Assembly (NCBI GenBank): GCA_965243135.1
Contig: OZ251539.1
Span: 3,648,001 to 3,712,000 of the forward strand
From: Alphaproteobacteria bacterium
Lineage (GTDB): Bacteria; Pseudomonadota; Alphaproteobacteria; MPNO01; UBA830
DNA: 64,000 nt
Reading direction: 5' to 3'
Every line of letters begins with the position of its first letter. Within the stretch, counting starts at the first letter, position 1. This document shows, piece by piece, positions 1 to 64,000 of the stretch. Both the position numbers and the translations under genes were made by a program. Under the pieces are notes generated by a model. It was given only the letters and a program-made list of their open reading frames with translations, searched no databases and was not told the DNA's origin.

Positions 1-567
1 CGAATCGAGGCGGACAAGAACGTCAGGATAGAAACGCTTGCGCAGAAAGCGTCGGGCGACAGGGGGGTCTACGACGTGGATGGCGGAACCCTCGTGCTGA
101 CCGGCGACGTGAGTCTCGACACCGAGACCGACCGGATCACGGCGAACGAAAGCCTCGAATACCGGGAAAGGGAGAGCCTCGCCATCGCCCGCGGAAACGC
201 CGTCGCCCGGCGCGGCGAGAACCAGCTGCAGGCCGACGTCCTGACCGCGCGCATCGTGAACGGCGACGACGGCAAGGCCGTCGTCAAGGAGGTCGACGCC
301 GTCGAGAACGTCGTTCTGACCACTCCGCAAAACGTGGTCCGCTCGCGGCGCGGCAACTACGATCTCGAATCGGGCATCGTCCGGCTCACGGGCGCGGTCA
401 GAATCACGCAGGGCCGGAACCAGTTGAACGGCGACGAGGCCGAGATCGATCTGAACAACGGAGTCAGCAGGCTCCTGAGCAGCGGCCGGCAAGGCGTCAG
501 CGGCGTCTTCATACCCGATTCGGAATCCCTGCCGCGGGCGCGGCGCGGAAATCAGGGGACGCCTTGA
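1..567 (+). CDS. lptA: LptA/OstA-family LPS transport periplasmic protein (5' end outside window)
   Basis: Frame open from base 1; repeated OstA beta-jellyroll segments (LVLTGDV, ARGNAV, LTGAVRITQG.NQL.GD); overlaps lptB start. Confidence 0.85.
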   Translation, partial: RIEADKNVRIETLAQKASGDRGVYDVDGGTLVLTGDVSLDTETDRITANESLEYRERESLAIARGNAVARRGENQLQADVLTARIVNGDDGKAVVKEVDAVENVVLTTPQNVVRSRRGNYDLESGIVRLTGAVRITQGRNQLNGDEAEIDLNNGVSRLLSSGRQGVSGVFIPDSESLPRARRGNQGTP

Positions 568-1319
568 CCGGCGAACGCGATTCGCCGCCCCTCCGGAAGA
601 CCGGTCTGCACGTGCGCGGAGTGGGCAAGCGCTATCGCAAGCGAACGGTGCTTCGCGACGTCAGCATCGCGCTGGAGCGGGGAGAAGTGGTCGGACTGCT
701 CGGGCCGAACGGCGCCGGAAAGACGACATGCTTCTACATCGTCATGGGCATGGTGTCTCCGGACTACGGAAAGATCGCGCTCGACGGTTACGACGTGACG
801 GACGTTCCGATGTACCGCCGCGCCCGGATCGGGATCGGCTACCTCCCGCAGGAATCGTCGATCTTTCGCGGCCTCAGCGTCGAAGACAACATCCGCGCCA
901 TCCTCGAGACGGTCGACAGGGATCCCGCGAAGAGGAAGGCGACGCTGGAAGAACTCCTCGCGGAGTTCTCGCTGACGCATCTGAGGCGCAGCCCCGCGCT
1001 CGCGCTATCCGGGGGCGAGCGCCGGCGCGTGGAAATCGCCCGCGCCCTCGCCTCCCGGCCGAACTACATTCTTCTCGACGAGCCCTTCACGGGCATCGAT
1101 CCCCTCGCGGTCGACGACCTTCGCGCTCTCGTCGCCCACCTCAAGTCCCGCGACATCGGCGTGCTGATCACCGACCACAACGTGCGGGAAACGCTCGACA
1201 TCGTTGATCGAACCTATATCCTCTACGATGGCGCCGTCCTGATGGAAGGCGCGCCGGCGGAGGTCATCGAGCATCCGGAGGTGCGCCGCCTTTACCTGGG
1301 CGACAGGTTCAACCTTTAG
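564..1319 (+). CDS. lptB: LPS export ABC transporter ATP-binding protein
   Basis: GLLGPNGAGKTTCFY Walker A, YLPQESSIFRGLSVEDNI, LSGGERRRVEIARALA, LLDEPF, DHNVRETL; lptA-lptB-rpoN context. Confidence 0.96.
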   Translation: MTGERDSPPLRKTGLHVRGVGKRYRKRTVLRDVSIALERGEVVGLLGPNGAGKTTCFYIVMGMVSPDYGKIALDGYDVTDVPMYRRARIGIGYLPQESSIFRGLSVEDNIRAILETVDRDPAKRKATLEELLAEFSLTHLRRSPALALSGGERRRVEIARALASRPNYILLDEPFTGIDPLAVDDLRALVAHLKSRDIGVLITDHNVRETLDIVDRTYILYDGAVLMEGAPAEVIEHPEVRRLYLGDRFNL

Positions 1320-1420
1320 GCCGTCCGGCGCAGGCTCGTGACCGCAGATCTCCCGTCGCCGAAGTTCCGCGCAGCCTCGAGATTCCGGCGGGCGGACGCG
1401 CCGGAATCACGGATCCCCGG

Positions 1421-2743
1421 ATGATGCCCGGACTGCGACCGGCGCTGCGCCCGGCCCGGTCGATGACGCGGCATTTGCTGCAGGCGATCGAGCTGCTGCA
1501 GATGTCGAGCGCGGAGCTTTCCGCCTACGTGGAGCGGGAGCTCGAGCGCAACCCCTTTCTGGACCGCGAGGAAGGGCCTGCGTTCGACGGCGGGGACGCC
1601 GCCGGGCGTTCCGCCGGGCCCGCGTCCGGCGGCGAACTCGTCGCGGCGGACGAAGCTACGCTGCGCGATCACCTCGCCAGCCAGATTCGCCTCGAATTCC
1701 GGGGATCCCGGGAGCGGCGGATCGCGTTCCGGCTCGTCGAACTGCTCGACGAGAACGGCTGGCTCACCGAAGATCTCGAGGCGGTCGCCGCCGCGCTCAA
1801 GTGCGAAATCGGCGACGTGGAACGGGCGCTGGCCCGATGCCAGGCTCTGGATCCTCCGGGGATATTCGGCCGCTCACTCGCCGAATGCCTCGCGCTGCAA
1901 CTGCGCGAGAAGGGCCGCCTCGACCCGCCGATGAGAGCGCTGCTTGACAACCTTCATCTTCTCGCGCGCCGCGATTTCGCCCGATTGCGCCGCCTTTGCG
2001 CCGTGGACGACGAGACCCTGTCCCGGCTCGTGCGGGAGATACGGGCGCTCGACCCGCGCCCGGCCGCGCGGTTCGAGCGCGAAGCGGCGCAATTCGCGAT
2101 CCCCGACGCGTTCGTTCGCCGCAGGAACGGCGTCTGGCGCGTCGAGCTCAACGGCGACGCGTTGCCGCGGGTTCTCCTGAACCGCCCGTATTACGCGGAG
2201 ATGCGCGGGCAGGCGCGTTCCGAACGGGAGCGCGAGTATTTCAGCGACCGGCTCCGGTCGGCGAACTGGCTGGTTCGCAGCCTGCGCCAGCGGGCCGACA
2301 CGATTCTCAGGGTGGCGTCCGAACTGGTCGCCCGGCAGGAAGAGTTCTTCGATCACGGCGCCGCTCGCCTGCGGCCGATGACGCGGCGCGATCTGGCCGT
2401 CGCCGTCGGCCTGCACGAAAGCACGGTCGGCCGGGCGGTCGCGAACAGGTATCTCGGCACGGAGCGCGGCGTCTTCGAAATGAAACGCTTCTTCACGAGC
2501 GCGGTCGGCGGCCCGGCGCGGTCCTCCGAAGCGGTGCGGTTCCGCATCAGAACGTTGATCGACGAGGAGAAGCCGGAAGCCGTTCTTTCAGACCACGGGA
2601 TCGCGGGGATCCTGGGCCAGGAAGGAATCGACGTCGCCCGCCGGACCGTGGCGAAATACCGCGGCGCGATGCGCATTCCGTCGTCCGCGCAACGCCGGCG
2701 CGAGAAGGTTTCCGGAGCGGCCCGGCCGCGCGGGCCGCCGTGA
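1421..2743 (+). CDS. rpoN: RNA polymerase sigma-54 factor
   Basis: LQAIELLQMS region I, HESTVGRA HTH, RpoN box ARRTVAKYR. Confidence 0.95.
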   Translation: MMPGLRPALRPARSMTRHLLQAIELLQMSSAELSAYVERELERNPFLDREEGPAFDGGDAAGRSAGPASGGELVAADEATLRDHLASQIRLEFRGSRERRIAFRLVELLDENGWLTEDLEAVAAALKCEIGDVERALARCQALDPPGIFGRSLAECLALQLREKGRLDPPMRALLDNLHLLARRDFARLRRLCAVDDETLSRLVREIRALDPRPAARFEREAAQFAIPDAFVRRRNGVWRVELNGDALPRVLLNRPYYAEMRGQARSEREREYFSDRLRSANWLVRSLRQRADTILRVASELVARQEEFFDHGAARLRPMTRRDLAVAVGLHESTVGRAVANRYLGTERGVFEMKRFFTSAVGGPARSSEAVRFRIRTLIDEEKPEAVLSDHGIAGILGQEGIDVARRTVAKYRGAMRIPSSAQRRREKVSGAARPRGPP

Positions 2744-2809
2744 ATCGACGAACGCCGGTCTCGCGGGCGGGCGGAGCCGAAAAAAACGGCGCGGCGCAAG
2801 CGCCTGCTT

Positions 2810-2838
2810 TTGACAATTCCGCCGCGGCGGCCTACTCT
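2810..2838 (+). promoter_or_regulatory. sigma70-type promoter of AAA/PD-(D/E)XK copy 1, probably leaderless
   Basis: TTGACA-N17-TACTCT, then 6 nt to ATG 2845; same geometry before all four paralogs. Confidence 0.75.
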
Positions 2839-2844
2839 CTTCGA

Positions 2845-4378
2845 ATGACGAAGCGCATGCTGCCGACCGGCATGACGTCCCTCCGGAAAATCCGGACGAG
2901 AGGCTGCTACTACGTCGACAAGACGGACCATCTGCGCCGCCTCGTCGAAGGGGGCGACTACTATTTCCTGTCGCGTCCGCGCCGGTTCGGCAAGACCCTG
3001 CTGGTGGACACGCTCCAGAAGCTGTTCGAGGGAAGCGAGGAACTGTTCCGGGGCCTCGCCATACACGGCAAGTGGGACTGGTCGGCGCGCCGTCGTGCGG
3101 CTGGATTTCAGCGGCGTGGGCCGTTTCGATACCCCGGACGGGGTCCGGGGAACCGTGGAAAGGCAACTGGCGGCGACGGAGAGGCGCGCCGGCCTCGAAC
3201 CGGGTCCCGCCGGGGCGGCGGTCCGTTTCCACGAGTTGATCGAGGCCCTGCACGAGCGCACCGGGCGGCGGGCGGTCGTGCTGGTCGACGAATACGACAA
3301 GCCGATCCTGGACGCGCTCGGCGACCGGGAACTGGCGCTGGCCAACCGCGACTTTCTGCGCAGCCTGTACGGGGTGATCAAGGCTTCCGACGAGCAACTC
3401 CGTTTCGTTTTCCTGACGGGGGTGAGCAAGTTCTCGCAGGCGGGCCTGTTCTCGGGCCTGAACAACCTGATCGACGTCACGCTGGAGCCGGAGTTCTCGG
3501 ACATCTGCGGCTACACGGACGACGAGCTGGACACGGTCTTCGCCCCGGAACTCGAGGGCCTGGACCGGGACGAGGTCCGCCGCTGGTACAACGGCTATAA
3601 CTGGCGCGGGCCGGAGAGGGTCTACAACCCGTTCGGCCTGCTGCTGCTGTTTCGGCGGCGCGAGTTCCGCCCGTACTGGTTCCAGAGCGGCACGCCGACC
3701 TTCCTGGTCGAGACGCTGGCGCGCCGCGACCTGCCCACCCCGGACCTGGACGGCATGACCGGCAGCGAGAGCCTGCTGTCGTCCGTCGACGTGGACAATA
3801 TCTCGATCGAGGCGCTTCTGTTCCAGACCGGCTACCTGACCATCGCCGGCGAGGAGGACGGGCGCTACAGGCTGGGCTACCCGAACCTCGAGGTGCGCCG
3901 GAGCCTGGGCGAGGCTTTGCTGGAAGAACTGCTCCCGGCCGAGGCCCGCGAGGAGACGGAGAACCTGCGGCTGGGCGAACTGCTAGAAGCGAACGACTTC
4001 GAGCGCCTCGGGACCCTGTTCCGCGGCATCTTCGCCGCCATCCCGCACCAGTGGTACGCGACCAGCCCGGTCGCGAAATACGAGGCCCACTACGCGAGCG
4101 TCATCCACAGCTGCTTCCTGATGGAGGGCGTCGAGCCGGTCGCGGAGGACAGCGGCAGCCGGGGGCGCGCCGACATGGCGATCCGCGTCGGCGGGCGCGT
4201 CTACCTGTTCGAGTTCAAGGTGGTGGAGCGCGGACGGGAGGGAACCGCGATCGCGCAGTTGCGGGAGAAGGGCTATGCGGACAAGTACCGCCATCTCGGG
4301 CATTCGGTCCACCTGATCGGTGTGGAGTTCAGCCGGGCGGAGCGCAACGTCGTCGGGTTCGATTACGAAACCGCCTGA
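2845..4378 (+). pseudogene. AAA-ATPase-like + PD-(D/E)XK nuclease (PDDEXK_9 type), copy 1, frameshifted near 3090
   Basis: MTKRMLPTG..YYVDKT..LSRPRRFGKT in one frame; VLVDEYDKP, FLTGVSKF, YNP, GRADMAI..YLFEFK..KGYADKY in another; 5-bp deletion relative to copies 2 and 3. Confidence 0.85.
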
Positions 4379-4417
4379 AGCCGGACGAGTTCGACGTCCC
4401 GTTCGGACATTTCGACA

Positions 4418-4543
4418 GCCGCCTCCACGAAAGAACGCCGTCCGCGACGCGGGTTCGGCTTGCGCTTTGTCGAAGGCGGCAGCCGCTTCCAGCGGTTCGT
4501 CGCCTTGCGCGCCAGCAACTTGACGGGCCGCGGCGCCGCCAAG
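4418..4543 (+). repeat. 3' trailer repeat shared with the region downstream of copy 3 (23737-23850, minus)
   Basis: GCCGCCTCC.CGAAAGAACGCCG.CCGCGACGC..GTTCGG.TTGCGCTT.GTCGAAG..GGC...CGCCTTGCGCGCC.GC..CTTGAC aligns by eye. Confidence 0.8.
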
Positions 4544-4810
4544 CTGCACTGAGCCGCGCCTTGCCCCCCGGAGCTTGCGGCGCGGTCGCGTCCGGCCCGC
4601 TCCGGCACCCTCCCGGTTGAACATGCCCGCGTTCGGACAGCCGGAAAGCGGGCCCGGAAGCAAGCGCGAAAAAGGGCGCGGCGCAAACGCCTCAACTGCT
4701 TGACTTGCTTGCGGGCGGTGCTAGTTTCGCTCCCCTTGGCTCGGCAGGACGACAGTTGCCGCGCCGGATTCCGTGAACATTTTGGCCGGACGACAGTCGG
4801 CCGCCGGGGC

Positions 4811-5392
4811 ATGCAGGTAACCGTCTCAGGAAAACAGATCGAAATCGGCGCAGCCTTTCAGGGATACGCGGAAGGCCATCTCGAAGCCGTCGTCGGCAAA
4901 TACTTCGACCGCGGCATCGACGCGGCGGTGACCGTTTCCCGTGCAGGCCAAGGCATGCGCGTGGACATCAAGGTGCACGCCGGCCGCGGTTTCGTCATCC
5001 AGTCCCACGGCGAGGCCGAGCAGACGCAGCAAGCTTTCGACGTCGCCCTGGAGCGCGCCGGAAAGCGCTTGCGGCGCTACAAGCGGAGACTCAAGGGGCA
5101 CCATCGGAAGGAACGCGCGCAGGCGAAGCTCGCGCCTCTGAACGCCCAGCGCTACGTCATCGCGCCGCCGGACGAGGACGAGGACGAGAGCGCGAATCAG
5201 GACGCCGGAGCCGCGGTGATCGCCGAGGTCACCAGGGAAATCGAAACCCTCTCGGTGGGCGACGCGGTGATGCGTCTCGACCTCGCGGACCGGGCGGCGC
5301 TCATGTTCAGAAACGCAGCGAACGGACAGCTCAACGTCGTCTATCGCCGCCGGGACGGCAACATCGGCTGGATCGATCCGCAACCGACCTGA
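4811..5392 (+). CDS. hpf: Ribosome hibernation promoting factor (long HPF/RaiA)
   Basis: MQVTVSGKQIEIG, KRLRRYKRRLK, C-terminal LSVGDAVMRLDL..VVYRRRDGNIGWIDP. Confidence 0.93.
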   Translation: MQVTVSGKQIEIGAAFQGYAEGHLEAVVGKYFDRGIDAAVTVSRAGQGMRVDIKVHAGRGFVIQSHGEAEQTQQAFDVALERAGKRLRRYKRRLKGHHRKERAQAKLAPLNAQRYVIAPPDEDEDESANQDAGAAVIAEVTREIETLSVGDAVMRLDLADRAALMFRNAANGQLNVVYRRRDGNIGWIDPQPT

Positions 5393-5403
5393 CGGGGGAG
5401 AAG

Positions 5404-5868
5404 ATGGAAATCGCGAACTTCCTGGAAAGGAACTGCGTCGTTCTGTCGATGAGGGTCAAGAGCAAAAAGCAGGCGCTCGAGGAATTGGCCGACCATGCCG
5501 CCGAAGCGACCGGCCTTTCCGAACGGCGGATATTCGACGTTCTTCTCGAGCGGGAGCGGCTCGGCACGACCGGCGTCGGCGGCGGCATCGCCATACCCCA
5601 CGGCAAGCTATCGGAACTGGACCGGCTCTTCGCGTGTTTCGCGCGGCTCGACGAATCCGTCGATTTCGACGCGGTCGACGACAAGCCCGTCGATCTAATC
5701 TTCCTTTTGCTGGCGCCGGAATCCGCGGGTGCCGACCATCTCAAGGCGCTTGCGCGAATATCGCGAGTGCTGCGCGACGATTGCGTTTGCGAGAAACTCC
5801 GGACCGCCGTGACCCCGGACCGCGCTTACGGCGTCCTGACCGGACACGTCGAAAGTCGCGCCGCCTGA
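5404..5868 (+). CDS. ptsN: PTS IIA-like nitrogen regulatory protein
   Basis: SKKQALEEL, RERLGTTGVGGGIAIPH, PVDLIFLLLAPE..GADHLKALARISR. Confidence 0.95.
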   Translation: MEIANFLERNCVVLSMRVKSKKQALEELADHAAEATGLSERRIFDVLLERERLGTTGVGGGIAIPHGKLSELDRLFACFARLDESVDFDAVDDKPVDLIFLLLAPESAGADHLKALARISRVLRDDCVCEKLRTAVTPDRAYGVLTGHVESRAA

Positions 5869-5950
5869 AGGGAGCGCGGACGGCTTGCCATCGCTCCCGA
5901 CCCGCGCTATTCTTCCTTGGCATCTTGGCTTCGTTAGAGGAGTTACGGAC

Positions 5951-6154
5951 ATGAAAAAGCTTTTCGCAGTGGCGGCCGTCGGCGTGCTCGCATTCTCCGC
6001 GCCCGCATGGGCCGATGGCGGATACGGAGCTTGCGCCGGGCTTCACACGGTTCAGACCGAAGTGCCGAAGCAGAGCACGCAGACGGCCCAAACCCCGCAG
6101 AGGCCGCGGCAGACGGCCGGCGTGCCCGGCAAGGCGTCGCAGCCGGGCGGATGA
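5951..6154 (+). CDS. Small secreted hypothetical protein
   Basis: GAGGAG RBS; MKKLFAVAAVGVLAFSAPAWA signal peptide; upstream TTGCCA-N17-TATTCT promoter. Confidence 0.7.
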   Translation: MKKLFAVAAVGVLAFSAPAWADGGYGACAGLHTVQTEVPKQSTQTAQTPQRPRQTAGVPGKASQPGG

Positions 6155-6238
6155 GGTTCTCCGCCGCCTGAATTCGCCCGTCCGGAGATCTTCCGGCCTG
6201 CGGCGCGAACGGACGCGGCGCGTCGGAAGTTTCGGACG

Positions 6239-7258
6239 ATGGGATACAAGGTGGCTGTTGCCGGGGCGACCGGCAATGTCGGGCGCGAGCTTCTGCAGAT
6301 CCTCGCGGAGCGCGATTTCCCGGCGGACGAGGTGTACGCGCTGGCGTCCCCGAAATCCGTCGGACGCGAGGTGTCGTTCGGAGAAGACCGCGTCCTCAGG
6401 GTGCAGGATCTCTCGACGTTCGATTTCGAGGGCGTCGACTTCGGCCTTTTCTCGCCGGGCGCCAAGGTTTCGGCCGAACATGCGCCGCGGGCCGCCGCCG
6501 CCGGCTGCGTGGTGATCGACAACACGTCCCGGTTCAGAATGGAGCCGGACGTTCCGCTCGTGGTGCCGGAGGTCAATCCTTCTGCGCTCGACCGGCATGC
6601 GAAGCGCAATATCGTCGCCAACCCCAACTGTTCGACGATTCAGATGGTGGTCGCGCTGAAGCCGCTCCGGGATCTCGCCAAGATCAAGCGGGTGGTCGTC
6701 GCGACCTATCAGTCCGTCTCGGGCGGCGGCAAGGCGGCGATGGACGAATTGTTCAACCAGACTCGCGGAATTTACGTGAACGACCCCGTCGTGCGGGAGA
6801 TGTTCACCAAGCAGATCGCGTTCAACGCCATTCCCCATATCGACGTCTTCATGAACGACGGTTCCACCAAGGAGGAATGGAAAATGGCGGTGGAGACCCG
6901 GAAGATACTCGATCCCGATATCGCGGTGCATGCGACCTGCGTGCGCGTTCCCGTCTTTATCGGTCATGCCGAGGCGATCAACGTCGAGTTCGGGAGCCCG
7001 GTCGGGGAAAGAGAGGCGCGCGCCGCTCTCCGGGAATCGCCGGGCGTCGTCGTGGTCGACCACCGTGCCGACGAAGGATACGTGACGCCGGTCGAATGCG
7101 CGGGCGACGATGCGGTTTACGTGAGCCGGATCCGCAAGGATCCCACGGTCGAAAACGGACTGTCCATGTGGGTGGTTTCGGACAACTTGCGAAAAGGCGC
7201 GGCGCTCAACGCGGTACAGATCGCCGAGACGCTGGCGCGCAAGCGGCAAGCGGCTTAG
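6239..7258 (+). CDS. asd: Aspartate-semialdehyde dehydrogenase
   Basis: VAGATGNVGRE, ANPNCSTIQ, TYQSVSG, DNLRKGAALNAVQIAE. Confidence 0.97.
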   Translation: MGYKVAVAGATGNVGRELLQILAERDFPADEVYALASPKSVGREVSFGEDRVLRVQDLSTFDFEGVDFGLFSPGAKVSAEHAPRAAAAGCVVIDNTSRFRMEPDVPLVVPEVNPSALDRHAKRNIVANPNCSTIQMVVALKPLRDLAKIKRVVVATYQSVSGGGKAAMDELFNQTRGIYVNDPVVREMFTKQIAFNAIPHIDVFMNDGSTKEEWKMAVETRKILDPDIAVHATCVRVPVFIGHAEAINVEFGSPVGEREARAALRESPGVVVVDHRADEGYVTPVECAGDDAVYVSRIRKDPTVENGLSMWVVSDNLRKGAALNAVQIAETLARKRQAA

Positions 7259-7293
7259 ACCGCTGCGGCGGGCTCGGACGGACCGAACGGCCA

Positions 7294-7322
7294 TTGCGCC
7301 CGCCGTCGGTCCGATTCATAAT
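7294..7322 (+). promoter_or_regulatory. sigma70-type promoter of fdhD, probably leaderless
   Basis: TTGCGC-N17-CATAAT, then 6 nt to ATG 7329. Confidence 0.55.
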
Positions 7323-7328
7323 TCCGCG

Positions 7329-8171
7329 ATGGAAAACGGCTATATCGTGGCGCCGGATCCGGGCGATGCGCGTCTGACGGAGCGCGTGTCCGGCGTGGAC
7401 CATGCGGGCGCTCCCGTCGAGACCGCGGTCACGGTCGAACGGCCTCTCACGCTGTTTCTCAACAGCCGCGAAATCGTCACCCTCATGACGATCGGCGACT
7501 ATCCCGAATGCCTCGCCGTCGGCTATCTGGTCAATCAGAACATGCTGCGGCGGGACGACGAACTTACCGGCGTCGAGTACGACGAGGAGGCGGAGGCCGT
7601 GGTGGTCAGGACGCGGCGCGAAACCGATTTCGAGGAGAAACTCGCCCGGCAGACCCGCACGTCGGGCTGCGCGCTGGGCACCGTCTTCGGCGACATCATG
7701 GAAACCTTCGGGGACGTCGCGCTCGATCCGGACGCGGTCCTGCGGACCTCCTGGCTCTACGCACTCACCAAAAGGATCGCCCTCACGCCCAGCCTGTATC
7801 TCGAAGCCGGAGCCATCCACGGCTGCGTGCTGTGCGAACGCGACCGTCCGTTGATCTATATGGAGGACGTGGGGCGTCACAACGCCGTCGACAAGATCGC
7901 CGGCTACATGTACCTCAACGAGCTTTCTCCTGCGGGCAAGATCTTTTACACGACGGGCCGCCTGACAAGCGAGATGGTGATCAAGACGGTGCAGATGGAA
8001 ATTCCCATCCTGGTTTCGCGATCCGGCTTCACGGCATGGGGCGTCGAGCTTGCGCGTCAGGCCAATCTGACGCTGATCGGCCGCGCGCGCGGGCGTCGCT
8101 TCATGGCTCTCGCGGGCGTCGAACGGATCGTGCGCGACGCGAACGTTGCCGGACAGGCGGAATCGGCTTGA
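7329..8171 (+). CDS. fdhD: Formate dehydrogenase accessory sulfurtransferase
   Basis: ERPLTLFLN, TSGCA.G, GAIHGC, EDVGRHNAVDK, TGRLTSEMV. Confidence 0.95.
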   Translation: MENGYIVAPDPGDARLTERVSGVDHAGAPVETAVTVERPLTLFLNSREIVTLMTIGDYPECLAVGYLVNQNMLRRDDELTGVEYDEEAEAVVVRTRRETDFEEKLARQTRTSGCALGTVFGDIMETFGDVALDPDAVLRTSWLYALTKRIALTPSLYLEAGAIHGCVLCERDRPLIYMEDVGRHNAVDKIAGYMYLNELSPAGKIFYTTGRLTSEMVIKTVQMEIPILVSRSGFTAWGVELARQANLTLIGRARGRRFMALAGVERIVRDANVAGQAESA

Positions 8172-8310
8172 CCGGCGGCGCGACGTCGGCGGGGGCGAGG
8201 CTCCGCGTTCGATTACTCGCGACGGCCTTCGGGAATCCGGCGTCCGAGGACTGCAGCGGACGCGGGATCGCCCGCCGGCCCGCGCGGAAATTCCCTCCTT
8301 CGGGGCGGCG

Positions 8311-8931
8311 GTGACGCCGGAAACGCAAACGGCATGCGGCTTGTTGCTTGCCGGCGGACGTTCGAGACGCATGGGCGGCGGCGACAAGTGTCTCGCGTCC
8401 GTCGCCGGGCGAACGTTGCTGCGCCGCATTGCCGACATCGCCGCGCCCCAGGTCGGGCCGATGCTGCTCAACACGAACAGCGATCCCGCCCTGTTCGAGG
8501 ATTACGGATTTCCAGTGGCGGCGGACGTGGTGGAAGGGTTCGCAGGGCCGCTTGCCGGAGTATTGACTGGCCTCGAATGGGCGCGGGAAAACGCGCCCGG
8601 CTGCGCGTGGGTCGCCAGCTTCGCCTGCGATGCGCCGTTGATTCCCTCCGACCTCGTGGCGCGGCTCGCCGCAGCGGTCGCGGAACGCCGGGCGGACATG
8701 GCGTGCGCGAGCTCCGGCGGACGCGATCATCCCGTTTTCGCGCTCTGGCCGGTCCGGCTCGCGGAGGATCTGCGCCGCGCGGTCGTCGATCAGGACGTCC
8801 GCAAGGTGGATGTCTGGACCGGACGATACCATCTGGCGCGCGCCGAATTCCCCGTCGAACCGTTCGATCCGTTCTTCAACGTGAACCGTCCGGAGGATCT
8901 GGAGGCCGTCGCCGCGCTTCTTGTGGGCTGA
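8311..8931 (+). CDS. mobA: Molybdenum cofactor guanylyltransferase
   Basis: LLAGGRSRRMGGGDK, GFAGPLAG, CDAP, FFNVNRPEDL; GTG start approximate. Confidence 0.93.
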   Translation: MTPETQTACGLLLAGGRSRRMGGGDKCLASVAGRTLLRRIADIAAPQVGPMLLNTNSDPALFEDYGFPVAADVVEGFAGPLAGVLTGLEWARENAPGCAWVASFACDAPLIPSDLVARLAAAVAERRADMACASSGGRDHPVFALWPVRLAEDLRRAVVDQDVRKVDVWTGRYHLARAEFPVEPFDPFFNVNRPEDLEAVAALLVG

Positions 8932-8994
8932 CGGCGGCGCGGGCGGTCCGGGCCCTTCGCGCGCGGACGGCGGCGACCGTTTCGCGGCGGCGCG

Positions 8995-9909
8995 TCAGGC
9001 CAAATGGCCGCCGAGGATTCCCGCGAGGAGCAGCCATCCGAACAGTCGGTTCGACTTGAACTTTGCGAGGCAGTCCCTGGGCGCGTCGAGATCGACGCGC
9101 GCCGCCTGCCATGCCAACTGCGAAAAGCCCGCCGCGATCCCGATCCAGAAGAGCCATTCCAACCCGGCCAGATGCCCCGCCGCGCCGAACAAGATCGTCG
9201 CGCAGGCGTAAAAGAACAGCAACCACGGCTTGGAGGCCGGCACCCCGAGAGCGCGCGCCGAAGAGCCGACTCGCGCCGCCGGATCGTCCCGCCGATCCTG
9301 GTGCGCGTAGATCGTGTCGTATCCGAGCGTCCAGAAAACGCCGCCCGCGTACAGCGCGAAGGCCGGGGCGGCCAGATCTCCGCGAGCGGCGGCCCATCCG
9401 AGCAGCGCGCCCCAATTGAAGGCGAGGCCAAGCACGAATTGCGGCCAGAACGTTACGCGCTTGGCGAGAGGATACAGAGCGACGAGAGGCAAGGACGCGA
9501 CTCCGACCCATATCGCGTAGCTGTCGAGAGAAAGCAGAATCGCCGCGCCGATCGCGAGCTGCGCCAGAAACCAGACGAACGCCTGAAGCACGGTCACTTC
9601 GCCGGCGGGCAGCGGACGGTCGCGGGTGCGCGCGACGCGAGCGTCGAGCTTGCGGTCGAGAATGTCGTTCCACGTGCAACCGGCGCCCCGCATCGCCAAG
9701 GCGCCGGCGCCGAACAGGACGTAGAGATGCAGACTGTTGGGAGACGCCAGCGCGATGCTCCACCAGCACGGAAACAACAGCAGCCAGGAGCCGATCGGCC
9801 GGTCGAGGCGCGAGAGCCGAACATAGGGCCGGATCCCTGCCGGCATCCATCGGTCGACCCAGCCGCCGCGCGGTATGTCGCTGGCGCGGCCGCGCGCGGT
9901 TTCGTTCAT
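8995..9909 (-). CDS. ubiA: 4-hydroxybenzoate octaprenyltransferase
   Basis: RLDRPIGSWLLL, MRGAGCTWNDILDR..DARVARTRDRPL, YDTIYAHQD. Confidence 0.95.
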   Translation of the reverse strand: MNETARGRASDIPRGGWVDRWMPAGIRPYVRLSRLDRPIGSWLLLFPCWWSIALASPNSLHLYVLFGAGALAMRGAGCTWNDILDRKLDARVARTRDRPLPAGEVTVLQAFVWFLAQLAIGAAILLSLDSYAIWVGVASLPLVALYPLAKRVTFWPQFVLGLAFNWGALLGWAAARGDLAAPAFALYAGGVFWTLGYDTIYAHQDRRDDPAARVGSSARALGVPASKPWLLFFYACATILFGAAGHLAGLEWLFWIGIAAGFSQLAWQAARVDLDAPRDCLAKFKSNRLFGWLLLAGILGGHLA

Positions 9910-10419
9910 TCTCCGGCTTTCGGCCGGCGGTCGCGCCGGACATTTTCGCGCCGACGGACGGGCCGGAGACATCCACGCGCCGCCGCAGCCTGACGCGACA
10001 GCGGCCGCGCCGTTTCCGGGTCGGCGGCTCCGGGCCGGGCATTCTTCATGAGACTCCCGCCGCCATCTCGAGAGAGCGCCGTTTGGCCGCCAAGCATGGC
10101 GCGCCTACGAAATCGCAGAACATGCCGAGCGTCCGGCATCCTCCCGAGGCGCGAAACCGGCTTGTCGCGGCGGCATGCCGAAAGCGGGAAAACCCGTGTT
10201 ATGCGGAGGAATTGCGGAAGACGACGTCGTCGGCGCAGCGGCGGCGCTGCAACCCTGTCGGCTCCGGAACGGAGCGGGGGATTATTTCGCAACAGGAGAG
10301 CCATCCCCGTAAAATATCGCATTTACCGATGCGCGAGCGAGAAGCCTACCGTACACGCAACCGGTCCACATGCGACGAGAAATCAAACGAACGGACAATC
10401 GGGAAGACGGCGACTGCCG

Positions 10420-10900
10420 TCCTTTCCCGGACGCTACTCCACCCACGCCTGCGACTACAACCGTCAAGAAACGGTCGCGTCGGAAGCCGGGCGCAGCGCT
10501 TTGGAGGGCCGGCCCGGACGCGAGACACCCTCCTGCGATCGAACTTCGGCCGGACAGACGCGCACGGAAACGCAGACCTTTCCGACGGCCTTCCTGTTCG
10601 AGTGCGCGTTCGCGCCAAAGCGCGGGCTGAACCTGACCGCTCATCGGCAAGGCGGCCGACGACATGCTTCCCGGAGTCCGCGTAGCGCGTTCTTTCAAGT
10701 TCGCATCGCGACATGCCTGAGCGCCCGCTAACGTCGAGGAGCAAGGTCAGGCGACGCGGACCGCAAGACACGGGACTGTTTATTCCGCAGGGGTTCGCGA
10801 CCGCGCATTTCTTCCGGCAGAGGCCCGAGCGCTTTTCGACGCGGGCCGCGGAGATCCGCTCACCGTGGTCACCGTAGACACCTTGCACTATCGGCCATGC
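10420..10900 (-). pseudogene. Possible highly degenerate Rpn/YhgA-family relic
   Basis: Fragments in shifting frames (PIVQGVYG..AA, RLTLLLDV, WRERALEQEGRRKGL, RPKFD) follow the order of motifs in the intact Rpn at 50664-51713. Confidence 0.35.
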
Positions 10901-11019
10901 GGGGAAGGCCGCGAGCCGACTCTTTCGCGATAAGCGGAAGGCCGGTATAGTCGGCGCACAAGGCGCTCGGGGCGATGCGGTCTGAACAGTCCTGCGCGGC
11001 GCGTCAGGGAAATTGGGCG

Positions 11020-11814
11020 ATGACCGGCTACCTGTTTCGTGATCGTTGGCCTGCCACGGATCTCGCACGCTCCATTGCTTCGCTGCGTTCGGATGGGTTG
11101 TTCGACGAATACGAAAACTTGCGAGATGATCCACCGCGCCGCTCGCAACCATATCTTGTCGAACATCATGACGGGACAACCGAGGAGAGGTCGCGCAACG
11201 ACCGCGGCATTCAGTACGAACCGCGCTACGCGATAGCGCTCTGGAATCTTGGAAAATCCGCATGGCCGCGGTCCGACGGCGATCGGCAGCGTTTTATCGA
11301 CTATCAGATGCCACTCAAAGCCGTTCGGACGGACAAAATTGGCGAGGTCGATCTGCTCGGCATTACGGATCAAGGCCGCCTGATAGTCGTGGAATTGAAG
11401 TTTCCGCGCAGGAGCCGGGGCGACTCGCCGATGTTCGCTCTGATGGAGGGGCTACGCTACGCCGCCGTCGTTGAAGGTCGCTCCGAACGCATCGCAAAGG
11501 AGATCGAGGATCGCATTCGTTGCGAGGTCGACCGCGAGACTCCGCCGATCGTGCAGCTATTGGCGCCATGCTCGTGGTGGCGGGCGTGGTTGGACCCGAA
11601 GCTAAAACGAGCGGCCGGCGACTGGAATCGGGAATTCGATAATCTCGCTTCGAAGATCGAGAAATCAATCGGCGTGACGGTCGAGTGCCTGGCAACGGAT
11701 ACCAGCATCCCGGAAGTGGAGACCGGTTTGCGCAAACAGCGGCCGACGCTCGACCGCGCGCCAAACTTTTTTGCGGTTCGTCTCGCCTCGTCCGAGTTCG
11801 TTCCTCTGCGTTGA
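11020..11814 (+). CDS. Hypothetical PD-(D/E)XK-superfamily nuclease
   Basis: YQMPL...IGEVDLLG.....LIVVELK and ALMEGLRY pattern; composition differs from flanks; start uncertain (10975 or 11020). Confidence 0.6.
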   Translation: MTGYLFRDRWPATDLARSIASLRSDGLFDEYENLRDDPPRRSQPYLVEHHDGTTEERSRNDRGIQYEPRYAIALWNLGKSAWPRSDGDRQRFIDYQMPLKAVRTDKIGEVDLLGITDQGRLIVVELKFPRRSRGDSPMFALMEGLRYAAVVEGRSERIAKEIEDRIRCEVDRETPPIVQLLAPCSWWRAWLDPKLKRAAGDWNREFDNLASKIEKSIGVTVECLATDTSIPEVETGLRKQRPTLDRAPNFFAVRLASSEFVPLR

Positions 11815-12009
11815 TCGAATCTTGTGCGTGAGGCGGCGGTACGGTTGGCACCCCGCTCCGCTGCCAGATCCGCAAGGATCGTGCAGACGTCCGGAACAAA
11901 AGGAGTGCTTCGGTTTCCGCTCCGTAAATCGCCCTAGCTGCGCCGGAACGACATTTGCTGGATGGGGCTTGCGCCCACCTGAAGGAAGCGCCTTTCCACG
12001 ACGCACTGA

Positions 12010-12554
12010 GATATGCGGGCTAAGCTCGTGAAGGAACTGTTCAAGGTGACGGTCGAAGTCACAGACGGCCTGCCGACCCTTCGTTACCGGTTCGACTGGC
12101 GCGGGCAGTGACTGCAGCGTACATTGCCCGGCAAGGCCCTCGTCATTACTGACAACGCCGACTGGAGCGACGTGGAAATTGTACAGGGCGCAGTGTCGAG
12201 AGCGCGTTCCAAAAGAACGCTCACGGCCTGAAGCCGTCGCTCGAAAGATCGGGGTGCATTTCTTCCGCTGCGTCATCGACTTGTTGCCGAGCGGTATCCT
12301 GAAGCGTGAAACGCGCAGCAGCAGCCTGAGGAGTTCAGCGCTGCTTGATCAGCTCGGCCCGGGAATTCGGTGTCGCGCATCCCGGCAGGAAGCCCGTTGC
12401 AACGTTGTCGCGGATGATCGGCGGCCAGCGCGCCCTTTACGAAGCTCTCGACCTACGATGGCCGCTGCCCCTTGCCCGATCTGTTAGGTCATACTGCGGT
12501 ACCCTGATAATATTGGTAAATCAACTGCATGCGGAATCTCGCGGTAAACTCGAG
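12010..12554 (+). mobile_element. IS1634-family transposase 3' remnant
   Basis: KELFKVTVEVTDGLPTLRYRFD, GKALVITDNADWSDVEIV, KIGVHFFRCV, TLSRMIGGQRALYEALDL, with stops and frameshifts. Confidence 0.7.
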
Positions 12555-12631
12555 CCAAGAGCGGTGGCCGTTCTCGACGGGGCACTCGTCGATTCGAATC
12601 TGCCACAGCCTTTCGCGAGGGCAGCTGCCGA

Positions 12632-12780
12632 AATCAGGTGGACCGCCCGCCCGAGATGACGTTACCTCGCCGTATAGCCCTTCTCCCGCAGCCGCGCGAT
12701 TTCCTCCCGCCCGCGCTCGACCGCCTTGAACTCGAACAGGTAGACGTATCGTCATGTTGACGCGCCCCGGCTGCCGCCGG
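12632..12780 (-). pseudogene. 3' relic of a fifth AAA/PD-(D/E)XK gene
   Basis: DNA matches the copy 1/3 3' end (GGCAGCCGGGGCGCG, GTCTACCTGTTCGAGTTCAAGG, GCGGGAGAAGGGCTA, GTCCACCTGAT) with indels. Confidence 0.85.
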
Positions 12781-12870
12781 TCTCGGAGGCTGGCGCGATT
12801 GAGACAGCTCTTGACGGCCTGTGTCGAAAGCGCTACGGAATTTTTCATATATCAAGTGTGGAGAGGTACA

Positions 12871-13968
12871 ATGTCGTCCGCATATGAAGAGACTGTATCC
12901 GACGTCACCGAAAATACCGATAACGTGGACGACGATTCCGAGGAGGATGAGCAAAGGAAGATCACCTATAGCATATCGAGCTATGGTGCGGATTATACGG
13001 CCGATAGTATCGTAAAACGACTTGATAATGAAGCATTTTACTTTCCTGAATTTCAGAGATCCTATGTCTGGACTCGCCCTCAAGCATCTCGTTTTATCGA
13101 ATCTCTCCTCCTCGGACTTCCTGTTCCGGGAGTATTTCTTGCGAAAGAGGAAGAAACACACAAGCATTTGATCATAGATGGACAACAAAGGCTTAAATCT
13201 CTTCAGTTCTTTTATCAAGGACGTTTTCGAGATAATAAGAAGTTCGGTCTTCAGAAAGTCGATGAAAGATGGAACGGGAAATCAATAGATGATTTGCGCG
13301 AAGAGGACCGTCGGCGTCTCGATGACTCGATCATTCATTGTACAATATTCAAACAAAACAGACCAGAAGAAGACGATACCAGCTTTCATGACGTTTTTGA
13401 TCGACTTAATACCGGCGGAGTGAAACTATATCCTCAGGAGATTCGAAACTGCGTAGATCACGGTAATCTTACGAAGCTTCTGAACGCCTGCAATGAAATA
13501 GAGGTTTGGAGACGTATTTTTGGAAAAGAAAGCGTTAGATTGAAAGATCAAGAGCTGATATTGAGATTTTTTGCGTTTTATATGAACGAAAACTACCAGA
13601 GACCCATGAAAGAATTTCTTGATCGGTTTTCCCATAAAAATCGAAAATTAAGCGATGAACGATACGAAACGATGCTTTGCCTGTTCGAAAATACAATAAA
13701 CACCGTAGGAAACGCTGTCGGAGAAAAAAAAGCATTTCGACCTAGTAAAAATCTCAATGCCGCGGTATTCGAGGCGGTTATGGTTGGCGTGGCCCGCCGA
13801 ATGGAAGCGAAAGAAGCGAGCGATCTTACCAAGGATGCGGTGAAGAAAGCTTATCTTGAGCTCGTCAAAAATGGGGAGTTTCTTGACGCCTGCAGTCAGC
13901 ATTCATCCGACGAGAAAAATGTCAGAAAACGGCAAAGATTAGCGAGACGTGCGTTCGCCAGTGCATAA
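12871..13968 (+). CDS. DUF262 (ParB/GmrS-like) domain protein
   Basis: PEFQRSYVW, SRFIESLLLGLPVP, IIDGQQRL, FDRLNTGG; AT-rich; GGAGAGG RBS. Confidence 0.9.
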   Translation: MSSAYEETVSDVTENTDNVDDDSEEDEQRKITYSISSYGADYTADSIVKRLDNEAFYFPEFQRSYVWTRPQASRFIESLLLGLPVPGVFLAKEEETHKHLIIDGQQRLKSLQFFYQGRFRDNKKFGLQKVDERWNGKSIDDLREEDRRRLDDSIIHCTIFKQNRPEEDDTSFHDVFDRLNTGGVKLYPQEIRNCVDHGNLTKLLNACNEIEVWRRIFGKESVRLKDQELILRFFAFYMNENYQRPMKEFLDRFSHKNRKLSDERYETMLCLFENTINTVGNAVGEKKAFRPSKNLNAAVFEAVMVGVARRMEAKEASDLTKDAVKKAYLELVKNGEFLDACSQHSSDEKNVRKRQRLARRAFASA

Positions 13969-14452
13969 AGGTGGGGATTTGAAGTTCGAAGATGATCAAC
14001 TTAGGGTTAAACTCGTTTCCGAAGCGCTGGAAGATCTTCCAGACAACGAGGAGATACGAAGCCATTGGACTCGATATCTGTGCGTCCTGACGGCGGGCCT
14101 TCTTGAAACCGGTCTGCGTGAAATAATAATGGAATATGTTCGAAGAAATTCAGATCAACGGATTCAAAAAAAGCTTAGCGGCAGACAACTATCGCCGCCG
14201 AATCCAAAAAGCGGCGTAATTATCTCTACATTGTCCGGTTTCGACAAAAAATGGGGAGAGGAGATAAAAAAATACATCACGGACGAAAAAGGGGACAAGA
14301 TCGACAGCGTAATGAATAATCGGAATAGAATAGCGCATGGTCAAGATGTTTCGGTTACTTCTAGAGCGCTAAATTCGCAATATCAAGAGGTCGTTGAAGT
14401 TGTCAAATTCGTAAATGATCTTGTATTGACGCAGTCGGACGTGGCGGAATGA
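13961..14452 (+). CDS. HEPN-domain putative RNase (MAE_28990/RiboL-PSP-like)
   Basis: YLCVLTAGLLE, NP, R-X4-H motif RNRIAH; overlaps or abuts the DUF262 stop; start GTG 13961 or TTG 13979. Confidence 0.85.
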   Translation: MHKGGDLKFEDDQLRVKLVSEALEDLPDNEEIRSHWTRYLCVLTAGLLETGLREIIMEYVRRNSDQRIQKKLSGRQLSPPNPKSGVIISTLSGFDKKWGEEIKKYITDEKGDKIDSVMNNRNRIAHGQDVSVTSRALNSQYQEVVEVVKFVNDLVLTQSDVAE

Positions 14453-15082
14453 ATCCGAAGGCATTCTTGTTTGATGCATTGCAAGACGGAAGGTAGGCGT
14501 GAAACGTAGCCCATCGATGAAACAGCGTGTTCCTCGCTTTGAATGAAAACGGGGAATTGATGATTGCGCGGCGGCTTGGCGTTCGTCGTCCCACAGCTGT
14601 GGAGGGCGTTTTTCGGGACCTGTCGGAAAACCCGTTCGAGATCGAGGTGCTTTCAAGGTATCGCGAACGGATCGACTGGCAACGATTTGAATCCGGTTCC
14701 CTCCCCGCCCAGCACTGCCGTGCGACGCTTCCGCTTCCCAACGCACCTCGTCCCGCCGCCGGGGGCGGCGTCGCCGACGGCAAAGCCCCCTCGTCCGTCG
14801 GTCGCTTCGAAGCAAAAATTCGGTATGAGGGCACAAGGATCCCATGTCCGGTTCCCGGGACAAATTTTCTTCGTCTCCCGGGTAGCAAACGCTTACCCCA
14901 CAAAGAGACTCCTACGCTGTTCCGAACGTCTTCGCCGAGTCGCCGGATGTCCTCTCCTCTCAGGATGAGCTGGCCAGCATCGGCGCGGCGTCGGATTGAC
15001 TCGAGCCGGCCGACAGCGTATACGGCGAGCGTTCCGTTCGTGCGCCGACGTTCGGGATTCCATCAGCCGCAGGATGCCGTTC

Positions 15083-15472
15083 ATGGCGAAGCGTCCCTTG
15101 TCTCCGCATCTTCAGATCTACAGGCCCCAGCTCACTTCGGTGCTGTCCATTCTGCACCGCCTGACCGGCATTGCGTTGGCGGTTGGCACGCTGCTCCTGG
15201 TGTGGTGGCTGGCTGCGGCCGCATCCGGCGAAAGCGCTTTCGCCGACGTCCAGGCGGTGATCGGCTCCTGGATCGGCAGGTTGCTGCTGCTGGGCTGGTC
15301 GTTCGCGCTCTTCTTCCATCTTTGCAACGGCATTCGCCATCTGTTTTGGGACGCGGGCAAGGGATTCGCGCTCGGCGCCGTCTACGCCAGCGGGCGAGCG
15401 GCGGTGGCGGCCGCCGTCGCGCTCACCGCCGCCGCGTGGATCTGGGGGTACGCGACCATGGGCGCCTTCTGA
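15083..15472 (+). CDS. sdhC: Succinate dehydrogenase cytochrome b556 subunit
   Basis: [37 protein letters not shown]. Confidence 0.95.
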
Positions 15473-15852
15473 TGACGAGACAATCGCCGCTGGCCCGAGT
15501 CCGGGGACTCGGAACGGCCAGGGAGGGGGTTGCGCACTGGTGGGCGCAACGCCTGACCGCAGTGGCGCTCGTTCCTTTGCTGATCTGGTTCGTGGCGTCG
15601 CTCTGCGCCATGACGGGCGCCGATTACGGCGAGGTTCGAACGTGGATCTCGCAGCCGATGGTGTCGATCCTGCTCGTGCTGCTGGCCGTCGCCGCGTTCC
15701 ACCATGCGCAGCTCGGTCTCCAGGTCGTCCTCGAGGACTACGTTCGGACCGAATGGCTGAAGCTTTCGAGCATCGTTCTCGTCAGGTTCGCAGCGGTCGC
15801 GCTCGCCGTGGCCGCCATCCTGTCCGTCGCCAGGATCGCCCTCGGAAAATGA
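15472..15852 (+). CDS. sdhD: Succinate dehydrogenase membrane anchor
   Basis: [31 protein letters not shown]; TGATG overlap with sdhC. Confidence 0.95.
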
Positions 15853-17645
15853 GCTCCAAGTCTTACGAAATCGTCGACCATACCTACGACGTCGTGGTGC
15901 TCGGCGCCGGCGGCGCCGGCCTTCGCGCCACTTTCGGCATGGCGCTGAAGAACCTCCGCACGGCCTGCATCACCAAGGTGTTCCCGACCCGAAGCCACAC
16001 CGTCGCCGCGCAGGGAGGGATTTCCGCGGCGCTCGGAAACATGAGCGAGGACGACTGGCGCTGGCATTTCTACGACACGGTGAAGGGGGCCGACTGGCTC
16101 GGCGACCAGGACGCGATCGAGTACATGTGCCGCGAGGCCATTCCCGCGGTTCTGGAACTCGAGCATTACGGCGTGCCGTTTTCGCGGACCGAAAAGGGCG
16201 AGATCTATCAGCGTCCTTTCGGCGGCATGACCACCAGATACGGCGACGGTCCGCCGGCGCAACGCACGGCCGCCGCCGCCGACCGGACGGGACACGCCAT
16301 TCTCCACACCCTGTACCAACAATCCCTGAAGCACCGCGCCGAGTTCTTCGTGGAATACTTCGGGCTCGACCTCCTCATGGACGACGATGGGGTTTGCCGC
16401 GGCGTGATGGCGTGGAACCTCGACGACGGAACCATCCACCGTTTCAGGGCCGGCCTGGTCGTGGTCGCGACCGGCGGCTACGGGCGCTGCTACTTCTCGT
16501 GCACCGGCGCCCACACCCAGACCGGGGACGGCAACGCGATGGCGCTGCGCGCCGGCCTGCCGTGCGAAGACATGGAGTTCATCCAGTTCCACCCCACGGG
16601 AATCTACGGGGCGGGCTGCCTCATCACTGAAGGCGTGCGGGGCGAAGGAGGATACCTGACCAATTCGGAAGGCGAGCGCTTCATGGAACGCTACGCGCCG
16701 AGCGTGAAGGACCTCGCCTCGCGCGACGTCGTGAGCCGCGCGATGACCATGGAAATCCGCGAGGGCCGCGGCGTCGGCGCCGACAGCGACCACATCCACC
16801 TTCACATCGAGCATCTCGACCCGGATGTCATCGGCGAGCGGCTGCCGGGAATTTCCGAGACCGCCCGCATCTTTGCGGGCGTCGACGTCACCAGGGAGCC
16901 GATTCCCGTGCTCCCCACCGTGCATTACAACATGGGGGGCATCCCCACCACCTACCGTGGCGAAATGGTGAAGCCGGCGGACGGAAACCCGGAGGAGATC
17001 CAGCCCGGCCTCATGGCGATCGGCGAGGCGGCTTGCGTTTCGGTTCACGGCGCCAACCGCCTGGGATCGAATTCGCTGCTCGACCTCGTCGTTTTCGGCC
17101 GCGCCGCCGCCGAGCGGGCCGCGGAGATGGTCGATCCCGGCGGAAAACAGCCCGAACTTCCGAGGGACGCCGGCGAAGCGGCGCTGGATCGCTTCGACGC
17201 GCGCCGCCACGCTTCCGGCTCCGTTCCCACGGCGGAACTGCGGCTCGGGATGCAGCGCGCCATGCAATCGCACTGCGCCGTGTTCCGAACCGAGGAACTG
17301 ATGGTGGAAGGCCGGCGCAAGCTTTCGGAACTCTGGTCGAAGAACGACGACGTGAAGGTCGCGGACAAGTCGTTGATCTGGAATTCCGATTTGGCGGAGA
17401 CTCTGGAATACGACAATCTGCTGGCGCAGGCGATCGTCAGCCTCGATTCCGCGATCAACCGCAAGGAGAGCCGCGGCGGGCACGCGCGCGAAGATTTTCC
17501 CGACCGCGACGACGACAACTGGATGAAGCACACCTACGTGTGGCTCAACGAGGACGGAACCACCCGCATCGAGTACCGCCCGGTCCATGGCGAGACGATG
17601 AGCGGCGACGTGGAAGCGGTTCCGCCGAAGGAACGGGTGTACTGA
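15849..17645 (+). CDS. sdhA: Succinate dehydrogenase flavoprotein
   Basis: [39 protein letters not shown]. Confidence 0.98.
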
Positions 17646-17646
17646 G

Positions 17647-18426
17647 ATGGCGCAATTCACGCTCCCCGCGAATTCGCGGATCCGCAAGGGCAGGACCTGG
17701 CCGGCGCCGGAAGGCGGCAAGAAGCCGAAGACCTTCCGAATCTATCGATGGGATCCGGATTCCGGCGAAACTCCGCGGGTCGACGCCTATACGATCGATC
17801 TCGAAGATTGCGGACCGATGGTCCTGGACGCGGTCATCAAGATCAAGAACGAGGTGGATTCGACCCTGACTTTCCGGCGCTCCTGCCGCGAGGGCGTGTG
17901 CGGTTCGTGCGCCATGAACATCGACGGCGGCAATACGCTCGCCTGCACCAAGTACGTCGACGACGTCAAGGGCGACATCAGGATCTACCCGCTGCCCCAC
18001 TTGCCCGTCGTCAAGGATCTCGTGCCCGACCTGAAGCAGGTTTACGCCCAGTACCTGTCGATCGAGCCGTGGCTCAAATCCGATACGCCGGCGCCCCCGG
18101 GGAAGGAGCGATTGCAGTCGCCGGAGGAGCGTCGCAAGCTCGACGGCCTTTGGGAATGCATCCTGTGCTTCTGCTGCTCGACCAGTTGTCCGAGCTATTG
18201 GTGGAACGGCGACCGCTATCTCGGGCCGGCCGCGCTGCTGCAGGCGAATCGCTGGATCCAGGATTCGCGCGACGAAGCGGCCGGCGAGCGCCTCGACGAA
18301 CTTGAAGACCCGTTCCGGTTGTATCGCTGCCATACCATCATGAACTGCACCAACGCCTGTCCGAAGGCTCTCAATCCCGCCAAGGCGATCGCGGAAATCA
18401 AGCAGGCGATGGTCTCGCGGCGCTAG
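17647..18426 (+). CDS. sdhB: Succinate dehydrogenase iron-sulfur subunit
   Basis: [34 protein letters not shown]. Confidence 0.98.
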
Positions 18427-18476
18427 CCGCTCTCGCGAAGGAAGGGCGGCGGGCGCGTCCGCCGCCCGGCGGCGTC

Positions 18477-19577
18477 TTGACCGAAGGCCCTCTCCCGGCA
18501 TACCGCGCCCGGCAGCGCGAAGGCGGACTGAAGCACGATCCCGCCCAGGAGCGCGCAGCGGAGCGACTGCAATCACTGTGGCAAGCGCTTCGCGAACCCG
18601 TGAGCTGGCGCGCGCGGTTCGGGCTGGCGCGTCGTCCTGCCGCGCCGCGCGGCCTGTACATCTGCGGCAGGGTCGGTCGCGGCAAATCCATGCTGATGGA
18701 TCTTTTCTTCGCCGCGGTCGAAGACGGGCGCAAGCGTCGCGTTCACTTCAACGAATTCATGCTCGAAACGCACGACGCCCTGCATCGCTGGCGGCAGCGG
18801 GAAGGCTCGCTTCGGGATCCGCTGCCGCGGCTAGCCCGGACCATCGCGGCGGAAGCGCGGTTGCTGTGCTTCGACGAGTTTCGGGTCGAGAACATCGCGG
18901 ACGCGATGATCCTGGGGCGACTCTTCCAGGGGCTGTTCGACGAGGGCGTGGCGATCGTGGCGACCAGCAACGCGCATCCGGACGATCTATATCGCGACGG
19001 ATTGCAACGCGAACGCTTCCTGCCGTTCATCGAGCTCCTCAAACGCCGCGCCGACATCCTGCAACTCGATGCGCAGCGCGACTACCGGCGCGACGGGTTG
19101 GCGGGCAGGCCCGTCTACTACGCTCCGGTCACGGCCGAAACGGACGCGGCGCTCGACGAAGTATTCTCCGCGTTGACCGGCGGCGCCCCGGCGAAACCCT
19201 CCCGGCTAGAGGTAATGGGGAGAATCCTGGTCGTCCCGGCGGCTGCGGAAGGAGTCGCCCGTTTCCCTTTCGAAGCGCTGTGCGGCCGTCCGCTCGGCGC
19301 GCCGGACTACCTCGCCCTAGCCAAGGCGTACCATACCGTGATCCTGTCCGACGTGCCGCTGTTGCCGCGGACGAAGAGAAGCGAGGCTCGCCGGATGGTA
19401 ACTCTTGTCGACATTCTCTACGACAACGGCATAAATCTGGTCGTGTCCGCCGCCGCCGAACCCGATGCGCTTTGCGTCGAAGGAGACGTCGCGGTCGCGT
19501 TTCAACGCACCGCTTCCCGGTTGATCGAGATGCGGAGCGTCAGCTACATCGAAAACCCGCCCGCGGGCCGTATCTGA
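18477..19577 (+). CDS. zapE: Cell division ATPase ZapE (AFG1 family)
   Basis: GLYICGRVGRGKSMLMDLF, RVHF, LCFDEF, ATSN..PDDLY.DGLQR, FQRTASRL.EM. Confidence 0.93.
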   Translation: MTEGPLPAYRARQREGGLKHDPAQERAAERLQSLWQALREPVSWRARFGLARRPAAPRGLYICGRVGRGKSMLMDLFFAAVEDGRKRRVHFNEFMLETHDALHRWRQREGSLRDPLPRLARTIAAEARLLCFDEFRVENIADAMILGRLFQGLFDEGVAIVATSNAHPDDLYRDGLQRERFLPFIELLKRRADILQLDAQRDYRRDGLAGRPVYYAPVTAETDAALDEVFSALTGGAPAKPSRLEVMGRILVVPAAAEGVARFPFEALCGRPLGAPDYLALAKAYHTVILSDVPLLPRTKRSEARRMVTLVDILYDNGINLVVSAAAEPDALCVEGDVAVAFQRTASRLIEMRSVSYIENPPAGRI

Positions 19578-19679
19578 AGAATCGCCCTCGGGCATGCCGG
19601 AGTCGCGCCGCAGCCGGTTCGCGAAGGCGGCCTGCCGGCGACTCGCGGGCCGGCCGCCGTCCTTGCCGCGCGAGACGGA

Positions 19680-21563
19680 TCACCTGCCGCAAGGAAAGGG
19701 GCGGTATTCGGGAACCAGGCGGCGCAACGCCTCCATCGCCGCCGTTCGGTCGGAGATCGGGATCGCCTTGGTAAGGGCCTCGATGCCGCGATCGATTTCC
19801 GCGTCGTCTCCGGTTCGGGGCGACACCAGAAGAATGTCGGGATACTCGGTGGCGGCCGGCTCTTCGTTCTCGTAAAACGGCTCTTCGAAGAGCTTTTCGC
19901 CGGTTCGCGCGCCCTTGAACACGATGTCGACATCCGCCCCGGGCCGAAGTCCGGCGAGGTGGATCATCTGTTTCGCGAGGTCCACGATTTTGACCGGCTG
20001 GCCCATGTTCAGGACGAATATCCCGCCGCGGCGGCGAAGTCCGAGCATGGAGGCCTGAAGCACAAGCGTGACGGCTTCGCCGACGGTCATGAAATACCTT
20101 TGCATTTCGGGGTCGGTCACCGTCACCGGCCCGCCGTCGGCGATCTGCCGCTCGAAGAGCGGAACCACCGAACCGGACGACCCCAGGACGTTTCCGAAAC
20201 GGACCGAGAGGAACCGGGTGCCCGTCTCTTCGCGAGCCGATCTCGAGACGCAGCAAAGCTCCGCCAGCCGTTTGGTCGCGCCCATTACGCTGGCGGGATT
20301 CACGGCCTTGTCGGTGGAGATCAGCACCATGGTGCCGGCTCCGGCTTCGGCGCATGCGTCCATGACGTTCAGGGTGCCGAGCACGTTGGTCGCGATGCCT
20401 TCCAGCGGATTCGTTTCCACGATGGCGACATGCTTCAGGGCCGCGGCGTGAAACACCAGCTCGGGCCGGGCGTCCAAGAACAGGCGCAGGATGCGGTCGC
20501 GGTCGCGGACATCGGCGAGCACCGGCGACAGCGCCAGCGCGGGATGTTTTTCTCGCGACTCCAGTTCGATCTCGTACAGGTTGGCTTCCGAAGAGTCGAC
20601 GAGCGTCAACTCGGCAGGGCCGAGCGCCGCGATCTGACGCACGAGCTCGCTGCCGATGCTCCCGCCGGCGCCGGTAATCAGCACGCGCCGGCGCCGCACC
20701 ATGGTTTGGGCGGCTTCGCGATCGAACGGAACTTGCGGACGGCCCAGCAAATCCGCGACCGACAGTTGCCGCACCGTCGTCGCGTCGACATTCCGGAATT
20801 CCGTAAGCCGCGGCAGGCGCGCCAAAGTCATGCCCAGTTGCGTCGCGTCGTCGAGAAGTCTTCGAACCGCCGTTCCGCCTTCGGATTCCCCGGCCAGAAT
20901 CAGTTTTTGCGGGCGGTCCTTGCGGGCGAGCCGCGAGCAGACCGCGACCAGGTCGTCGGGCGCGCCGAGTACGGGAGTGCCGTGAATCCGATGGCCTGAC
21001 CTTTTCCGGTTCGCGGAGAGGATGCCGACGACCCTGAAGGGGCGCTGCGGTTCGCGTTGCAGCGCGCGAATGAACAGTTCCGCGCCGGCGCTGGCGCCCA
21101 CGAGGAGCACCGGCACCTCGCCAACGCGATTCTTCCGGTGCAGATCGAGCCGCCGATCCTTGAGAAGACGATAGAACACCCGCGGGCTCGCCAGCAAAAA
21201 CACCAGAGTCAGCCAGCTGATTACCGGCACCGACCGCGGCACCTCCTCCAGGCGCGTCCAAAGGAACATGACGGCCGTGAAGACAAGAACCGTGATCGTC
21301 GCCGATCTGACGATAGCCAGCATGTCGTCGATCGACGCGTACCTCCACATGCCCCGATTGAGCCGGTTGATCAGGAACGCGACCGCCGCGACGCCGGTAA
21401 ACGCCGCCACGGCCGTAATCAGCATGATTGGCGGCAAATGCGTCAACCATTCGTCGCCGAGTCGAAGGTAAAGCGCCAGCAGCAACGCCGCGGCAGCCAT
21501 TATGCAATCATGGACGAACCCGAGCCGCGCTCGCGCGGAGAGACCCAAGAATCTGAACAGCAT
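19680..21563 (-). CDS. CapD/PglF-like nucleoside-diphosphate sugar dehydratase
   Basis: N-terminal TM region, DLLGR, TGAGGSIGSEL, FHAAALKHV, ISTDKAVNP, VRFGNVLGSSGSVVP. The catalytic YxxxK position reads MGATK, as is usual in this subfamily. Confidence 0.92.
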   Translation of the reverse strand: MLFRFLGLSARARLGFVHDCIMAAAALLLALYLRLGDEWLTHLPPIMLITAVAAFTGVAAVAFLINRLNRGMWRYASIDDMLAIVRSATITVLVFTAVMFLWTRLEEVPRSVPVISWLTLVFLLASPRVFYRLLKDRRLDLHRKNRVGEVPVLLVGASAGAELFIRALQREPQRPFRVVGILSANRKRSGHRIHGTPVLGAPDDLVAVCSRLARKDRPQKLILAGESEGGTAVRRLLDDATQLGMTLARLPRLTEFRNVDATTVRQLSVADLLGRPQVPFDREAAQTMVRRRRVLITGAGGSIGSELVRQIAALGPAELTLVDSSEANLYEIELESREKHPALALSPVLADVRDRDRILRLFLDARPELVFHAAALKHVAIVETNPLEGIATNVLGTLNVMDACAEAGAGTMVLISTDKAVNPASVMGATKRLAELCCVSRSAREETGTRFLSVRFGNVLGSSGSVVPLFERQIADGGPVTVTDPEMQRYFMTVGEAVTLVLQASMLGLRRRGGIFVLNMGQPVKIVDLAKQMIHLAGLRPGADVDIVFKGARTGEKLFEEPFYENEEPAATEYPDILLVSPRTGDDAEIDRGIEALTKAIPISDRTAAMEALRRLVPEYRPFPCGR

Positions 21564-21827
21564 GCGGCCTTCCGGCGAAGTGAGGCCGCGACCGCGCTGC
21601 AAGCGTCACCGCGAGACCGAACGTCCAGACGTTCTTCCCAGAGTCCAGTTTCGCTCGCGAAAGGCCGCGAATATCGTTGGATCTATATCTTAACTCACCG
21701 CGATTCTTCAACGCCGCCCGAACGGGGGCGCTTGCGCCGCGCCGTTTTCATGTCGATCGCCCGTCGACAGCCTTTCTCGGAGGCGGTTGCCGAAACGCGC
21801 GGACGGGGCCTCGTCCGGCTCCCGGCT

Positions 21828-23360
21828 TCAGACGGTCTCGAACTCGAACCCGACGATGTTGCGTTCTTCCCGGCCGAACTCCACCCCGATCAGGTGGACC
21901 GGCACGTCCGAACGCCGGTACTTGTCCGCGTAGCCGCGCTCCCGAATCTGCGCCAGCGCCCGCCCCTTCCCGTCCGCGACCTTGAATTCGAACAGGTAGA
22001 CGTTGCCGTTGTACAGGACCGCGAGGTCCGAGCGGCCGCGCGCCGTGCTCTCCTCCGCGCGGACGTCCATCCCCGCGGCCACGAAGTGCGAATAGAACAC
22101 GCTCGCGTAGTGCGCCCCCGCCATGCCCGTGTTCGCGTACCACTCGTTCGGGATGCTCGCCAGGAACGCCCGGAACAGATTCTCAAGGCCCGCGAAGTCG
22201 TTCGCCCGCATCAGGCGGCGCAACTCCCGGCTCTCCGCCGCGACCGCGACGTCGGGCGCCATCGCCCTCAGCAGAAGCGCGTTCAGGCTGCGCTTCACCT
22301 CCTGGTTCGGGTAGTCCAGCTGGTAGAAGCGCGTGTCCTCGTCCTGCTCCTCGCCGACGATGGTCAGGTAACCGGTCTGGAACAGCAGCGTCTCGACGGG
22401 AATGCTGTCGACGTCGATGGCCGACAGCAGCGCGTCGTCCGCAACCAAGCTCTCCAGGGCCGGCGGCGCGAACCGGCGCCGCGACAGAAGGTCGACGAGA
22501 AAGGTCGGCGTGCCGGTCTCGAACCAGTGCGCCTCGAACTGGCGACGCCGGAAAAGCAGCAGAATGTCGTGCGGGTTGTAGACCTTGTCCGCGCCGCGCC
22601 AGTTGTAGCCGTTGTACCAGCGCTGAACTTCCTTCCGGTCCAGGCCCTCGAGTTCCGGGGCGAAGACCGCGTCCAGTTCCGCGTCCGTGTAGCCGCAAAT
22701 GGCCGAGAACTCCGGCTCCAGCGTGATGTCGATCAGGTTGTTCAGGCCCGAGAACAGACCCGCCTGCGAGAACTTGCTAACTCCCGTCAGAAAAACGAGA
22801 CGGAGATGCCTGTCGCAGTCCTTGATCGCCCCGTACAGGCTGCGCAGGAAGTCGCGGTTGGCCCGCGCCAATTCCCGGTCGCCGAGCGCGTCCAGGACCG
22901 GCTTGTCGTATTCGTCCACCAGTACGACCGCCCGCTGCCCGGTGCGCTCGTGCAGGGCCTCGATCAATTCCCCGAAACGGTTCGACGCCTCGACGGGATC
23001 CGGTTCGAGGCCGGCGCGCCTCTCCGCCGCCGCCAGCTGCCTTTCCACGGTTATCCGAACCCCGTCCGGGACGACGAAATTGCCCCTGCTGAAACTGATC
23101 CGCACGACCGGACGGCGCGCCGACCAGTCCCACCCGCCGTGCACGGCGAGGCCCCGGAACAGCTCCTCGCTGCCCTCGAACAGTTCCTGCAGCGTGTCCA
23201 CCAGAAGGGTCTTGCCGAACCGGCGCGGACGCGACAGGAAATAGTACTTGCCCCTCTCGACGAGGCGGCGCACATGGTCCGTCTTGTCGACGTAGTAGCA
23301 GTCCATCCCCCGGATCTCCCGGAGGGAGGAAAAGCCGATCGGAAGCATGCGTTTCGCCAT
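21828..23360 (-). CDS. AAA-ATPase-like + PD-(D/E)XK nuclease, copy 2
   Basis: LSRPRRFGKT, VDEYDKP, GRSDLAV..YLFEFK..RGYADKY; intact; promoter TTGACG(23395-23390)-N17-TACTCT. Confidence 0.9.
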   Translation of the reverse strand: MAKRMLPIGFSSLREIRGMDCYYVDKTDHVRRLVERGKYYFLSRPRRFGKTLLVDTLQELFEGSEELFRGLAVHGGWDWSARRPVVRISFSRGNFVVPDGVRITVERQLAAAERRAGLEPDPVEASNRFGELIEALHERTGQRAVVLVDEYDKPVLDALGDRELARANRDFLRSLYGAIKDCDRHLRLVFLTGVSKFSQAGLFSGLNNLIDITLEPEFSAICGYTDAELDAVFAPELEGLDRKEVQRWYNGYNWRGADKVYNPHDILLLFRRRQFEAHWFETGTPTFLVDLLSRRRFAPPALESLVADDALLSAIDVDSIPVETLLFQTGYLTIVGEEQDEDTRFYQLDYPNQEVKRSLNALLLRAMAPDVAVAAESRELRRLMRANDFAGLENLFRAFLASIPNEWYANTGMAGAHYASVFYSHFVAAGMDVRAEESTARGRSDLAVLYNGNVYLFEFKVADGKGRALAQIRERGYADKYRRSDVPVHLIGVEFGREERNIVGFEFETV

Positions 23361-23630
23361 CCGAAGAGAGTAGGCCGCCGCGCCGGAGCCGTCAAGGAGG
23401 AGGCGTTTGCGCTGCGCCGTTTTTGGCCGGTTGTCGTCCGTTCGACGCCCCGCGAGGCCGCCCGTCGGCAGGTCGGCACGCGCAGGCGGGCGGCGGCGAA
23501 GCAGGACCGTTGCTCCGGCGCCGCACGGCAAACTCGGGGCGAACCAGGCCATGCGGTCGCGGCGCGGGCTGGGGCGGAATCTGCGAAAACGGCGTTCTCG
23601 GCGTGGAAAATTCGCAGTTTTCCACGCCCG
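23361..23630 (-). repeat. About 270-bp leader repeat, paired with 25406-25680
   Basis: Nearly identical non-coding DNA upstream of copies 2 and 3, containing the promoter, conserved motif and palindrome. Confidence 0.9.
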
Positions 23631-23866
23631 AAGCGAGGCAATTCTCCGCCATGCTGTCGGCGTTTCAGGACGTCGGGAACGGCGCGGGAGAGCCTGCAGG
23701 CGGACGCCGCTGCCGGGCCGGGTTCCCGCCCGCCCCCTTGGCGGCGCGTGCAGTCAAGCCGCCGGCGCGCAAGGCGGCGACCCGGCCGCCGTCTTCGACG
23801 AAGCGCAAACCGAACTTGCGTCGCGGGCGGCGTTCTTTCGCGGAGGCGGCCGTGTCGGGAAGCCGT

Positions 23867-25405
23867 TCAGGCGGCCTCGCAATCGAAGCCGACGACGTTG
23901 CGCTCCTCGCGGCTGAACTCCACCCCGATCAGGTGGACCGAATGTCCGAGACGGCGATACTTGTCCGCGTAGCCCTTCTCACGCAACTGCGCGATCGCGG
24001 TCCCCTCCCGCCCGCGCTCCACCACCTTGAACTCGAACAGGTAGACGCGCCCGCCGGCGCGGATCGCCATGTCGGCGCGCCCCAGGCTGCCGCTGTCCTC
24101 GGCAATCGGCTCGAGGCCCTCCATCAGGAAGCAACTGTGGATGACGCTCGCGTAGTGGGCCTCGTACTTCGCGACAGGGCTGTTCATGTACCACTGGTGC
24201 GGGATGGCGGCGAAGACGCCGCGGAACAGGGTCCCGAGGCGCTCGAAGTCGTTCGCCTCCAGCAGTTCGCCCAGCCGCAGGCGCTTCGTCTTCTTGCGCG
24301 CCTCGACCGGGAGCAGTTCTCCCAGCAGGGCCTCGCCCAGGCTCCGGCGCACCTCGAGGTTCGGATAGTCCAACCGGTAGTGCCCGTCCTCCTCGCCGAC
24401 GATGGTGAGGTAGCCGGTCTGGAACAGAAGCGCTTCGATCGAGATATCGTCCACGTCGAAGGTCGAGAGCAGGCTCTCGCTGCCGATCATGCCGTCCAGG
24501 TCGGGAGTGGGCAGGTCGCGGCGCGTCAGCGTCTCGACCAGGAAGGTCGGCGTGCCGCTCTGGAACCAGTAGTTGCCGAACCTGCGCTCGGCGAGCAGCA
24601 GCAGAATGCCGAACGGGTTGTAGAGCTTCTCCGGCCCGCGCCAGTTGTAGCCGTTGTACCAGCGGCGGATCTCGTCCCGGTCCAGGCCCTCGAGTTCCGG
24701 GGCGAAGACCGCGTCCAGCTCGTCGTCCGTGTAGCCGCAGATGTCCGAGAACTGCGGCGCCAGCGTGATGTCGCGGAGGTTGTTCAGGCCCGAGAACAGG
24801 CCCGCCTGCGAAAACTTGCTCACCCCCGTCAGGAAAACGAAACGGAGATGCCTGTCGCAGGCCTTGATCACTCCGTACAGGCTGCGCAGGAAGCTGCGGT
24901 TGGCCAGCGCCAGATCCCGGTCGCCGAGCGCGTCCAGGATCGGCTTGTCGTATTCGTCCACCAGCACGACCGTCCGCTGTCCGGTGCGCTCGTGCAGCGT
25001 CCTTATCAGGCGCCGGAAACGGACCGCCGCCCCGGCGGGACCCGGTTCGAGGCCGGCCTGCATCTCCGTCTCTTCCAGCTGCGCTTCTACGGTTTCCCGA
25101 ACCCCGTCCGGAGTGTCGAAATCGCCCACGCCGCTGAAATCCAGCCGCACGACTGGATGGCGCGCCGACCAGTCCCACTTGCCGTGCACGGCGAGGCCTC
25201 GGAACAGCTCCTCGCTTCCCTCGAACAGCTCCTGCAGCGTGTCCACCAGCAGGGTCTTGCCGAACCGGCGCGGCCGCGACAGGAAGTAGTAATCTCCTCC
25301 TTCGACGAGGCGGCGCAGATGGTCCGTCTTGTCGACGTAGTAGCAGTCTCTCGTCCGGATTTTCCGGAGGGAGGTCAAGCCGATCGGAAGCATGCGTTTC
25401 GCCAT
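23867..25405 (-). CDS. AAA-ATPase-like + PD-(D/E)XK nuclease, copy 3
   Basis: Same motifs as copy 2; intact; C-terminal half very similar to copy 1; promoter TTGACG(25440-25435)-N17-TACTCT. Confidence 0.9.
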   Translation of the reverse strand: MAKRMLPIGLTSLRKIRTRDCYYVDKTDHLRRLVEGGDYYFLSRPRRFGKTLLVDTLQELFEGSEELFRGLAVHGKWDWSARHPVVRLDFSGVGDFDTPDGVRETVEAQLEETEMQAGLEPGPAGAAVRFRRLIRTLHERTGQRTVVLVDEYDKPILDALGDRDLALANRSFLRSLYGVIKACDRHLRFVFLTGVSKFSQAGLFSGLNNLRDITLAPQFSDICGYTDDELDAVFAPELEGLDRDEIRRWYNGYNWRGPEKLYNPFGILLLLAERRFGNYWFQSGTPTFLVETLTRRDLPTPDLDGMIGSESLLSTFDVDDISIEALLFQTGYLTIVGEEDGHYRLDYPNLEVRRSLGEALLGELLPVEARKKTKRLRLGELLEANDFERLGTLFRGVFAAIPHQWYMNSPVAKYEAHYASVIHSCFLMEGLEPIAEDSGSLGRADMAIRAGGRVYLFEFKVVERGREGTAIAQLREKGYADKYRRLGHSVHLIGVEFSREERNVVGFDCEAA

Positions 25406-25680
25406 CGTAAGAGAGTAGGCCGCCGAGCCGGAGCCGTCAAGGAAGGGGCGCTTGGAGGCGTTTGCGCTGCACCGTTTTTTGCCGGCTGCCGTCCGTTCGA
25501 CGCCTCGCGAGGCCGCCTGTCGGCAGGTCGGCACGCGCAGGCGGGCGTCGGCGGAGCAGGACCGTTGCTCCGGCGCCGTGCGGCAAACTCGGGGCGAACC
25601 AGGCCATGCGGTCGCAGAGCGGGCTGGGATCTGCGAAAACGGCGTTCTCGGCGTAGAAAATTCGCAGTTTCCCACGCCCG
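25406..25680 (-). repeat. Leader repeat, second copy
   Basis: Direct repeat of 23361-23630. Confidence 0.9.
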
Positions 25681-25882
25681 AGCATGAAAATTCCGCGCCC
25701 CTGAAAGCTGTCCGCATTCCAAGACGTTACGAACAGCGCACGCGGCTTTATTTCAAGACCTCGAGAGCAGCGCAAGAAGCTCGAACGGACATTCGATCAG
25801 GCCCCCCGGGAAAGACCGGCACCGACGAATTCCGGGGAACGAATCCGATGTCGCAATTTCCGGAGATGGGTTACAATGCGTC

Positions 25883-27148
25883 ATGGACCGCCTCGATTTA
25901 CCTGCATCGCGTCGCGCCCGCGCCGCCTGGTGTTTTTTCGACTGGGCGAACTCGGCGTTTCCGACGGTGATCATCACCTTCGTGTTCTCGGTGTATTTCG
26001 TCGGCGCGATCGCGCAGGACAAGATCTCGGGAACCGCCCAGTGGGGTTACGCGATTGCGTTTTCGGGCATCGCGATCGCGCTGCTAAGTCCGGTTCTGGG
26101 CTCCGTCGCCGACCGCGCCGGGCGGCGAAAACCGTGGCTCGCGGCGTGTTCGGCCCTAACCATCGTCTGTTCGGTCCTCCTGTGGTTCGCCTACCCGGAT
26201 CCCGGATACGCGCTGTTCGCCCTGGTGGTTCTGGCGATCGCGAACGTGGGGTTCGAAGTCGGCCAGGTCTTCTACAACGCAATGCTTCCCGGCCTCGTTC
26301 CGCGGGAGGCGATCGGGCGCTTATCCGGATGGGGCTGGGGACTCGGGTATGCCGGCGGTCTCTGCAGTCTGGCGGTCCTGCTCGTCTTCTTCATCCAGGC
26401 GGATCCGCCGCCCTTCGGGCTGTCTCCCGAGGCGCACGAGCATATCCGCGTCATCGGTCCGTTCGTGGCCCTGTGGTTCGCGCTATTTTGCATTCCGCTG
26501 TTCGCGCTGGTTCCCGATGCGCCCTCCAGGCAGTCGGGCGCGCGGCAAGCGGTGCGGGAAGGACTGGCGACGCTCGTTTCCACGATTCGGAGCGTGCGCC
26601 GTTACCGCGACATCGCGTGGTTCCTCTGCGCGCGGTTGTTCTACGTCGACGGCATGAACACCATGTTCGCCTTCGGCGCGGTGTATGCGACCCAGACGTT
26701 CGGCATGAGCACAGAGGAAGTGATCCAGTTCGCGATCGTCATGAACGTCGCGGCGGGACTTGGCGCCGCCGCGTTCGGATGGATCGACGACCTGCTGGGT
26801 TCGAAGCGGACGATCACGCTCGCGCTGCTGGGGTTGATCGGGTTCGGCGTTCCGCTCCTGATTGTCGAGACGAAGCTCTGGTTCTGGATAATCGCCGTTC
26901 CGATGGGTCTGTTCATGGGGCCGGCCCAAGCGGCGAGCCGGTCGTTCATGGCGCATCTGGCTCCGCCCGAATACCGCAACGAAATGTTCGGGTTGTTCGC
27001 GTTTTCGGGCCGGGCGACGGCCTACGTCGGTCCGTTCGTTCTCGCCACGGTGACCCTGATGGCCGAATCACAGCGCGCAGGCATGGCGACCATCGTCGTC
27101 TTTCTCGCGGTCGGCCTTGCGATCCTCGTTCTGAAGGTGCGCCGCTGA
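25883..27148 (+). CDS. MFS transporter (UMF1/Atg22-like)
   Basis: AWCFFDWANSAF, VFYNAMLP, GWGLGYAGG, multiple hydrophobic segments. Confidence 0.88.
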   Translation: MDRLDLPASRRARAAWCFFDWANSAFPTVIITFVFSVYFVGAIAQDKISGTAQWGYAIAFSGIAIALLSPVLGSVADRAGRRKPWLAACSALTIVCSVLLWFAYPDPGYALFALVVLAIANVGFEVGQVFYNAMLPGLVPREAIGRLSGWGWGLGYAGGLCSLAVLLVFFIQADPPPFGLSPEAHEHIRVIGPFVALWFALFCIPLFALVPDAPSRQSGARQAVREGLATLVSTIRSVRRYRDIAWFLCARLFYVDGMNTMFAFGAVYATQTFGMSTEEVIQFAIVMNVAAGLGAAAFGWIDDLLGSKRTITLALLGLIGFGVPLLIVETKLWFWIIAVPMGLFMGPAQAASRSFMAHLAPPEYRNEMFGLFAFSGRATAYVGPFVLATVTLMAESQRAGMATIVVFLAVGLAILVLKVRR

Positions 27149-27155
27149 CCGCGAT

Positions 27156-28697
27156 TCAATGCCGGAAGTGCCGCATCCCGGTGAAGACCATCGCGAGGTT
27201 GCGCTCGTCCGCGGCGGCGATCACTTCGGCGTCCCGGATCGAGCCACCTGGCTGAATCACCGCCGTGACGCCGGTCGCCGCCGCCGCAATCAGCCCGTCG
27301 GCGAAAGGAAAGAACGCGTCCGACGCGACGACCGTTCCCGGCGCGCTTTCCGCACGCTTTTCCGCGGCGATGCGCGCCGCGTCGACGCGGCTAGGCTGTC
27401 CGGCTCCGATCCCGACGGTCGCGCCGTCTCTCGCGAGGACGACAGCGTTGGATTTGACATGCTTCGTGACCGCGAACGCGAACAGCAGATCTGCGGTTTC
27501 GGCTTCGGTCGGCACCCGCGCCGTCACGGTCCGGAGGTCGCCAGCGGCGACGCGGCCGGCATCGCGGCTCTGGAGCAGGATTCCGCCGGACAGGGTTTTC
27601 GCAGTCATTCCCGACGCGCGCGGATCCGGCATGCCGCCGGTCTCCAGGACGCGCAGCCTGCTCTTCGCGGCGAGGATTTCCCGCGCGGCGTTCTCGACTT
27701 CCGGCGCGACGACAGCCTCCAGGAAGATTTCGATCAGCGCCCGCGCGAGCGCCGCGTCGAGCGTCCGGTTGACGGCGACGACCCCCCCGAAGGCGCTAAC
27801 CGGATCGCACGCGAGCGCCCTGGTCCAGGCTTCCTCGAGAGTCGCGGCGCAGGCGACGCCGCAGGGATTGGCATGCTTCACGATGACCGCGGCGGGCCGT
27901 TCGAACTCCGCGGCGAGTTCGAACGCGGCGTCGGCGTCGTTCAGATTGTTGTACGAGAGTTCTCCGCCCTGGATCGCGGTTGCGACGGCGACGCCCGGCC
28001 GGGAATCGCCGGTCGCGTAGAATGCCGATTTCTGATGCGGGTTTTCGCCGTAGCGAAGGATTCGTCGGCGCGTCGCGGGCAGAGAGAAACGGCGCGGAAA
28101 AACGTCGTCGCCGCGTTCCGAGAAATACCGGGCGATCGCCGCGTCGTAGGCGGCGGTTCGGGCGAACGCGACGCCCGCGAGGCGCCGTCGGAGTTCAGGC
28201 CCGATTCCGCCGCCGTTCAGGGCATCGGCGACCGCGCCGTAGTCTTCCGGATCCGTCAGGACGGCGACGCTTTCGTGGTTCTTCGCCGCGGCTCGGAGCA
28301 TGGCGGGTCCGCCGATGTCGACGTTTTCGATGCACTCGTCGAAACCGCCGCCCGCCGCGACGGTCGCCTCGAAGGGATAGAGGTTCACCACCACCAGATC
28401 GATGGGAAGGATGCCGTTGTCCCGCATAGCGCGAAGATGGGCCTCGTCGTCCCGGCGCGCGAGAATCCCGCCGTGTATTGCCGGGTGCAGGGTCTTGACG
28501 CGGCCGTCCATGATTTCCGGAAAGCCGGTGCGGTCGCCGACCTCGGTCACGGCGATTCCGGCGTCGCGCAAGGCTCTTGCGGTGCCGCCGGTGGAGAGGA
28601 TTTCGACGTTGCGGTCGGCCAAGCAGCGGGCGAGGCCGATCAGGCCGGTCTTGTCCGACACCGAAATCAGGGCGCGGGCGGGGATCAGGGCGGTCAC
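27156..28697 (-). CDS. purH: Bifunctional AICAR transformylase/IMP cyclohydrolase
   Basis: [48 protein letters not shown]. Confidence 0.98.
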
Positions 28698-28882
28698 GGG
28701 GCGTTCTCCGAATCTGTCGGCCAGCGGATTCCAAGCCGTCGCCCAACAACCCGGATATCGGGATTAGTCGCCGAAATCGCTCGATCGGGATACGAGCATC
28801 GACATGCGAGCAATCGGTTCCGGGCACCTGCGAGGGACGCTCGGGGCGATGCGCCGGTCGATTCGGCTCTGTCGGGCATTCG

Positions 28883-29782
28883 TCAGGTCCGCCGAGACCG
28901 GCGCATGGAAACTGATGCCGCCTTCAACCCGAACCGAATCAGCGTGGCAATGGCGACGGGGAGGAACCATGGGCCGAAAAAATGCCTCCGGAAATAGCGC
29001 AGAAAACCTCGCGTCTTGCACCATTCCACCCATACCGGATTGGCGCTGCTAGTGCCTCCATGGTGAATGGCCGTCACATGCGGCGTGAAATAGACCGGGA
29101 TTCCAACCCGATGCAACCGCAGGCAAAAATCCAGATCGTCCACATGCAGAAAATAACCTTCGTCCATCCCGCTCACAGATCGATAGGTGCTTGTCGGCAA
29201 CATCATGCACGCTCCGCTGATGACAGGCACGCGAGTGGTCCGTTCGGGAAGCGGTTCCCGGTGAAGATTGAGAGGACGGAACGGCGCGAATCTATCCAAC
29301 CGCAACGCTTCCACAAGGGCGGTGCGAGGCGTCAGAAAAGCGCGCCGCGTTGCGCGTTGCTCGCGCCCGGCCGCATCGGTCAAGCGGCACCCGAGTAGCC
29401 AGTCGTCGCCAAGCGTCGACGCTTCGGTCAGTAGCGAGGGAACTGCCGACGGCGCAAGGCGACAGTCAGGATTCAGCAACAAGAGATAGCGACTTTTGCT
29501 CTCTGCAGCACCGATATTGCAGCCGCGTGCGAACCCGACGTTGCCCTGACCGGAAACAATCTTCAGCCTTGGTTCTACGGCTGACATCCGTGTCAACGCA
29601 GCGGCCACCGAATCCGGATTGCCATTGTTAACTAGAATGACCTCGTCCACGCCCCGTTGATTGGCGGCGAGCACGGCTTCAATGGACTCGAACAACACCG
29701 GCCCCGTCTGGTACGAGACCATGACGACGCCTACTCCCTCCGCCTGCGCACGGTGCGCACTTGTCGGCTCGCTTGGCAGCAT
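28883..29782 (-). CDS. GT2 family glycosyltransferase
   Basis: VILVNNG, NVGFARGCNIG, LLLNPD, GMDEGYFLHVDDLDFC. Confidence 0.9.
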   Translation of the reverse strand: MLPSEPTSAHRAQAEGVGVVMVSYQTGPVLFESIEAVLAANQRGVDEVILVNNGNPDSVAAALTRMSAVEPRLKIVSGQGNVGFARGCNIGAAESKSRYLLLLNPDCRLAPSAVPSLLTEASTLGDDWLLGCRLTDAAGREQRATRRAFLTPRTALVEALRLDRFAPFRPLNLHREPLPERTTRVPVISGACMMLPTSTYRSVSGMDEGYFLHVDDLDFCLRLHRVGIPVYFTPHVTAIHHGGTSSANPVWVEWCKTRGFLRYFRRHFFGPWFLPVAIATLIRFGLKAASVSMRRSRRT

Positions 29783-29929
29783 TACTGCAACAGGTTACAT
29801 GTCGGCAACGGTGTCTCCCCGACACGTCTGCCGCAAATGTCGGCCGCTTGGCAGAAATAGCGGCCGAACCCATGCCATAGCTGCGTACTCTCTCGTAAGG
29901 GCACTCGCCAAAATAGACCCTTTATTTTG

Positions 29930-30140
29930 GCGAAAAACGATAATCCCACTCTTTCGGCCAGTTGCGCGCCTGCTTCGCGAGCCGGACGACAATTTACACC
30001 GCGAGACCGCACAGGGCCCGTTCGGCAAGATTGTTGTCCATCGGCACGGCTGTTTCATATACTTCCAAACCTTCGCAGCGACGCGACAGGGACTACAGCG
30101 GCCTGCGCTGCAGCGCATCGCAGGGCGGGGATTTGTTGCC
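29930..30140 (-). mobile_element. IS66-family transposase C-terminal remnant
   Basis: EGLEVY..VPMDNNLAERAL, then EAGAQLAE; disrupted. Confidence 0.6.
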
Positions 30141-30234
30141 GTGCCTGCCGAAGAATGTTTTAATATCGTTCTCAAGATTCTGTTGCACCTCGTCCCTTTC
30201 CAATTTTATTATTACCGCATTTTAGAAAATCGGT

Positions 30235-31697
30235 CTACATCCCTATCGAATTCATGATATCGTTCACGCTCTGCGGCTGCAATGCCCATCGGTAAGCCGG
30301 ATGAATCTCCCAATCGTAACCAAAATCATACACCTCATTTGCCAAAAATCTATTTTGGTCGAAATACTTTCTATCGATCCTCGAATCTAATTTTTTCGAG
30401 CAGTAATAAAATCAATCTTGTACAGAAACTGGATTAAGGACCTTGGTTCTACTTGCGTTCGATTCGTAAAATGGAGGCTGGAATGATCTATAATCTCTCT
30501 CATTTTCTTTACCAGTTCGTCAGTGGAGAATAGAAAACTGCTCGATGTCCTTCTTTCTCTTTTTGTCGGAGCCATACCAAGTAAAAGACTTCTAATTTGT
30601 GGGAGTTCACTGGAAAATTCATTAATCGTATCTTGAAGCCTCTCTAAGGAATATGGTTCAAACGATTTTTCGAAATCTATAGTTTCTATAGATTCATGAT
30701 TGTTATATGCATTACGAGCAGCGCTGTGTAAAAGCTTAACTAAATCTCTCGGTCTCCGCCTAGTTAATGATAATAACACATGATGTATCGAACGATTTCC
30801 CCAATGCCCTTTCCCTCTGAACTTAGAAACCATAATACTTGAAAGTATCTCTCTTGATATTCGGTTTTGGTCTAAATTGAGTATACGGTTTTGATCGTAA
30901 TCCTCTAAAAAACGTGCGTTCCCAAAATAAGTTACAATCCGTTTCGCGATCACCGCAAGAATTTCGTGATTTGTCCATGACAACCAAATCACGTGTCTTT
31001 CAATTTTGTCAGTGGACTCGTCAGACGTTCGGACGAGAAAATAAACATCGGTTCTTAGTCCAATTCGAAATTTGAGACGTTGGTCACTTCCAGATAGGTC
31101 TCGAATTGCATTCAGCATCGCGGAAATATTTCTTATGCTCTGATAAGATGCGTCCCAGCCTCTATCGATATCGTCTATATACACGGTTATCATTTCACTA
31201 TCCAAAAAATTTTCAACAATATTACGATTTAATTCATCGGCAAAGAACCGCTGTTTTTCCCGCAACGTGGACTTGAACGTATCAATTAATAACCGTGCAC
31301 TACCTCTTATCACATTAGTCATCTTGTTGATGTCACTATTTTGACCTATACGAGTAAAAAATTTTTCTATTATAGCGTTAATTAATCCAGTTTTCCAATT
31401 TTCTATTAATCGATTGAAATCTGATCTATCGGTGTTTTCAACATGAGAGATCAGATCATTAGGTCTAACCCACACAGACAGTTTTGAGTTTTCTTCGTCG
31501 TCTAGATACGCTCGCCGCAGCAAAGCGCTCTTTCCTATGCCTTTATGACCGACCAAAATGCGAATCGACATGTCAGCGATTAGGTTTTCATAAGTGCGAT
31601 TTGAGAAAAAATATTCCTTAAACCTTTCTGTATCTTCGTATTCTGCGTCCTCTGCGCCAAACAAGCGCTCATTTGTAACGTCGTTAAAGGTAATCAT
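30235..31697 (-). pseudogene. P-loop ATPase (Sll1717/FunZ-like), frameshifted in an A tract near 30393
   Basis: LFGAEDAE, GHKGIGKS Walker A, VYIDDID Walker B, RPRD; C-terminus (WEIHPAYRWALQP) continues in another frame to a stop at 30235; AT-rich. Confidence 0.8.
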
Positions 31698-31786
31698 ACC
31701 CTATCCCTTTCCCTACATCGAATAGTTGCTGCAAAAGGCACCTATTGAACAGAGTATACCTCCTCACTAATTCTATGTCAACACGA

Positions 31787-32719
31787 TGTCAGTAACAGTG
31801 TCAGTAACAGATGATATGTCCGGTCCATGTACCAAATGATCTCTTAGAAGGCTTCCAGACCAAAGGAGGTGGCGGCGGACGGAACAACGACAGGGACTGA
31901 GGAAGTTCGAAGAGGTGTCGCACCGGGGGTGCTGAGCCAGAGCGAGGCGGCGGAGGGCGTTTCGGAGCGCACCTTCCGGCGCTGGCGCTACGAGGCGGAG
32001 GGCGCGGAAGGGTTGTACGACCGCCGCCTGGGCCGGGTCTCGGCGCGCCGGGCCGGCGCGGACGAGGTGGCGCAGGTTCTGGAATTGTTCGACACCCGGT
32101 ACTGGGACTTCAACGCCAGACACTTTCACGAGAAGCTGGTCGCCTGCCATGGCGTCCGGCGCAGCTACGTCCGGCTGACCTTGCAGGCCCATGGCCGCGT
32201 GCGAGCCGCGCCGCGCCGCGGCGCCCACCGGCGCAAGCGCCCGCGGCGGGCGCTGCCCGGCGCTGCACCAGGACGGCTCGCGCCACGAGTGGGTGTCCGG
32301 TCGGCAGTGGGCGTCACCATGGACGACCCCGCCCGAGGGGGTCGGCCTTCGTGCCCTTCGCCGGCACCCTGGACGACATCCTCTGCGTCCACGAGGAGCG
32401 TCTCGAACGACACGCGGTACAAGGGACGCACCCTGCAGATCCCGGCCGACCGCCACCACTACGTCAAGGCCAGGGTCCGGGTCCACGAGTACCCCGACCA
32501 CACCCTTGCCGTCTTCCACGGCCCCGGACGCCTCGCTCTCTACCGGGCCGACGGGGCTCCGACCGCAACCCGGAAGGCCGCGTGACCCGCTTCGACGCGA
32601 TCCTCCGGAGGCCTGAAGTGGACAGCCGCTTCGCGCCTGACCACTTCCCCACAGGCCCAACCACCACAACGGAAGCGGTCAATTAATTTGGTACTTACCA
32701 GTTCAAAATGTTCTTGACA
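31787..32719 (+). mobile_element. Internally deleted ISNCY/IS1202-like element with 5-bp target duplication CACGA
   Basis: HTH SQSEAA..VSERTFRRW, C-terminal RHHYVKARVRVHEYPD.TLAVFHGP; TGTCA...TGACA ends; CACGA at 31782-31786 and 32720-32724. Confidence 0.75.
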
Positions 32720-32729
32720 CACGATATTA

Positions 32730-33151
32730 GGATGAATGCACGGCCGGTCTTTCCTACGCGACGACGTCAAGGGCGTCGACAAGGTCGTCCAGGCGATCCG
32801 CCATCCCCGCAACAAGGCGACCGACGCTCAAGATTCTTGGCCGCGAGCTTGCTTCCGCAAGAACAGGGGCGCGCTACGCAAGCCTCAAAACCAAGGGCTA
32901 CCCGGTCGGGCCGGGCGTCGTGGAGGCCGCCCACAAGGTACTGGTCAACCAGCGCATGAAACGGGCCGGTCAGCGTTGGAGTATGCGGTCAGAACGTCCT
33001 TACCTTCGCGGTATCGGGCCGCTTCGACGCCGCATGGCGGGCGATGACCGGAACGCATGCCGCAAACGAAAACCGGGTGCCGAATGCCGTCGCTGCCTGA
33101 CCGAGGGAATCCTTTTTGTGGAACAAAACAGGATTTTACAATCTGCACCCG
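32730..33151 (+). mobile_element. ISKra4/ISLre2-type transposase 3' remnant
   Basis: GYPVGPGVVEAAHKVLVNQRMKRAGQRWS motif. Confidence 0.7.
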
Positions 33152-33159
33152 TGCGCAGT

Positions 33160-33876
33160 CTAAAGATCAATCAATTGTTTTATCCTTATATCAACTCCCT
33201 TCTTTCCATACTCCCGCCCATGATAAGAAGGATGTGCCAATTTTACAATAACAACTTTTTTTGATATATTAGGTATCGTTACACGCTCAGCGTAATACAA
33301 ATCTATTCGTTTTCCTCGATGACACGTTTTGATCGATTTGCTAATCTTTTTACTGTCAACTACATTCATTGTACGTTTGAATTCTGTCAAAATACTCCCT
33401 TCTAAAATTACTAGTTTTGGCTGTACAATTTCACCAATTTTTCTAATAAAAGGCGCTGCCTCTTTATACCCCTCATTGAGGGTCATTTGATTAATTTTCT
33501 TAAATAAATCTGTGTTAGGAGAACGACGAAAGGCCAAATTTGTTTTCACCACTTTCCTTCTAATTTTTTTCCTGTCTCCCAGAATTTTTGCGAGAAGATC
33601 GACGATTTCGTTTTCAGGCCAGCAGCAATCTAGCATACTGTGTTCGCCTTTCTCATAATAACCTGCAGATGCTGCACCTCGCGTCTTTGGATCATTTTTC
33701 AGTCGTACTCCATCTGGATAATAATTTGAGGGACAACCACCCGGATTTATCCCTAAAATAAGAATCGGTGCGGGCCATATACGTGTATAATACATCGCAT
33801 AATCCGAACGATCTTTAAGACAGGATTGCTCACGATACTGCATTTCCATTTCTTCCATCATCTTGGTATAATTCAT
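33160..33876 (-). CDS. Hypothetical protein with uracil-DNA-glycosylase-like motifs
   Basis: ILILGINPGG, KTNL..RRSP, IVQPKLVILEG, LAHPS; AGGAGAG RBS; AT-rich. Confidence 0.6.
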   Translation of the reverse strand: MNYTKMMEEMEMQYREQSCLKDRSDYAMYYTRIWPAPILILGINPGGCPSNYYPDGVRLKNDPKTRGAASAGYYEKGEHSMLDCCWPENEIVDLLAKILGDRKKIRRKVVKTNLAFRRSPNTDLFKKINQMTLNEGYKEAAPFIRKIGEIVQPKLVILEGSILTEFKRTMNVVDSKKISKSIKTCHRGKRIDLYYAERVTIPNISKKVVIVKLAHPSYHGREYGKKGVDIRIKQLIDL

Positions 33877-34129
33877 GGTGATACTCTCCTAATCATGACC
33901 ACCATTCGTGCAACACAGCTAAAACTAGCGTTATGTCCCTTAAATGGATACCTGCTATCAACTCCGAAATGCAATACCGGTGGTCGGCAATCCCTGTCGC
34001 CAAGGCAGTATGGGGATGGGTTGGCCGGTGAGTCAAGGCACTGGGGCGGCAGGGGCGAACGCCCCCGTCGCAGCAAAAAAATCCCTCCCTGCCCCGTGGC
34101 CGGGCCGACGCGCAGAGCGCGGGCCGCTG

Positions 34130-35000
34130 CAGCCCGGCGACAGCCTTACCGGCTGCGCCCACGAAGCCGATCCCTTTTCGCGGCCGGTTGTTGAGCAGGG
34201 TCTCGACACGCTTGAGTTCGGCGGGGTTCAGCTTGCGAAAGTCGGTCGGCTTCGGGAAGTACTAGCGGACTAGCTCGTTCGTGTGCTCGTTTAAGCTGCG
34301 CTCCTAGGAATGGTACGGCTGCGCGAAGAAGAACAATGCTTCCCCTGGCAACCACCCTGTGGGCCGCAAACTTCTTGCCATTATCGGTCGTGTGCACGAA
34401 CTCCTTGTACATGCCACTTGTGCGGCCCGTTTCCTTGGCCGTCCTACCGCCGAGCAGGCCAGCAACGTGAACTTGGAGGCGCGGTCCACCAGCGACAGCA
34501 CAGCGCCTCGGTGGCGCAAACCCGTGTCGCCCTCCCAGTCCCCGACCCGCGACTTCTCCTCGACGATCTCCGGGCGTATGTCCACCCGACCGGGAATCCA
34601 GCCGCGGCCCGCCTGCCCTTTGGCGCGCGAGTTCCTCTTCTTGCCGCGCCGCTGGTCGGAACAACGTTCCGCCAGCCTCCCGATCCTTCCACACATGTTT
34701 GCCACTCGTGGCGCTCGACCCTCAGGGCGCAGGCGTCCCAAGATTTGTTCCGGACTCCACTGCAGGGCCAGCTTCTCGTCGACTTCGCCCCACCGCTCCG
34801 GGGTCCCGAAGCCGCGCTGCGGCGCTCGGCCACCAGCCGGTCGGCCTGCTCGAAGCCTTAGTCACGCTGGCCCGCGTCGCGGGTCAGTTCGCGGCTGGAG
34901 GGGTCGCGGCCGAACCGCCTCGCTATCGCGGCCCCGATTCGCCGCATTCCTTCGTCATCTGGCGACGTTCGTCGCGGGTCAGGTAATGGTAGGCGTTGGC
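34130..35000 (-). mobile_element. IS30-family transposase pseudogene
   Basis: RPEIVEEKSRVGDWEGDT, LVDRASKF, TTDNGKKF, FAQPYHS*ERSLNEHTN, LNNRPRK; many indels; ends approximate. Confidence 0.85.
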
Positions 35001-35349
35001 TCGGAATAAATCTTGACATTGCCTACCTACAGGAGCATGTTTCTAATTGGCGCTCCGCGCTATGTCGATATTTAGCAGGATACACGGCTATGAAAAAACG
35101 CTGTTCGGGCAGGAAAAAAAGGGTCATTCGCCGCTCTGCCATCACAGGGCGATTCGTGTCCAAGCGAACGACAAGGCGGTACCCGAGAACCACCATCACA
35201 GAACGGCGGTAACGTTCGTCTGCAAGATGGCCGGCGAGTTTCCTCGGCCTTCGCTGATCTGATTCACAGCGAGTAACACTTCAATTTTGCCGCCACTCCT
35301 CCTCGCGCCGCTGTCGGCGCTCGTGGACGACGACGAGAGCGACGACACC

Positions 35350-35459
35350 TCCACGGTTTCGACTCCATAGCCGCCCGTGAGCGCACGCCACGAACCGACC
35401 CGGTAGGACTCCAGGATGACGTTCGTGTCCACGAACACAGGGCCACGGTGTCGCGCCAC
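35350..35459 (-). pseudogene. Truncated PIN-like domain gene coupled to the XRE/IrrE gene
   Basis: GTG start 1 nt after the upstream stop; VFVDTNVILE PIN-type N-terminus; recognisable similarity ends after VETVE. Confidence 0.6.
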
Positions 35460-35460
35460 T

Positions 35461-36567
35461 TCACAGATCGACTGGAAGCGCGACGCCATGCGCCGCGAAC
35501 AAATCCGCCAAGTCCTCGACGGTCAGATCGAGCAGGCCGGCGACGCGGCGGAGCGAGACATGGCCCCCGCCGATGGCGAGAACGAGAACCTCGACGAAAG
35601 GCTTGGAGAACAAGGCGGGCAACGCGTCCTCCATGACATCGTGTCCGTTGTTGCGCAGGGCTGCCTCGGGCAATGAACGCGCCGTGGCTGGCTTCATCTC
35701 GCCGAGCGCGACCAGCCGCCACCGCAATGCCGAAGACGTCACGTGGAGCTCGTCCGCCGCAGCGTTCAGCCGCGCGATCAACTCTTTTTCTGTGAGGTCC
35801 GACCAATCGCCGAACCGCTCCAGCGCGCTGGCTGGCATGAGCGCCGCCGCCGCGAAATTGTTGGCGAGCTGCTCCACACGGTTGCCTCCGGTCTCCCTTG
35901 CCTCCTCGGAGTGCTCGGGCGGCATCGCGTCCCAAGTCAGGAGGTGGAACAACTCGTGGGCAAGGTCGAAATGGCGGCGACCGATGATCTCGCGGCGCGC
36001 GATCAACACCGCGTCCAATTCAGGCAAGCGGCAAGCCGCGCCCGAGATACCGTCATGGGCATCGACCATGAGAACCAGGATGCCGAGCTCCCGCTCCATG
36101 ACCTCCGCCAGACCGATCGCCGGCGTTTCGCCAAGGCCGAACTCGGCGACGAACCGCTCCCCGGCCAGCATGGCGTCCTCGAAACGGGAATGCCGGGCAA
36201 GACCCAGCGCCCGGCGCATGAGCGGAGTCTCGCGCCCGACCCGCGGCGCCAAAGCGCGGAACGCGGCGATCCAGCGTCCGGCATCGCGTTCGTATTCACG
36301 GAGCCGGTCTGCTCCGACGCCTGTCTGCCGCCACGAAAAGCGGCCTTCGCCGACGAGCCGGAACGGATCAGTGAAATAGTCCAGCGGCGCGCACAGCTTC
36401 TCGACCGCGAGCACCAGTTCATCCGCCGTCACGCGGCGTGCGCCGGTCTCGATCGCGGATATGGTCTGCCGATCCTTGAAACCGAACAACTGAGCGAGAT
36501 CGTCTTGGGAGAGCTTGCGCTCTTCGCGCAGAGCCTTGATCCGTGCGCCGATAAGCCGCGTCGTCAC
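35461..36567 (-). CDS. XRE-family HTH fused to ImmA/IrrE metallopeptidase
   Basis: IGARIKALRE..LSQDDLA...RQTISAIETG HTH; RRHFDLAHELFH (HExxH); EQLANNFAAAALMP; GAGGAGG RBS before GTG. Confidence 0.92.
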   Translation of the reverse strand: MTTRLIGARIKALREERKLSQDDLAQLFGFKDRQTISAIETGARRVTADELVLAVEKLCAPLDYFTDPFRLVGEGRFSWRQTGVGADRLREYERDAGRWIAAFRALAPRVGRETPLMRRALGLARHSRFEDAMLAGERFVAEFGLGETPAIGLAEVMERELGILVLMVDAHDGISGAACRLPELDAVLIARREIIGRRHFDLAHELFHLLTWDAMPPEHSEEARETGGNRVEQLANNFAAAALMPASALERFGDWSDLTEKELIARLNAAADELHVTSSALRWRLVALGEMKPATARSLPEAALRNNGHDVMEDALPALFSKPFVEVLVLAIGGGHVSLRRVAGLLDLTVEDLADLFAAHGVALPVDL

Positions 36568-37922
36568 CGGAACCTCCTCGCTGCATAGGTTATTGCAATC
36601 TGGACCATGCAAGTAATTTAAGCAATCTCGTCTCTGCTGGCAACGGAAAATCCGATTTCCGCAGGACGAATCCGAGAACGGGGCGATTGAGGAAGGCGTG
36701 CATTGCCAGGAGCCGCCCGCGAGGCGGCGGCTGACCTGCCCGTCCTTCGGCCTGTACTGAATGGACGATACCGTCGGCGAGGTCGGCCAGATGCGGAAGC
36801 CGAAAACCCGGAACTTGCAGCGCGCGAGTTGCTTGAGAGCGCTGCTGGAACGGGTCGGAACGCATGCCGACACGTTCGGGGAACGGCGCGCCGAGCGGCG
36901 CAGGACGCTCGAAGGCCTGAACATGGCGACGGAGCGCGAGCGTTCGAACGCCGCCGGTTTTGGGCCGCTGGTTGCGTTGTCCGGTGCCGGCCGCGTGCTG
37001 CGGAAACCGCGGCGCATCGGCGCCCGGTCGAGCGGGACGGCAGGTCGGCCCGGAGATCCTGTTGTGCGTTCGCTTCGGCTGCGCTCCCCCTGCAGCGAAT
37101 GCTCCTTGCGGCCCTTCCGCGCCGCTTCGGCATCTTGACTCGTCGGCAGACCCATACTAACTGCGCGCAGAGACCGCCGTGCGCCCGCGTCGCGCTTGGG
37201 CGTCGAGAGAGGGCGGCAAAACCGCATGGACCTTGAGTGGGCGCTCCGGGGGTACGAAAACCCTGCGCCGCCTGTTGGCGGTCGCAAACGCTGCGAGCGC
37301 GCGGTCTTCGGGCGAATCGTTGAGCGGCGGATCGGCGGAAGCATTGGAAACCGCCTGCGTTCAGCGTGCCACGGCTGGCTCGCGATGTCCGCGCCGGAAG
37401 GGTGAAAGCGCCCAACTCGATCGGCGCCGCCGAGGGCGGCGGCGAGACGCGCATCGGCCGAGGCCGCCATACCGCGGCGAGCCCGGGATGCCGCCGACTT
37501 GCCTGCGCCGGACCCTTCGCGGCGACGAACGATGCGCGGAAACGCGCAACTGGTTTCTCCGCGACGAATCCGCGGACGGACGACAATTTCCGGGGTTCGT
37601 CGCCGCGCCGGCAATGGCGCATTGCGGCCCTTCGCTTTCCGCGGAATCCTGCCCGCGGCGCGCCCTTCGAGCCACTGTCTTGCCGACCGTGCGCTCGCCG
37701 GCGGCCGGCCCGCTCGCCGGCGACTCCGTCCGGCGCGGGCGCAGGACGGTTTTCTAGCGTCGTTTTCTTCGCTCGCCTGCGCCCCCGAAACGCCGGAACC
37801 GCGCGTGACGGGATCGGTTCCGCCGCGCCGAAAAGCGAACTCGCGAGGGCTCCGGGGGTCGGCGCGCTCTCCTCAGGCAGGTGCGCCTGCCGTTCCGCTC
37901 CCGCGTCCCCGGAGCGGACGCC

Positions 37923-39221
37923 GTGACGGCGGACCGCCGCGCCGGCATGCGGACGCGCACGTACGCGCTTGCGGCGCTGCGCGATATCCTCGACCGGGGC
38001 CGGACGCTGGACGGCGTTCTCTCGTCGAACCCGCAGCCCCGGGACGCCCGGGACAGGGCTTTCGCCCGCAACCTCGTGGCGACCGCGCTCCGCCGGCTGG
38101 GCCAGATCGACGCGATCCTGAATTCCTGCCTCGAGCGCCCGTTGCCGGATTCGGCCGCCGCGGCGCGCAATGCGCTGCGATTGGGCGTCTGCCAGATCCT
38201 GTTCCTCGATACGCCCGCCCATGCCGCGGTGAACACGTCGGTCGCTCTCGCGGCGCGTCACGGACCGGAGCGGTTCGCCAGACTCGTCAACGCCGTCTTG
38301 CGGCGCGTCGCGAGCGATGCCGCAGGCCTCCCCGCCCGATACCCGCCCGAACTGAACGCTCCGGATTGGCTGCGGCAGTCCTGGAAGCGCGCTTACGGAG
38401 AAAGGACCGCGGAACTGATCGCCGCCGCGCATCTGGTGCCGCCGCCCTTGGACGTCACCGTGAAGAGCGACGCGGCCAAATGGGCCGATCAGTTGGGCGG
38501 AGACCGTCTGTACGGCGCCACGGTGCGTCTTCCGGCAGGCGACGTGCCCGCCCTGCCCGGTTACGCGGACGGCGCCTGGTGGGTGCAGGATCTGGCGGCC
38601 GCCCTGCCGGCGCGGCTTCTCGTGGCGGCGACCGGCGCGGACGCGCAGGTATGCGACATGTGCGCCGCGCCGGGCGGCAAGACGGCGCAACTGGCCGCCG
38701 CAGGCCTGGACGTCGTCGCGCTCGACGCGTCCGGGCGCCGCCTGAAGATGCTTGCCGACAATTTGAGGCGCCTGCGCCTGAAGGCGCGGTTGGTCGAAGC
38801 CGACGCGGCGGACTGGAAGCCGTCGCGCGCTTTCGACGGCGTGTTGCTCGATGCGCCGTGCGCCGCCACCGGAACGATAAGGCGCCGCCCGGACGTGCCG
38901 TGGCTCAAGACGAGCGGCGACGTCGCGCGCATGGCGGAACTCCAGAAAAAATTGCTCCGGGCCGCGATCGATCTCGCCGCGCCGGGCCGGCCGGTTTTCT
39001 ACAGCGTCTGCTCGCTCGAACCCGAGGAATGCGCGGACGTCGTCGACGAACTCCTCCGCGACCGCCCGGACGTCGCGCGCGACCCGGTTCGCAGGGAAGA
39101 ACTGGACGGCTTGCCGGTCGATATCACGGAAAGCGGAGACGTCAGGACGCTTCCCTGTCATCTCGCCGACCGCGTCGGCATGGACGGCTTTTTCGTCTCC
39201 CGCCTCCGCAGACACCGTTGA
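37923..39221 (+). CDS. rsmB: RsmB/NOP-family RNA m5C methyltransferase
   Basis: NusB-like N-terminus, WVQD, DMCAAPGGKT, LLDAPC.ATGT.RRRPD, YSVCSLEPEE, DGFF; start approximate. Confidence 0.9.
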   Translation: MTADRRAGMRTRTYALAALRDILDRGRTLDGVLSSNPQPRDARDRAFARNLVATALRRLGQIDAILNSCLERPLPDSAAAARNALRLGVCQILFLDTPAHAAVNTSVALAARHGPERFARLVNAVLRRVASDAAGLPARYPPELNAPDWLRQSWKRAYGERTAELIAAAHLVPPPLDVTVKSDAAKWADQLGGDRLYGATVRLPAGDVPALPGYADGAWWVQDLAAALPARLLVAATGADAQVCDMCAAPGGKTAQLAAAGLDVVALDASGRRLKMLADNLRRLRLKARLVEADAADWKPSRAFDGVLLDAPCAATGTIRRRPDVPWLKTSGDVARMAELQKKLLRAAIDLAAPGRPVFYSVCSLEPEECADVVDELLRDRPDVARDPVRREELDGLPVDITESGDVRTLPCHLADRVGMDGFFVSRLRRHR

Positions 39222-39447
39222 CGGCCGGAGCGCCGCCCGCGCGCTTGCCGTCGGGGGCGCAAGCTGATAGGTAACGTCGCCGGCATGCGCCGTCCGCTCG
39301 CGTTTCGCCGCCCGGCGCTCGCGGCGGAACGGCCTCCCGGATGACACCCCCGCGGGGACGGGAACAGCCGATGACGCGGCAATCCGCACCAGCCAAAGCT
39401 TGGAAACCGGGCGCTTCGTCCGCGCCCCGCGCCCGGACCTGATCGCG

Positions 39448-40134
39448 GTGCAGCAGGCCGTCAGAATCGCCCCGTCCATCCTGTCCGCCGATTTCGCCGC
39501 GCTCGGCGAGGAAGTGCGCGCCGTCACGGAGGCGGGCGCCGATTACATCCATGTCGACGTCATGGACGGGCATTTCGTTCCCAACATCACCGTCGGCCCC
39601 GACGTCGTCCGGGCGCTTCGCCGGTTCAGCGAACGGCCCTTCGACGTGCATTTGATGATTTCTCCCGCGGACCCCTATATCGTTCCCTTCGCCGAGGCGG
39701 GCGCCGACATCATCACGGTGCACCCGGAAGCCGGCCCGCATCTGCATCGGACCATCCAGCTCGTCAAATCCTGCGGCAAGAAGGCCGGCGTGGCGCTCAA
39801 CCCGGCGACGCCGGCGTCGGCCGCGCTGGAGGTTCTCGAGGAGATAGACCTCGCGCTGGTGATGAGCGTCAATCCCGGATTCGGGGGACAGGCGTTCCTT
39901 CCCGGCGCCGTCGGAAAGCTCCGCGCGCTGCGGCAGGCCATCGACGCGTCGGGCCGCGACATCGACCTCGAGGTCGACGGCGGCATCGACCCCCGCGCCG
40001 CGGGTCTGGCGATCGCCGCCGGCGCGGACGTGCTGGTGGCGGGAACGGCGACCTTCGAAGGAGGGGCCGGAAGGTACGCGGACAACATCCGCAGACTCCG
40101 CGACGCGCGCGCGGACGTTTGCGAACCGCGATGA
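39448..40134 (+). CDS. rpe: Ribulose-phosphate 3-epimerase
   Basis: IAPSILSADF, HVDVMDGHFVPN, MSVNPGFGGQ, EVDGG. Confidence 0.97.
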   Translation: MQQAVRIAPSILSADFAALGEEVRAVTEAGADYIHVDVMDGHFVPNITVGPDVVRALRRFSERPFDVHLMISPADPYIVPFAEAGADIITVHPEAGPHLHRTIQLVKSCGKKAGVALNPATPASAALEVLEEIDLALVMSVNPGFGGQAFLPGAVGKLRALRQAIDASGRDIDLEVDGGIDPRAAGLAIAAGADVLVAGTATFEGGAGRYADNIRRLRDARADVCEPR

Positions 40135-41744
40135 CCGCCGGCCGCGCTCTGCGCAACGCATGCCACCGGGGCGCGCGGCTCTGGTTTCGCGGCTTCTTCT
40201 ACCCGAACACGCTTCGTTGCCGACGCCCGGACGGCCTGCTCCTCGCGCCGGACGACAACTGGCCGGGCGACCCCCGGCGAGGGCGGCTCGTGCTCGACGG
40301 CCGGTTTCGTTTTCTCGGACGCACGCTGAAGGGGCAGGACGTCCTCTCGGGAGCCGCGAGGCCCGGCGCGGCGTGGACGGCCGATTTCCACAGCTTCGCC
40401 TGGCTGCGTGATCTCCGCGCGGTGGGAACGGATTCGGCCCGGACGCGCGGCGCGGCGCTGCTGAGCGCCTGGATCGAACGAAACGCGAGATGGCGGCCTG
40501 TCTCCTGGCGCCCGGACGTGTTGTCCGACCGCATCTGCAACTGGCTGACCCACGCCGAGTTCTTCGAGGCGAACGCCGAGGCGGACTTCCTGAACAGTCT
40601 GGCGAGGCAGGTCAAGCATCTCTATCGCGTGTCCCGTTTCGTCGATCGGGATCTGGACCGGATGATCGTTCTGAAGGCCCAGATATACGCCGCCCTGTGC
40701 CTGCCCGGCGGCGGCGGGCAATTGCCGAAGCTGTTGCGCCGACTGTCGCAGGTCTGCGACCGGCAACTGCTGCCGGACGGCGGACACGTCATGCGGAGTC
40801 CCGCCGCGCAGTTGACTGCGCTGCGGCATCTGGTGGACGCGAAGTCGCTCATCGGCGCGGCCCGCGGCGACGAACCGGAGGAACTGCAGGACGCGGTCGA
40901 ACGCGCGGCGGCGATGGTCAGGTTCTTCCGTCACGGCGACGGAGGCATGGCGCTGTTCAACGGCGCGAACGAAGGCGAAGCCCCGACGACCGACGCCGTG
41001 CTGTCGCGCGCCGGGGCGCCGGGCGAGCCGCCCGCTTCCGCCCCGGATACCGGCTTCGAGCGCGTTTCCGCGAACCGCACGCTGTTGATCGTCGATGCCG
41101 GGCCGCCCGTTCGGGACGCGCCGGACGCTCACGCCGGAACGCTGAGTTTCGAGATGAGCGTCGGCGAGCAGCGCATCGTCGTCAATTGCGGCGCCTACGA
41201 CGGCATGGACGACGATTGGCGGCTCGCCCAGCGCGCGACCGCCGCTCATTCGACGGTCACCGTCGACGACCGCAACCTTTCGGTGCTGCGCGAGGACGGA
41301 ACGCTCGGCCCCGGTCCCGAATCGGTGACCTGCGAGCGCCTCGACTCGGACGACGGCACCTTGCTCGAAATGAGTCACGACGGATACCTGCGAAGCCGCG
41401 GGCCGAGCCATCGGCGCCGCATCTTCGTCGACGCCTCGGGAGAGGACGTCCGCGGCGAGGACACGCTGAGCGGCGCCGGTGCGCACAAGTTCGCGATCCG
41501 GTTTCACCTCCACCCCGCCGTCAAGGCGTCTCTCGTCAACAGCGGCGCCTCGGTGCTGTTGCGGCTGTCGGACGGCGCGGGATGGTGCCTGCGATGCGGA
41601 GGCGGAACCGCCAGCCTGCAGGAAAGCGTTTACCTCGGAAAGGCCGACGAAATCCGCCGGAGCGAGCAAATCGTCATCGACGGCGCGACGCAGCAGGGCG
41701 GCGCCCGCGTCAAATGGGCGATCGCAAAGCTGAAAGGCGGCTGA
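40131..41744 (+). CDS. Heparinase II/III family protein
   Basis: HSFAWLRDL, LPDGGH..RSP, FFRHGDG.MALFNG, HAGTLSFE, RATAAHST, SHDGY; ATGA overlap with rpe. Confidence 0.88.
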   Translation: MTAGRALRNACHRGARLWFRGFFYPNTLRCRRPDGLLLAPDDNWPGDPRRGRLVLDGRFRFLGRTLKGQDVLSGAARPGAAWTADFHSFAWLRDLRAVGTDSARTRGAALLSAWIERNARWRPVSWRPDVLSDRICNWLTHAEFFEANAEADFLNSLARQVKHLYRVSRFVDRDLDRMIVLKAQIYAALCLPGGGGQLPKLLRRLSQVCDRQLLPDGGHVMRSPAAQLTALRHLVDAKSLIGAARGDEPEELQDAVERAAAMVRFFRHGDGGMALFNGANEGEAPTTDAVLSRAGAPGEPPASAPDTGFERVSANRTLLIVDAGPPVRDAPDAHAGTLSFEMSVGEQRIVVNCGAYDGMDDDWRLAQRATAAHSTVTVDDRNLSVLREDGTLGPGPESVTCERLDSDDGTLLEMSHDGYLRSRGPSHRRRIFVDASGEDVRGEDTLSGAGAHKFAIRFHLHPAVKASLVNSGASVLLRLSDGAGWCLRCGGGTASLQESVYLGKADEIRRSEQIVIDGATQQGGARVKWAIAKLKGG

Positions 41745-41748
41745 TCCG

Positions 41749-43020
41749 TCAAAGCTGCCAGCGGCGCACCTTGTCGGAAAGAACGACCCGCCGCCACATT
41801 CCCTTGACGTCCGCGACCAGCCCGCAGGGCGAAACGAGCGATGCGATTTTCGAGGCGCCGAAAGCCGCATACGCGTCGTGGGCGACGGCGCCGATCACGC
41901 AATCGTAGCCGGACGCGGCGTCGAGCGAGGGCAGCAGATCCAGGCCGTACGCCCGCTTCGCCTCCGCCCCGTTCACGAGCGCGTCGTGGACGTCGACCGC
42001 GAATCCCCGGCCGCGGAGGGCGCGGACGATATCGATGACCCGCGAATTGCGCAGATCGGGCACGTTTTCCTTGAACGTCAGACCCAGCACGAGAACGCGC
42101 GCGTTCGGCTCCGTCAGTTCGGCCGCGATGCATTCGGCGATGTAGTATCCCATCCTGTCGTTGATGCGGCGCCCCGCGAGCGTGATTTCGGGCGTGTGGC
42201 CGACCGCCGCCGCCGCATGCGCCAGATAGAACGGATCGATGCCGACGCAGTGGCCGCCGACGAGGCCCGGACGGAAGTCGAGATAGTTCCATTTGGTTTT
42301 CGCTGCCTCGAGGACGTCGAGGGTCGATATCCCCATCTTGCCGAATATCGTCGCGATCTCGTTGATGAAGGCGATGTTTATGTCCCGTTGGGCGTTCTCG
42401 ATGATCTTCGCCGCTTCGGCGGTGCGGATGTCCGGCGCCCGGAATATCGTATCCGAAGTGATCGAACCGTAGAGTTCCGCCAAGGTTTCGGCGGTGGCGG
42501 GAGTCTGGCCCGCGATCACTTTGGCGATCTTGTCGACTCTGTGGACCTGATCGCCCGGATTGGTGCGCTCCGGCGAATAGCCGAGAAAGAAGTCCTCGCC
42601 GCATTTCAAGCCCGACGCGTCCTCCAGTATCGGGCCGCAGACGTTCTCGGTGACGCCCGGATAGACGGTGCTTTCGTATACGACGATCGCGTTCCTGCCG
42701 AGCAACGAACCGACGGTGCGGCTGGCCCGCCGCAGCGGCCCGAGATCCGGGCTGTTGTCGGCGGTGATGGGCGTGGGCACCGTCACGATGTAGACGTCGG
42801 CGCCGGCGGCGTCCGACGGATCCGCCGAACAGGCGAGAGAGCTCGACCGCAAGGCTTCGGGAGCGACCTCGCGGGTTTTGTCGACGCCCTCCTTGAGCTC
42901 GGCCACGCGATTCGCGTCGGTGTCGAAACCGATGACGCCGAAGACTCTCGCCAGGGCGACGGCCAGCGGCAACCCGACGTAACCGAGGCCGATGACGGCG
43001 ATACGGGTGTTCTCGTTCAA
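41749..43020 (-). CDS. UDP-N-acetyl-hexosamine 6-dehydrogenase (TviB/WbpO-like)
   Basis: IGLGYVGLP, YESTVYPG, YSPER.NPG, PGLVGGHC, LGLTFKENVPDLRNS; TTG start inferred. Confidence 0.92.
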   Translation of the reverse strand: MNENTRIAVIGLGYVGLPLAVALARVFGVIGFDTDANRVAELKEGVDKTREVAPEALRSSSLACSADPSDAAGADVYIVTVPTPITADNSPDLGPLRRASRTVGSLLGRNAIVVYESTVYPGVTENVCGPILEDASGLKCGEDFFLGYSPERTNPGDQVHRVDKIAKVIAGQTPATAETLAELYGSITSDTIFRAPDIRTAEAAKIIENAQRDINIAFINEIATIFGKMGISTLDVLEAAKTKWNYLDFRPGLVGGHCVGIDPFYLAHAAAAVGHTPEITLAGRRINDRMGYYIAECIAAELTEPNARVLVLGLTFKENVPDLRNSRVIDIVRALRGRGFAVDVHDALVNGAEAKRAYGLDLLPSLDAASGYDCVIGAVAHDAYAAFGASKIASLVSPCGLVADVKGMWRRVVLSDKVRRWQL

Positions 43021-43182
43021 TTCGGTCGTTCCTTTTCGTACCGTCCGGAGGATGTAGTCGGGATTTCCGTTCACGCGCCGGGGGCGCGGCGCCTTTCGCG
43101 CGTCCGGTTCGAGAGCGCCGTTGCGCGCATGATTATCGGGAACCGCCGCGCCGCGCCATTGTCCCGGTTCGCAGAGGCAGGG

Positions 43183-44352
43183 TCAAGCCGCGGCCGCGAA
43201 CTCGATGTCGCCGACGCGCTTCAAAGGCGCGGCGGTGATGGCGTCGGACAGCGGATATTCGTGGTCGCCGGGATAGAGGATCCACAAGTGTTCGAGTCCG
43301 AGGTCTTCGATGACGACGTGCATGGACTTCGTCGTTCTGGGGGCGTCCGTGCATTTGAATTCGAAGCCCCAGCGCCGCCCCCGCCGCAACAGCATGAGAT
43401 CCAGTTCGGCGCCGCGCCGGGTAGCGTAGAAATAGGCTTCGCGCTCGCCGTGAGCGATGAGGGTCTGCTCCAGGGCGAACCCTTCCCAGCTGGCGCCGTA
43501 ACGCGGATGGACCGGCAATTCCTCCGGCTCTTCCAGTCCCAACAGGAAATGAAGCATGCCGCTGTCCCTCAGATAGATCTTTGGAGATTTGACGATCCGC
43601 TTGCCGAGATTCTCGAACCACGGCGGCAATATCCGGATCATGTAGGTGCCCGCCAGCAGATCGCGATAGTGGTTGACGGCCGTTACGCTCGCGTCCATCG
43701 AGCGGCCCAGTTCCGAAGCGTTCCACGTCTGCCCGTGATAATGCGCCAGCATTCTCCAGAAGCGGCGCAGCGACTCGGGCGGCACGCGCGGCCGCAGGCC
43801 CGGGACGTCCCGTTCCAGAAACGTGCGGGTGAACGCCTCCATCCAGCGCCTCCATCCGTCCGTCGACGGGGCCAGGTAGGCTCTCGGAAATCCGCCGCGC
43901 ATCCACAATCGATCCTGATTCTCCGGTCCCGCTTCCGCGAGCGAAAAACCGCCGACTTCCACGAACGAAATCCGGCCGGCCAGAGTTTCCGAGACGCCCC
44001 GGATCAGGTCCCAGGAAGCGCTGCCAAGGAGCAGAAAGACCGCTTTCCGGCCCGGATCGTCGCAGATGGGCCGCAACGTCTCGAACAGTCCCGGGAGTCG
44101 CTGAACCTCGTCGATGACCACCAGACCTTCCGCCTGGCGGAGCAGCCGCTCGGGAGTTCCAGTCAACGCTTCCCGAACCGCGCCCACTTCCAGATCGAAG
44201 ACGGTGGACGGCCCGGACCAGACGGACGCCGCTTGCGCGGCCAAGGTTGTTTTTCCTGTCTGGCGCGCGCCGAGCAGCGCGACTGCCGGCGCTTCGGAGA
44301 GACCGTTGAGAGCTGCGGCGAGCAGGTCCGGCCGTGCGATTTTTGGTTGCAT
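43183..44352 (-). CDS. AAA+ ATPase with DUF4143 domain (COG1373 type)
   Basis: GARQTGKTT, IDEVQ, LLGSAS, RGGFP, KSPKIYLRDSG, WEG, ELDL...GFEFK. Confidence 0.88.
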   Translation of the reverse strand: MQPKIARPDLLAAALNGLSEAPAVALLGARQTGKTTLAAQAASVWSGPSTVFDLEVGAVREALTGTPERLLRQAEGLVVIDEVQRLPGLFETLRPICDDPGRKAVFLLLGSASWDLIRGVSETLAGRISFVEVGGFSLAEAGPENQDRLWMRGGFPRAYLAPSTDGWRRWMEAFTRTFLERDVPGLRPRVPPESLRRFWRMLAHYHGQTWNASELGRSMDASVTAVNHYRDLLAGTYMIRILPPWFENLGKRIVKSPKIYLRDSGMLHFLLGLEEPEELPVHPRYGASWEGFALEQTLIAHGEREAYFYATRRGAELDLMLLRRGRRWGFEFKCTDAPRTTKSMHVVIEDLGLEHLWILYPGDHEYPLSDAITAAPLKRVGDIEFAAAA

Positions 44353-44544
44353 ATCCACTTCTTGAAATAAGATATGCAACGATAATTAAGACGAAAAGAG
44401 CGCGCGATCAAGCGTTCCCGCGCATGAAGCGGGCATCCGCGACATCGCCGCCGCGCCGTTCGGCGCGAAACCGCTCGGGTTTCGCGGACGGCTCCCGGCG
44501 GCAGCCCGCTGCCGCCGTCCCTCGAACGCCGCGGGCGGCGGCTC

Positions 44545-46479
<1,935 letters not shown>

Positions 46480-46509
46480 CGCAACTCCCTCCTGCTCGTT
46501 CGCCCGGAA

Positions 46510-46857
46510 TTATTCCTGCGTTCGCCCGTCCGGGCAAGGCGGCCCGCCGCCGACGAACACGTCGCCGCCTTCGACGCGCGCTTCGACCCGCGTCAGCGCC
46601 CGACCGGCGCAGGGTCCGCGCACGCAAGTCCCGCTCGCGACGTCGAACAGCGCCCCGTGCATCGAGCACAGGATCAGGTCGCGGTCGACGGACAGGAACG
46701 CGTGAGGCCGCCAGTCGAGCGGCGCGCCGTAATGCGGACAGACGTTGAGGTACGCGAACGCCTCGCCGCCTCGCCTGACGACGAAGAAGCGCCCGTCCGG
46801 GGAGCCGCGGCTGCCGGGGTCTTCGAGATCGTCCAGCCGGCAGAACGGAACGTTCAC
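46510..46857 (-). CDS. Rieske [2Fe-2S] domain protein
   Basis: CPH...CSMHGALF..G.C..GPC; GTGA overlap with the EVE gene. Confidence 0.88.
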   Translation of the reverse strand: MNVPFCRLDDLEDPGSRGSPDGRFFVVRRGGEAFAYLNVCPHYGAPLDWRPHAFLSVDRDLILCSMHGALFDVASGTCVRGPCAGRALTRVEARVEGGDVFVGGGPPCPDGRTQE

Positions 46858-47273
46858 CGCCCGGGATCCGTTCCGGCCATCTCGCAGATCAACCGCCATT
46901 CCTCGGCGCTCACCGGCACCACCGACAGGCGCGACTGCTTCACGAGCGCCAGATCGGCCAATCCCGGCTCCGCCTTGATGTCGGCGAGGGCGACCGGCTT
47001 CCGGACCGGTTTCACGGCCGTCACGTCGACCATTCCGAACCGGCCCGAGGCGTCGGTGCCGTCGGGGTAATGCTCCTTCGCGACCTCCACGATGCCGACG
47101 ATCCTTTTCTCGTTCACCGAGTGGTAGAAGAACCCCAGATCGCCCTTCTTCATCGCCTTCATGTTGTTGTTCGCCTGATGGTTGCGAACGCCGTCCCATT
47201 CGGCGGTTCCCGCCTTGACCTGATCGTCCCAGGACCAGGCGCCGGGTTCGGATTTGAACAGCCAGTACCGCAT
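46854..47273 (-). CDS. EVE domain protein
   Basis: YWLFKSEP, WDGVRNHQA, FFYHS, SRLSVVPV..EEW. Confidence 0.92.
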   Translation of the reverse strand: MRYWLFKSEPGAWSWDDQVKAGTAEWDGVRNHQANNNMKAMKKGDLGFFYHSVNEKRIVGIVEVAKEHYPDGTDASGRFGMVDVTAVKPVRKPVALADIKAEPGLADLALVKQSRLSVVPVSAEEWRLICEMAGTDPGR

Positions 47274-47275
47274 CC

Positions 47276-48295
47276 TCATCCTCCTCGTTTCGGGTGCGTC
47301 GGCGCGTCCCTCGCGCTTTCCGTCCTGAGGGGACGGGAAAGCAGCGCTTCGACGACCCGTTCGATCTCCGCCCCGCGGTTCAGCACCGCGTCGACGGCGT
47401 CCGCGATCGGCATGTCGACTCCGAGTTCCGCCGCCAGCGCGCTCGCCGCCGCCGCCGTGTATACGCCTTCCGTCACCGAATTTCTCTCGCCGAGCGCGTC
47501 TTCGAGCGATCTGCCGCGCCCCAGCTCCAGGCCCAGGGAATAGTTGCGCGACTGCTCGCTCGTGCAGGTCAGCACCAGATCGCCGAGTCCGGACAAGCCC
47601 GCCATGGTCTCGGCCCGCCCGCCCTTGGCGACGCACAGCCGCGTCAGCTCCGCGAGGCCGCGCGTCACGAGCGCGGCGCGAGCGTTGCAGCCGAAACCGA
47701 ACCCTTCGGAGATCCCGCATGCGATCGCCAGCACGTTTTTGACCGCGCCTCCGATCTGCGCGCCGACGACGTCGTCGCTCGTGTAGGGCCGGAACCGTTC
47801 GGAAGCCATGGAGGCGGCGAGCCCGGCCGTCGCCGCCGCGTCGGCGCCGGCAAGCGTCGCGGCGGCGGGAAGCCCCGCGGCGACCTCGCGGGCGAAAGTG
47901 GGGCCCGACAGGACGAGAACGGGGTTCGACGGGAATGTTTCCGAGACCGCCTCGCTCATCAGGCGGCGGGTTTCTTGCTCGATCCCCTTGGCGCAGACGA
48001 CCAGGGGGGTCGAAGCCGGGAGTTCGAGAGGCGCGACCGTGCGCCGCAGATGCTGCGCCGGAACCGCGAGGAGCAGGGTTTCGCAATCCGCCAGATCGCG
48101 CAGGTCGCAAGTCGCCCGGATCGCCGGGTTCAGGTCGATGCCGGGCAGATAGGCCCGATTGCGGCGAGCGAGGTTGACGTCGCTCGCGACGTCGCTCCCG
48201 CGCGCCCAGAGAGTCACCGCTCGGCCGGCGCGCCGCAGGGCCACCGACAGAGCGGTTCCCCAAGCGCCCGCGCCGACGATCCCGAATCCGGCTAT
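47276..48295 (-). CDS. gpsA: NAD(P)H-dependent glycerol-3-phosphate dehydrogenase
   Basis: GAGAWGTAL, CAKGIE, LSGPTFA.EV, GGAVKNVLAIA, GLGDLVLTC...SRN; start uncertain (ATA 48295). Confidence 0.93.
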   Translation of the reverse strand: MAGFGIVGAGAWGTALSVALRRAGRAVTLWARGSDVASDVNLARRNRAYLPGIDLNPAIRATCDLRDLADCETLLLAVPAQHLRRTVAPLELPASTPLVVCAKGIEQETRRLMSEAVSETFPSNPVLVLSGPTFAREVAAGLPAAATLAGADAAATAGLAASMASERFRPYTSDDVVGAQIGGAVKNVLAIACGISEGFGFGCNARAALVTRGLAELTRLCVAKGGRAETMAGLSGLGDLVLTCTSEQSRNYSLGLELGRGRSLEDALGERNSVTEGVYTAAAASALAAELGVDMPIADAVDAVLNRGAEIERVVEALLSRPLRTESARDAPTHPKRGG

Positions 48296-48945
48296 TTCCG
48301 CCTCGCCGCGGGCGTCAGATTGACGGAGACGGAAATCCGGGTTCCGTCGCCGCGGTATGGCCTGACAGCGTGCGAAAGCCACGACGGGAACATCAGCAGG
48401 AGCCCGGCCTGCGGCGCGATCAGTTCGCTGGCTCCGGCAGCCCCTCCGCCCAGATAGTCGAAGGTCAAATTCGGATTCAGCATGGCCGGCGCGACGCCGC
48501 GAGGATCCTGAATCTGGAATTCGCCGCCGAGAGACGGGTCGGCGCCCGCCCCGCCATCGTCGACGTAATACGCGGCCGACCAGAACGCGCCGGGATGCGT
48601 GTGGAGCTCGTTGCCGTTCCCGGTCCGGTTCACGTTGGCCCAGGCGTTCGTGAGCCATGCGACATCGACCGGCTTTCCCGCGCGGTCGCGCGTCATCCGG
48701 CTCGCGAGGCTTCGGACGGAGCGCAGCAGCCGCCGCGCCGCGTCGCCGCCCCAGCGCTCGAGATCCCAGCTCGATTGCCAGCCGCCAAGATTGCTGTGCT
48801 GCACGCTCGGATTTTTTTCTTCGCGGGCGAGGATCGCCTCGCGCAGCGCCTCGTTGTAGGCCGAGGCATCCGGCAGAACGACCTCGACCACCGGCGTCGC
48901 GAAGCGGCCGTTCACGGTCACCTTGGTCCCCCGGCCGCCGTTCAC
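48292..48945 (-). CDS. TIGR02466-like putative 2OG-Fe(II) oxygenase
   Basis: SNLGGWQS, WANVN, HTHPG, SAAYYV, DPR, FPSWLSHAV, RISVSVN. Confidence 0.85.
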   Translation of the reverse strand: MNGGRGTKVTVNGRFATPVVEVVLPDASAYNEALREAILAREEKNPSVQHSNLGGWQSSWDLERWGGDAARRLLRSVRSLASRMTRDRAGKPVDVAWLTNAWANVNRTGNGNELHTHPGAFWSAAYYVDDGGAGADPSLGGEFQIQDPRGVAPAMLNPNLTFDYLGGGAAGASELIAPQAGLLLMFPSWLSHAVRPYRGDGTRISVSVNLTPAARRK

Positions 48946-48948
48946 CTG

Positions 48949-49749
48949 TCAGTCCAACCGGTTGCGCCGCAGGAAATCGCCGATCGCCGCGTTGTATTCG
49001 TCGACCAGGATATGCGGAACGAAGTGGCCGCCGGTCGGCAAAATCGCCTTTTCCGCGCCGGGCACGGCTTCCGCGATTTCGTCCGACAGGTAGCGCGGGG
49101 TGACCATGTCGTCCTCCGCCACGATCACCAGCGTCGGAGCGGCGATGTCCGCGAGACGGTCGCGGCGGTCGAAAGCGCAGATCGCATCGATGCGGCTCGC
49201 CATGATTTCCGCGGGCTGGCCGGCGCCGGCGACGAAATTTTCCTGCGCGGCCATCGACTCTTCGTTGCGGGCGACATACCAGGGCGGATGGAGGGAAAGG
49301 AGCGAGTGGCGTGCGTATTCCGCCATGCCGAGGGCGTCGAGCACGGCCTTGCGCGCCGCGAAGGCGCGCCTGAAGTACCCGTCCCTTCCCGCCCAAGTGG
49401 CGCTGAGCACCAGCGCTCCCAAGCGGTCGGGATAGTCCTGCGCCACGATCTGCCCCATCGCTCCGCCGGTCGAATGTCCCACCCAGTGGGCGCGTTCGAT
49501 GCCGAGCGCGTCCAGCAAGCGAACGGCGTCCCCGGCCATCTGGTCGACCGAATACTCGATCCTGGACGGCGTGCTGCGGCCGCAGCCGCGATGGTCGTGG
49601 CAGATCACGCGGAAGTCGCTTTCCAGCGCCGGGATCTGGGCGTGCCAGAAGTTGCCCGCCCCTCCGAGGCCGGGCACCAGCATCACCGGTTCGCCGGCGC
49701 CCGTCTCCTCGCAGAAAATCTCCGCGTCGCCGATGTCGATTTTCGGCAC
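48949..49749 (-). CDS. Alpha/beta hydrolase (RutD/PcaD-like)
   Basis: DHRGCGRS, GHSTGG nucleophile elbow, DDMVTP, GGH. Confidence 0.88.
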   Translation of the reverse strand: MPKIDIGDAEIFCEETGAGEPVMLVPGLGGAGNFWHAQIPALESDFRVICHDHRGCGRSTPSRIEYSVDQMAGDAVRLLDALGIERAHWVGHSTGGAMGQIVAQDYPDRLGALVLSATWAGRDGYFRRAFAARKAVLDALGMAEYARHSLLSLHPPWYVARNEESMAAQENFVAGAGQPAEIMASRIDAICAFDRRDRLADIAAPTLVIVAEDDMVTPRYLSDEIAEAVPGAEKAILPTGGHFVPHILVDEYNAAIGDFLRRNRLD

Positions 49750-49758
49750 GGTCCCGTC

Positions 49759-50253
49759 CTATCCGGCGACCGTATCGTTCATGCCGAGCGACCGTTCGAC
49801 CGCCACGACGTCTTCGGGACGGGCGAAGGGCTCCGGAGCCCGGTCGTCACGGTCGCGCGGGCGTCCGACGGCCGCGAAGAAGTCCTCGAGTCCGGGCGGC
49901 GAGATAATCCACAGCATCACGAGGTCTTGGTCGCCGTCGTTCACGATCTCGTGCTTGACGTCGCATCCGAGAAACGCCGCGGATCCCGGAACGATGTCGT
50001 GCCGGACGCCGTCGACGTTCACGTGGCCCTTCCCTCGGAAGCATATCTGGATTTCCACCTGTTCCCCGTGGGAATGCTCCCGCACCCGCCCGCCGACGGC
50101 GATGGTCTGAAAGCCGGTGGACAGCCCGTCAAACCCGGTATTCGAGGGGAACAGCACCGGATCCGCATGTCCGTTCGCCGGAACCGGTTGCCACCAGCTG
50201 GGTCCGTCGCCGGGCTGCATGACCACCGAGCGTCCTCTCGTTGCCTCGTTCAT
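49759..50253 (-). CDS. Cupin domain protein
   Basis: HSH..QVE and H...N cupin motifs, SPPGLEDFF; GGAGG RBS. Confidence 0.85.
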   Translation of the reverse strand: MNEATRGRSVVMQPGDGPSWWQPVPANGHADPVLFPSNTGFDGLSTGFQTIAVGGRVREHSHGEQVEIQICFRGKGHVNVDGVRHDIVPGSAAFLGCDVKHEIVNDGDQDLVMLWIISPPGLEDFFAAVGRPRDRDDRAPEPFARPEDVVAVERSLGMNDTVAG

Positions 50254-50422
50254 GAGCCTCCTCCCGTGTTCGGCCCCCGACGCGAGCGGCGCTGCCGTAA
50301 AACCGTCTTGCGCGGCCGGCGTTCGAGGGGAATGCGTCCAGAATCGCGCCTTTCAGACAAGCCGCTGCGCACGGCGAGTATATCAAGGATGCGGACGGAC
50401 GGAAACGCGGCCTGACCGTTTT

Positions 50423-50508
50423 CGGGTCCACCGCCAGCGGATCCTCGCCGACCGCCGCCCGGTCGCGCTGCGCAAGCCGTGCCCGCAACGACGACAGGTT
50501 CCGCCTCG
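50423..50508 (-). repeat. Degenerate duplicate of an internal Rpn segment (51111-51202)
   Basis: CGGGTCCACCGCCAGCG...GTCGCGCTGCGCAA.CCG.GCCCGCAACGAC.ACAGGTTCCGCCTCG occurs at both sites. Confidence 0.85.
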
Positions 50509-50663
50509 CGGACTTGCAAGCAGGCGGCCGCTGCCGGCCGGACCGGCCGCGGCGCTTGCGCCGCGAACAAGTTCGGCGCGTCCGTCAGGAACCTCGGCCG
50601 CCTCCTTGAGAGCGGATCGCACTGCGGAGCGCTGCGCGCGTCGTCATGTAAGCGAAACGCGCG

Positions 50664-51713
50664 TTAACGGTCGCCGCGACTGCGGTCAGCGCCGCTCCCC
50701 GACACGCAGGACAGCAACTCGTCGCCGGAGGCGCTGTCGATCAGATGGTCGCCGACCTCGTCGAGCCGGCGCGGGTCGTCGATGCTGGCCAGCAAGGCTT
50801 CGAGGCCCGCAGCCGTCCCGGCATCGAACTTCCGCGCCGCCTGACGCAACAACATCGCCCGTTGTCGCTCCAGGAACTCCCCGCGAACTTCCTCGCGGCC
50901 CTGCTCCAAGCCCTGCTCCAAGCCCTGCTCCAAGCCCAGCTGTCGACTCTCAAAGAGCGCCGTGTCCAAAAAAGATCCCATTTCCTTCAGATCTCCCTCT
51001 TTCGCCAACTCCCCGAACCGCGCTTTCACCTCGGGCGCCACGTCCTTGCTCTGCATCACCTCGTGCCGCAGCAACTCCTTGAACAGATCGGCAAGGCTCG
51101 CATCCGTCTCCGGGTCCACCGCCAGCGCTTGCAGATCTTCTCCGACCGTCGCCCAGTCGCGCTGCGCAAACCGGGCCCGCAACGACAACAGGTTCCGCCT
51201 CGGCAGATCCTCGACATTCAACCGGTGAATGTCAATCAGAAAAAAACGCTGCCGCGGCTGATACGCTTCCAGAAAGCCGCCTGGCGGCGCCACCAGCAAT
51301 TCCGTCGCCGCAGTCCAGGGCGGGCGGCCAGTGTAGATCACTATCGGCAGCACCGGCGGCAATGGGGCACCCTTCGGCAACTCTTTGTTCCGACGGAGCT
51401 TCCGATGCAACTGCCCGACATACGCATGCATCCGCGACGCCATGTCGCTGTCCACAGTGGACTGGAACTCCAGCACCAGAAGCAGGTAGAGCCATCCCTG
51501 CGCTCCGGCGAGGCGGAAACGGACGCGCCAGACCGCATCGCCGAAACTCTGGTCCAGACCGTCGTCGACATACTGGGTCGACAGCTGTTGCATCTCCCCG
51601 AAATCGCAGGCTTCGACCACCTCCGTCGGCATGAGGCCGCGCAGCACGTCCACGACCGCGCCGGGGATATCGAACAACTTCTTCATCCAGGCGTCTTCGA
51701 AATTTGCGAACAT
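50664..51713 (-). CDS. Rpn/YhgA-family PD-(D/E)XK nuclease
   Basis: GDAVWRV, LVLEFQSTVD..MA.RM..Y, LPPVLPIVIYTG, GLEQ repeats, RQAARKF tail. Confidence 0.9.
   Translation of the reverse strand: MFANFEDAWMKKLFDIPGAVVDVLRGLMPTEVVEACDFGEMQQLSTQYVDDGLDQSFGDAVWRVRFRLAGAQGWLYLLLVLEFQSTVDSDMASRMHAYVGQLHRKLRRNKELPKGAPLPPVLPIVIYTGRPPWTAATELLVAPPGGFLEAYQPRQRFFLIDIHRLNVEDLPRRNLLSLRARFAQRDWATVGEDLQALAVDPETDASLADLFKELLRHEVMQSKDVAPEVKARFGELAKEGDLKEMGSFLDTALFESRQLGLEQGLEQGLEQGREEVRGEFLERQRAMLLRQAARKFDAGTAAGLEALLASIDDPRRLDEVGDHLIDSASGDELLSCVSGSGADRSRGDR
50899..50934. repeat. 12-bp tandem repeat (CCCTGCTCCAAG)x3 encoding LEQG repeats in Rpn
   Basis: Directly visible. Confidence 0.9.
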
Positions 51714-52608
51714 CCCGGTTTCCAGTCGTGCGAAGCAAAATGAGCGCCACCATACCACGGCCGCCCGTTCGATGGTCGTTCCAGTCCTCCCGCAGCCGAT
51801 CAAAGCGTTTCCAGCTCTCCTGCCAGGCGAGAACTGACGTTTCGTCGCGGTAGCGGAACGCAGATCAGACGTTCTATGGTGATAGCTGAGAACCTCGTGT
51901 GATTTAACGTTGCTTCCCCGCGGAACCGGCGTTTGCCATGACGGCGAGGTTCTCGATCCTTTCGGAAACGTGACCGTAGAAGCGCTGTCCATCCGCCGTC
52001 TCCCCTGCGGTCATGCGAACCCGCCGGAGTTCGCCGATCGACCGCCCCGGCGAAGCGGTGGTGCGTTCGGACGTCCCTGTCTCCTTTGAGGGGCCGCTCG
52101 CATTCGTAGCGGATACAGGTTCGAAGCGGGTCGGAAGCGCCGGCACGGTCTTGAGGTTTCGCCTGCCTTCCGCCCCCGACGCCAACCAGACCGCCTTGCG
52201 GCGCAGCTTCTTGAGACCTCGCCGACCAACGCCCTGCGCCTTCGTTCCTCAACGCTACCGGCTTTGGCGGCGACGGTTCGTTCAAGCGCATCCGCCTGCT
52301 TCCGAACGGAGGCCTCGGCGCGGGCTTCGGAAATGCCGAAGTTGCGGCGACTCGAATGTGGAGCTTTGGCGCCTGCAAAGGGCGGCGCTTTTTTCGCCTT
52401 CGGTTCCCGACGCGACGGGTTGCGCTCCCGGTCGGCTGCGAAACTCCCCGGAAGCCGACGCGACGCCGCTTTCCGGGCGCCCGTACTTTGTTCTCGGCGA
52501 GGGCGCGCCGCTCGTCGGCGGGGCGCGCGGCAGCCGACGGGAACGGCGACACGGTCTCGCGGTTTTCGCGCCGGGCCGCCTCTCGCGCCTCGCAGGCTGG
52601 ACGCCGGC

Positions 52609-53628
52609 TCATCCGGCGCGGGCGGCGTCGAGCGGCCAGCGAGGCCGCGGCGCGAATTCGAGGCCGTCGACCAGTCCGAGCCGCAGGCGTTCGATGCCGG
52701 CCCAGGCGATCATCGCGCCGTTGTCGGTGCAGAGGTTCGCGGGCGGCGACACGAAACGCGCTCCGGCGGCCGAGCAGAACGCCGTCAGTCTTTCGCGCAG
52801 CGCCCCATTGGCCGCGACGCCCCCCGCCGCAACCAGCGTCCGCGCCGCGGACGGGCGCGCCCTGAAGGCGTTCGCGCAGCGATCGACCAGGACGTCTCCG
52901 ACCGCCGCCTGGAAGGACGCGCAGATGTCGGCGACGTCCCGCTCCGTGGGCGCAGGCAGGGCGGCGACTGCGTGACGCACGGCCGTCTTCAGCCCGGAAA
53001 AGGAAAAATCGCACCCGGCCCGGCCCTTCATGGGCCGCGGAAACGCGAACCGAGTCGCGTCGCCTTTCTTCGCTTCCCGCTCGACGGCGACGCCGCCCGG
53101 AAAGCCCAGTCCAAGGAGCCTCGCCGTCTTGTCGAACGCTTCTCCGACGGCGTCGTCCACCGTGCCGCCCAGCTGCGCGTACCTTCCCGGACCTTCGACC
53201 GACAGCAACTGGCAATGGCCGCCCGAGACCAGGAGGAGCAGGTAGGGAAAAGAGATATCGTGCGTGAGCCGCACGGTAAGCGCATGCCCTTCGAGATGGT
53301 TGACGGCCAGAAACGGCTTTTTCCATGCGGCCGCGATGGCCTTGGCCATCGTTACGCCGACGATCAGACCGCCGATCAGGCCCGGACCCCCGGAGACGGC
53401 GACGGCGTCGAGGTCTTCGGCGTCCGCCGCCGCGTCGGACAGCGCCTGCCGGACGACGCCGTCGAGCTTCTGCAGATGCGCCCGCGCGGCGATCTCGGGC
53501 ACGACTCCGGCATAGGGGCGGTGTTCTTCGCGTTGCGAATAGACCACGTTGGATCGCACGACGCGGCCGTCGTCGACGACCGCCGCCGCCGTTTCGTCGC
53601 AGCTGGTCTCCATTCCGAGAACGATCAT
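52609..53628 (-). CDS. tsaD: tRNA t6A threonylcarbamoyltransferase
   Basis: [50 protein letters not shown]. Confidence 0.97.
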
Positions 53629-53740
53629 CGCTTCGCACCCCCGTTTCCGTGCATCATGGCGTTCCTCCGGGCAAAATCCACCCGTCGGCGGGCGCGGCGC
53701 AACTGTCGCGGCCTGACGCGGATTCCGGTAGTGTTCGCGC

Positions 53741-54652
53741 ATGTCTTCGCGCCCGCTCAGAATCGGCACACGCGGAAGTCCGCTCGCCCTGGCGCAGGCC
53801 GACGAGGTTCGCCGGGAACTGGCCGGGCTGGACCCCGCCGCGGAAGGCGAGATCGTGGCCATTCGGACCGCGGGCGACCGCCTCTTGGGAAACAGGCCGC
53901 CCGACGGCAAGGGCGCGTTCACGAAGGAGATCGAAATCGCGCTGCTCGTCGGCGAAATCGATGTCGCGGTCCACTCGATGAAAGATGTTCCCACCCGGTT
54001 GCCGGACGGCCTTCTAATTGACTGCTTCATGCCGCGAGCCGATCCGAGGGACGCGCTGATCGCGCCGCAGGCGCGCAGTCTCGCCGAACTGCCCGCCGGC
54101 GCGACGGTGGGGACGTCGTCGCTGCGGCGCAAGGCGTTGATTCTTCATCGCCGGCCGGATCTGGACGTCGTTCCCCTGCGCGGCAACGTGGACACCAGGC
54201 TGGGACGAGTGGCCAGCGGCGACATGGACGCGACCCTGCTCGCGGTCGCCGGTCTCGACCGTCTCGGCCGGACGGGAGTCGAAATGGCGCCGCTCGATCC
54301 CGCGGACATGTTGCCGGCGGTTTGCCAAGGGATCATCGGGGTCGAGCGCCGGGCGGACGACGAGCGAACCGCAGAGTTGATCGAGCGCCTCGACGACCAC
54401 GCCGCCGCCGCCGCCGCCGCCGCCGAACGGGCGTTGCTGGCCGGTCTCGACGGTTCGTGCCGGACGCCCGTCGCGGCACTAGCGCAGATCGACGGCGACA
54501 TGCTGTCGCTTCGGTCGGCGATCGTTCGCCCGGACGGAAGCGAACTGCTGGAAACCGCGCGCGAGGGCCCGTGCGCCGACGCCGCGCGACTCGGCGCCGA
54601 CGCCGCCGCCGAGTTGCGCAACCGGGCTACGCCGGGGTTTTTCGATGACTGA
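53741..54652 (+). CDS. hemC: Hydroxymethylbilane synthase
   Basis: [49 protein letters not shown]. Confidence 0.97.
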
Positions 54653-56408
54653 GCTTCGCCGGGCACTGATCACCCGGCCGCGCGAAGATTCGGCCGCCCT
54701 GGCGGAGGCCCTGAAGCGCCGCGGGATCGAACCGGTTTCCGCGCCGATGATGACGGTCGCCTACGTTCCGGCGGAGATCGAAGACGCGTTCGAAGCCTGT
54801 CAGGCCGTTCTGTTCACCAGCCGCAACGGAGTCCGGGCGCTCTGCCGACTGACGCAGCGGCGCGACAGAACGGCTTACGCGGTCGGCGACGGAACGGCCG
54901 ACGCGGCGCGGGAAAACGGCTTCGCATCCGTGCGAAGCGCCGGCGGCGACAGCCGGGACCTCGCCCGCCTGGTCGCCGACACGCTCAAACCGGAGAACGG
55001 TCCGCTGCTGCACGCCGCCGGCGCGACGGTGGCGGGCGATCTTTCCGGCGCGCTCGAGAAAGCCGGATTCCGAACGATCCGGCGCGCGACGTACGAGGCC
55101 GAACCCGTCGCGGAATTGCCGCCCGGCGCCCTGGCCGCGCTCAGGGACGGGGCAGTCGACTGCGTCCTGTTCTTCTCGCCGAGAACGGCGCGTATATTTC
55201 TCGATCTTGTCGCCGCGGCGGGGATCGGCTCGTCCCTCGACGGTCTCGTCGCCCTTTGCCTGTCGGACGCGGTCGCGAAAGAACTCGATCCCGCCGCGTG
55301 GCGGGAAATTCGCGTCGCCGCCGCGCCGACTTCCGAGGCCATGGTGAAAATGCTGGAATCGGATTCTACCGCCCGGCCCGCCGCGCCGGAAAGCGCCGTC
55401 GTTTCGCGGCGCGCGGCGTCGTGGCGGCGCGCCGCGGCGGCCGTCGGGATCGTCGCGGTCGTCGCGGCGGCGGGATACGCCGCATTCGTTTCCTGGCGGT
55501 TTTCCGGGGGGGAAGATTCCGCCCGAATCGCAAGCCAGATCCGCGAGAACGCCGCGAGGGCGGAGAAAGAGAGCGAGAAGCGGAACGCCGTTCTCGCGCG
55601 CCGCGTCGAGCAGGCGGAAACTGGACTGGCGGAGGCGGCGGGGCGGCTCGACGAGCTGGCGGCGCGTCTGGCGTCCGTCCCCGACCGCGCGGACGACGAA
55701 GCGGCCGAGCGCGCGGCGCTCGCCGAAAAAGTCGCGCGTCTCGAAGAAGCGATAACGGAATTGCGGAACTCGGAAGCCGAGGCGCGGACGAAGGAGCTTC
55801 GGCGCGCGGACGAGACGGACCGCCTCTCGTCGTCTCTCGCGGCGCTGGTCGCGCGCGTCGGAGAACTCGAACGCCTCGCGAAGGAACGGCAGTCGGCCGG
55901 CGGCGCGCTGGCGCTGGCCGCCGGCCAGCTGCGCAACGCGATGTCCCGTTCCGCGCCCTACGCGGCGGAGCTCGCCGTTCTCGAACGCCTCGCCGCCGGA
56001 GATCGACGGGTCGCGACGGCGCTCGCACCGCTCGCGGCCGGCGCGGAAGCCGGGATTCCGTCCCGCGCGGTTCTGTTCGCGAAGCTGCCGGCCGCGGTGG
56101 CCGCCGCCGCGGCGAACCGGCCCGAGGCGCAGGGCGGATGGGTCGACCGCATCTCGCGCTGGCTGCGCGGCCTCGTCAAAGCGCGCCGAATCGACGGCAA
56201 GGGGGACGGCGACGACGCGCGGCTGGCCCGCGCCGAATTTGCGGCCGGGCGCGGCGATCTTACCGATGCCGCGCAGGAACTTTCCGGTCTTCGCGGGGCA
56301 AGCGCGCAAGCGGCGGCTCCCTGGCTCGCCGCGGCGCGGTCGCGGCTCGAGGCCGAAAAAGCCTTAGCCGAACTCGACCGGATCGTTCTCGAAGAGCTTC
56401 CGCGATGA
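54645..56408 (+). CDS. hemD: Uroporphyrinogen-III synthase fused to a TM + coiled-coil COG4223/mitofilin-like domain
   Basis: LITRP, FTSRNGV, AVGDGTA, FFSPRTA, then a TM helix, coiled coil and LARAE...GDL..A...WL..AR tail. Confidence 0.85.
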   Translation: MTELRRALITRPREDSAALAEALKRRGIEPVSAPMMTVAYVPAEIEDAFEACQAVLFTSRNGVRALCRLTQRRDRTAYAVGDGTADAARENGFASVRSAGGDSRDLARLVADTLKPENGPLLHAAGATVAGDLSGALEKAGFRTIRRATYEAEPVAELPPGALAALRDGAVDCVLFFSPRTARIFLDLVAAAGIGSSLDGLVALCLSDAVAKELDPAAWREIRVAAAPTSEAMVKMLESDSTARPAAPESAVVSRRAASWRRAAAAVGIVAVVAAAGYAAFVSWRFSGGEDSARIASQIRENAARAEKESEKRNAVLARRVEQAETGLAEAAGRLDELAARLASVPDRADDEAAERAALAEKVARLEEAITELRNSEAEARTKELRRADETDRLSSSLAALVARVGELERLAKERQSAGGALALAAGQLRNAMSRSAPYAAELAVLERLAAGDRRVATALAPLAAGAEAGIPSRAVLFAKLPAAVAAAAANRPEAQGGWVDRISRWLRGLVKARRIDGKGDGDDARLARAEFAAGRGDLTDAAQELSGLRGASAQAAAPWLAAARSRLEAEKALAELDRIVLEELPR

Positions 56409-57781
56409 TCCGGTCGACGATCAAGTTTCTCGTCGCGCTCGCCGCGGTGGCCGCCGCCGCGGCATGGCTCGGCGAACGTCCGGGAGACGTTTCCATCCGG
56501 TGGCAGGGCTGGCTGATCGAGATGTCGGTCGGCCGGTTCGCCCTGGCTTTCGTCGCGGCGGTCGGCGCCGCCCTGCTTGTCGCGAGCGTCGTTCGCGCCG
56601 TCGGAGGCGCGCCCGGGCGGTATCGGGCGGGACGCCGCGCGGCCCGCCGGGAACGCGGTTACCGAGCGCTGACCCATGGCATGGTCGCCGTCGCCGCCGG
56701 CGACCCGCGCGAGGCTCTCCGGCAGGCGCGCCGCGCCGACGTGCTCCTCAACGAGCCGCCGCTCACCCTGCTCCTGTCCGCTCAGGCCGCGCAACTCAAC
56801 GGCGAGGAGACTGCGGCAAGGCGATATTTCACCGGCATGCTGGAGCGTCCCGAGACTGCGTTTCTCGGGCTCAGGGGGCTTCTCGTGCAGGCGCAACGCG
56901 ACGGCGACCGGCGCGCCGCGCTCGATTACGCCGACCGGGCATACCGGTTGCGGCCGGCGACTCCCTGGGTCGTCGCGACGCTGCTCGACCTTCAGGTCCG
57001 GGACGGACGTTGGCGCGCCGCGCTGGAAACCCTCGAGAGGGCGTCGAAAAGAAAGGTGCTGCCCGCCGAGGAATGGCGCGAGCGCCATGCGGCCGTGCTG
57101 ATGGGCTGCAGCGACGATGCGGGCGACAACGCCGGAGAAGCCATGCGTTTCGCGCGCCGCGCCCGCGCCCTGGCGCCGGACTTCCTGCCTGCATCGTTGC
57201 GGATCGCGGACATCCTCGCGCGGGCGAACAAAAAGCGACGCGCCGAGCGCATGATCCGCGAAGCGTGGCGGCGCACGCCGCATCCGGAACTCGCCAGGGT
57301 CTACGGAGAGATCGGCGGCGGCGACGCCCTGAGCCTCGTGCGCAGATGCGAGAACCTGCTTTCGTTCAACCCCCGGCACGAGGAAAGCCACGTTCAGCTG
57401 GCGCAGGCGGCGCTCGCCGCCGGCCTGTGGGGAAAGGCGCGGGCGCATCTCGGGAATGCGGCGGCGGACGAACCTTCGATGCGGATATGCCGCCTGATGG
57501 CGGAACTCGAGGAACGCGAGAGCGGCGACGTCGGAAAAGCGCGAGATTGGCTGTTGCGAGCGTCGACGGCTCCGCCCGATCCCGCATGGGTGTGCAACGA
57601 TTGCGGCAGCGCTCGGGAGAATTGGCGTCCTTTATGCGGAGCGTGCGGCGCGCTGGGCGAACTTGTCTGGCGCGCTCCGACGCACGGCCGAGAAGACGAC
57701 GACAGCGAACTGGTTCTGGCCGAAATCGCGCAGGACGACCGGAATGCCGGGCGCGACGAGTCCGTCCGGGACTCCGCGTAG
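56405..57781 (+). CDS. hemY: HemY N-terminal/TPR domain protein
   Basis: PG.V.I.WQGW.IE, GMVAVAAGD, LLLSAQAAQL.G, FLGLRGL, PDPAWVC..C. Confidence 0.9.
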   Translation: MIRSTIKFLVALAAVAAAAAWLGERPGDVSIRWQGWLIEMSVGRFALAFVAAVGAALLVASVVRAVGGAPGRYRAGRRAARRERGYRALTHGMVAVAAGDPREALRQARRADVLLNEPPLTLLLSAQAAQLNGEETAARRYFTGMLERPETAFLGLRGLLVQAQRDGDRRAALDYADRAYRLRPATPWVVATLLDLQVRDGRWRAALETLERASKRKVLPAEEWRERHAAVLMGCSDDAGDNAGEAMRFARRARALAPDFLPASLRIADILARANKKRRAERMIREAWRRTPHPELARVYGEIGGGDALSLVRRCENLLSFNPRHEESHVQLAQAALAAGLWGKARAHLGNAAADEPSMRICRLMAELEERESGDVGKARDWLLRASTAPPDPAWVCNDCGSARENWRPLCGACGALGELVWRAPTHGREDDDSELVLAEIAQDDRNAGRDESVRDSA

Positions 57782-58125
57782 GAGCCAAGGCGCGCGGCCC
57801 ACCACGGAGACGCGCGCCTCACGCGCCGTTCGTCATCTCTCGAAATGCGCGCCGCCTTCATGGGACGGGAAATTTCCCCGCTTCGGACAACCGCGGATTT
57901 TCCGGCGGGGACCACGGTTTCCGGAGACGCCCCCGTCCAGACGCCGCCCCTACGGCAAACGGCCGCGCCGGGCAACATTCCGGCGAAAGCGGGGCATCAC
58001 GTGCGATCGGGAATACGTCGACGCTGAACCGGGGAGGAGACCCATGTTGCGACGAATCGTCCGCCTGCAACCGCGCCTCCAGCCCGTCGCTTCGTCAAGA
58101 ATCGCCGCGGCGCAGCGCAACCGCC

Positions 58126-58154
58126 TTGACGGCTCCGGTGCGGTCACCTACTCT
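58126..58154 (+). promoter_or_regulatory. sigma70-type leaderless promoter of AAA copy 4
   Basis: TTGACG-N17-TACTCT-N6-ATG. Confidence 0.75.
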
Positions 58155-58160
58155 CCTCGG

Positions 58161-59702
58161 ATGATGAGACGCATGCTTCCGACCGGCATGACCTCCCTCC
58201 GGGAGATCCGGGAGCTGGACTGCTACTACGTCGACAAGACAGACCATGTGCGCCGCCTCGTCGAGAGAGGCAAATTCTATTTCCTGTCGCGTCCGCGCCG
58301 GTTCGGCAAGAGCCTTCTGGTGGACACGATGCAAGAGTTGTTCGAGGGAAGCGAGGAGCTCTTCCGGGGGCTGGACATCCATGGACGATGGGACTGGTCA
58401 ACCCGCCATCCAGTGCTGCGGATCGACTTTAGCGGGCGGACCTTCACCGAACCCGGCCACTTGGAGAGAAACCTCGCGGCTCAGTTAGGCGCCGCCGAAC
58501 GGCGGGCGGGAATCGAGGCGCTGCACCCGGACGCCCCGGAGCGCTTTGCGCATCTGATCTCGGCCCTGCACGAGCGCACCGGGCAGCGGACGGTCGTTCT
58601 GGTGGACGAATACGACAAGCCGATTCTCGATGCGCTCGGCAAGCCGGAACTGGCGCACGCCAACCGCGATTTCCTGCGCGGACTTTATTCGGCCATCAAG
58701 TTCAGCGACAGGCAGCTCCGTTTCGTTTTTCTTACGGGGGTGAGCAAGTTCTCGAAGGCGGGTATTTTCTCGGGCCTGAACAACCTGCGCGACATCACGC
58801 TGGCGCCGGAGTTGTCGGACATTTGCGGCTACACGGACGCGGAGCTGGACGCGGTCTTCGCCCAAGAACTCGATGGCCTGGACCGGGACGAAATCCGCCG
58901 CTGGTACAACGGCTATAACTGGCGCGGCGCTGAGAAGGTCTACAACCCGTTCGATATTCTCCTGCTCTTCGAAACGCGCGAATTCAAGGCGCACTGGTTC
59001 GAGACCGGGACGCCGCGCTTTCTCGTCGATCTTCTGTCGCGGCGCCGGGTCGCGCCTCCGGCCCTGGAGAGCATGGTCGCGGACGATTCGCTGCTGTCGG
59101 CCTTCGACGTCGACGACATCTCGATCGAAGCGCTTTTGTTTCAGACCGGCTATCTGACCATCGTCGGGGAAGAAGCCGTCGGCGTCCGGAGCCTGTACCG
59201 GCTGGACTATCCGAACTACGAAGTGAAGTTCAGCCTGAACGGGCGGCTGCTGCGCGCGATGTCGCCGGCAACGGGAGGGGAGGCGATGCGGCAGGCGGAA
59301 CTTGCAAGGCTGACGGCGGAGGACGATCCGGAAAAGGTGAGGACGCTGTTCGAGGCGTTCTTCGCGAGCGTTCCTCACGACTGGCACCGGAAGAACGAGC
59401 TCTACGAGGGCTATTGGGCGGCCCTCGTCTACTCGCACTTCGCGGCGGCGGGGCTGGACGTTCGGGTCGAGGAAGCGACCGCCCGCGGGCGCCTGGACAT
59501 GGCTGTGCTTAGTCCGGGATGCGTGCATCTGTACGAGTTCAAGGTCGTGGGTCCGGGGCAGGAGGGCCAAGCGCTGGCGCAGATGCGGGAGCGCGGCTAC
59601 GCGGACAAGTACCGGCATCTCGGGGTGCCGATCCGGTTGATCGGCATGGAGTTCGGCCGGGAGGAGCGCAACATCGTCGGGTTCGAGTTCGAAACCGCCT
59701 GA
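58161..59702 (+). CDS. AAA-ATPase-like + PD-(D/E)XK nuclease, copy 4
   Basis: LSRPRRFGKS, VDEYDKP, GRLDMAV..LYEFK..RGYADKY; intact. Confidence 0.9.
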   Translation: MMRRMLPTGMTSLREIRELDCYYVDKTDHVRRLVERGKFYFLSRPRRFGKSLLVDTMQELFEGSEELFRGLDIHGRWDWSTRHPVLRIDFSGRTFTEPGHLERNLAAQLGAAERRAGIEALHPDAPERFAHLISALHERTGQRTVVLVDEYDKPILDALGKPELAHANRDFLRGLYSAIKFSDRQLRFVFLTGVSKFSKAGIFSGLNNLRDITLAPELSDICGYTDAELDAVFAQELDGLDRDEIRRWYNGYNWRGAEKVYNPFDILLLFETREFKAHWFETGTPRFLVDLLSRRRVAPPALESMVADDSLLSAFDVDDISIEALLFQTGYLTIVGEEAVGVRSLYRLDYPNYEVKFSLNGRLLRAMSPATGGEAMRQAELARLTAEDDPEKVRTLFEAFFASVPHDWHRKNELYEGYWAALVYSHFAAAGLDVRVEEATARGRLDMAVLSPGCVHLYEFKVVGPGQEGQALAQMRERGYADKYRHLGVPIRLIGMEFGREERNIVGFEFETA

Positions 59703-59872
59703 TGCCGTGATCCGCAGGCGGACCAGTTGTCGGCGGCCGCCTCCGCCAAATGCCGCGAGCAGACCGGGTTTCGGATCCGGTTGGCGTGCGCCCGCCGAGA
59801 GCGTCCAGAGCGGGACGCCGAGCGGACGGCAGTCCGAAAAAAACGGCGCAGCGCAAACGCCGCAGCCTCCGC

Positions 59873-59901
59873 TTGCCGGCAACGATTATCGGTGCTATTC
59901 T
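59873..59901 (+). promoter_or_regulatory. Probable tRNA-Thr promoter
   Basis: TTGCCG-N17-TATTCT ending 11 nt upstream of the tRNA. Confidence 0.6.
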
Positions 59902-59912
59902 TGCGCTATGTT

Positions 59913-59988
59913 GCCGATGTAGCTCAGCTGGTAGAGCAACGCATTCGTAATGCGTGGGTCGGGGGTTCGAGTCCCTCCATCGGCACCA
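59913..59988 (+). tRNA. tRNA-Thr(CGT)
   Basis: 76 nt; GCCGATG/CATCGGC acceptor stem, D-arm GCTC..GAGC, anticodon loop TTCGTAA, GGTTCGAGTCC T-arm, encoded CCA. Confidence 0.97.
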
Positions 59989-60141
59989 TAAGCAATGCGG
60001 AAAACTCAGGAACAAATATTGCCGACCGAGATTCCCTCGGAGGCGTGTCGGCTTGCCCCGATTCGTTGTCGACGCCATGCGCGGGAAGATCGTCTCGACG
60101 TTCATGTGCGCCGTCAAATCGTTCGATGAAGGATATTCCGA

Positions 60142-60480
60142 ATGCCGGGAGTTACGAAGCCTTGGGACCGTCCAGAGCTCAACCATGGCAAACTCACCCA
60201 TGATTTCGAGGAGATCGCCGCCGACGTTCAGTCTCGCGGCCTGCCAAAGCCGGGCAGCAGCGCCAACCGGCAGCTCACGATCCAGAATACGTTCAAACCG
60301 GACATACCGTGGTCGGTGCGTGTCGGAAGGTACCTGAACAGACGAAATTACCCGATGGGCGAGCCTTGGTACATCGAGTGGATAACGCCGGGCTCCGCAC
60401 CGATAAACGAGCGGACGACAAGATGCACTTTCTCCACTCGGAACGACGTAATCGACTGGCTTCAAAAGAACGGGTTCTGA
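60142..60480 (+). CDS. Hypothetical protein
   Basis: 112-aa ORF with ordinary protein-like composition and an AAGGA upstream; no family recognised. Confidence 0.4.
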   Translation: MPGVTKPWDRPELNHGKLTHDFEEIAADVQSRGLPKPGSSANRQLTIQNTFKPDIPWSVRVGRYLNRRNYPMGEPWYIEWITPGSAPINERTTRCTFSTRNDVIDWLQKNGF

Positions 60481-60776
60481 CCTGAATTTCCGATCAGCCT
60501 CAGCGTATTTTTCGCGTAAAATTCCTCTGCCTTCGTCGCGGAACGAGGTTCTCGCGCGGCATGGCGGCGCCGCTCTCGTCACGTTATCGAAACTTGGCCT
60601 TGGCGACGAGGATGACGACAAGCTGACGAAATACGGATAAATCCGACCGGGAATCGATTCGATTGACGAAAAAATCACTTCCATTCATTGCTGGTGACGG
60701 CACTGACGCCTCGGCATCAGTCGCGTACTGCAGCGTCTTTTTCTAATGTCCCCTCCCAGACGACGATCCTGCCTTC

Positions 60777-62376
60777 TTTGCTGTGTAACTAACCCCGAGC
60801 TGCCGGCCACACGAAGCCGTTCCGCAAATCGAAGATTTTTTTCGCGGCGGCGCTTGCCGTTCGGAGGTCTTGCGGCGCTGAGGGCTGCCTCGTAACGCCC
60901 TGTCTTCACACCGCGCTGCCTGGACCCGGAACGGCTATGTCGCGGCGCTCAGGCCGCCTGTCGTGCTCGTGCCCGCCGTGGCCGCCGCACCGCCCGTTGC
61001 GGCATGCGCCTTCGTCGTCCTGCGACGTTGTACGTTTCGAGCATGCGGATCCAACGAGGAGCATTGCGCCTCACCGCCTCGTAGTCGGTCTCAGGATCCC
61101 GGTAAGGCTTGCCGGTCCGAAGGACGCAGTAGACCACGCAAAGCAGTTTGTGCGCATTGGCGACGATGGCGCGTTCCGCAGCGGGGCACCTTATGGTAGC
61201 CTTGGAATTGACAGTTGTCGGTTCGTGCGGCACCGTGCGCACACTCGATCAACACCCTGCGCAGCGTTGCCTTTGCGGCTTCGCCCGCTGCGTCGCTTGC
61301 CTGCGCTTTTGTCGTTGCCGGGGCACACGCCGGACTAGGCGGCGCAGCGGACGGCGGAACCGAACACGCCGAGGTCGGGGCCAAGGGCGGAGGCCGACTC
61401 CTTGTCGATCCCGGGGATCGTCTGCAAGAGAAGAAGTTGCTTCTCGAAGCCGTCGAGGCCTTCCCGAATGAGTTTGTCGTAGTGCGCGATCTTCTGCTCG
61501 CATGGCCGTGGCAGCAGGTCGCCTTGCCGGCTGTACGGGTCGAGGTCGCAGGCGAGGGCTTCGCGTATCGCGCTTGTTGGCGACATGACGGGAAAGAGAC
61601 GCGACGATTTTCTCCCGCGACTCTCCGTCGATTATACCAAATGTACTATTAAGTGACCTGTATAACAAATGACTGTACTCGTTTATGTGCAACGAGAATG
61701 GGCTGCTGCAACCCCCGCAAAAACAAGTCATTTAATTGTGGGATTGGTATTGCTCCGTGAAGAATGCGCATCCCGGTGACGCCGAACACGTCCGAGAGCA
61801 CTCCGCCGATGCCGCCGCGGTCCAAAATCTTGTGGACACGGTTGCGCAACCGAGCGCAGCCATCCGCCGGGCGGCTCAGCACGCGCAGACGCCGGAACTC
61901 GCGCGGCAGGACCAGACTCGGAGCCGCCAGACCGAATTTGCAGGCCAGCCACCTGCTGTCGGCGACTTTTCCGGCCCCTGCTTGACGTGCTGCCCATGCA
62001 ACAGGTCGACGCCGGCGTCTTTCAGCGCGGAAGTTCCCAGGCCGGTCGCCTCCGCGGCGGTCACGCCATGGCCGAGCAGCCACGCCACGAGATCGCGCAT
62101 TCGGCTCTCCAGGATGCTGAAAGCCTCGGTCTCGGAATCGCCACCCTCCGGCGAACACAATCGCACCGTCGCAGTGATCTCCATCTTGTGAACGTCCAGA
62201 CCCGCTGCGCGCGGGTGGACAACGTGCATCTTGTCAGTTAGCATCGACGCTTCCATGTGAGAGTTGGCGGGTGCGGGGGACCTTCGGAACGAAAGTCACG
62301 TGCCGGTTCAGCCATTTTGTTGTACGTCCACAGCGCGGAGCCGGGAACAATACGGGGCTTGAGGCCGTTGGCACAG
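60777..62376 (-). mobile_element. Decayed IS110-family element (transposase about 60949-62256)
   Basis: AAGLDVHKMEITA (RuvC-like DEDD N-terminus), EATG, RNRVHKILD, LLQTIPGI, LRRVLIECAHGA, KRAIVA.AHKL-like tail; frameshifted. Confidence 0.88.
61634..61750. mobile_element. 117-bp MITE-like insert within the IS110 transposase
   Basis: Imperfect 24-bp terminal inverted repeats ATACCAAATGTACTATTAAGTGAC / ATACCAATCCCACAATTAAATGAC; AT-rich. Confidence 0.7.
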
Positions 62377-62540
62377 TTTGCTGTGTAACTACCCCGAACT
62401 GCCGGCCGCACAGAACCGTTCCGCGAATCGAAGATTTTTTCGCGGCGGCACTGGCCGTTCGAGAGGAGCGTGACGCTGAGGGCAGCCCCGTATAGCCCTG
62501 TTTTCGCGCCGCGACGCCCGAACCCGGAACGGTTATGTCG
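62377..62540. repeat. About 165-bp imperfect direct repeat of 60777-60942 (second IS110 downstream end)
   Basis: TTTGCTGTGTAACT...GAAGATTTTTT...CCCGGAACGG.TATGTCG at both sites. Confidence 0.9.
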
Positions 62541-62573
62541 GCGCATGATAGCGGCGCGACGCCAGCAAAACCA

Positions 62574-62749
62574 CCAGTTACATGCTACGGGGCGAGCAGG
62601 CGCCGATCATGAGCGTTTGTCTTCGGGAAACCAGCGTTCACCGCAAAAAAATCGTCCACATACCCGCTCAATAGCCCAACCAGCGGGCAGGACGCAGAGC
62701 CAGTTACATGCTACGGGGCGAGCAGGCGCCGGCCATGTGCGTTTGTCTT
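62574..62749. repeat. Two 50-bp direct repeats (62574-62623, 62700-62749)
   Basis: CCAGTTACATGCTACGGGGCGAGCAGGCGCCG..CATG.GCGTTTGTCTT, 3 mismatches. Confidence 0.9.
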
Positions 62750-63008
62750 GGCGTTCAGGGAGCGCGCAACTCTTGTGGCCTGCCTGATGGCTACCGGAGC
62801 GAGCCGCAGGATGCCGTGTGGACAGCGGCCGTCAAGAATGGCACAGCGCAACCGCCTTCTGGAGAGGGAGGTGCATCTGGACAGTATATGGCCTATATGT
62901 TACTTAATGGCATGTAGTATGCTATTCTTCTGCGGAGTACGGTCCATGCTGCGCCGAGGTACGGTATTGAGTGGTATCGGGAAATCATCAGAATTCGGGG
63001 AGTACGCT

Positions 63009-63263
63009 ATGCATCGGATTGCCGCACGTTCGCCGGGTAGCCCCGCATCCAGGGTGGTGCGACGGACGCTACTGAGCATGTTTCGTGGGGAACGCGCCTT
63101 CCTGCCCGCCGCGCTGAGGACCATAAGCAGCGCCGGCGATTGCTACGCGCCAGCCCGTCCGCTCCGGTACCCGCAGGACGCCAGCCACCGGGACCTGATA
63201 CGCATCGGCAAGGACATGTACAAGGCGATGGGACAGTATTCGGTAGAAAAGAATGGAGCATAA
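63009..63263 (+). CDS. Small hypothetical protein overlapping the DUF2335 gene
   Basis: GGGGAG RBS; C-terminal DLIRIGKDMYKAM helix; overlaps the next start. Confidence 0.55.
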   Translation: MHRIAARSPGSPASRVVRRTLLSMFRGERAFLPAALRTISSAGDCYAPARPLRYPQDASHRDLIRIGKDMYKAMGQYSVEKNGA

Positions 63264-63675
63264 CAAGAAAGAGCAGGGTGAAGAGTCTCCGAGCCCGGCA
63301 TCCAATCTGCCTCCCAAGGAGATTCTCGACAATCTTCCAGAACATGTTCGTGTCTCGATCGTCGAGGCAGCGTCGTTTTCCGGCCCCCTTCCACCGCCAA
63401 CGATGTACCGGGAGTACGAGAGCGCGCTGCCTGGAAGCGCGGAACGCATTCTCGCCATGGTAGAAAAGGAGCAGAAGCACCGCATCATGTGGGAAACGAC
63501 TGCACTGAACGCCTCTGGACAGGAAACAAAGAGAGGACAGTGGCTCGGCTTTGCCATAGCGATGGCTTGCCTCGGTGCGGCGATATTTCTTGCCGTAAGC
63601 GGACACGAAGTGGTAGCGTGCATCGCATTGGGTGCCGGTGCCGTAGGTCTCGTTGGTCGTTTCCTAGGGAAGTGA
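63253..63675 (+). CDS. DUF2335 predicted membrane protein
   Basis: FSGPLPPP..YE..LPGSAERILAM.EKEQKHR followed by two TM segments. Confidence 0.85.
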   Translation: MEHNKKEQGEESPSPASNLPPKEILDNLPEHVRVSIVEAASFSGPLPPPTMYREYESALPGSAERILAMVEKEQKHRIMWETTALNASGQETKRGQWLGFAIAMACLGAAIFLAVSGHEVVACIALGAGAVGLVGRFLGK

Positions 63676-63751
63676 ATAGTGGAGTGCACGATGCGAGAAT
63701 GTTGGCGGTACACCAGCGCGACGGGCATCATGTGAGCCGGAAAGATAACGG

Positions 63752-63802
63752 ATTCGTAATGCGTGGGTCGGGGGTTCGAGTCCTTCCATCGGCACCATAA
63801 GC
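63752..63802 (+). repeat. att-like duplicate of the tRNA-Thr 3' part
   Basis: 51 bp matching 59943-59993 with one mismatch. Confidence 0.93.
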
Positions 63803-64000
63803 GATGAGGACAAAGTTGATTTGGTGCAGAGCGCTAATCTCACTTTTTTGGAAGCCTGTCAGCTTAGTCTCGATTCTCGGGACGAAATCGATCATCGCCC
63901 GATTACAGATTTTAGCGCATATTCGATGAATGGAACCTCAGAAATTGATTTATCGCTGCAGGGAATTGTCGCGAGCGTCGGAGAATAATCATTCATCATA

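What the first reader, a model, noticed from the sequence alone, without database searches (positions are those of the whole stretch)
2780..59861. Dispersed AAA-ATPase/PD-(D/E)XK cassette family inserted ahead of host promoters
Seen: four full-length paralogs (2845, 23360, 25405, 58161) and a relic (12632-12780) in 64 kb, each intact copy with its own promoter and shared non-coding flanks, and no transposase or integrase next to them. Knowledge: rpoN-hpf and hemY-tRNA-Thr are normally adjacent in alphaproteobacteria, and both pairs are split here by a copy. The AAA-ATPase_like + PDDEXK_9 family is expanded in some host-associated bacteria and its function is unresolved. Inference: these are self-contained cassettes that spread to defined intergenic sites, possibly a dispersed, diversifying nuclease (anti-phage) system.
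Basis: partly seen in the sequence, partly recalled or inferred. Interest (0 to 1): 0.78.

Follow-up and report, generated by a model that had tools for sequence, protein, structure and literature searches.

The report
Hundred-copy ATPase-nuclease gene cassette family
The four copies are a small sample of about a hundred intact copies of one promoter-plus-gene cassette for an ATPase-nuclease of unknown function, which fills 3.6% of this bacterial genome and keeps reshuffling itself by recombination.

Summary
The window holds three intact DUF1703 genes (PF09820 ATPase + PF08011 PD-(D/E)XK nuclease). A fourth copy (2845-4378) is broken by a 5-nt deletion, and there is a relic at 12633-12799.

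Genome-wide there are 98 intact copies and about 70 broken or partial loci, covering 217,958 bases (3.57%). What the copies share is a tight cassette: a family-specific TTGACG-N17-TACyCT-N6-ATG promoter-like element (predicted leaderless mRNA), the ORF, and 0-80 nt of tail.

- **Origin:** 96 of the copies form one clade, so the family expanded in this lineage.
- **Evolution:** the copies are mosaic (gene conversion) and under purifying selection (dN/dS about 0.3), with all catalytic motifs kept.
- **Mobility marks:** I found no general terminal inverted repeats and no association with transposases or integrases.
- **Sites:** in distant relatives rpoN-hpf/ptsN and hemY-tRNA-Thr are adjacent and hold no copy. 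The window copies sit between REP-like repeats and the next gene's promoter.
- **Function:** an anti-phage role is untested. PADLOC gives no hit and the neighbouring genes are mostly housekeeping.

DUF1703 expansions are already described (25 paralogs in Cardinium), so this is a new and very large member of a known kind. A recurrent frameshift hot spot remains unexplained.

The parts
2785..2804 (+). 3' motif of a dispersed REP-like repeat, directly upstream of the copy 1 promoter
   Evidence: Motif scan, (genome position 3650785).
2810..2844 (+). Promoter-like block of copy 1 (-35 TTGACA-type hexamer, 17-nt spacer, TACTCT, 6 nt, ATG)
   Evidence: Alignment anchored on the ATG. Not called by the consensus scanner (on the other copies).
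2845..4378 (+). Copy 1, a DUF1703 pseudogene. A 5-nt deletion between 3094 and 3095 splits it into residues 1-83 and 81-513.
   Evidence: (I7 and I1 are in registers 5 nt apart).
4672..4691 (+). Second copy of the REP 3' motif (the variant also found after Rpn-like genes), followed by the hpf promoter-like site; hpf ATG at 4811
12633..12799 (-). Relic of a copy (residues about 431-493). It abuts a low-GC island carrying a NsnA/PD-T4-2_A-like DUF262 gene (12754-13968) and a HEPN gene (13949-14452).
21828..23360 (-). Copy 2, intact, 510 aa
23361..23398 (-). Promoter-like block of copy 2
23399..23660 (-). REP-A repeat whose 3' end lies 39 nt before the copy 2 ATG. Read on the + strand, its end is a terminator-like hairpin plus T run (23402-23418).
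   Evidence: (D5, D13).
23867..25405 (-). Copy 3, intact, 512 aa. It is in tandem with copy 2 but only 68.5% identical to it.
25406..25443 (-). Promoter-like block of copy 3
25454..25681 (-). REP-A repeat upstream of copy 3 (92-93% identical to the one upstream of copy 2)
   Evidence: (D5, D13).
58126..58160 (+). Promoter-like block of copy 4, preceded by a REP-motif variant at 58106-58125
58161..59702 (+). Copy 4, intact, 513 aa. This copy was used for the structure model.
59790..59870 (+). 3' part of REP-A (profile positions 185-265) between copy 4 and the tRNA-Thr promoter-like site
   Evidence: (I17, I19).
59913..59988 (+). tRNA-Thr(CGT), the host gene downstream of copy 4

Best explanation
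**What it is.** The window copies belong to one amplified family of a compact cassette of about 1.6-1.7 kb. The cassette has three parts:
- a family-specific sigma-70-like promoter, placed so that transcription should start at or next to the ATG (leaderless);
- a 505-522-aa DUF1703 protein, made of an ORC/Cdc6- and STAND-like ATPase with a winged-helix region and a C-terminal PD-(D/E)XK nuclease;
- a short tail.

**How it got there.** The family expanded inside this lineage from one ancestor to 98 intact and about 70 broken or partial loci.

**Shown:**
- The unit that copies share ends at the -35 region and at or shortly after the stop codon.
- Copies lie in intergenic spacers among ordinary genes.
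- Copies carry no transposase, integrase or general terminal repeats.
- Copies are mosaics of one another.
- Intact copies are under purifying selection with all catalytic motifs kept.

**Inferred:**
- Spread and reshuffling go through homologous recombination or gene conversion. This is helped by dispersed REP-like repeats that sit just upstream of host promoters and bracket the four window sites.
- The protein is an ATP-controlled DNA endonuclease.
- The many maintained, differing paralogs serve as a recognition repertoire in a genetic conflict, that is, defence-like surveillance of DNA.
For: **Family membership and motifs.** PF09820 and PF08011 score above their cut-offs in all copies. Among 96 paralogs, and across 101 diverse homologues, these motifs are kept: Walker A RPRRFGK[ST], Walker B DEYD, and E416, D446, E459-x-K461, Q474.

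**Scale.**
- 159 matches in the genome.
- 98 intact ORFs, 97 of them starting with ATG at the aligned start.
- 217,958 bases, 3.57% of the genome, in 88 clusters.

**Cassette boundaries.**
- The depth of shared sequence rises from 19 to 121-138 between -80 and -40. It falls to 21 by +60.
- The 26-nt promoter block has 97 hits in the genome, all next to a family member.
- For 86 copies whose best paralog lies more than 20 kb away, collinear similarity ends a median 46.5 nt before the ATG and 42.5 nt after the stop. In 38 of the 86 it ends within 19 nt of the stop.

**Expansion in this lineage.** 96 copies form a pure clade with support 1.0 in a tree of 196 sequences.

**Dispersal rather than local duplication.**
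- Only 11 of 98 copies have their best paralog within 10 kb.
- Of 45 copies with a neighbouring copy within 3 kb, only 7 have that neighbour as their best paralog.

**Mosaicism.**
- 80 of 96 copies have a different best paralog in each third of the CDS.
- Exact shared runs have a median of 155 nt and a maximum of 436 nt.

**Selection.** Between nearest neighbours, median dN/dS is 0.32 and median dS is 0.147.

**Repeats.**
- REP-A has 153 hits in the genome, 39 of them within 500 nt of a family member.
- Its 3' end lies 38-53 nt before the ATG of 17 of 98 copies.
- 30 of the 32 motif hits near copies are in the orientation of the gene.

**Empty sites in relatives.**

**No link to recombinases.** 13 of 60 recombinase or transposase hits lie within 5 kb of a cluster, against 11.5 expected by chance. 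No RAYT was found.

**Fold.**
- The AlphaFold2 model has pLDDT 94.5.
- Residues 4-360 match archaeal ATPase_2 proteins: 2fna_B with Z 15.8 and 2qen_A with Z 15.7. Next come NLRs (Z 12-13), Avs3 (11.6) and BrxC (11.2).
- The C-terminal domain matches the CinB and CidB nuclease domains (Z 10.6 and 9.5).
Against: **Promoter and expression**
- The promoter is inferred from conservation only. The consensus scanner finds no site.
- No RNA run was available.

**Relatives**
- No close relative could be reached. RpoN is at most 62% identical in the genomes searched.
- So empty sites are shown only as gene order. Exact insertion boundaries are not shown.

**Confounding by gene conversion**
- Gene conversion can itself produce the single clade, the tight homology boundaries and the low dS.
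- The age and mode of the original dispersal therefore remain open.

**REP-A**
- It abuts only 17 of 98 intact copies.
- The points where the downstream partial REPs begin vary (profile positions 94-227).

**Defence-like role: no support from any test here**
- PADLOC, NCBIfam and PDB sequence searches give nothing.
- 43 of 70 sampled neighbour ORFs are ordinary metabolic or housekeeping genes. Only 5 look like defence or toxin-antitoxin genes.
- No 30-codon window has dN/dS above 0.69.

**Decay**
- About 30% of loci are broken, which also fits a selfish birth-and-death process.
Confidence: 0.45

Rival explanations
1. Selfish, self-propagating nuclease gene that works like homing. The DUF1703 ATPase-nuclease itself cuts at or near intergenic repeat sites. 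Repair from an occupied site then copies the promoter-plus-ORF unit into the broken site. The family would be a transposase-free mobile gene and not a benefit to the host.
For: - The cassette is self-contained, with precise boundaries.
- Best paralogs lie megabases apart.
- The window sites are bracketed by direct copies of one repeat motif.
- About 30% of loci are decayed.
- Distribution is patchy, with separate expansions in other genomes: 5 of 78 genomes of the order, and 10-19 matches in each of five genomes from other phyla.
- In G002 all 4 copies carry one and the same frameshift yet sit at four loci. Spread therefore does not need an intact copy in cis.
- In G004 the slot after rpoN holds another multi-copy PD-(D/E)XK gene, Rpn/YhgA-like.
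Against: - No pair of copies is near-identical. The highest identity is 97.7% at protein level and the lowest dS is 0.031.
- Copies stay intact and constrained (dN/dS 0.32) long after duplication. This is not expected for insertions that are neutral to the host.
- REP-A flanks only a minority of copies.
- No cleavage site is known.
Confidence: 0.25
2. An old, static multigene family. Ordinary segmental and tandem duplications were followed by genome rearrangement. Concerted evolution (gene conversion) then gives the look of a sharply bounded, dispersed cassette. The protein would have a cellular DNA-transaction role such as repair or recombination.
For: - The family clade is deep: mean root-to-tip distance 0.40 and median pairwise identity 0.72.
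- Mosaicism is pervasive.
- Homology ends exactly where family-wide homology ends, as conversion tracts must.
- Neighbours are mostly housekeeping genes.
Against: - Two conserved gene pairs are split only in this lineage.
- 88 separate clusters lie among unrelated genes.
- Tandem neighbours are rarely each other's closest relatives.
- Most relatives have no copy at all: 73 of 78 genomes of the order. This argues against a core cellular role.
Confidence: 0.17
3. Cassettes moved in trans by a site-specific recombinase encoded elsewhere, as in an integron or an integrative element. The repeat motif would serve as the attachment site.
For: - Same-strand arrays have short spacers of 109-800 nt.
- A direct repeat of one motif lies on both sides of the window copies and also after Rpn-like genes.
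- The genome has 24 tyrosine-recombinase matches.
Against: - Each cassette has its own promoter-like block.
- No recombinase lies at the arrays, and recombinase or transposase hits are no more frequent near clusters than chance predicts.
- The starts of the downstream partial repeats vary and are not fixed.
- The motif is found near only 32 copies.
Confidence: 0.08
4. Host-directed effector nucleases, as proposed for the DUF1703 proteins of Cardinium.
For: - The runs that hold this DNA are labelled sponge metagenome.
- The nuclease domain resembles the CinB and CidB nuclease domains.
- PMC6387759 (passages read) predicts secretion for the Cardinium paralogs.
Against: - I saw no N-terminal signal-like sequence. 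The Pfam ATPase domain starts at residue 7, and the N-terminus is conserved and polar.
- No secretion-system genes appear among the sampled neighbours.
- I ran no secretion prediction.
Confidence: 0.05

Closest known systems
DUF1703 gene-family expansion in Cardinium hertigii cCpun (PeerJ 2019, PMC6387759; abstract and passages read)
   Same: - Same two-domain architecture (PF09820 + PF08011).
- Expansion specific to one lineage, in a host-associated bacterium.
- Paralogs from one organism cluster together.
- Recombination between paralogs.
- Function unknown.
   Different: - 25 paralogs there, with mean identity 39%. Here there are 98 intact copies plus about 70 broken or partial loci, with median identity 72%.
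- That paper predicts secretion. I saw no sign of it here.
- In the passages I read, it does not describe a promoter-bearing cassette, links to dispersed repeats, split conserved gene pairs or a frameshift hot spot.
DUF1703 family as defined by Knizewski et al. 2007 (PMC1913061, DUF1703 section read) and listed in Steczkiewicz et al. 2012 (PMC3424549, one table passage read)
   Same: - Walker A with arginines (RPRRFGKS type).
- Walker B DEYD.
- The PD-(D/E)XK motifs I-IV.
- A link to the archaeal ATPase family PF01637.

All of these are reproduced here.
   Different: Those papers describe the protein only. They mention 9 copies in Methanospirillum hungatei and duplications in Bacteroidetes. 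They do not cover cassette structure or expansion on this scale.
Archaeal ATPase_2 proteins SSO1545 (2fna) and PAB2304 (2qen); ORC/Cdc6; STAND/NLR and Avs ATPases
   Same: Fold of residues 4-360: P-loop domain, helical lid and winged helix. Z is 15.8 and 15.7 for 2fna_B and 2qen_A, and 10-13 for NLRs, Avs3, CED-4 and ORC.
   Different: - No TPR, LRR or WD sensor repeats.
- The effector nuclease is C-terminal.
- Sequence identity is only 10-14%.
- No function carries over from fold alone.
Rpn/YhgA-like 'Transposase_31' PD-(D/E)XK nucleases (their multi-copy, recombination-promoting character is recalled, not read here)
   Same: - Another PD-(D/E)XK gene family present in many copies without transposon ends.
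- 16 matches in this genome.
- Several are followed by the same repeat motif.
- One fills the slot after rpoN in relative G004.
   Different: No ATPase domain and a different Pfam family. The copy number is far lower.
Free-standing homing endonuclease genes of phages, and integron gene cassettes (both recalled)
   Same: - Intergenic position.
- Compact units that carry no transposase of their own.
- Same-direction arrays (integrons).
- Spread by copying into related DNA (homing).
   Different: - No known target site or cleavage.
- Each unit has its own promoter-like block, unlike integron cassettes.
- No integrase at the arrays.
- Copies are 80-98% identical, not near-identical.

Membership tests
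DUF1703 (AAA-ATPase_like + PDDEXK_9) | N-terminal PF09820 match above the curated cut-off | tested here: met
   196.6-205.4 bits against a cut-off of 26.1 for copies 2-4. The two pieces of copy 1 score 94.2 and 86 bits.
DUF1703 (AAA-ATPase_like + PDDEXK_9) | C-terminal PF08011 match above the curated cut-off | tested here: met
   52.6-61 bits against a cut-off of 25.5.
DUF1703 (AAA-ATPase_like + PDDEXK_9) | Atypical Walker A (RPRRFGK[ST]), Walker B DEYD, and nuclease motifs E...D...ExK...Q | tested here: met
   R44, P45, F48, G49, K50 and D149 are invariant. E150, Y151, D152, E416, D446, E459, K461 and Q474 are at least 90% conserved in 101 sequences. The same holds among the paralogs of this genome.
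Insertion sequence / transposon | Terminal inverted repeats at the ends of the unit | tested here: not met
   Inverted 10-mers between the two flanks occur in 52 of 98 copies, against 38 of 98 in a reversed control. A 12-13-nt inverted match occurs only in 20 of 98 copies, 19 of them in one subfamily.
Insertion sequence / transposon | An element-encoded transposase or integrase | tested here: not met
   The single ORF matches only PF09820 and PF08011. Hits to PF00589, PF00665, PF01609 and PF02371 lie within 5 kb of 13 of 88 clusters: 13 hits against 11.5 expected by chance.
Insertion sequence / transposon | Near-identical copies from recent transposition | tested here: not met
   Identity to the nearest paralog has a median of 91.8% and a maximum of 97.7% at protein level. 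The lowest dS is 0.031.
REP/RAYT system | A Y1 (RAYT) transposase in the genome | tested here: not met
   PF01797 has 0 matches in the genome. The same search finds matches in 6 of 14 control genomes.
Integron gene cassettes | Promoterless cassettes next to an integrase, each ending in a fixed recombination site | tested here: not met
   Every intact copy has the promoter-like block. No integrase lies at the window arrays. The starts of the downstream repeats vary.
Catalogued anti-phage defence systems (PADLOC-DB 2.0) | A match to any PADLOC protein model | tested here: not met
   No family at E <= 0.01 for copies 2, 3 and 4. In the same call the neighbouring DUF262 gene and the DUF4143 gene did match.
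STAND / Avs-type defence NTPases | STAND NTPase plus a repeat-type sensor domain plus an effector | tested here: inconclusive
   The fold resembles Avs3 (Z 11.6), NLRs (Z 12-13) and CED-4 (Z 11.0) over residues 11-370. However, the 513-aa protein has no repeat domain. No sequence-level membership was shown.
Homing endonuclease gene | Cleavage of the empty target site, followed by copying by repair | not testable with these tools
   This needs enzyme assays or strain crosses. Only gene-order empty sites in distant relatives are available.

The most novel reading that the evidence does not exclude
The DUF1703 cassette is a new kind of transposase-free mobile gene. Its own ATP-gated PD-(D/E)XK nuclease makes the break, at REP-type repeats beside promoters and at a hot spot in its own 5' part. 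That break seeds copy-and-paste by recombinational repair. The result is a dispersed, constantly reshuffled set of about 100 expressed paralogs, which the host may then have co-opted as a DNA-recognition repertoire.
Probability: 0.15. Interest if true: 0.85.

Novelty: new member of a known kind. Interest (0 to 1): 0.6.

Why it matters
DUF1703 is a very large family: 16,818 clusters at 50% identity match at E <= 0.001. Its architecture has been known since 2007, but its function is still unknown. It expands repeatedly in host-associated bacteria.

A single closed genome with 98 intact, mutually recombining copies under selection acts as a natural mutagenesis series. It shows which parts are fixed (the ATPase and nuclease active sites). 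It also shows which parts vary: the helical insert between strands 2 and 3, the region before the winged helix, and the linker.

The genome also yields concrete DNA candidates for what the enzyme might act on: the REP-like repeat beside promoters, and the recurrent deletion site. If the cassette proves to spread by its own nuclease, or to act as an immune repertoire, a long-standing unknown family would gain a role.

Tried and rejected
**Alignment and methods**
I replaced it with blastn depth profiles.

**Terminal repeats**
- Rejected as a general feature.

**Programmed ribosomal frameshift at the recurrent deletion**
- Rejected on reasoning only. The 5-nt and 7-nt deletions would need shifts in opposite directions.

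**Sequence libraries**
- PADLOC, NCBIfam and PDB sequence searches gave no match for the family.
- Rfam at gathering thresholds found only the tRNA, so the repeats belong to no curated RNA family.

**Sequencing runs**
- No RNA holder is listed.
- The four runs laid are contigs that break at the repeat borders. None bridges rpoN to hpf, so they settle neither the empty site nor the 5-nt deletion.
- Runs X3 and X7 show no cover over 13341-14007. I draw nothing from that.
- The joints listed have sides of only 20-30 nt, and I read them as repeat artefacts.

**Searches for closer relatives**
- The JGI metagenome scan with RpoN found nothing above 51% identity.
- The same-genus genomes are only about 50% identical in RpoN.

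**Earlier findings**
- A sequence look-up returned nothing.

**Literature**
- Searches for PDDEXK_9, AAA-ATPase_like, PF09820, PF08011 and DUF1703, and for PDDEXK + sponge + symbiont, found no paper on this expansion.
- Supplements were not searched.
- One search gave nothing relevant.
- One search failed on a term format.

**A possible 'solo' left boundary**
- The sequence near genome position 42358 proved to be another dispersed repeat next to a copy, not a scar.

Full report
**1. The observation**

The window has high GC content. At the stated positions there are four genes with PF09820 (AAA-ATPase_like) followed by PF08011 (PDDEXK_9).

- Copy 2 (21828-23360, minus strand, 510 aa), copy 3 (23867-25405, minus strand, 512 aa) and copy 4 (58161-59702, plus strand, 513 aa) are intact.
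- Copy 1 (2845-4378) is not intact. Its repeat matches to copy 3 lie in two registers 5 nt apart (I7, I1). An alignment shows a 5-nt deletion between 3094 and 3095, so residues 1-83 and 81-513 read in different frames.
- The relic is real. Bases 12633-12746 match 4198-4317 in inverted orientation at 84-90%. By tblastn it covers residues 431-493.
- The relic abuts a 42%-GC island that carries a NsnA/PD-T4-2_A-like DUF262 gene and a HEPN gene.

**2. Scale**

The window lies in a closed 6.10-Mb genome.

- A protein search of that genome gives 159 matches.
- tblastn and ORF checks give 98 intact copies. Of these, 97 are 505-522 aa long and one is 609 aa. 97 start with ATG at the aligned start.
- Family matches cover 217,958 bases, 3.57% of the genome. 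They fall into 88 clusters and 168 gene-level loci, of which 127 are at least 1,400 nt long.
- Many copies stand in same-strand arrays with spacers from 109 nt upward.

**3. The repeated unit**

- Depth of shared sequence: the number of genomic places matching each position jumps from about 19 at -80 to 121-138 from -40 onward. It falls from about 140 inside the gene to 64, 56, 37 and 21 over the first 80 nt after the stop.
- Promoter-like block: anchored on the ATG, the copies share CTTGACGGCTCCGGCGCGGCGGCCTACyCTCTTCGrATG. That reads as a TTGACG hexamer, a 17-nt spacer, TACyCT, 6 nt and the start codon.
- Specificity: a 26-nt piece of the block occurs 97 times (up to 3 mismatches), always beside a family member. 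A tail core occurs 53 times, always beside one.
- Start codon: there is no in-frame start codon inside the block and no room for a Shine-Dalgarno site. Homologues from other genomes begin at the same methionine.
- Reading: I therefore read the block as a promoter for a leaderless mRNA. This is inference. The consensus scanner calls no promoter there, because the -10 matches TATAAT at only 3 of 6 positions. No RNA run is available.
- Other genomes: in two other genomes with expansions (G004 with 13 loci read, G036 with 7), the paralogs share their own upstream and downstream non-coding flanks. Those flanks have purine-rich sites before the ATG and lack this promoter block.

**4. The flanks**

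Beyond the unit, the flanks are mostly dispersed repeats that are not specific to the family.

- The upstream flank (-300 to -42) of 84 of 98 copies also matches places more than 700 nt from any family member. The same is true of the downstream flank (+70 to +320) of 62 of 98 copies.
- I call one of these repeats REP-A. It ends in an A run followed by GGCGCAGCGCAAACGCC.
- The 20-nt end motif occurs 98 times (up to 3 mismatches), against 5 in a reversed-genome control. 32 of the hits lie within 400 nt of a copy, and 30 of those are in the orientation of the gene.
- A profile of REP-A finds 153 copies, 39 of them within 500 nt of a family match. In 17 of 98 intact genes its 3' end lies 38-53 nt before the ATG, that is, 3-18 nt before the -35 hexamer.
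- Away from the family, the same repeat typically ends just before promoter-like sequences of other genes.
- Read on the opposite strand, its end is a terminator-like hairpin with a T run.
- A second repeat (27 hits, 12 beside copies) behaves similarly.
- At all four window sites the unit lies between two direct copies of the REP end motif. The second copy is followed at once by the promoter-like site of hpf, of the CapD-like gene, or of tRNA-Thr.

**5. Are the insertions specific to this lineage?**

- rpoN site: in 10 relatives' loci, no family match lies between rpoN and ptsN. hpf follows rpoN directly in 4 loci, and the rpoN-ptsN gap is at most 332 nt in 5 more.
- The exception is G004. There, a 1.7-kb gap holds an Rpn/YhgA-like (PF04754) gene, and a DUF1703 copy lies 1.7 kb beyond ptsN, between unrelated genes.
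- hemY site: in 11 relatives' loci, tRNA-Thr(CGT) lies within 466 nt of the HemY match in 9, at 1,127 nt in one, and was not found in one. In this genome the distance is 2,131 nt.
- Caveat: the relatives are distant (RpoN at most 62% identical), and no closer one was found. These results show gene order, not exact boundaries.

**6. How the family evolves**

- Origin: in a tree of 196 proteins, 96 copies form one pure clade (support 1.0). The tree holds 98 from this genome, 20 from G004 and G036, and 78 from other genomes. I left out L131 and dropped one sequence shorter than 470 aa. The sister group is mostly alphaproteobacterial. Two divergent copies fall apart from the clade.
- Identity: median pairwise identity is 0.72. 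Identity to the nearest paralog has a median of 0.918 and a maximum of 0.977.
- Location of relatives: only 11 of 98 copies have their most similar paralog within 10 kb. Of 45 copies with a neighbouring copy within 3 kb, only 7 have that neighbour as their best match. Copies 2 and 3, for example, are 68.5% identical.
- Mosaicism: 80 of 96 copies have a different best paralog in each third of the gene, and only 2 have the same one throughout. Exact shared runs reach 436 nt between copies that are about 93% identical overall.
- Boundaries: for 86 copies whose best paralog is more than 20 kb away, collinear similarity stops a median 46.5 nt before the ATG and 42.5 nt after the stop.
- Selection: it is purifying. 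Between nearest neighbours, median dN/dS is 0.32 and median dS is 0.147. The highest 30-codon window is 0.69, at residues 271-300, and residues 76-120 reach 0.61-0.66.
- Fast-changing codons: 23 codons change faster than 1.5 times the synonymous rate, mostly in residues 1-110 and 166-281. This count is crude and is confounded by recombination.
- Caveat: gene conversion can itself produce the single clade and the sharp boundaries.

**7. A recurrent frameshift**

- Nine loci in this genome carry a deletion at one and the same site, GCGCGCC[ATCCG]GTCGTGCGG, at codons 83-85. Seven have the same 5-nt deletion, including window copy 1, and two have a 7-nt deletion. The loci have different sequence backgrounds.
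- In relative G002, all 4 copies examined carry a 7-nt deletion at the same site. A fifth locus there aligns only upstream of the site and was not scored.
- At least four of the frameshifted copies here keep an otherwise open 430-codon reading frame.
- The site lies at the end of the most homogenised 5' block. The similarity between copies 2 and 3 drops from 89% to 73% there (D1, D3).
- Two explanations remain: a mutational or recombinational hot spot, or spread of a null allele by gene conversion. I could not decide between them.

**8. The protein**

- Model: the AlphaFold2 model, built from 101 sequences, is confident (pLDDT 94.5, pTM 0.92).
- ATPase part: residues 4-360 match two archaeal ATPase_2 proteins best (2fna_B: Z 15.8, rmsd 4.1, 281 aligned; 2qen_A: Z 15.7). 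Next come plant NLRs (12.3-12.7), Avs3 (11.6), BrxC (11.2), MalT, CED-4, ORC/Cdc6 and TnsC (about 10).
- Nuclease part: residues 298-513 match the CinB and CidB nuclease domains (Z 10.6 and 9.5).
- Motifs: the Walker A, Walker B and PD-(D/E)XK residues are conserved, as in the 2007 description of the family (PMC1913061, section read).
- Variable parts: these are the two-helix insert between strands 2 and 3, the stretch before the winged helix, and the linker to the nuclease. That these parts contact DNA is my inference from ORC-type ATPases and was not tested.

**9. Context and distribution**

- Recombinases: no recombinase travels with the family. Of 60 matches to PF00589, PF00665, PF01609 and PF02371, 13 lie within 5 kb of a cluster, against 11.5 expected. 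No Y1/RAYT gene exists in the genome.
- Neighbours: I sampled 70 ORFs flanking 35 clusters. The sample took every second one of the 74 clusters that had both flanking ORFs called, and left out the two window clusters.
  - 43 are ordinary metabolic or housekeeping genes.
  - 18 have no Pfam match.
  - 3 are transposase-like.
  - 5 are defence- or toxin-antitoxin-like (DUF4143 twice, ThsB_TIR, Fic, Xre/MbcA).
  - 1 is a family fragment.
- Orientation: the next ORF downstream is co-oriented in 49 of 72 clusters, based on crude ORF calls.
- Within the order: PF09820 occurs in 5 of 78 genomes.
- Elsewhere: proteins 51-68% identical occur in records titled as Gammaproteobacteria, Vicinamibacterales, Latescibacterota, Spirochaetia, Binatia and others. 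Five such genomes have 10-19 matches each.
- Source of the DNA: the runs that hold the window's DNA are labelled sponge metagenome. In them the family region has 150-600 times the summed contig depth of its flanks. This depth is not a copy number.

**10. Reading**

The descriptive part is solid. This is a cassette family amplified in this lineage, recombining, under selection and free of transposases.

How it spread is not shown. My best reading, at 0.45, is recombination-driven copy-and-paste helped by the repeats beside promoters, with the maintained and differing paralogs serving as a DNA-recognition repertoire. The rivals are:

- a selfish, homing-like nuclease gene (0.25);
- a static old family homogenised by gene conversion (0.17);
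- movement in trans by a recombinase (0.08);
- host-directed effectors (0.05).

DUF1703 expansions with recombination are already in print for Cardinium (PMC6387759). This is therefore a new, very large member of a known kind. It adds several features: the promoter-bearing minimal unit, the link to REP-like repeats, the split conserved gene pairs and the frameshift hot spot.

Noticed in passing
window 3090-3100; genome-wide 9 loci; L048-L051: There is a recurrent frameshifting deletion at one site (codons 83-85). It is a 5-nt deletion in 7 loci and a 7-nt deletion in 2 loci of this genome. All 4 copies examined in relative G002 carry a 7-nt deletion at the same place. Several of the affected genes are otherwise open. 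The site sits at the end of the homogenised 5' block.
   Followed up: partly
window 12750-14520: A 42%-GC island carries a NsnA/PD-T4-2_A-like DUF262 gene (12754-13968) and a RiboL-PSP HEPN gene (13949-14452). It appears to have replaced most of a DUF1703 copy, leaving the relic.
   Followed up: partly
window 59938-60004 and 63747-63813: A 67-nt direct repeat (93%) of the 3' half of tRNA-Thr brackets about 3.8 kb of lower-GC DNA. Inside are internal repeats and an IS110-type (PF02371) fragment with a stop codon at 61263-61430. This looks like a decayed integrated element at the tRNA.
   Followed up: partly
window 50664-51992 (-); 16 matches genome-wide; L012:5139-6149: An Rpn/YhgA-like PD-(D/E)XK family (PF04754) is also multi-copy. 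Several copies are followed about 1 kb downstream by the same REP end motif that follows DUF1703 copies. In relative G004 such a gene occupies the slot between rpoN and ptsN.
   Followed up: partly
window 43183-44379 (-): This AAA_14 + DUF4143 gene matches the PADLOC candidate PDC-S01. The genome has 22 DUF4143 matches, so it is a second expanded ATPase family.
   Followed up: partly
window 29000-34200: A low-GC stretch (42-44%) is interrupted by a 68%-GC segment at about 32000-33000 that holds an HTH_32 ORF. The low-GC ORFs have only weak matches (AAA_22/ATPase_2, UDG). It may be another acquired island.
   Followed up: no
window 23597-23625 and 25647-25676: A near-perfect 11-bp-stem palindrome lies in the spacer upstream of REP-A at copies 2 and 3. 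There are 6 hits genome-wide, 3 of them away from the family.
   Followed up: partly
genome 1566603 and 1568752 (minus strand): Two tandem DUF1703 copies are only about 42% identical to the rest. They have a different upstream region and fall outside the main clade, so they represent a second lineage in the same genome.
   Followed up: no
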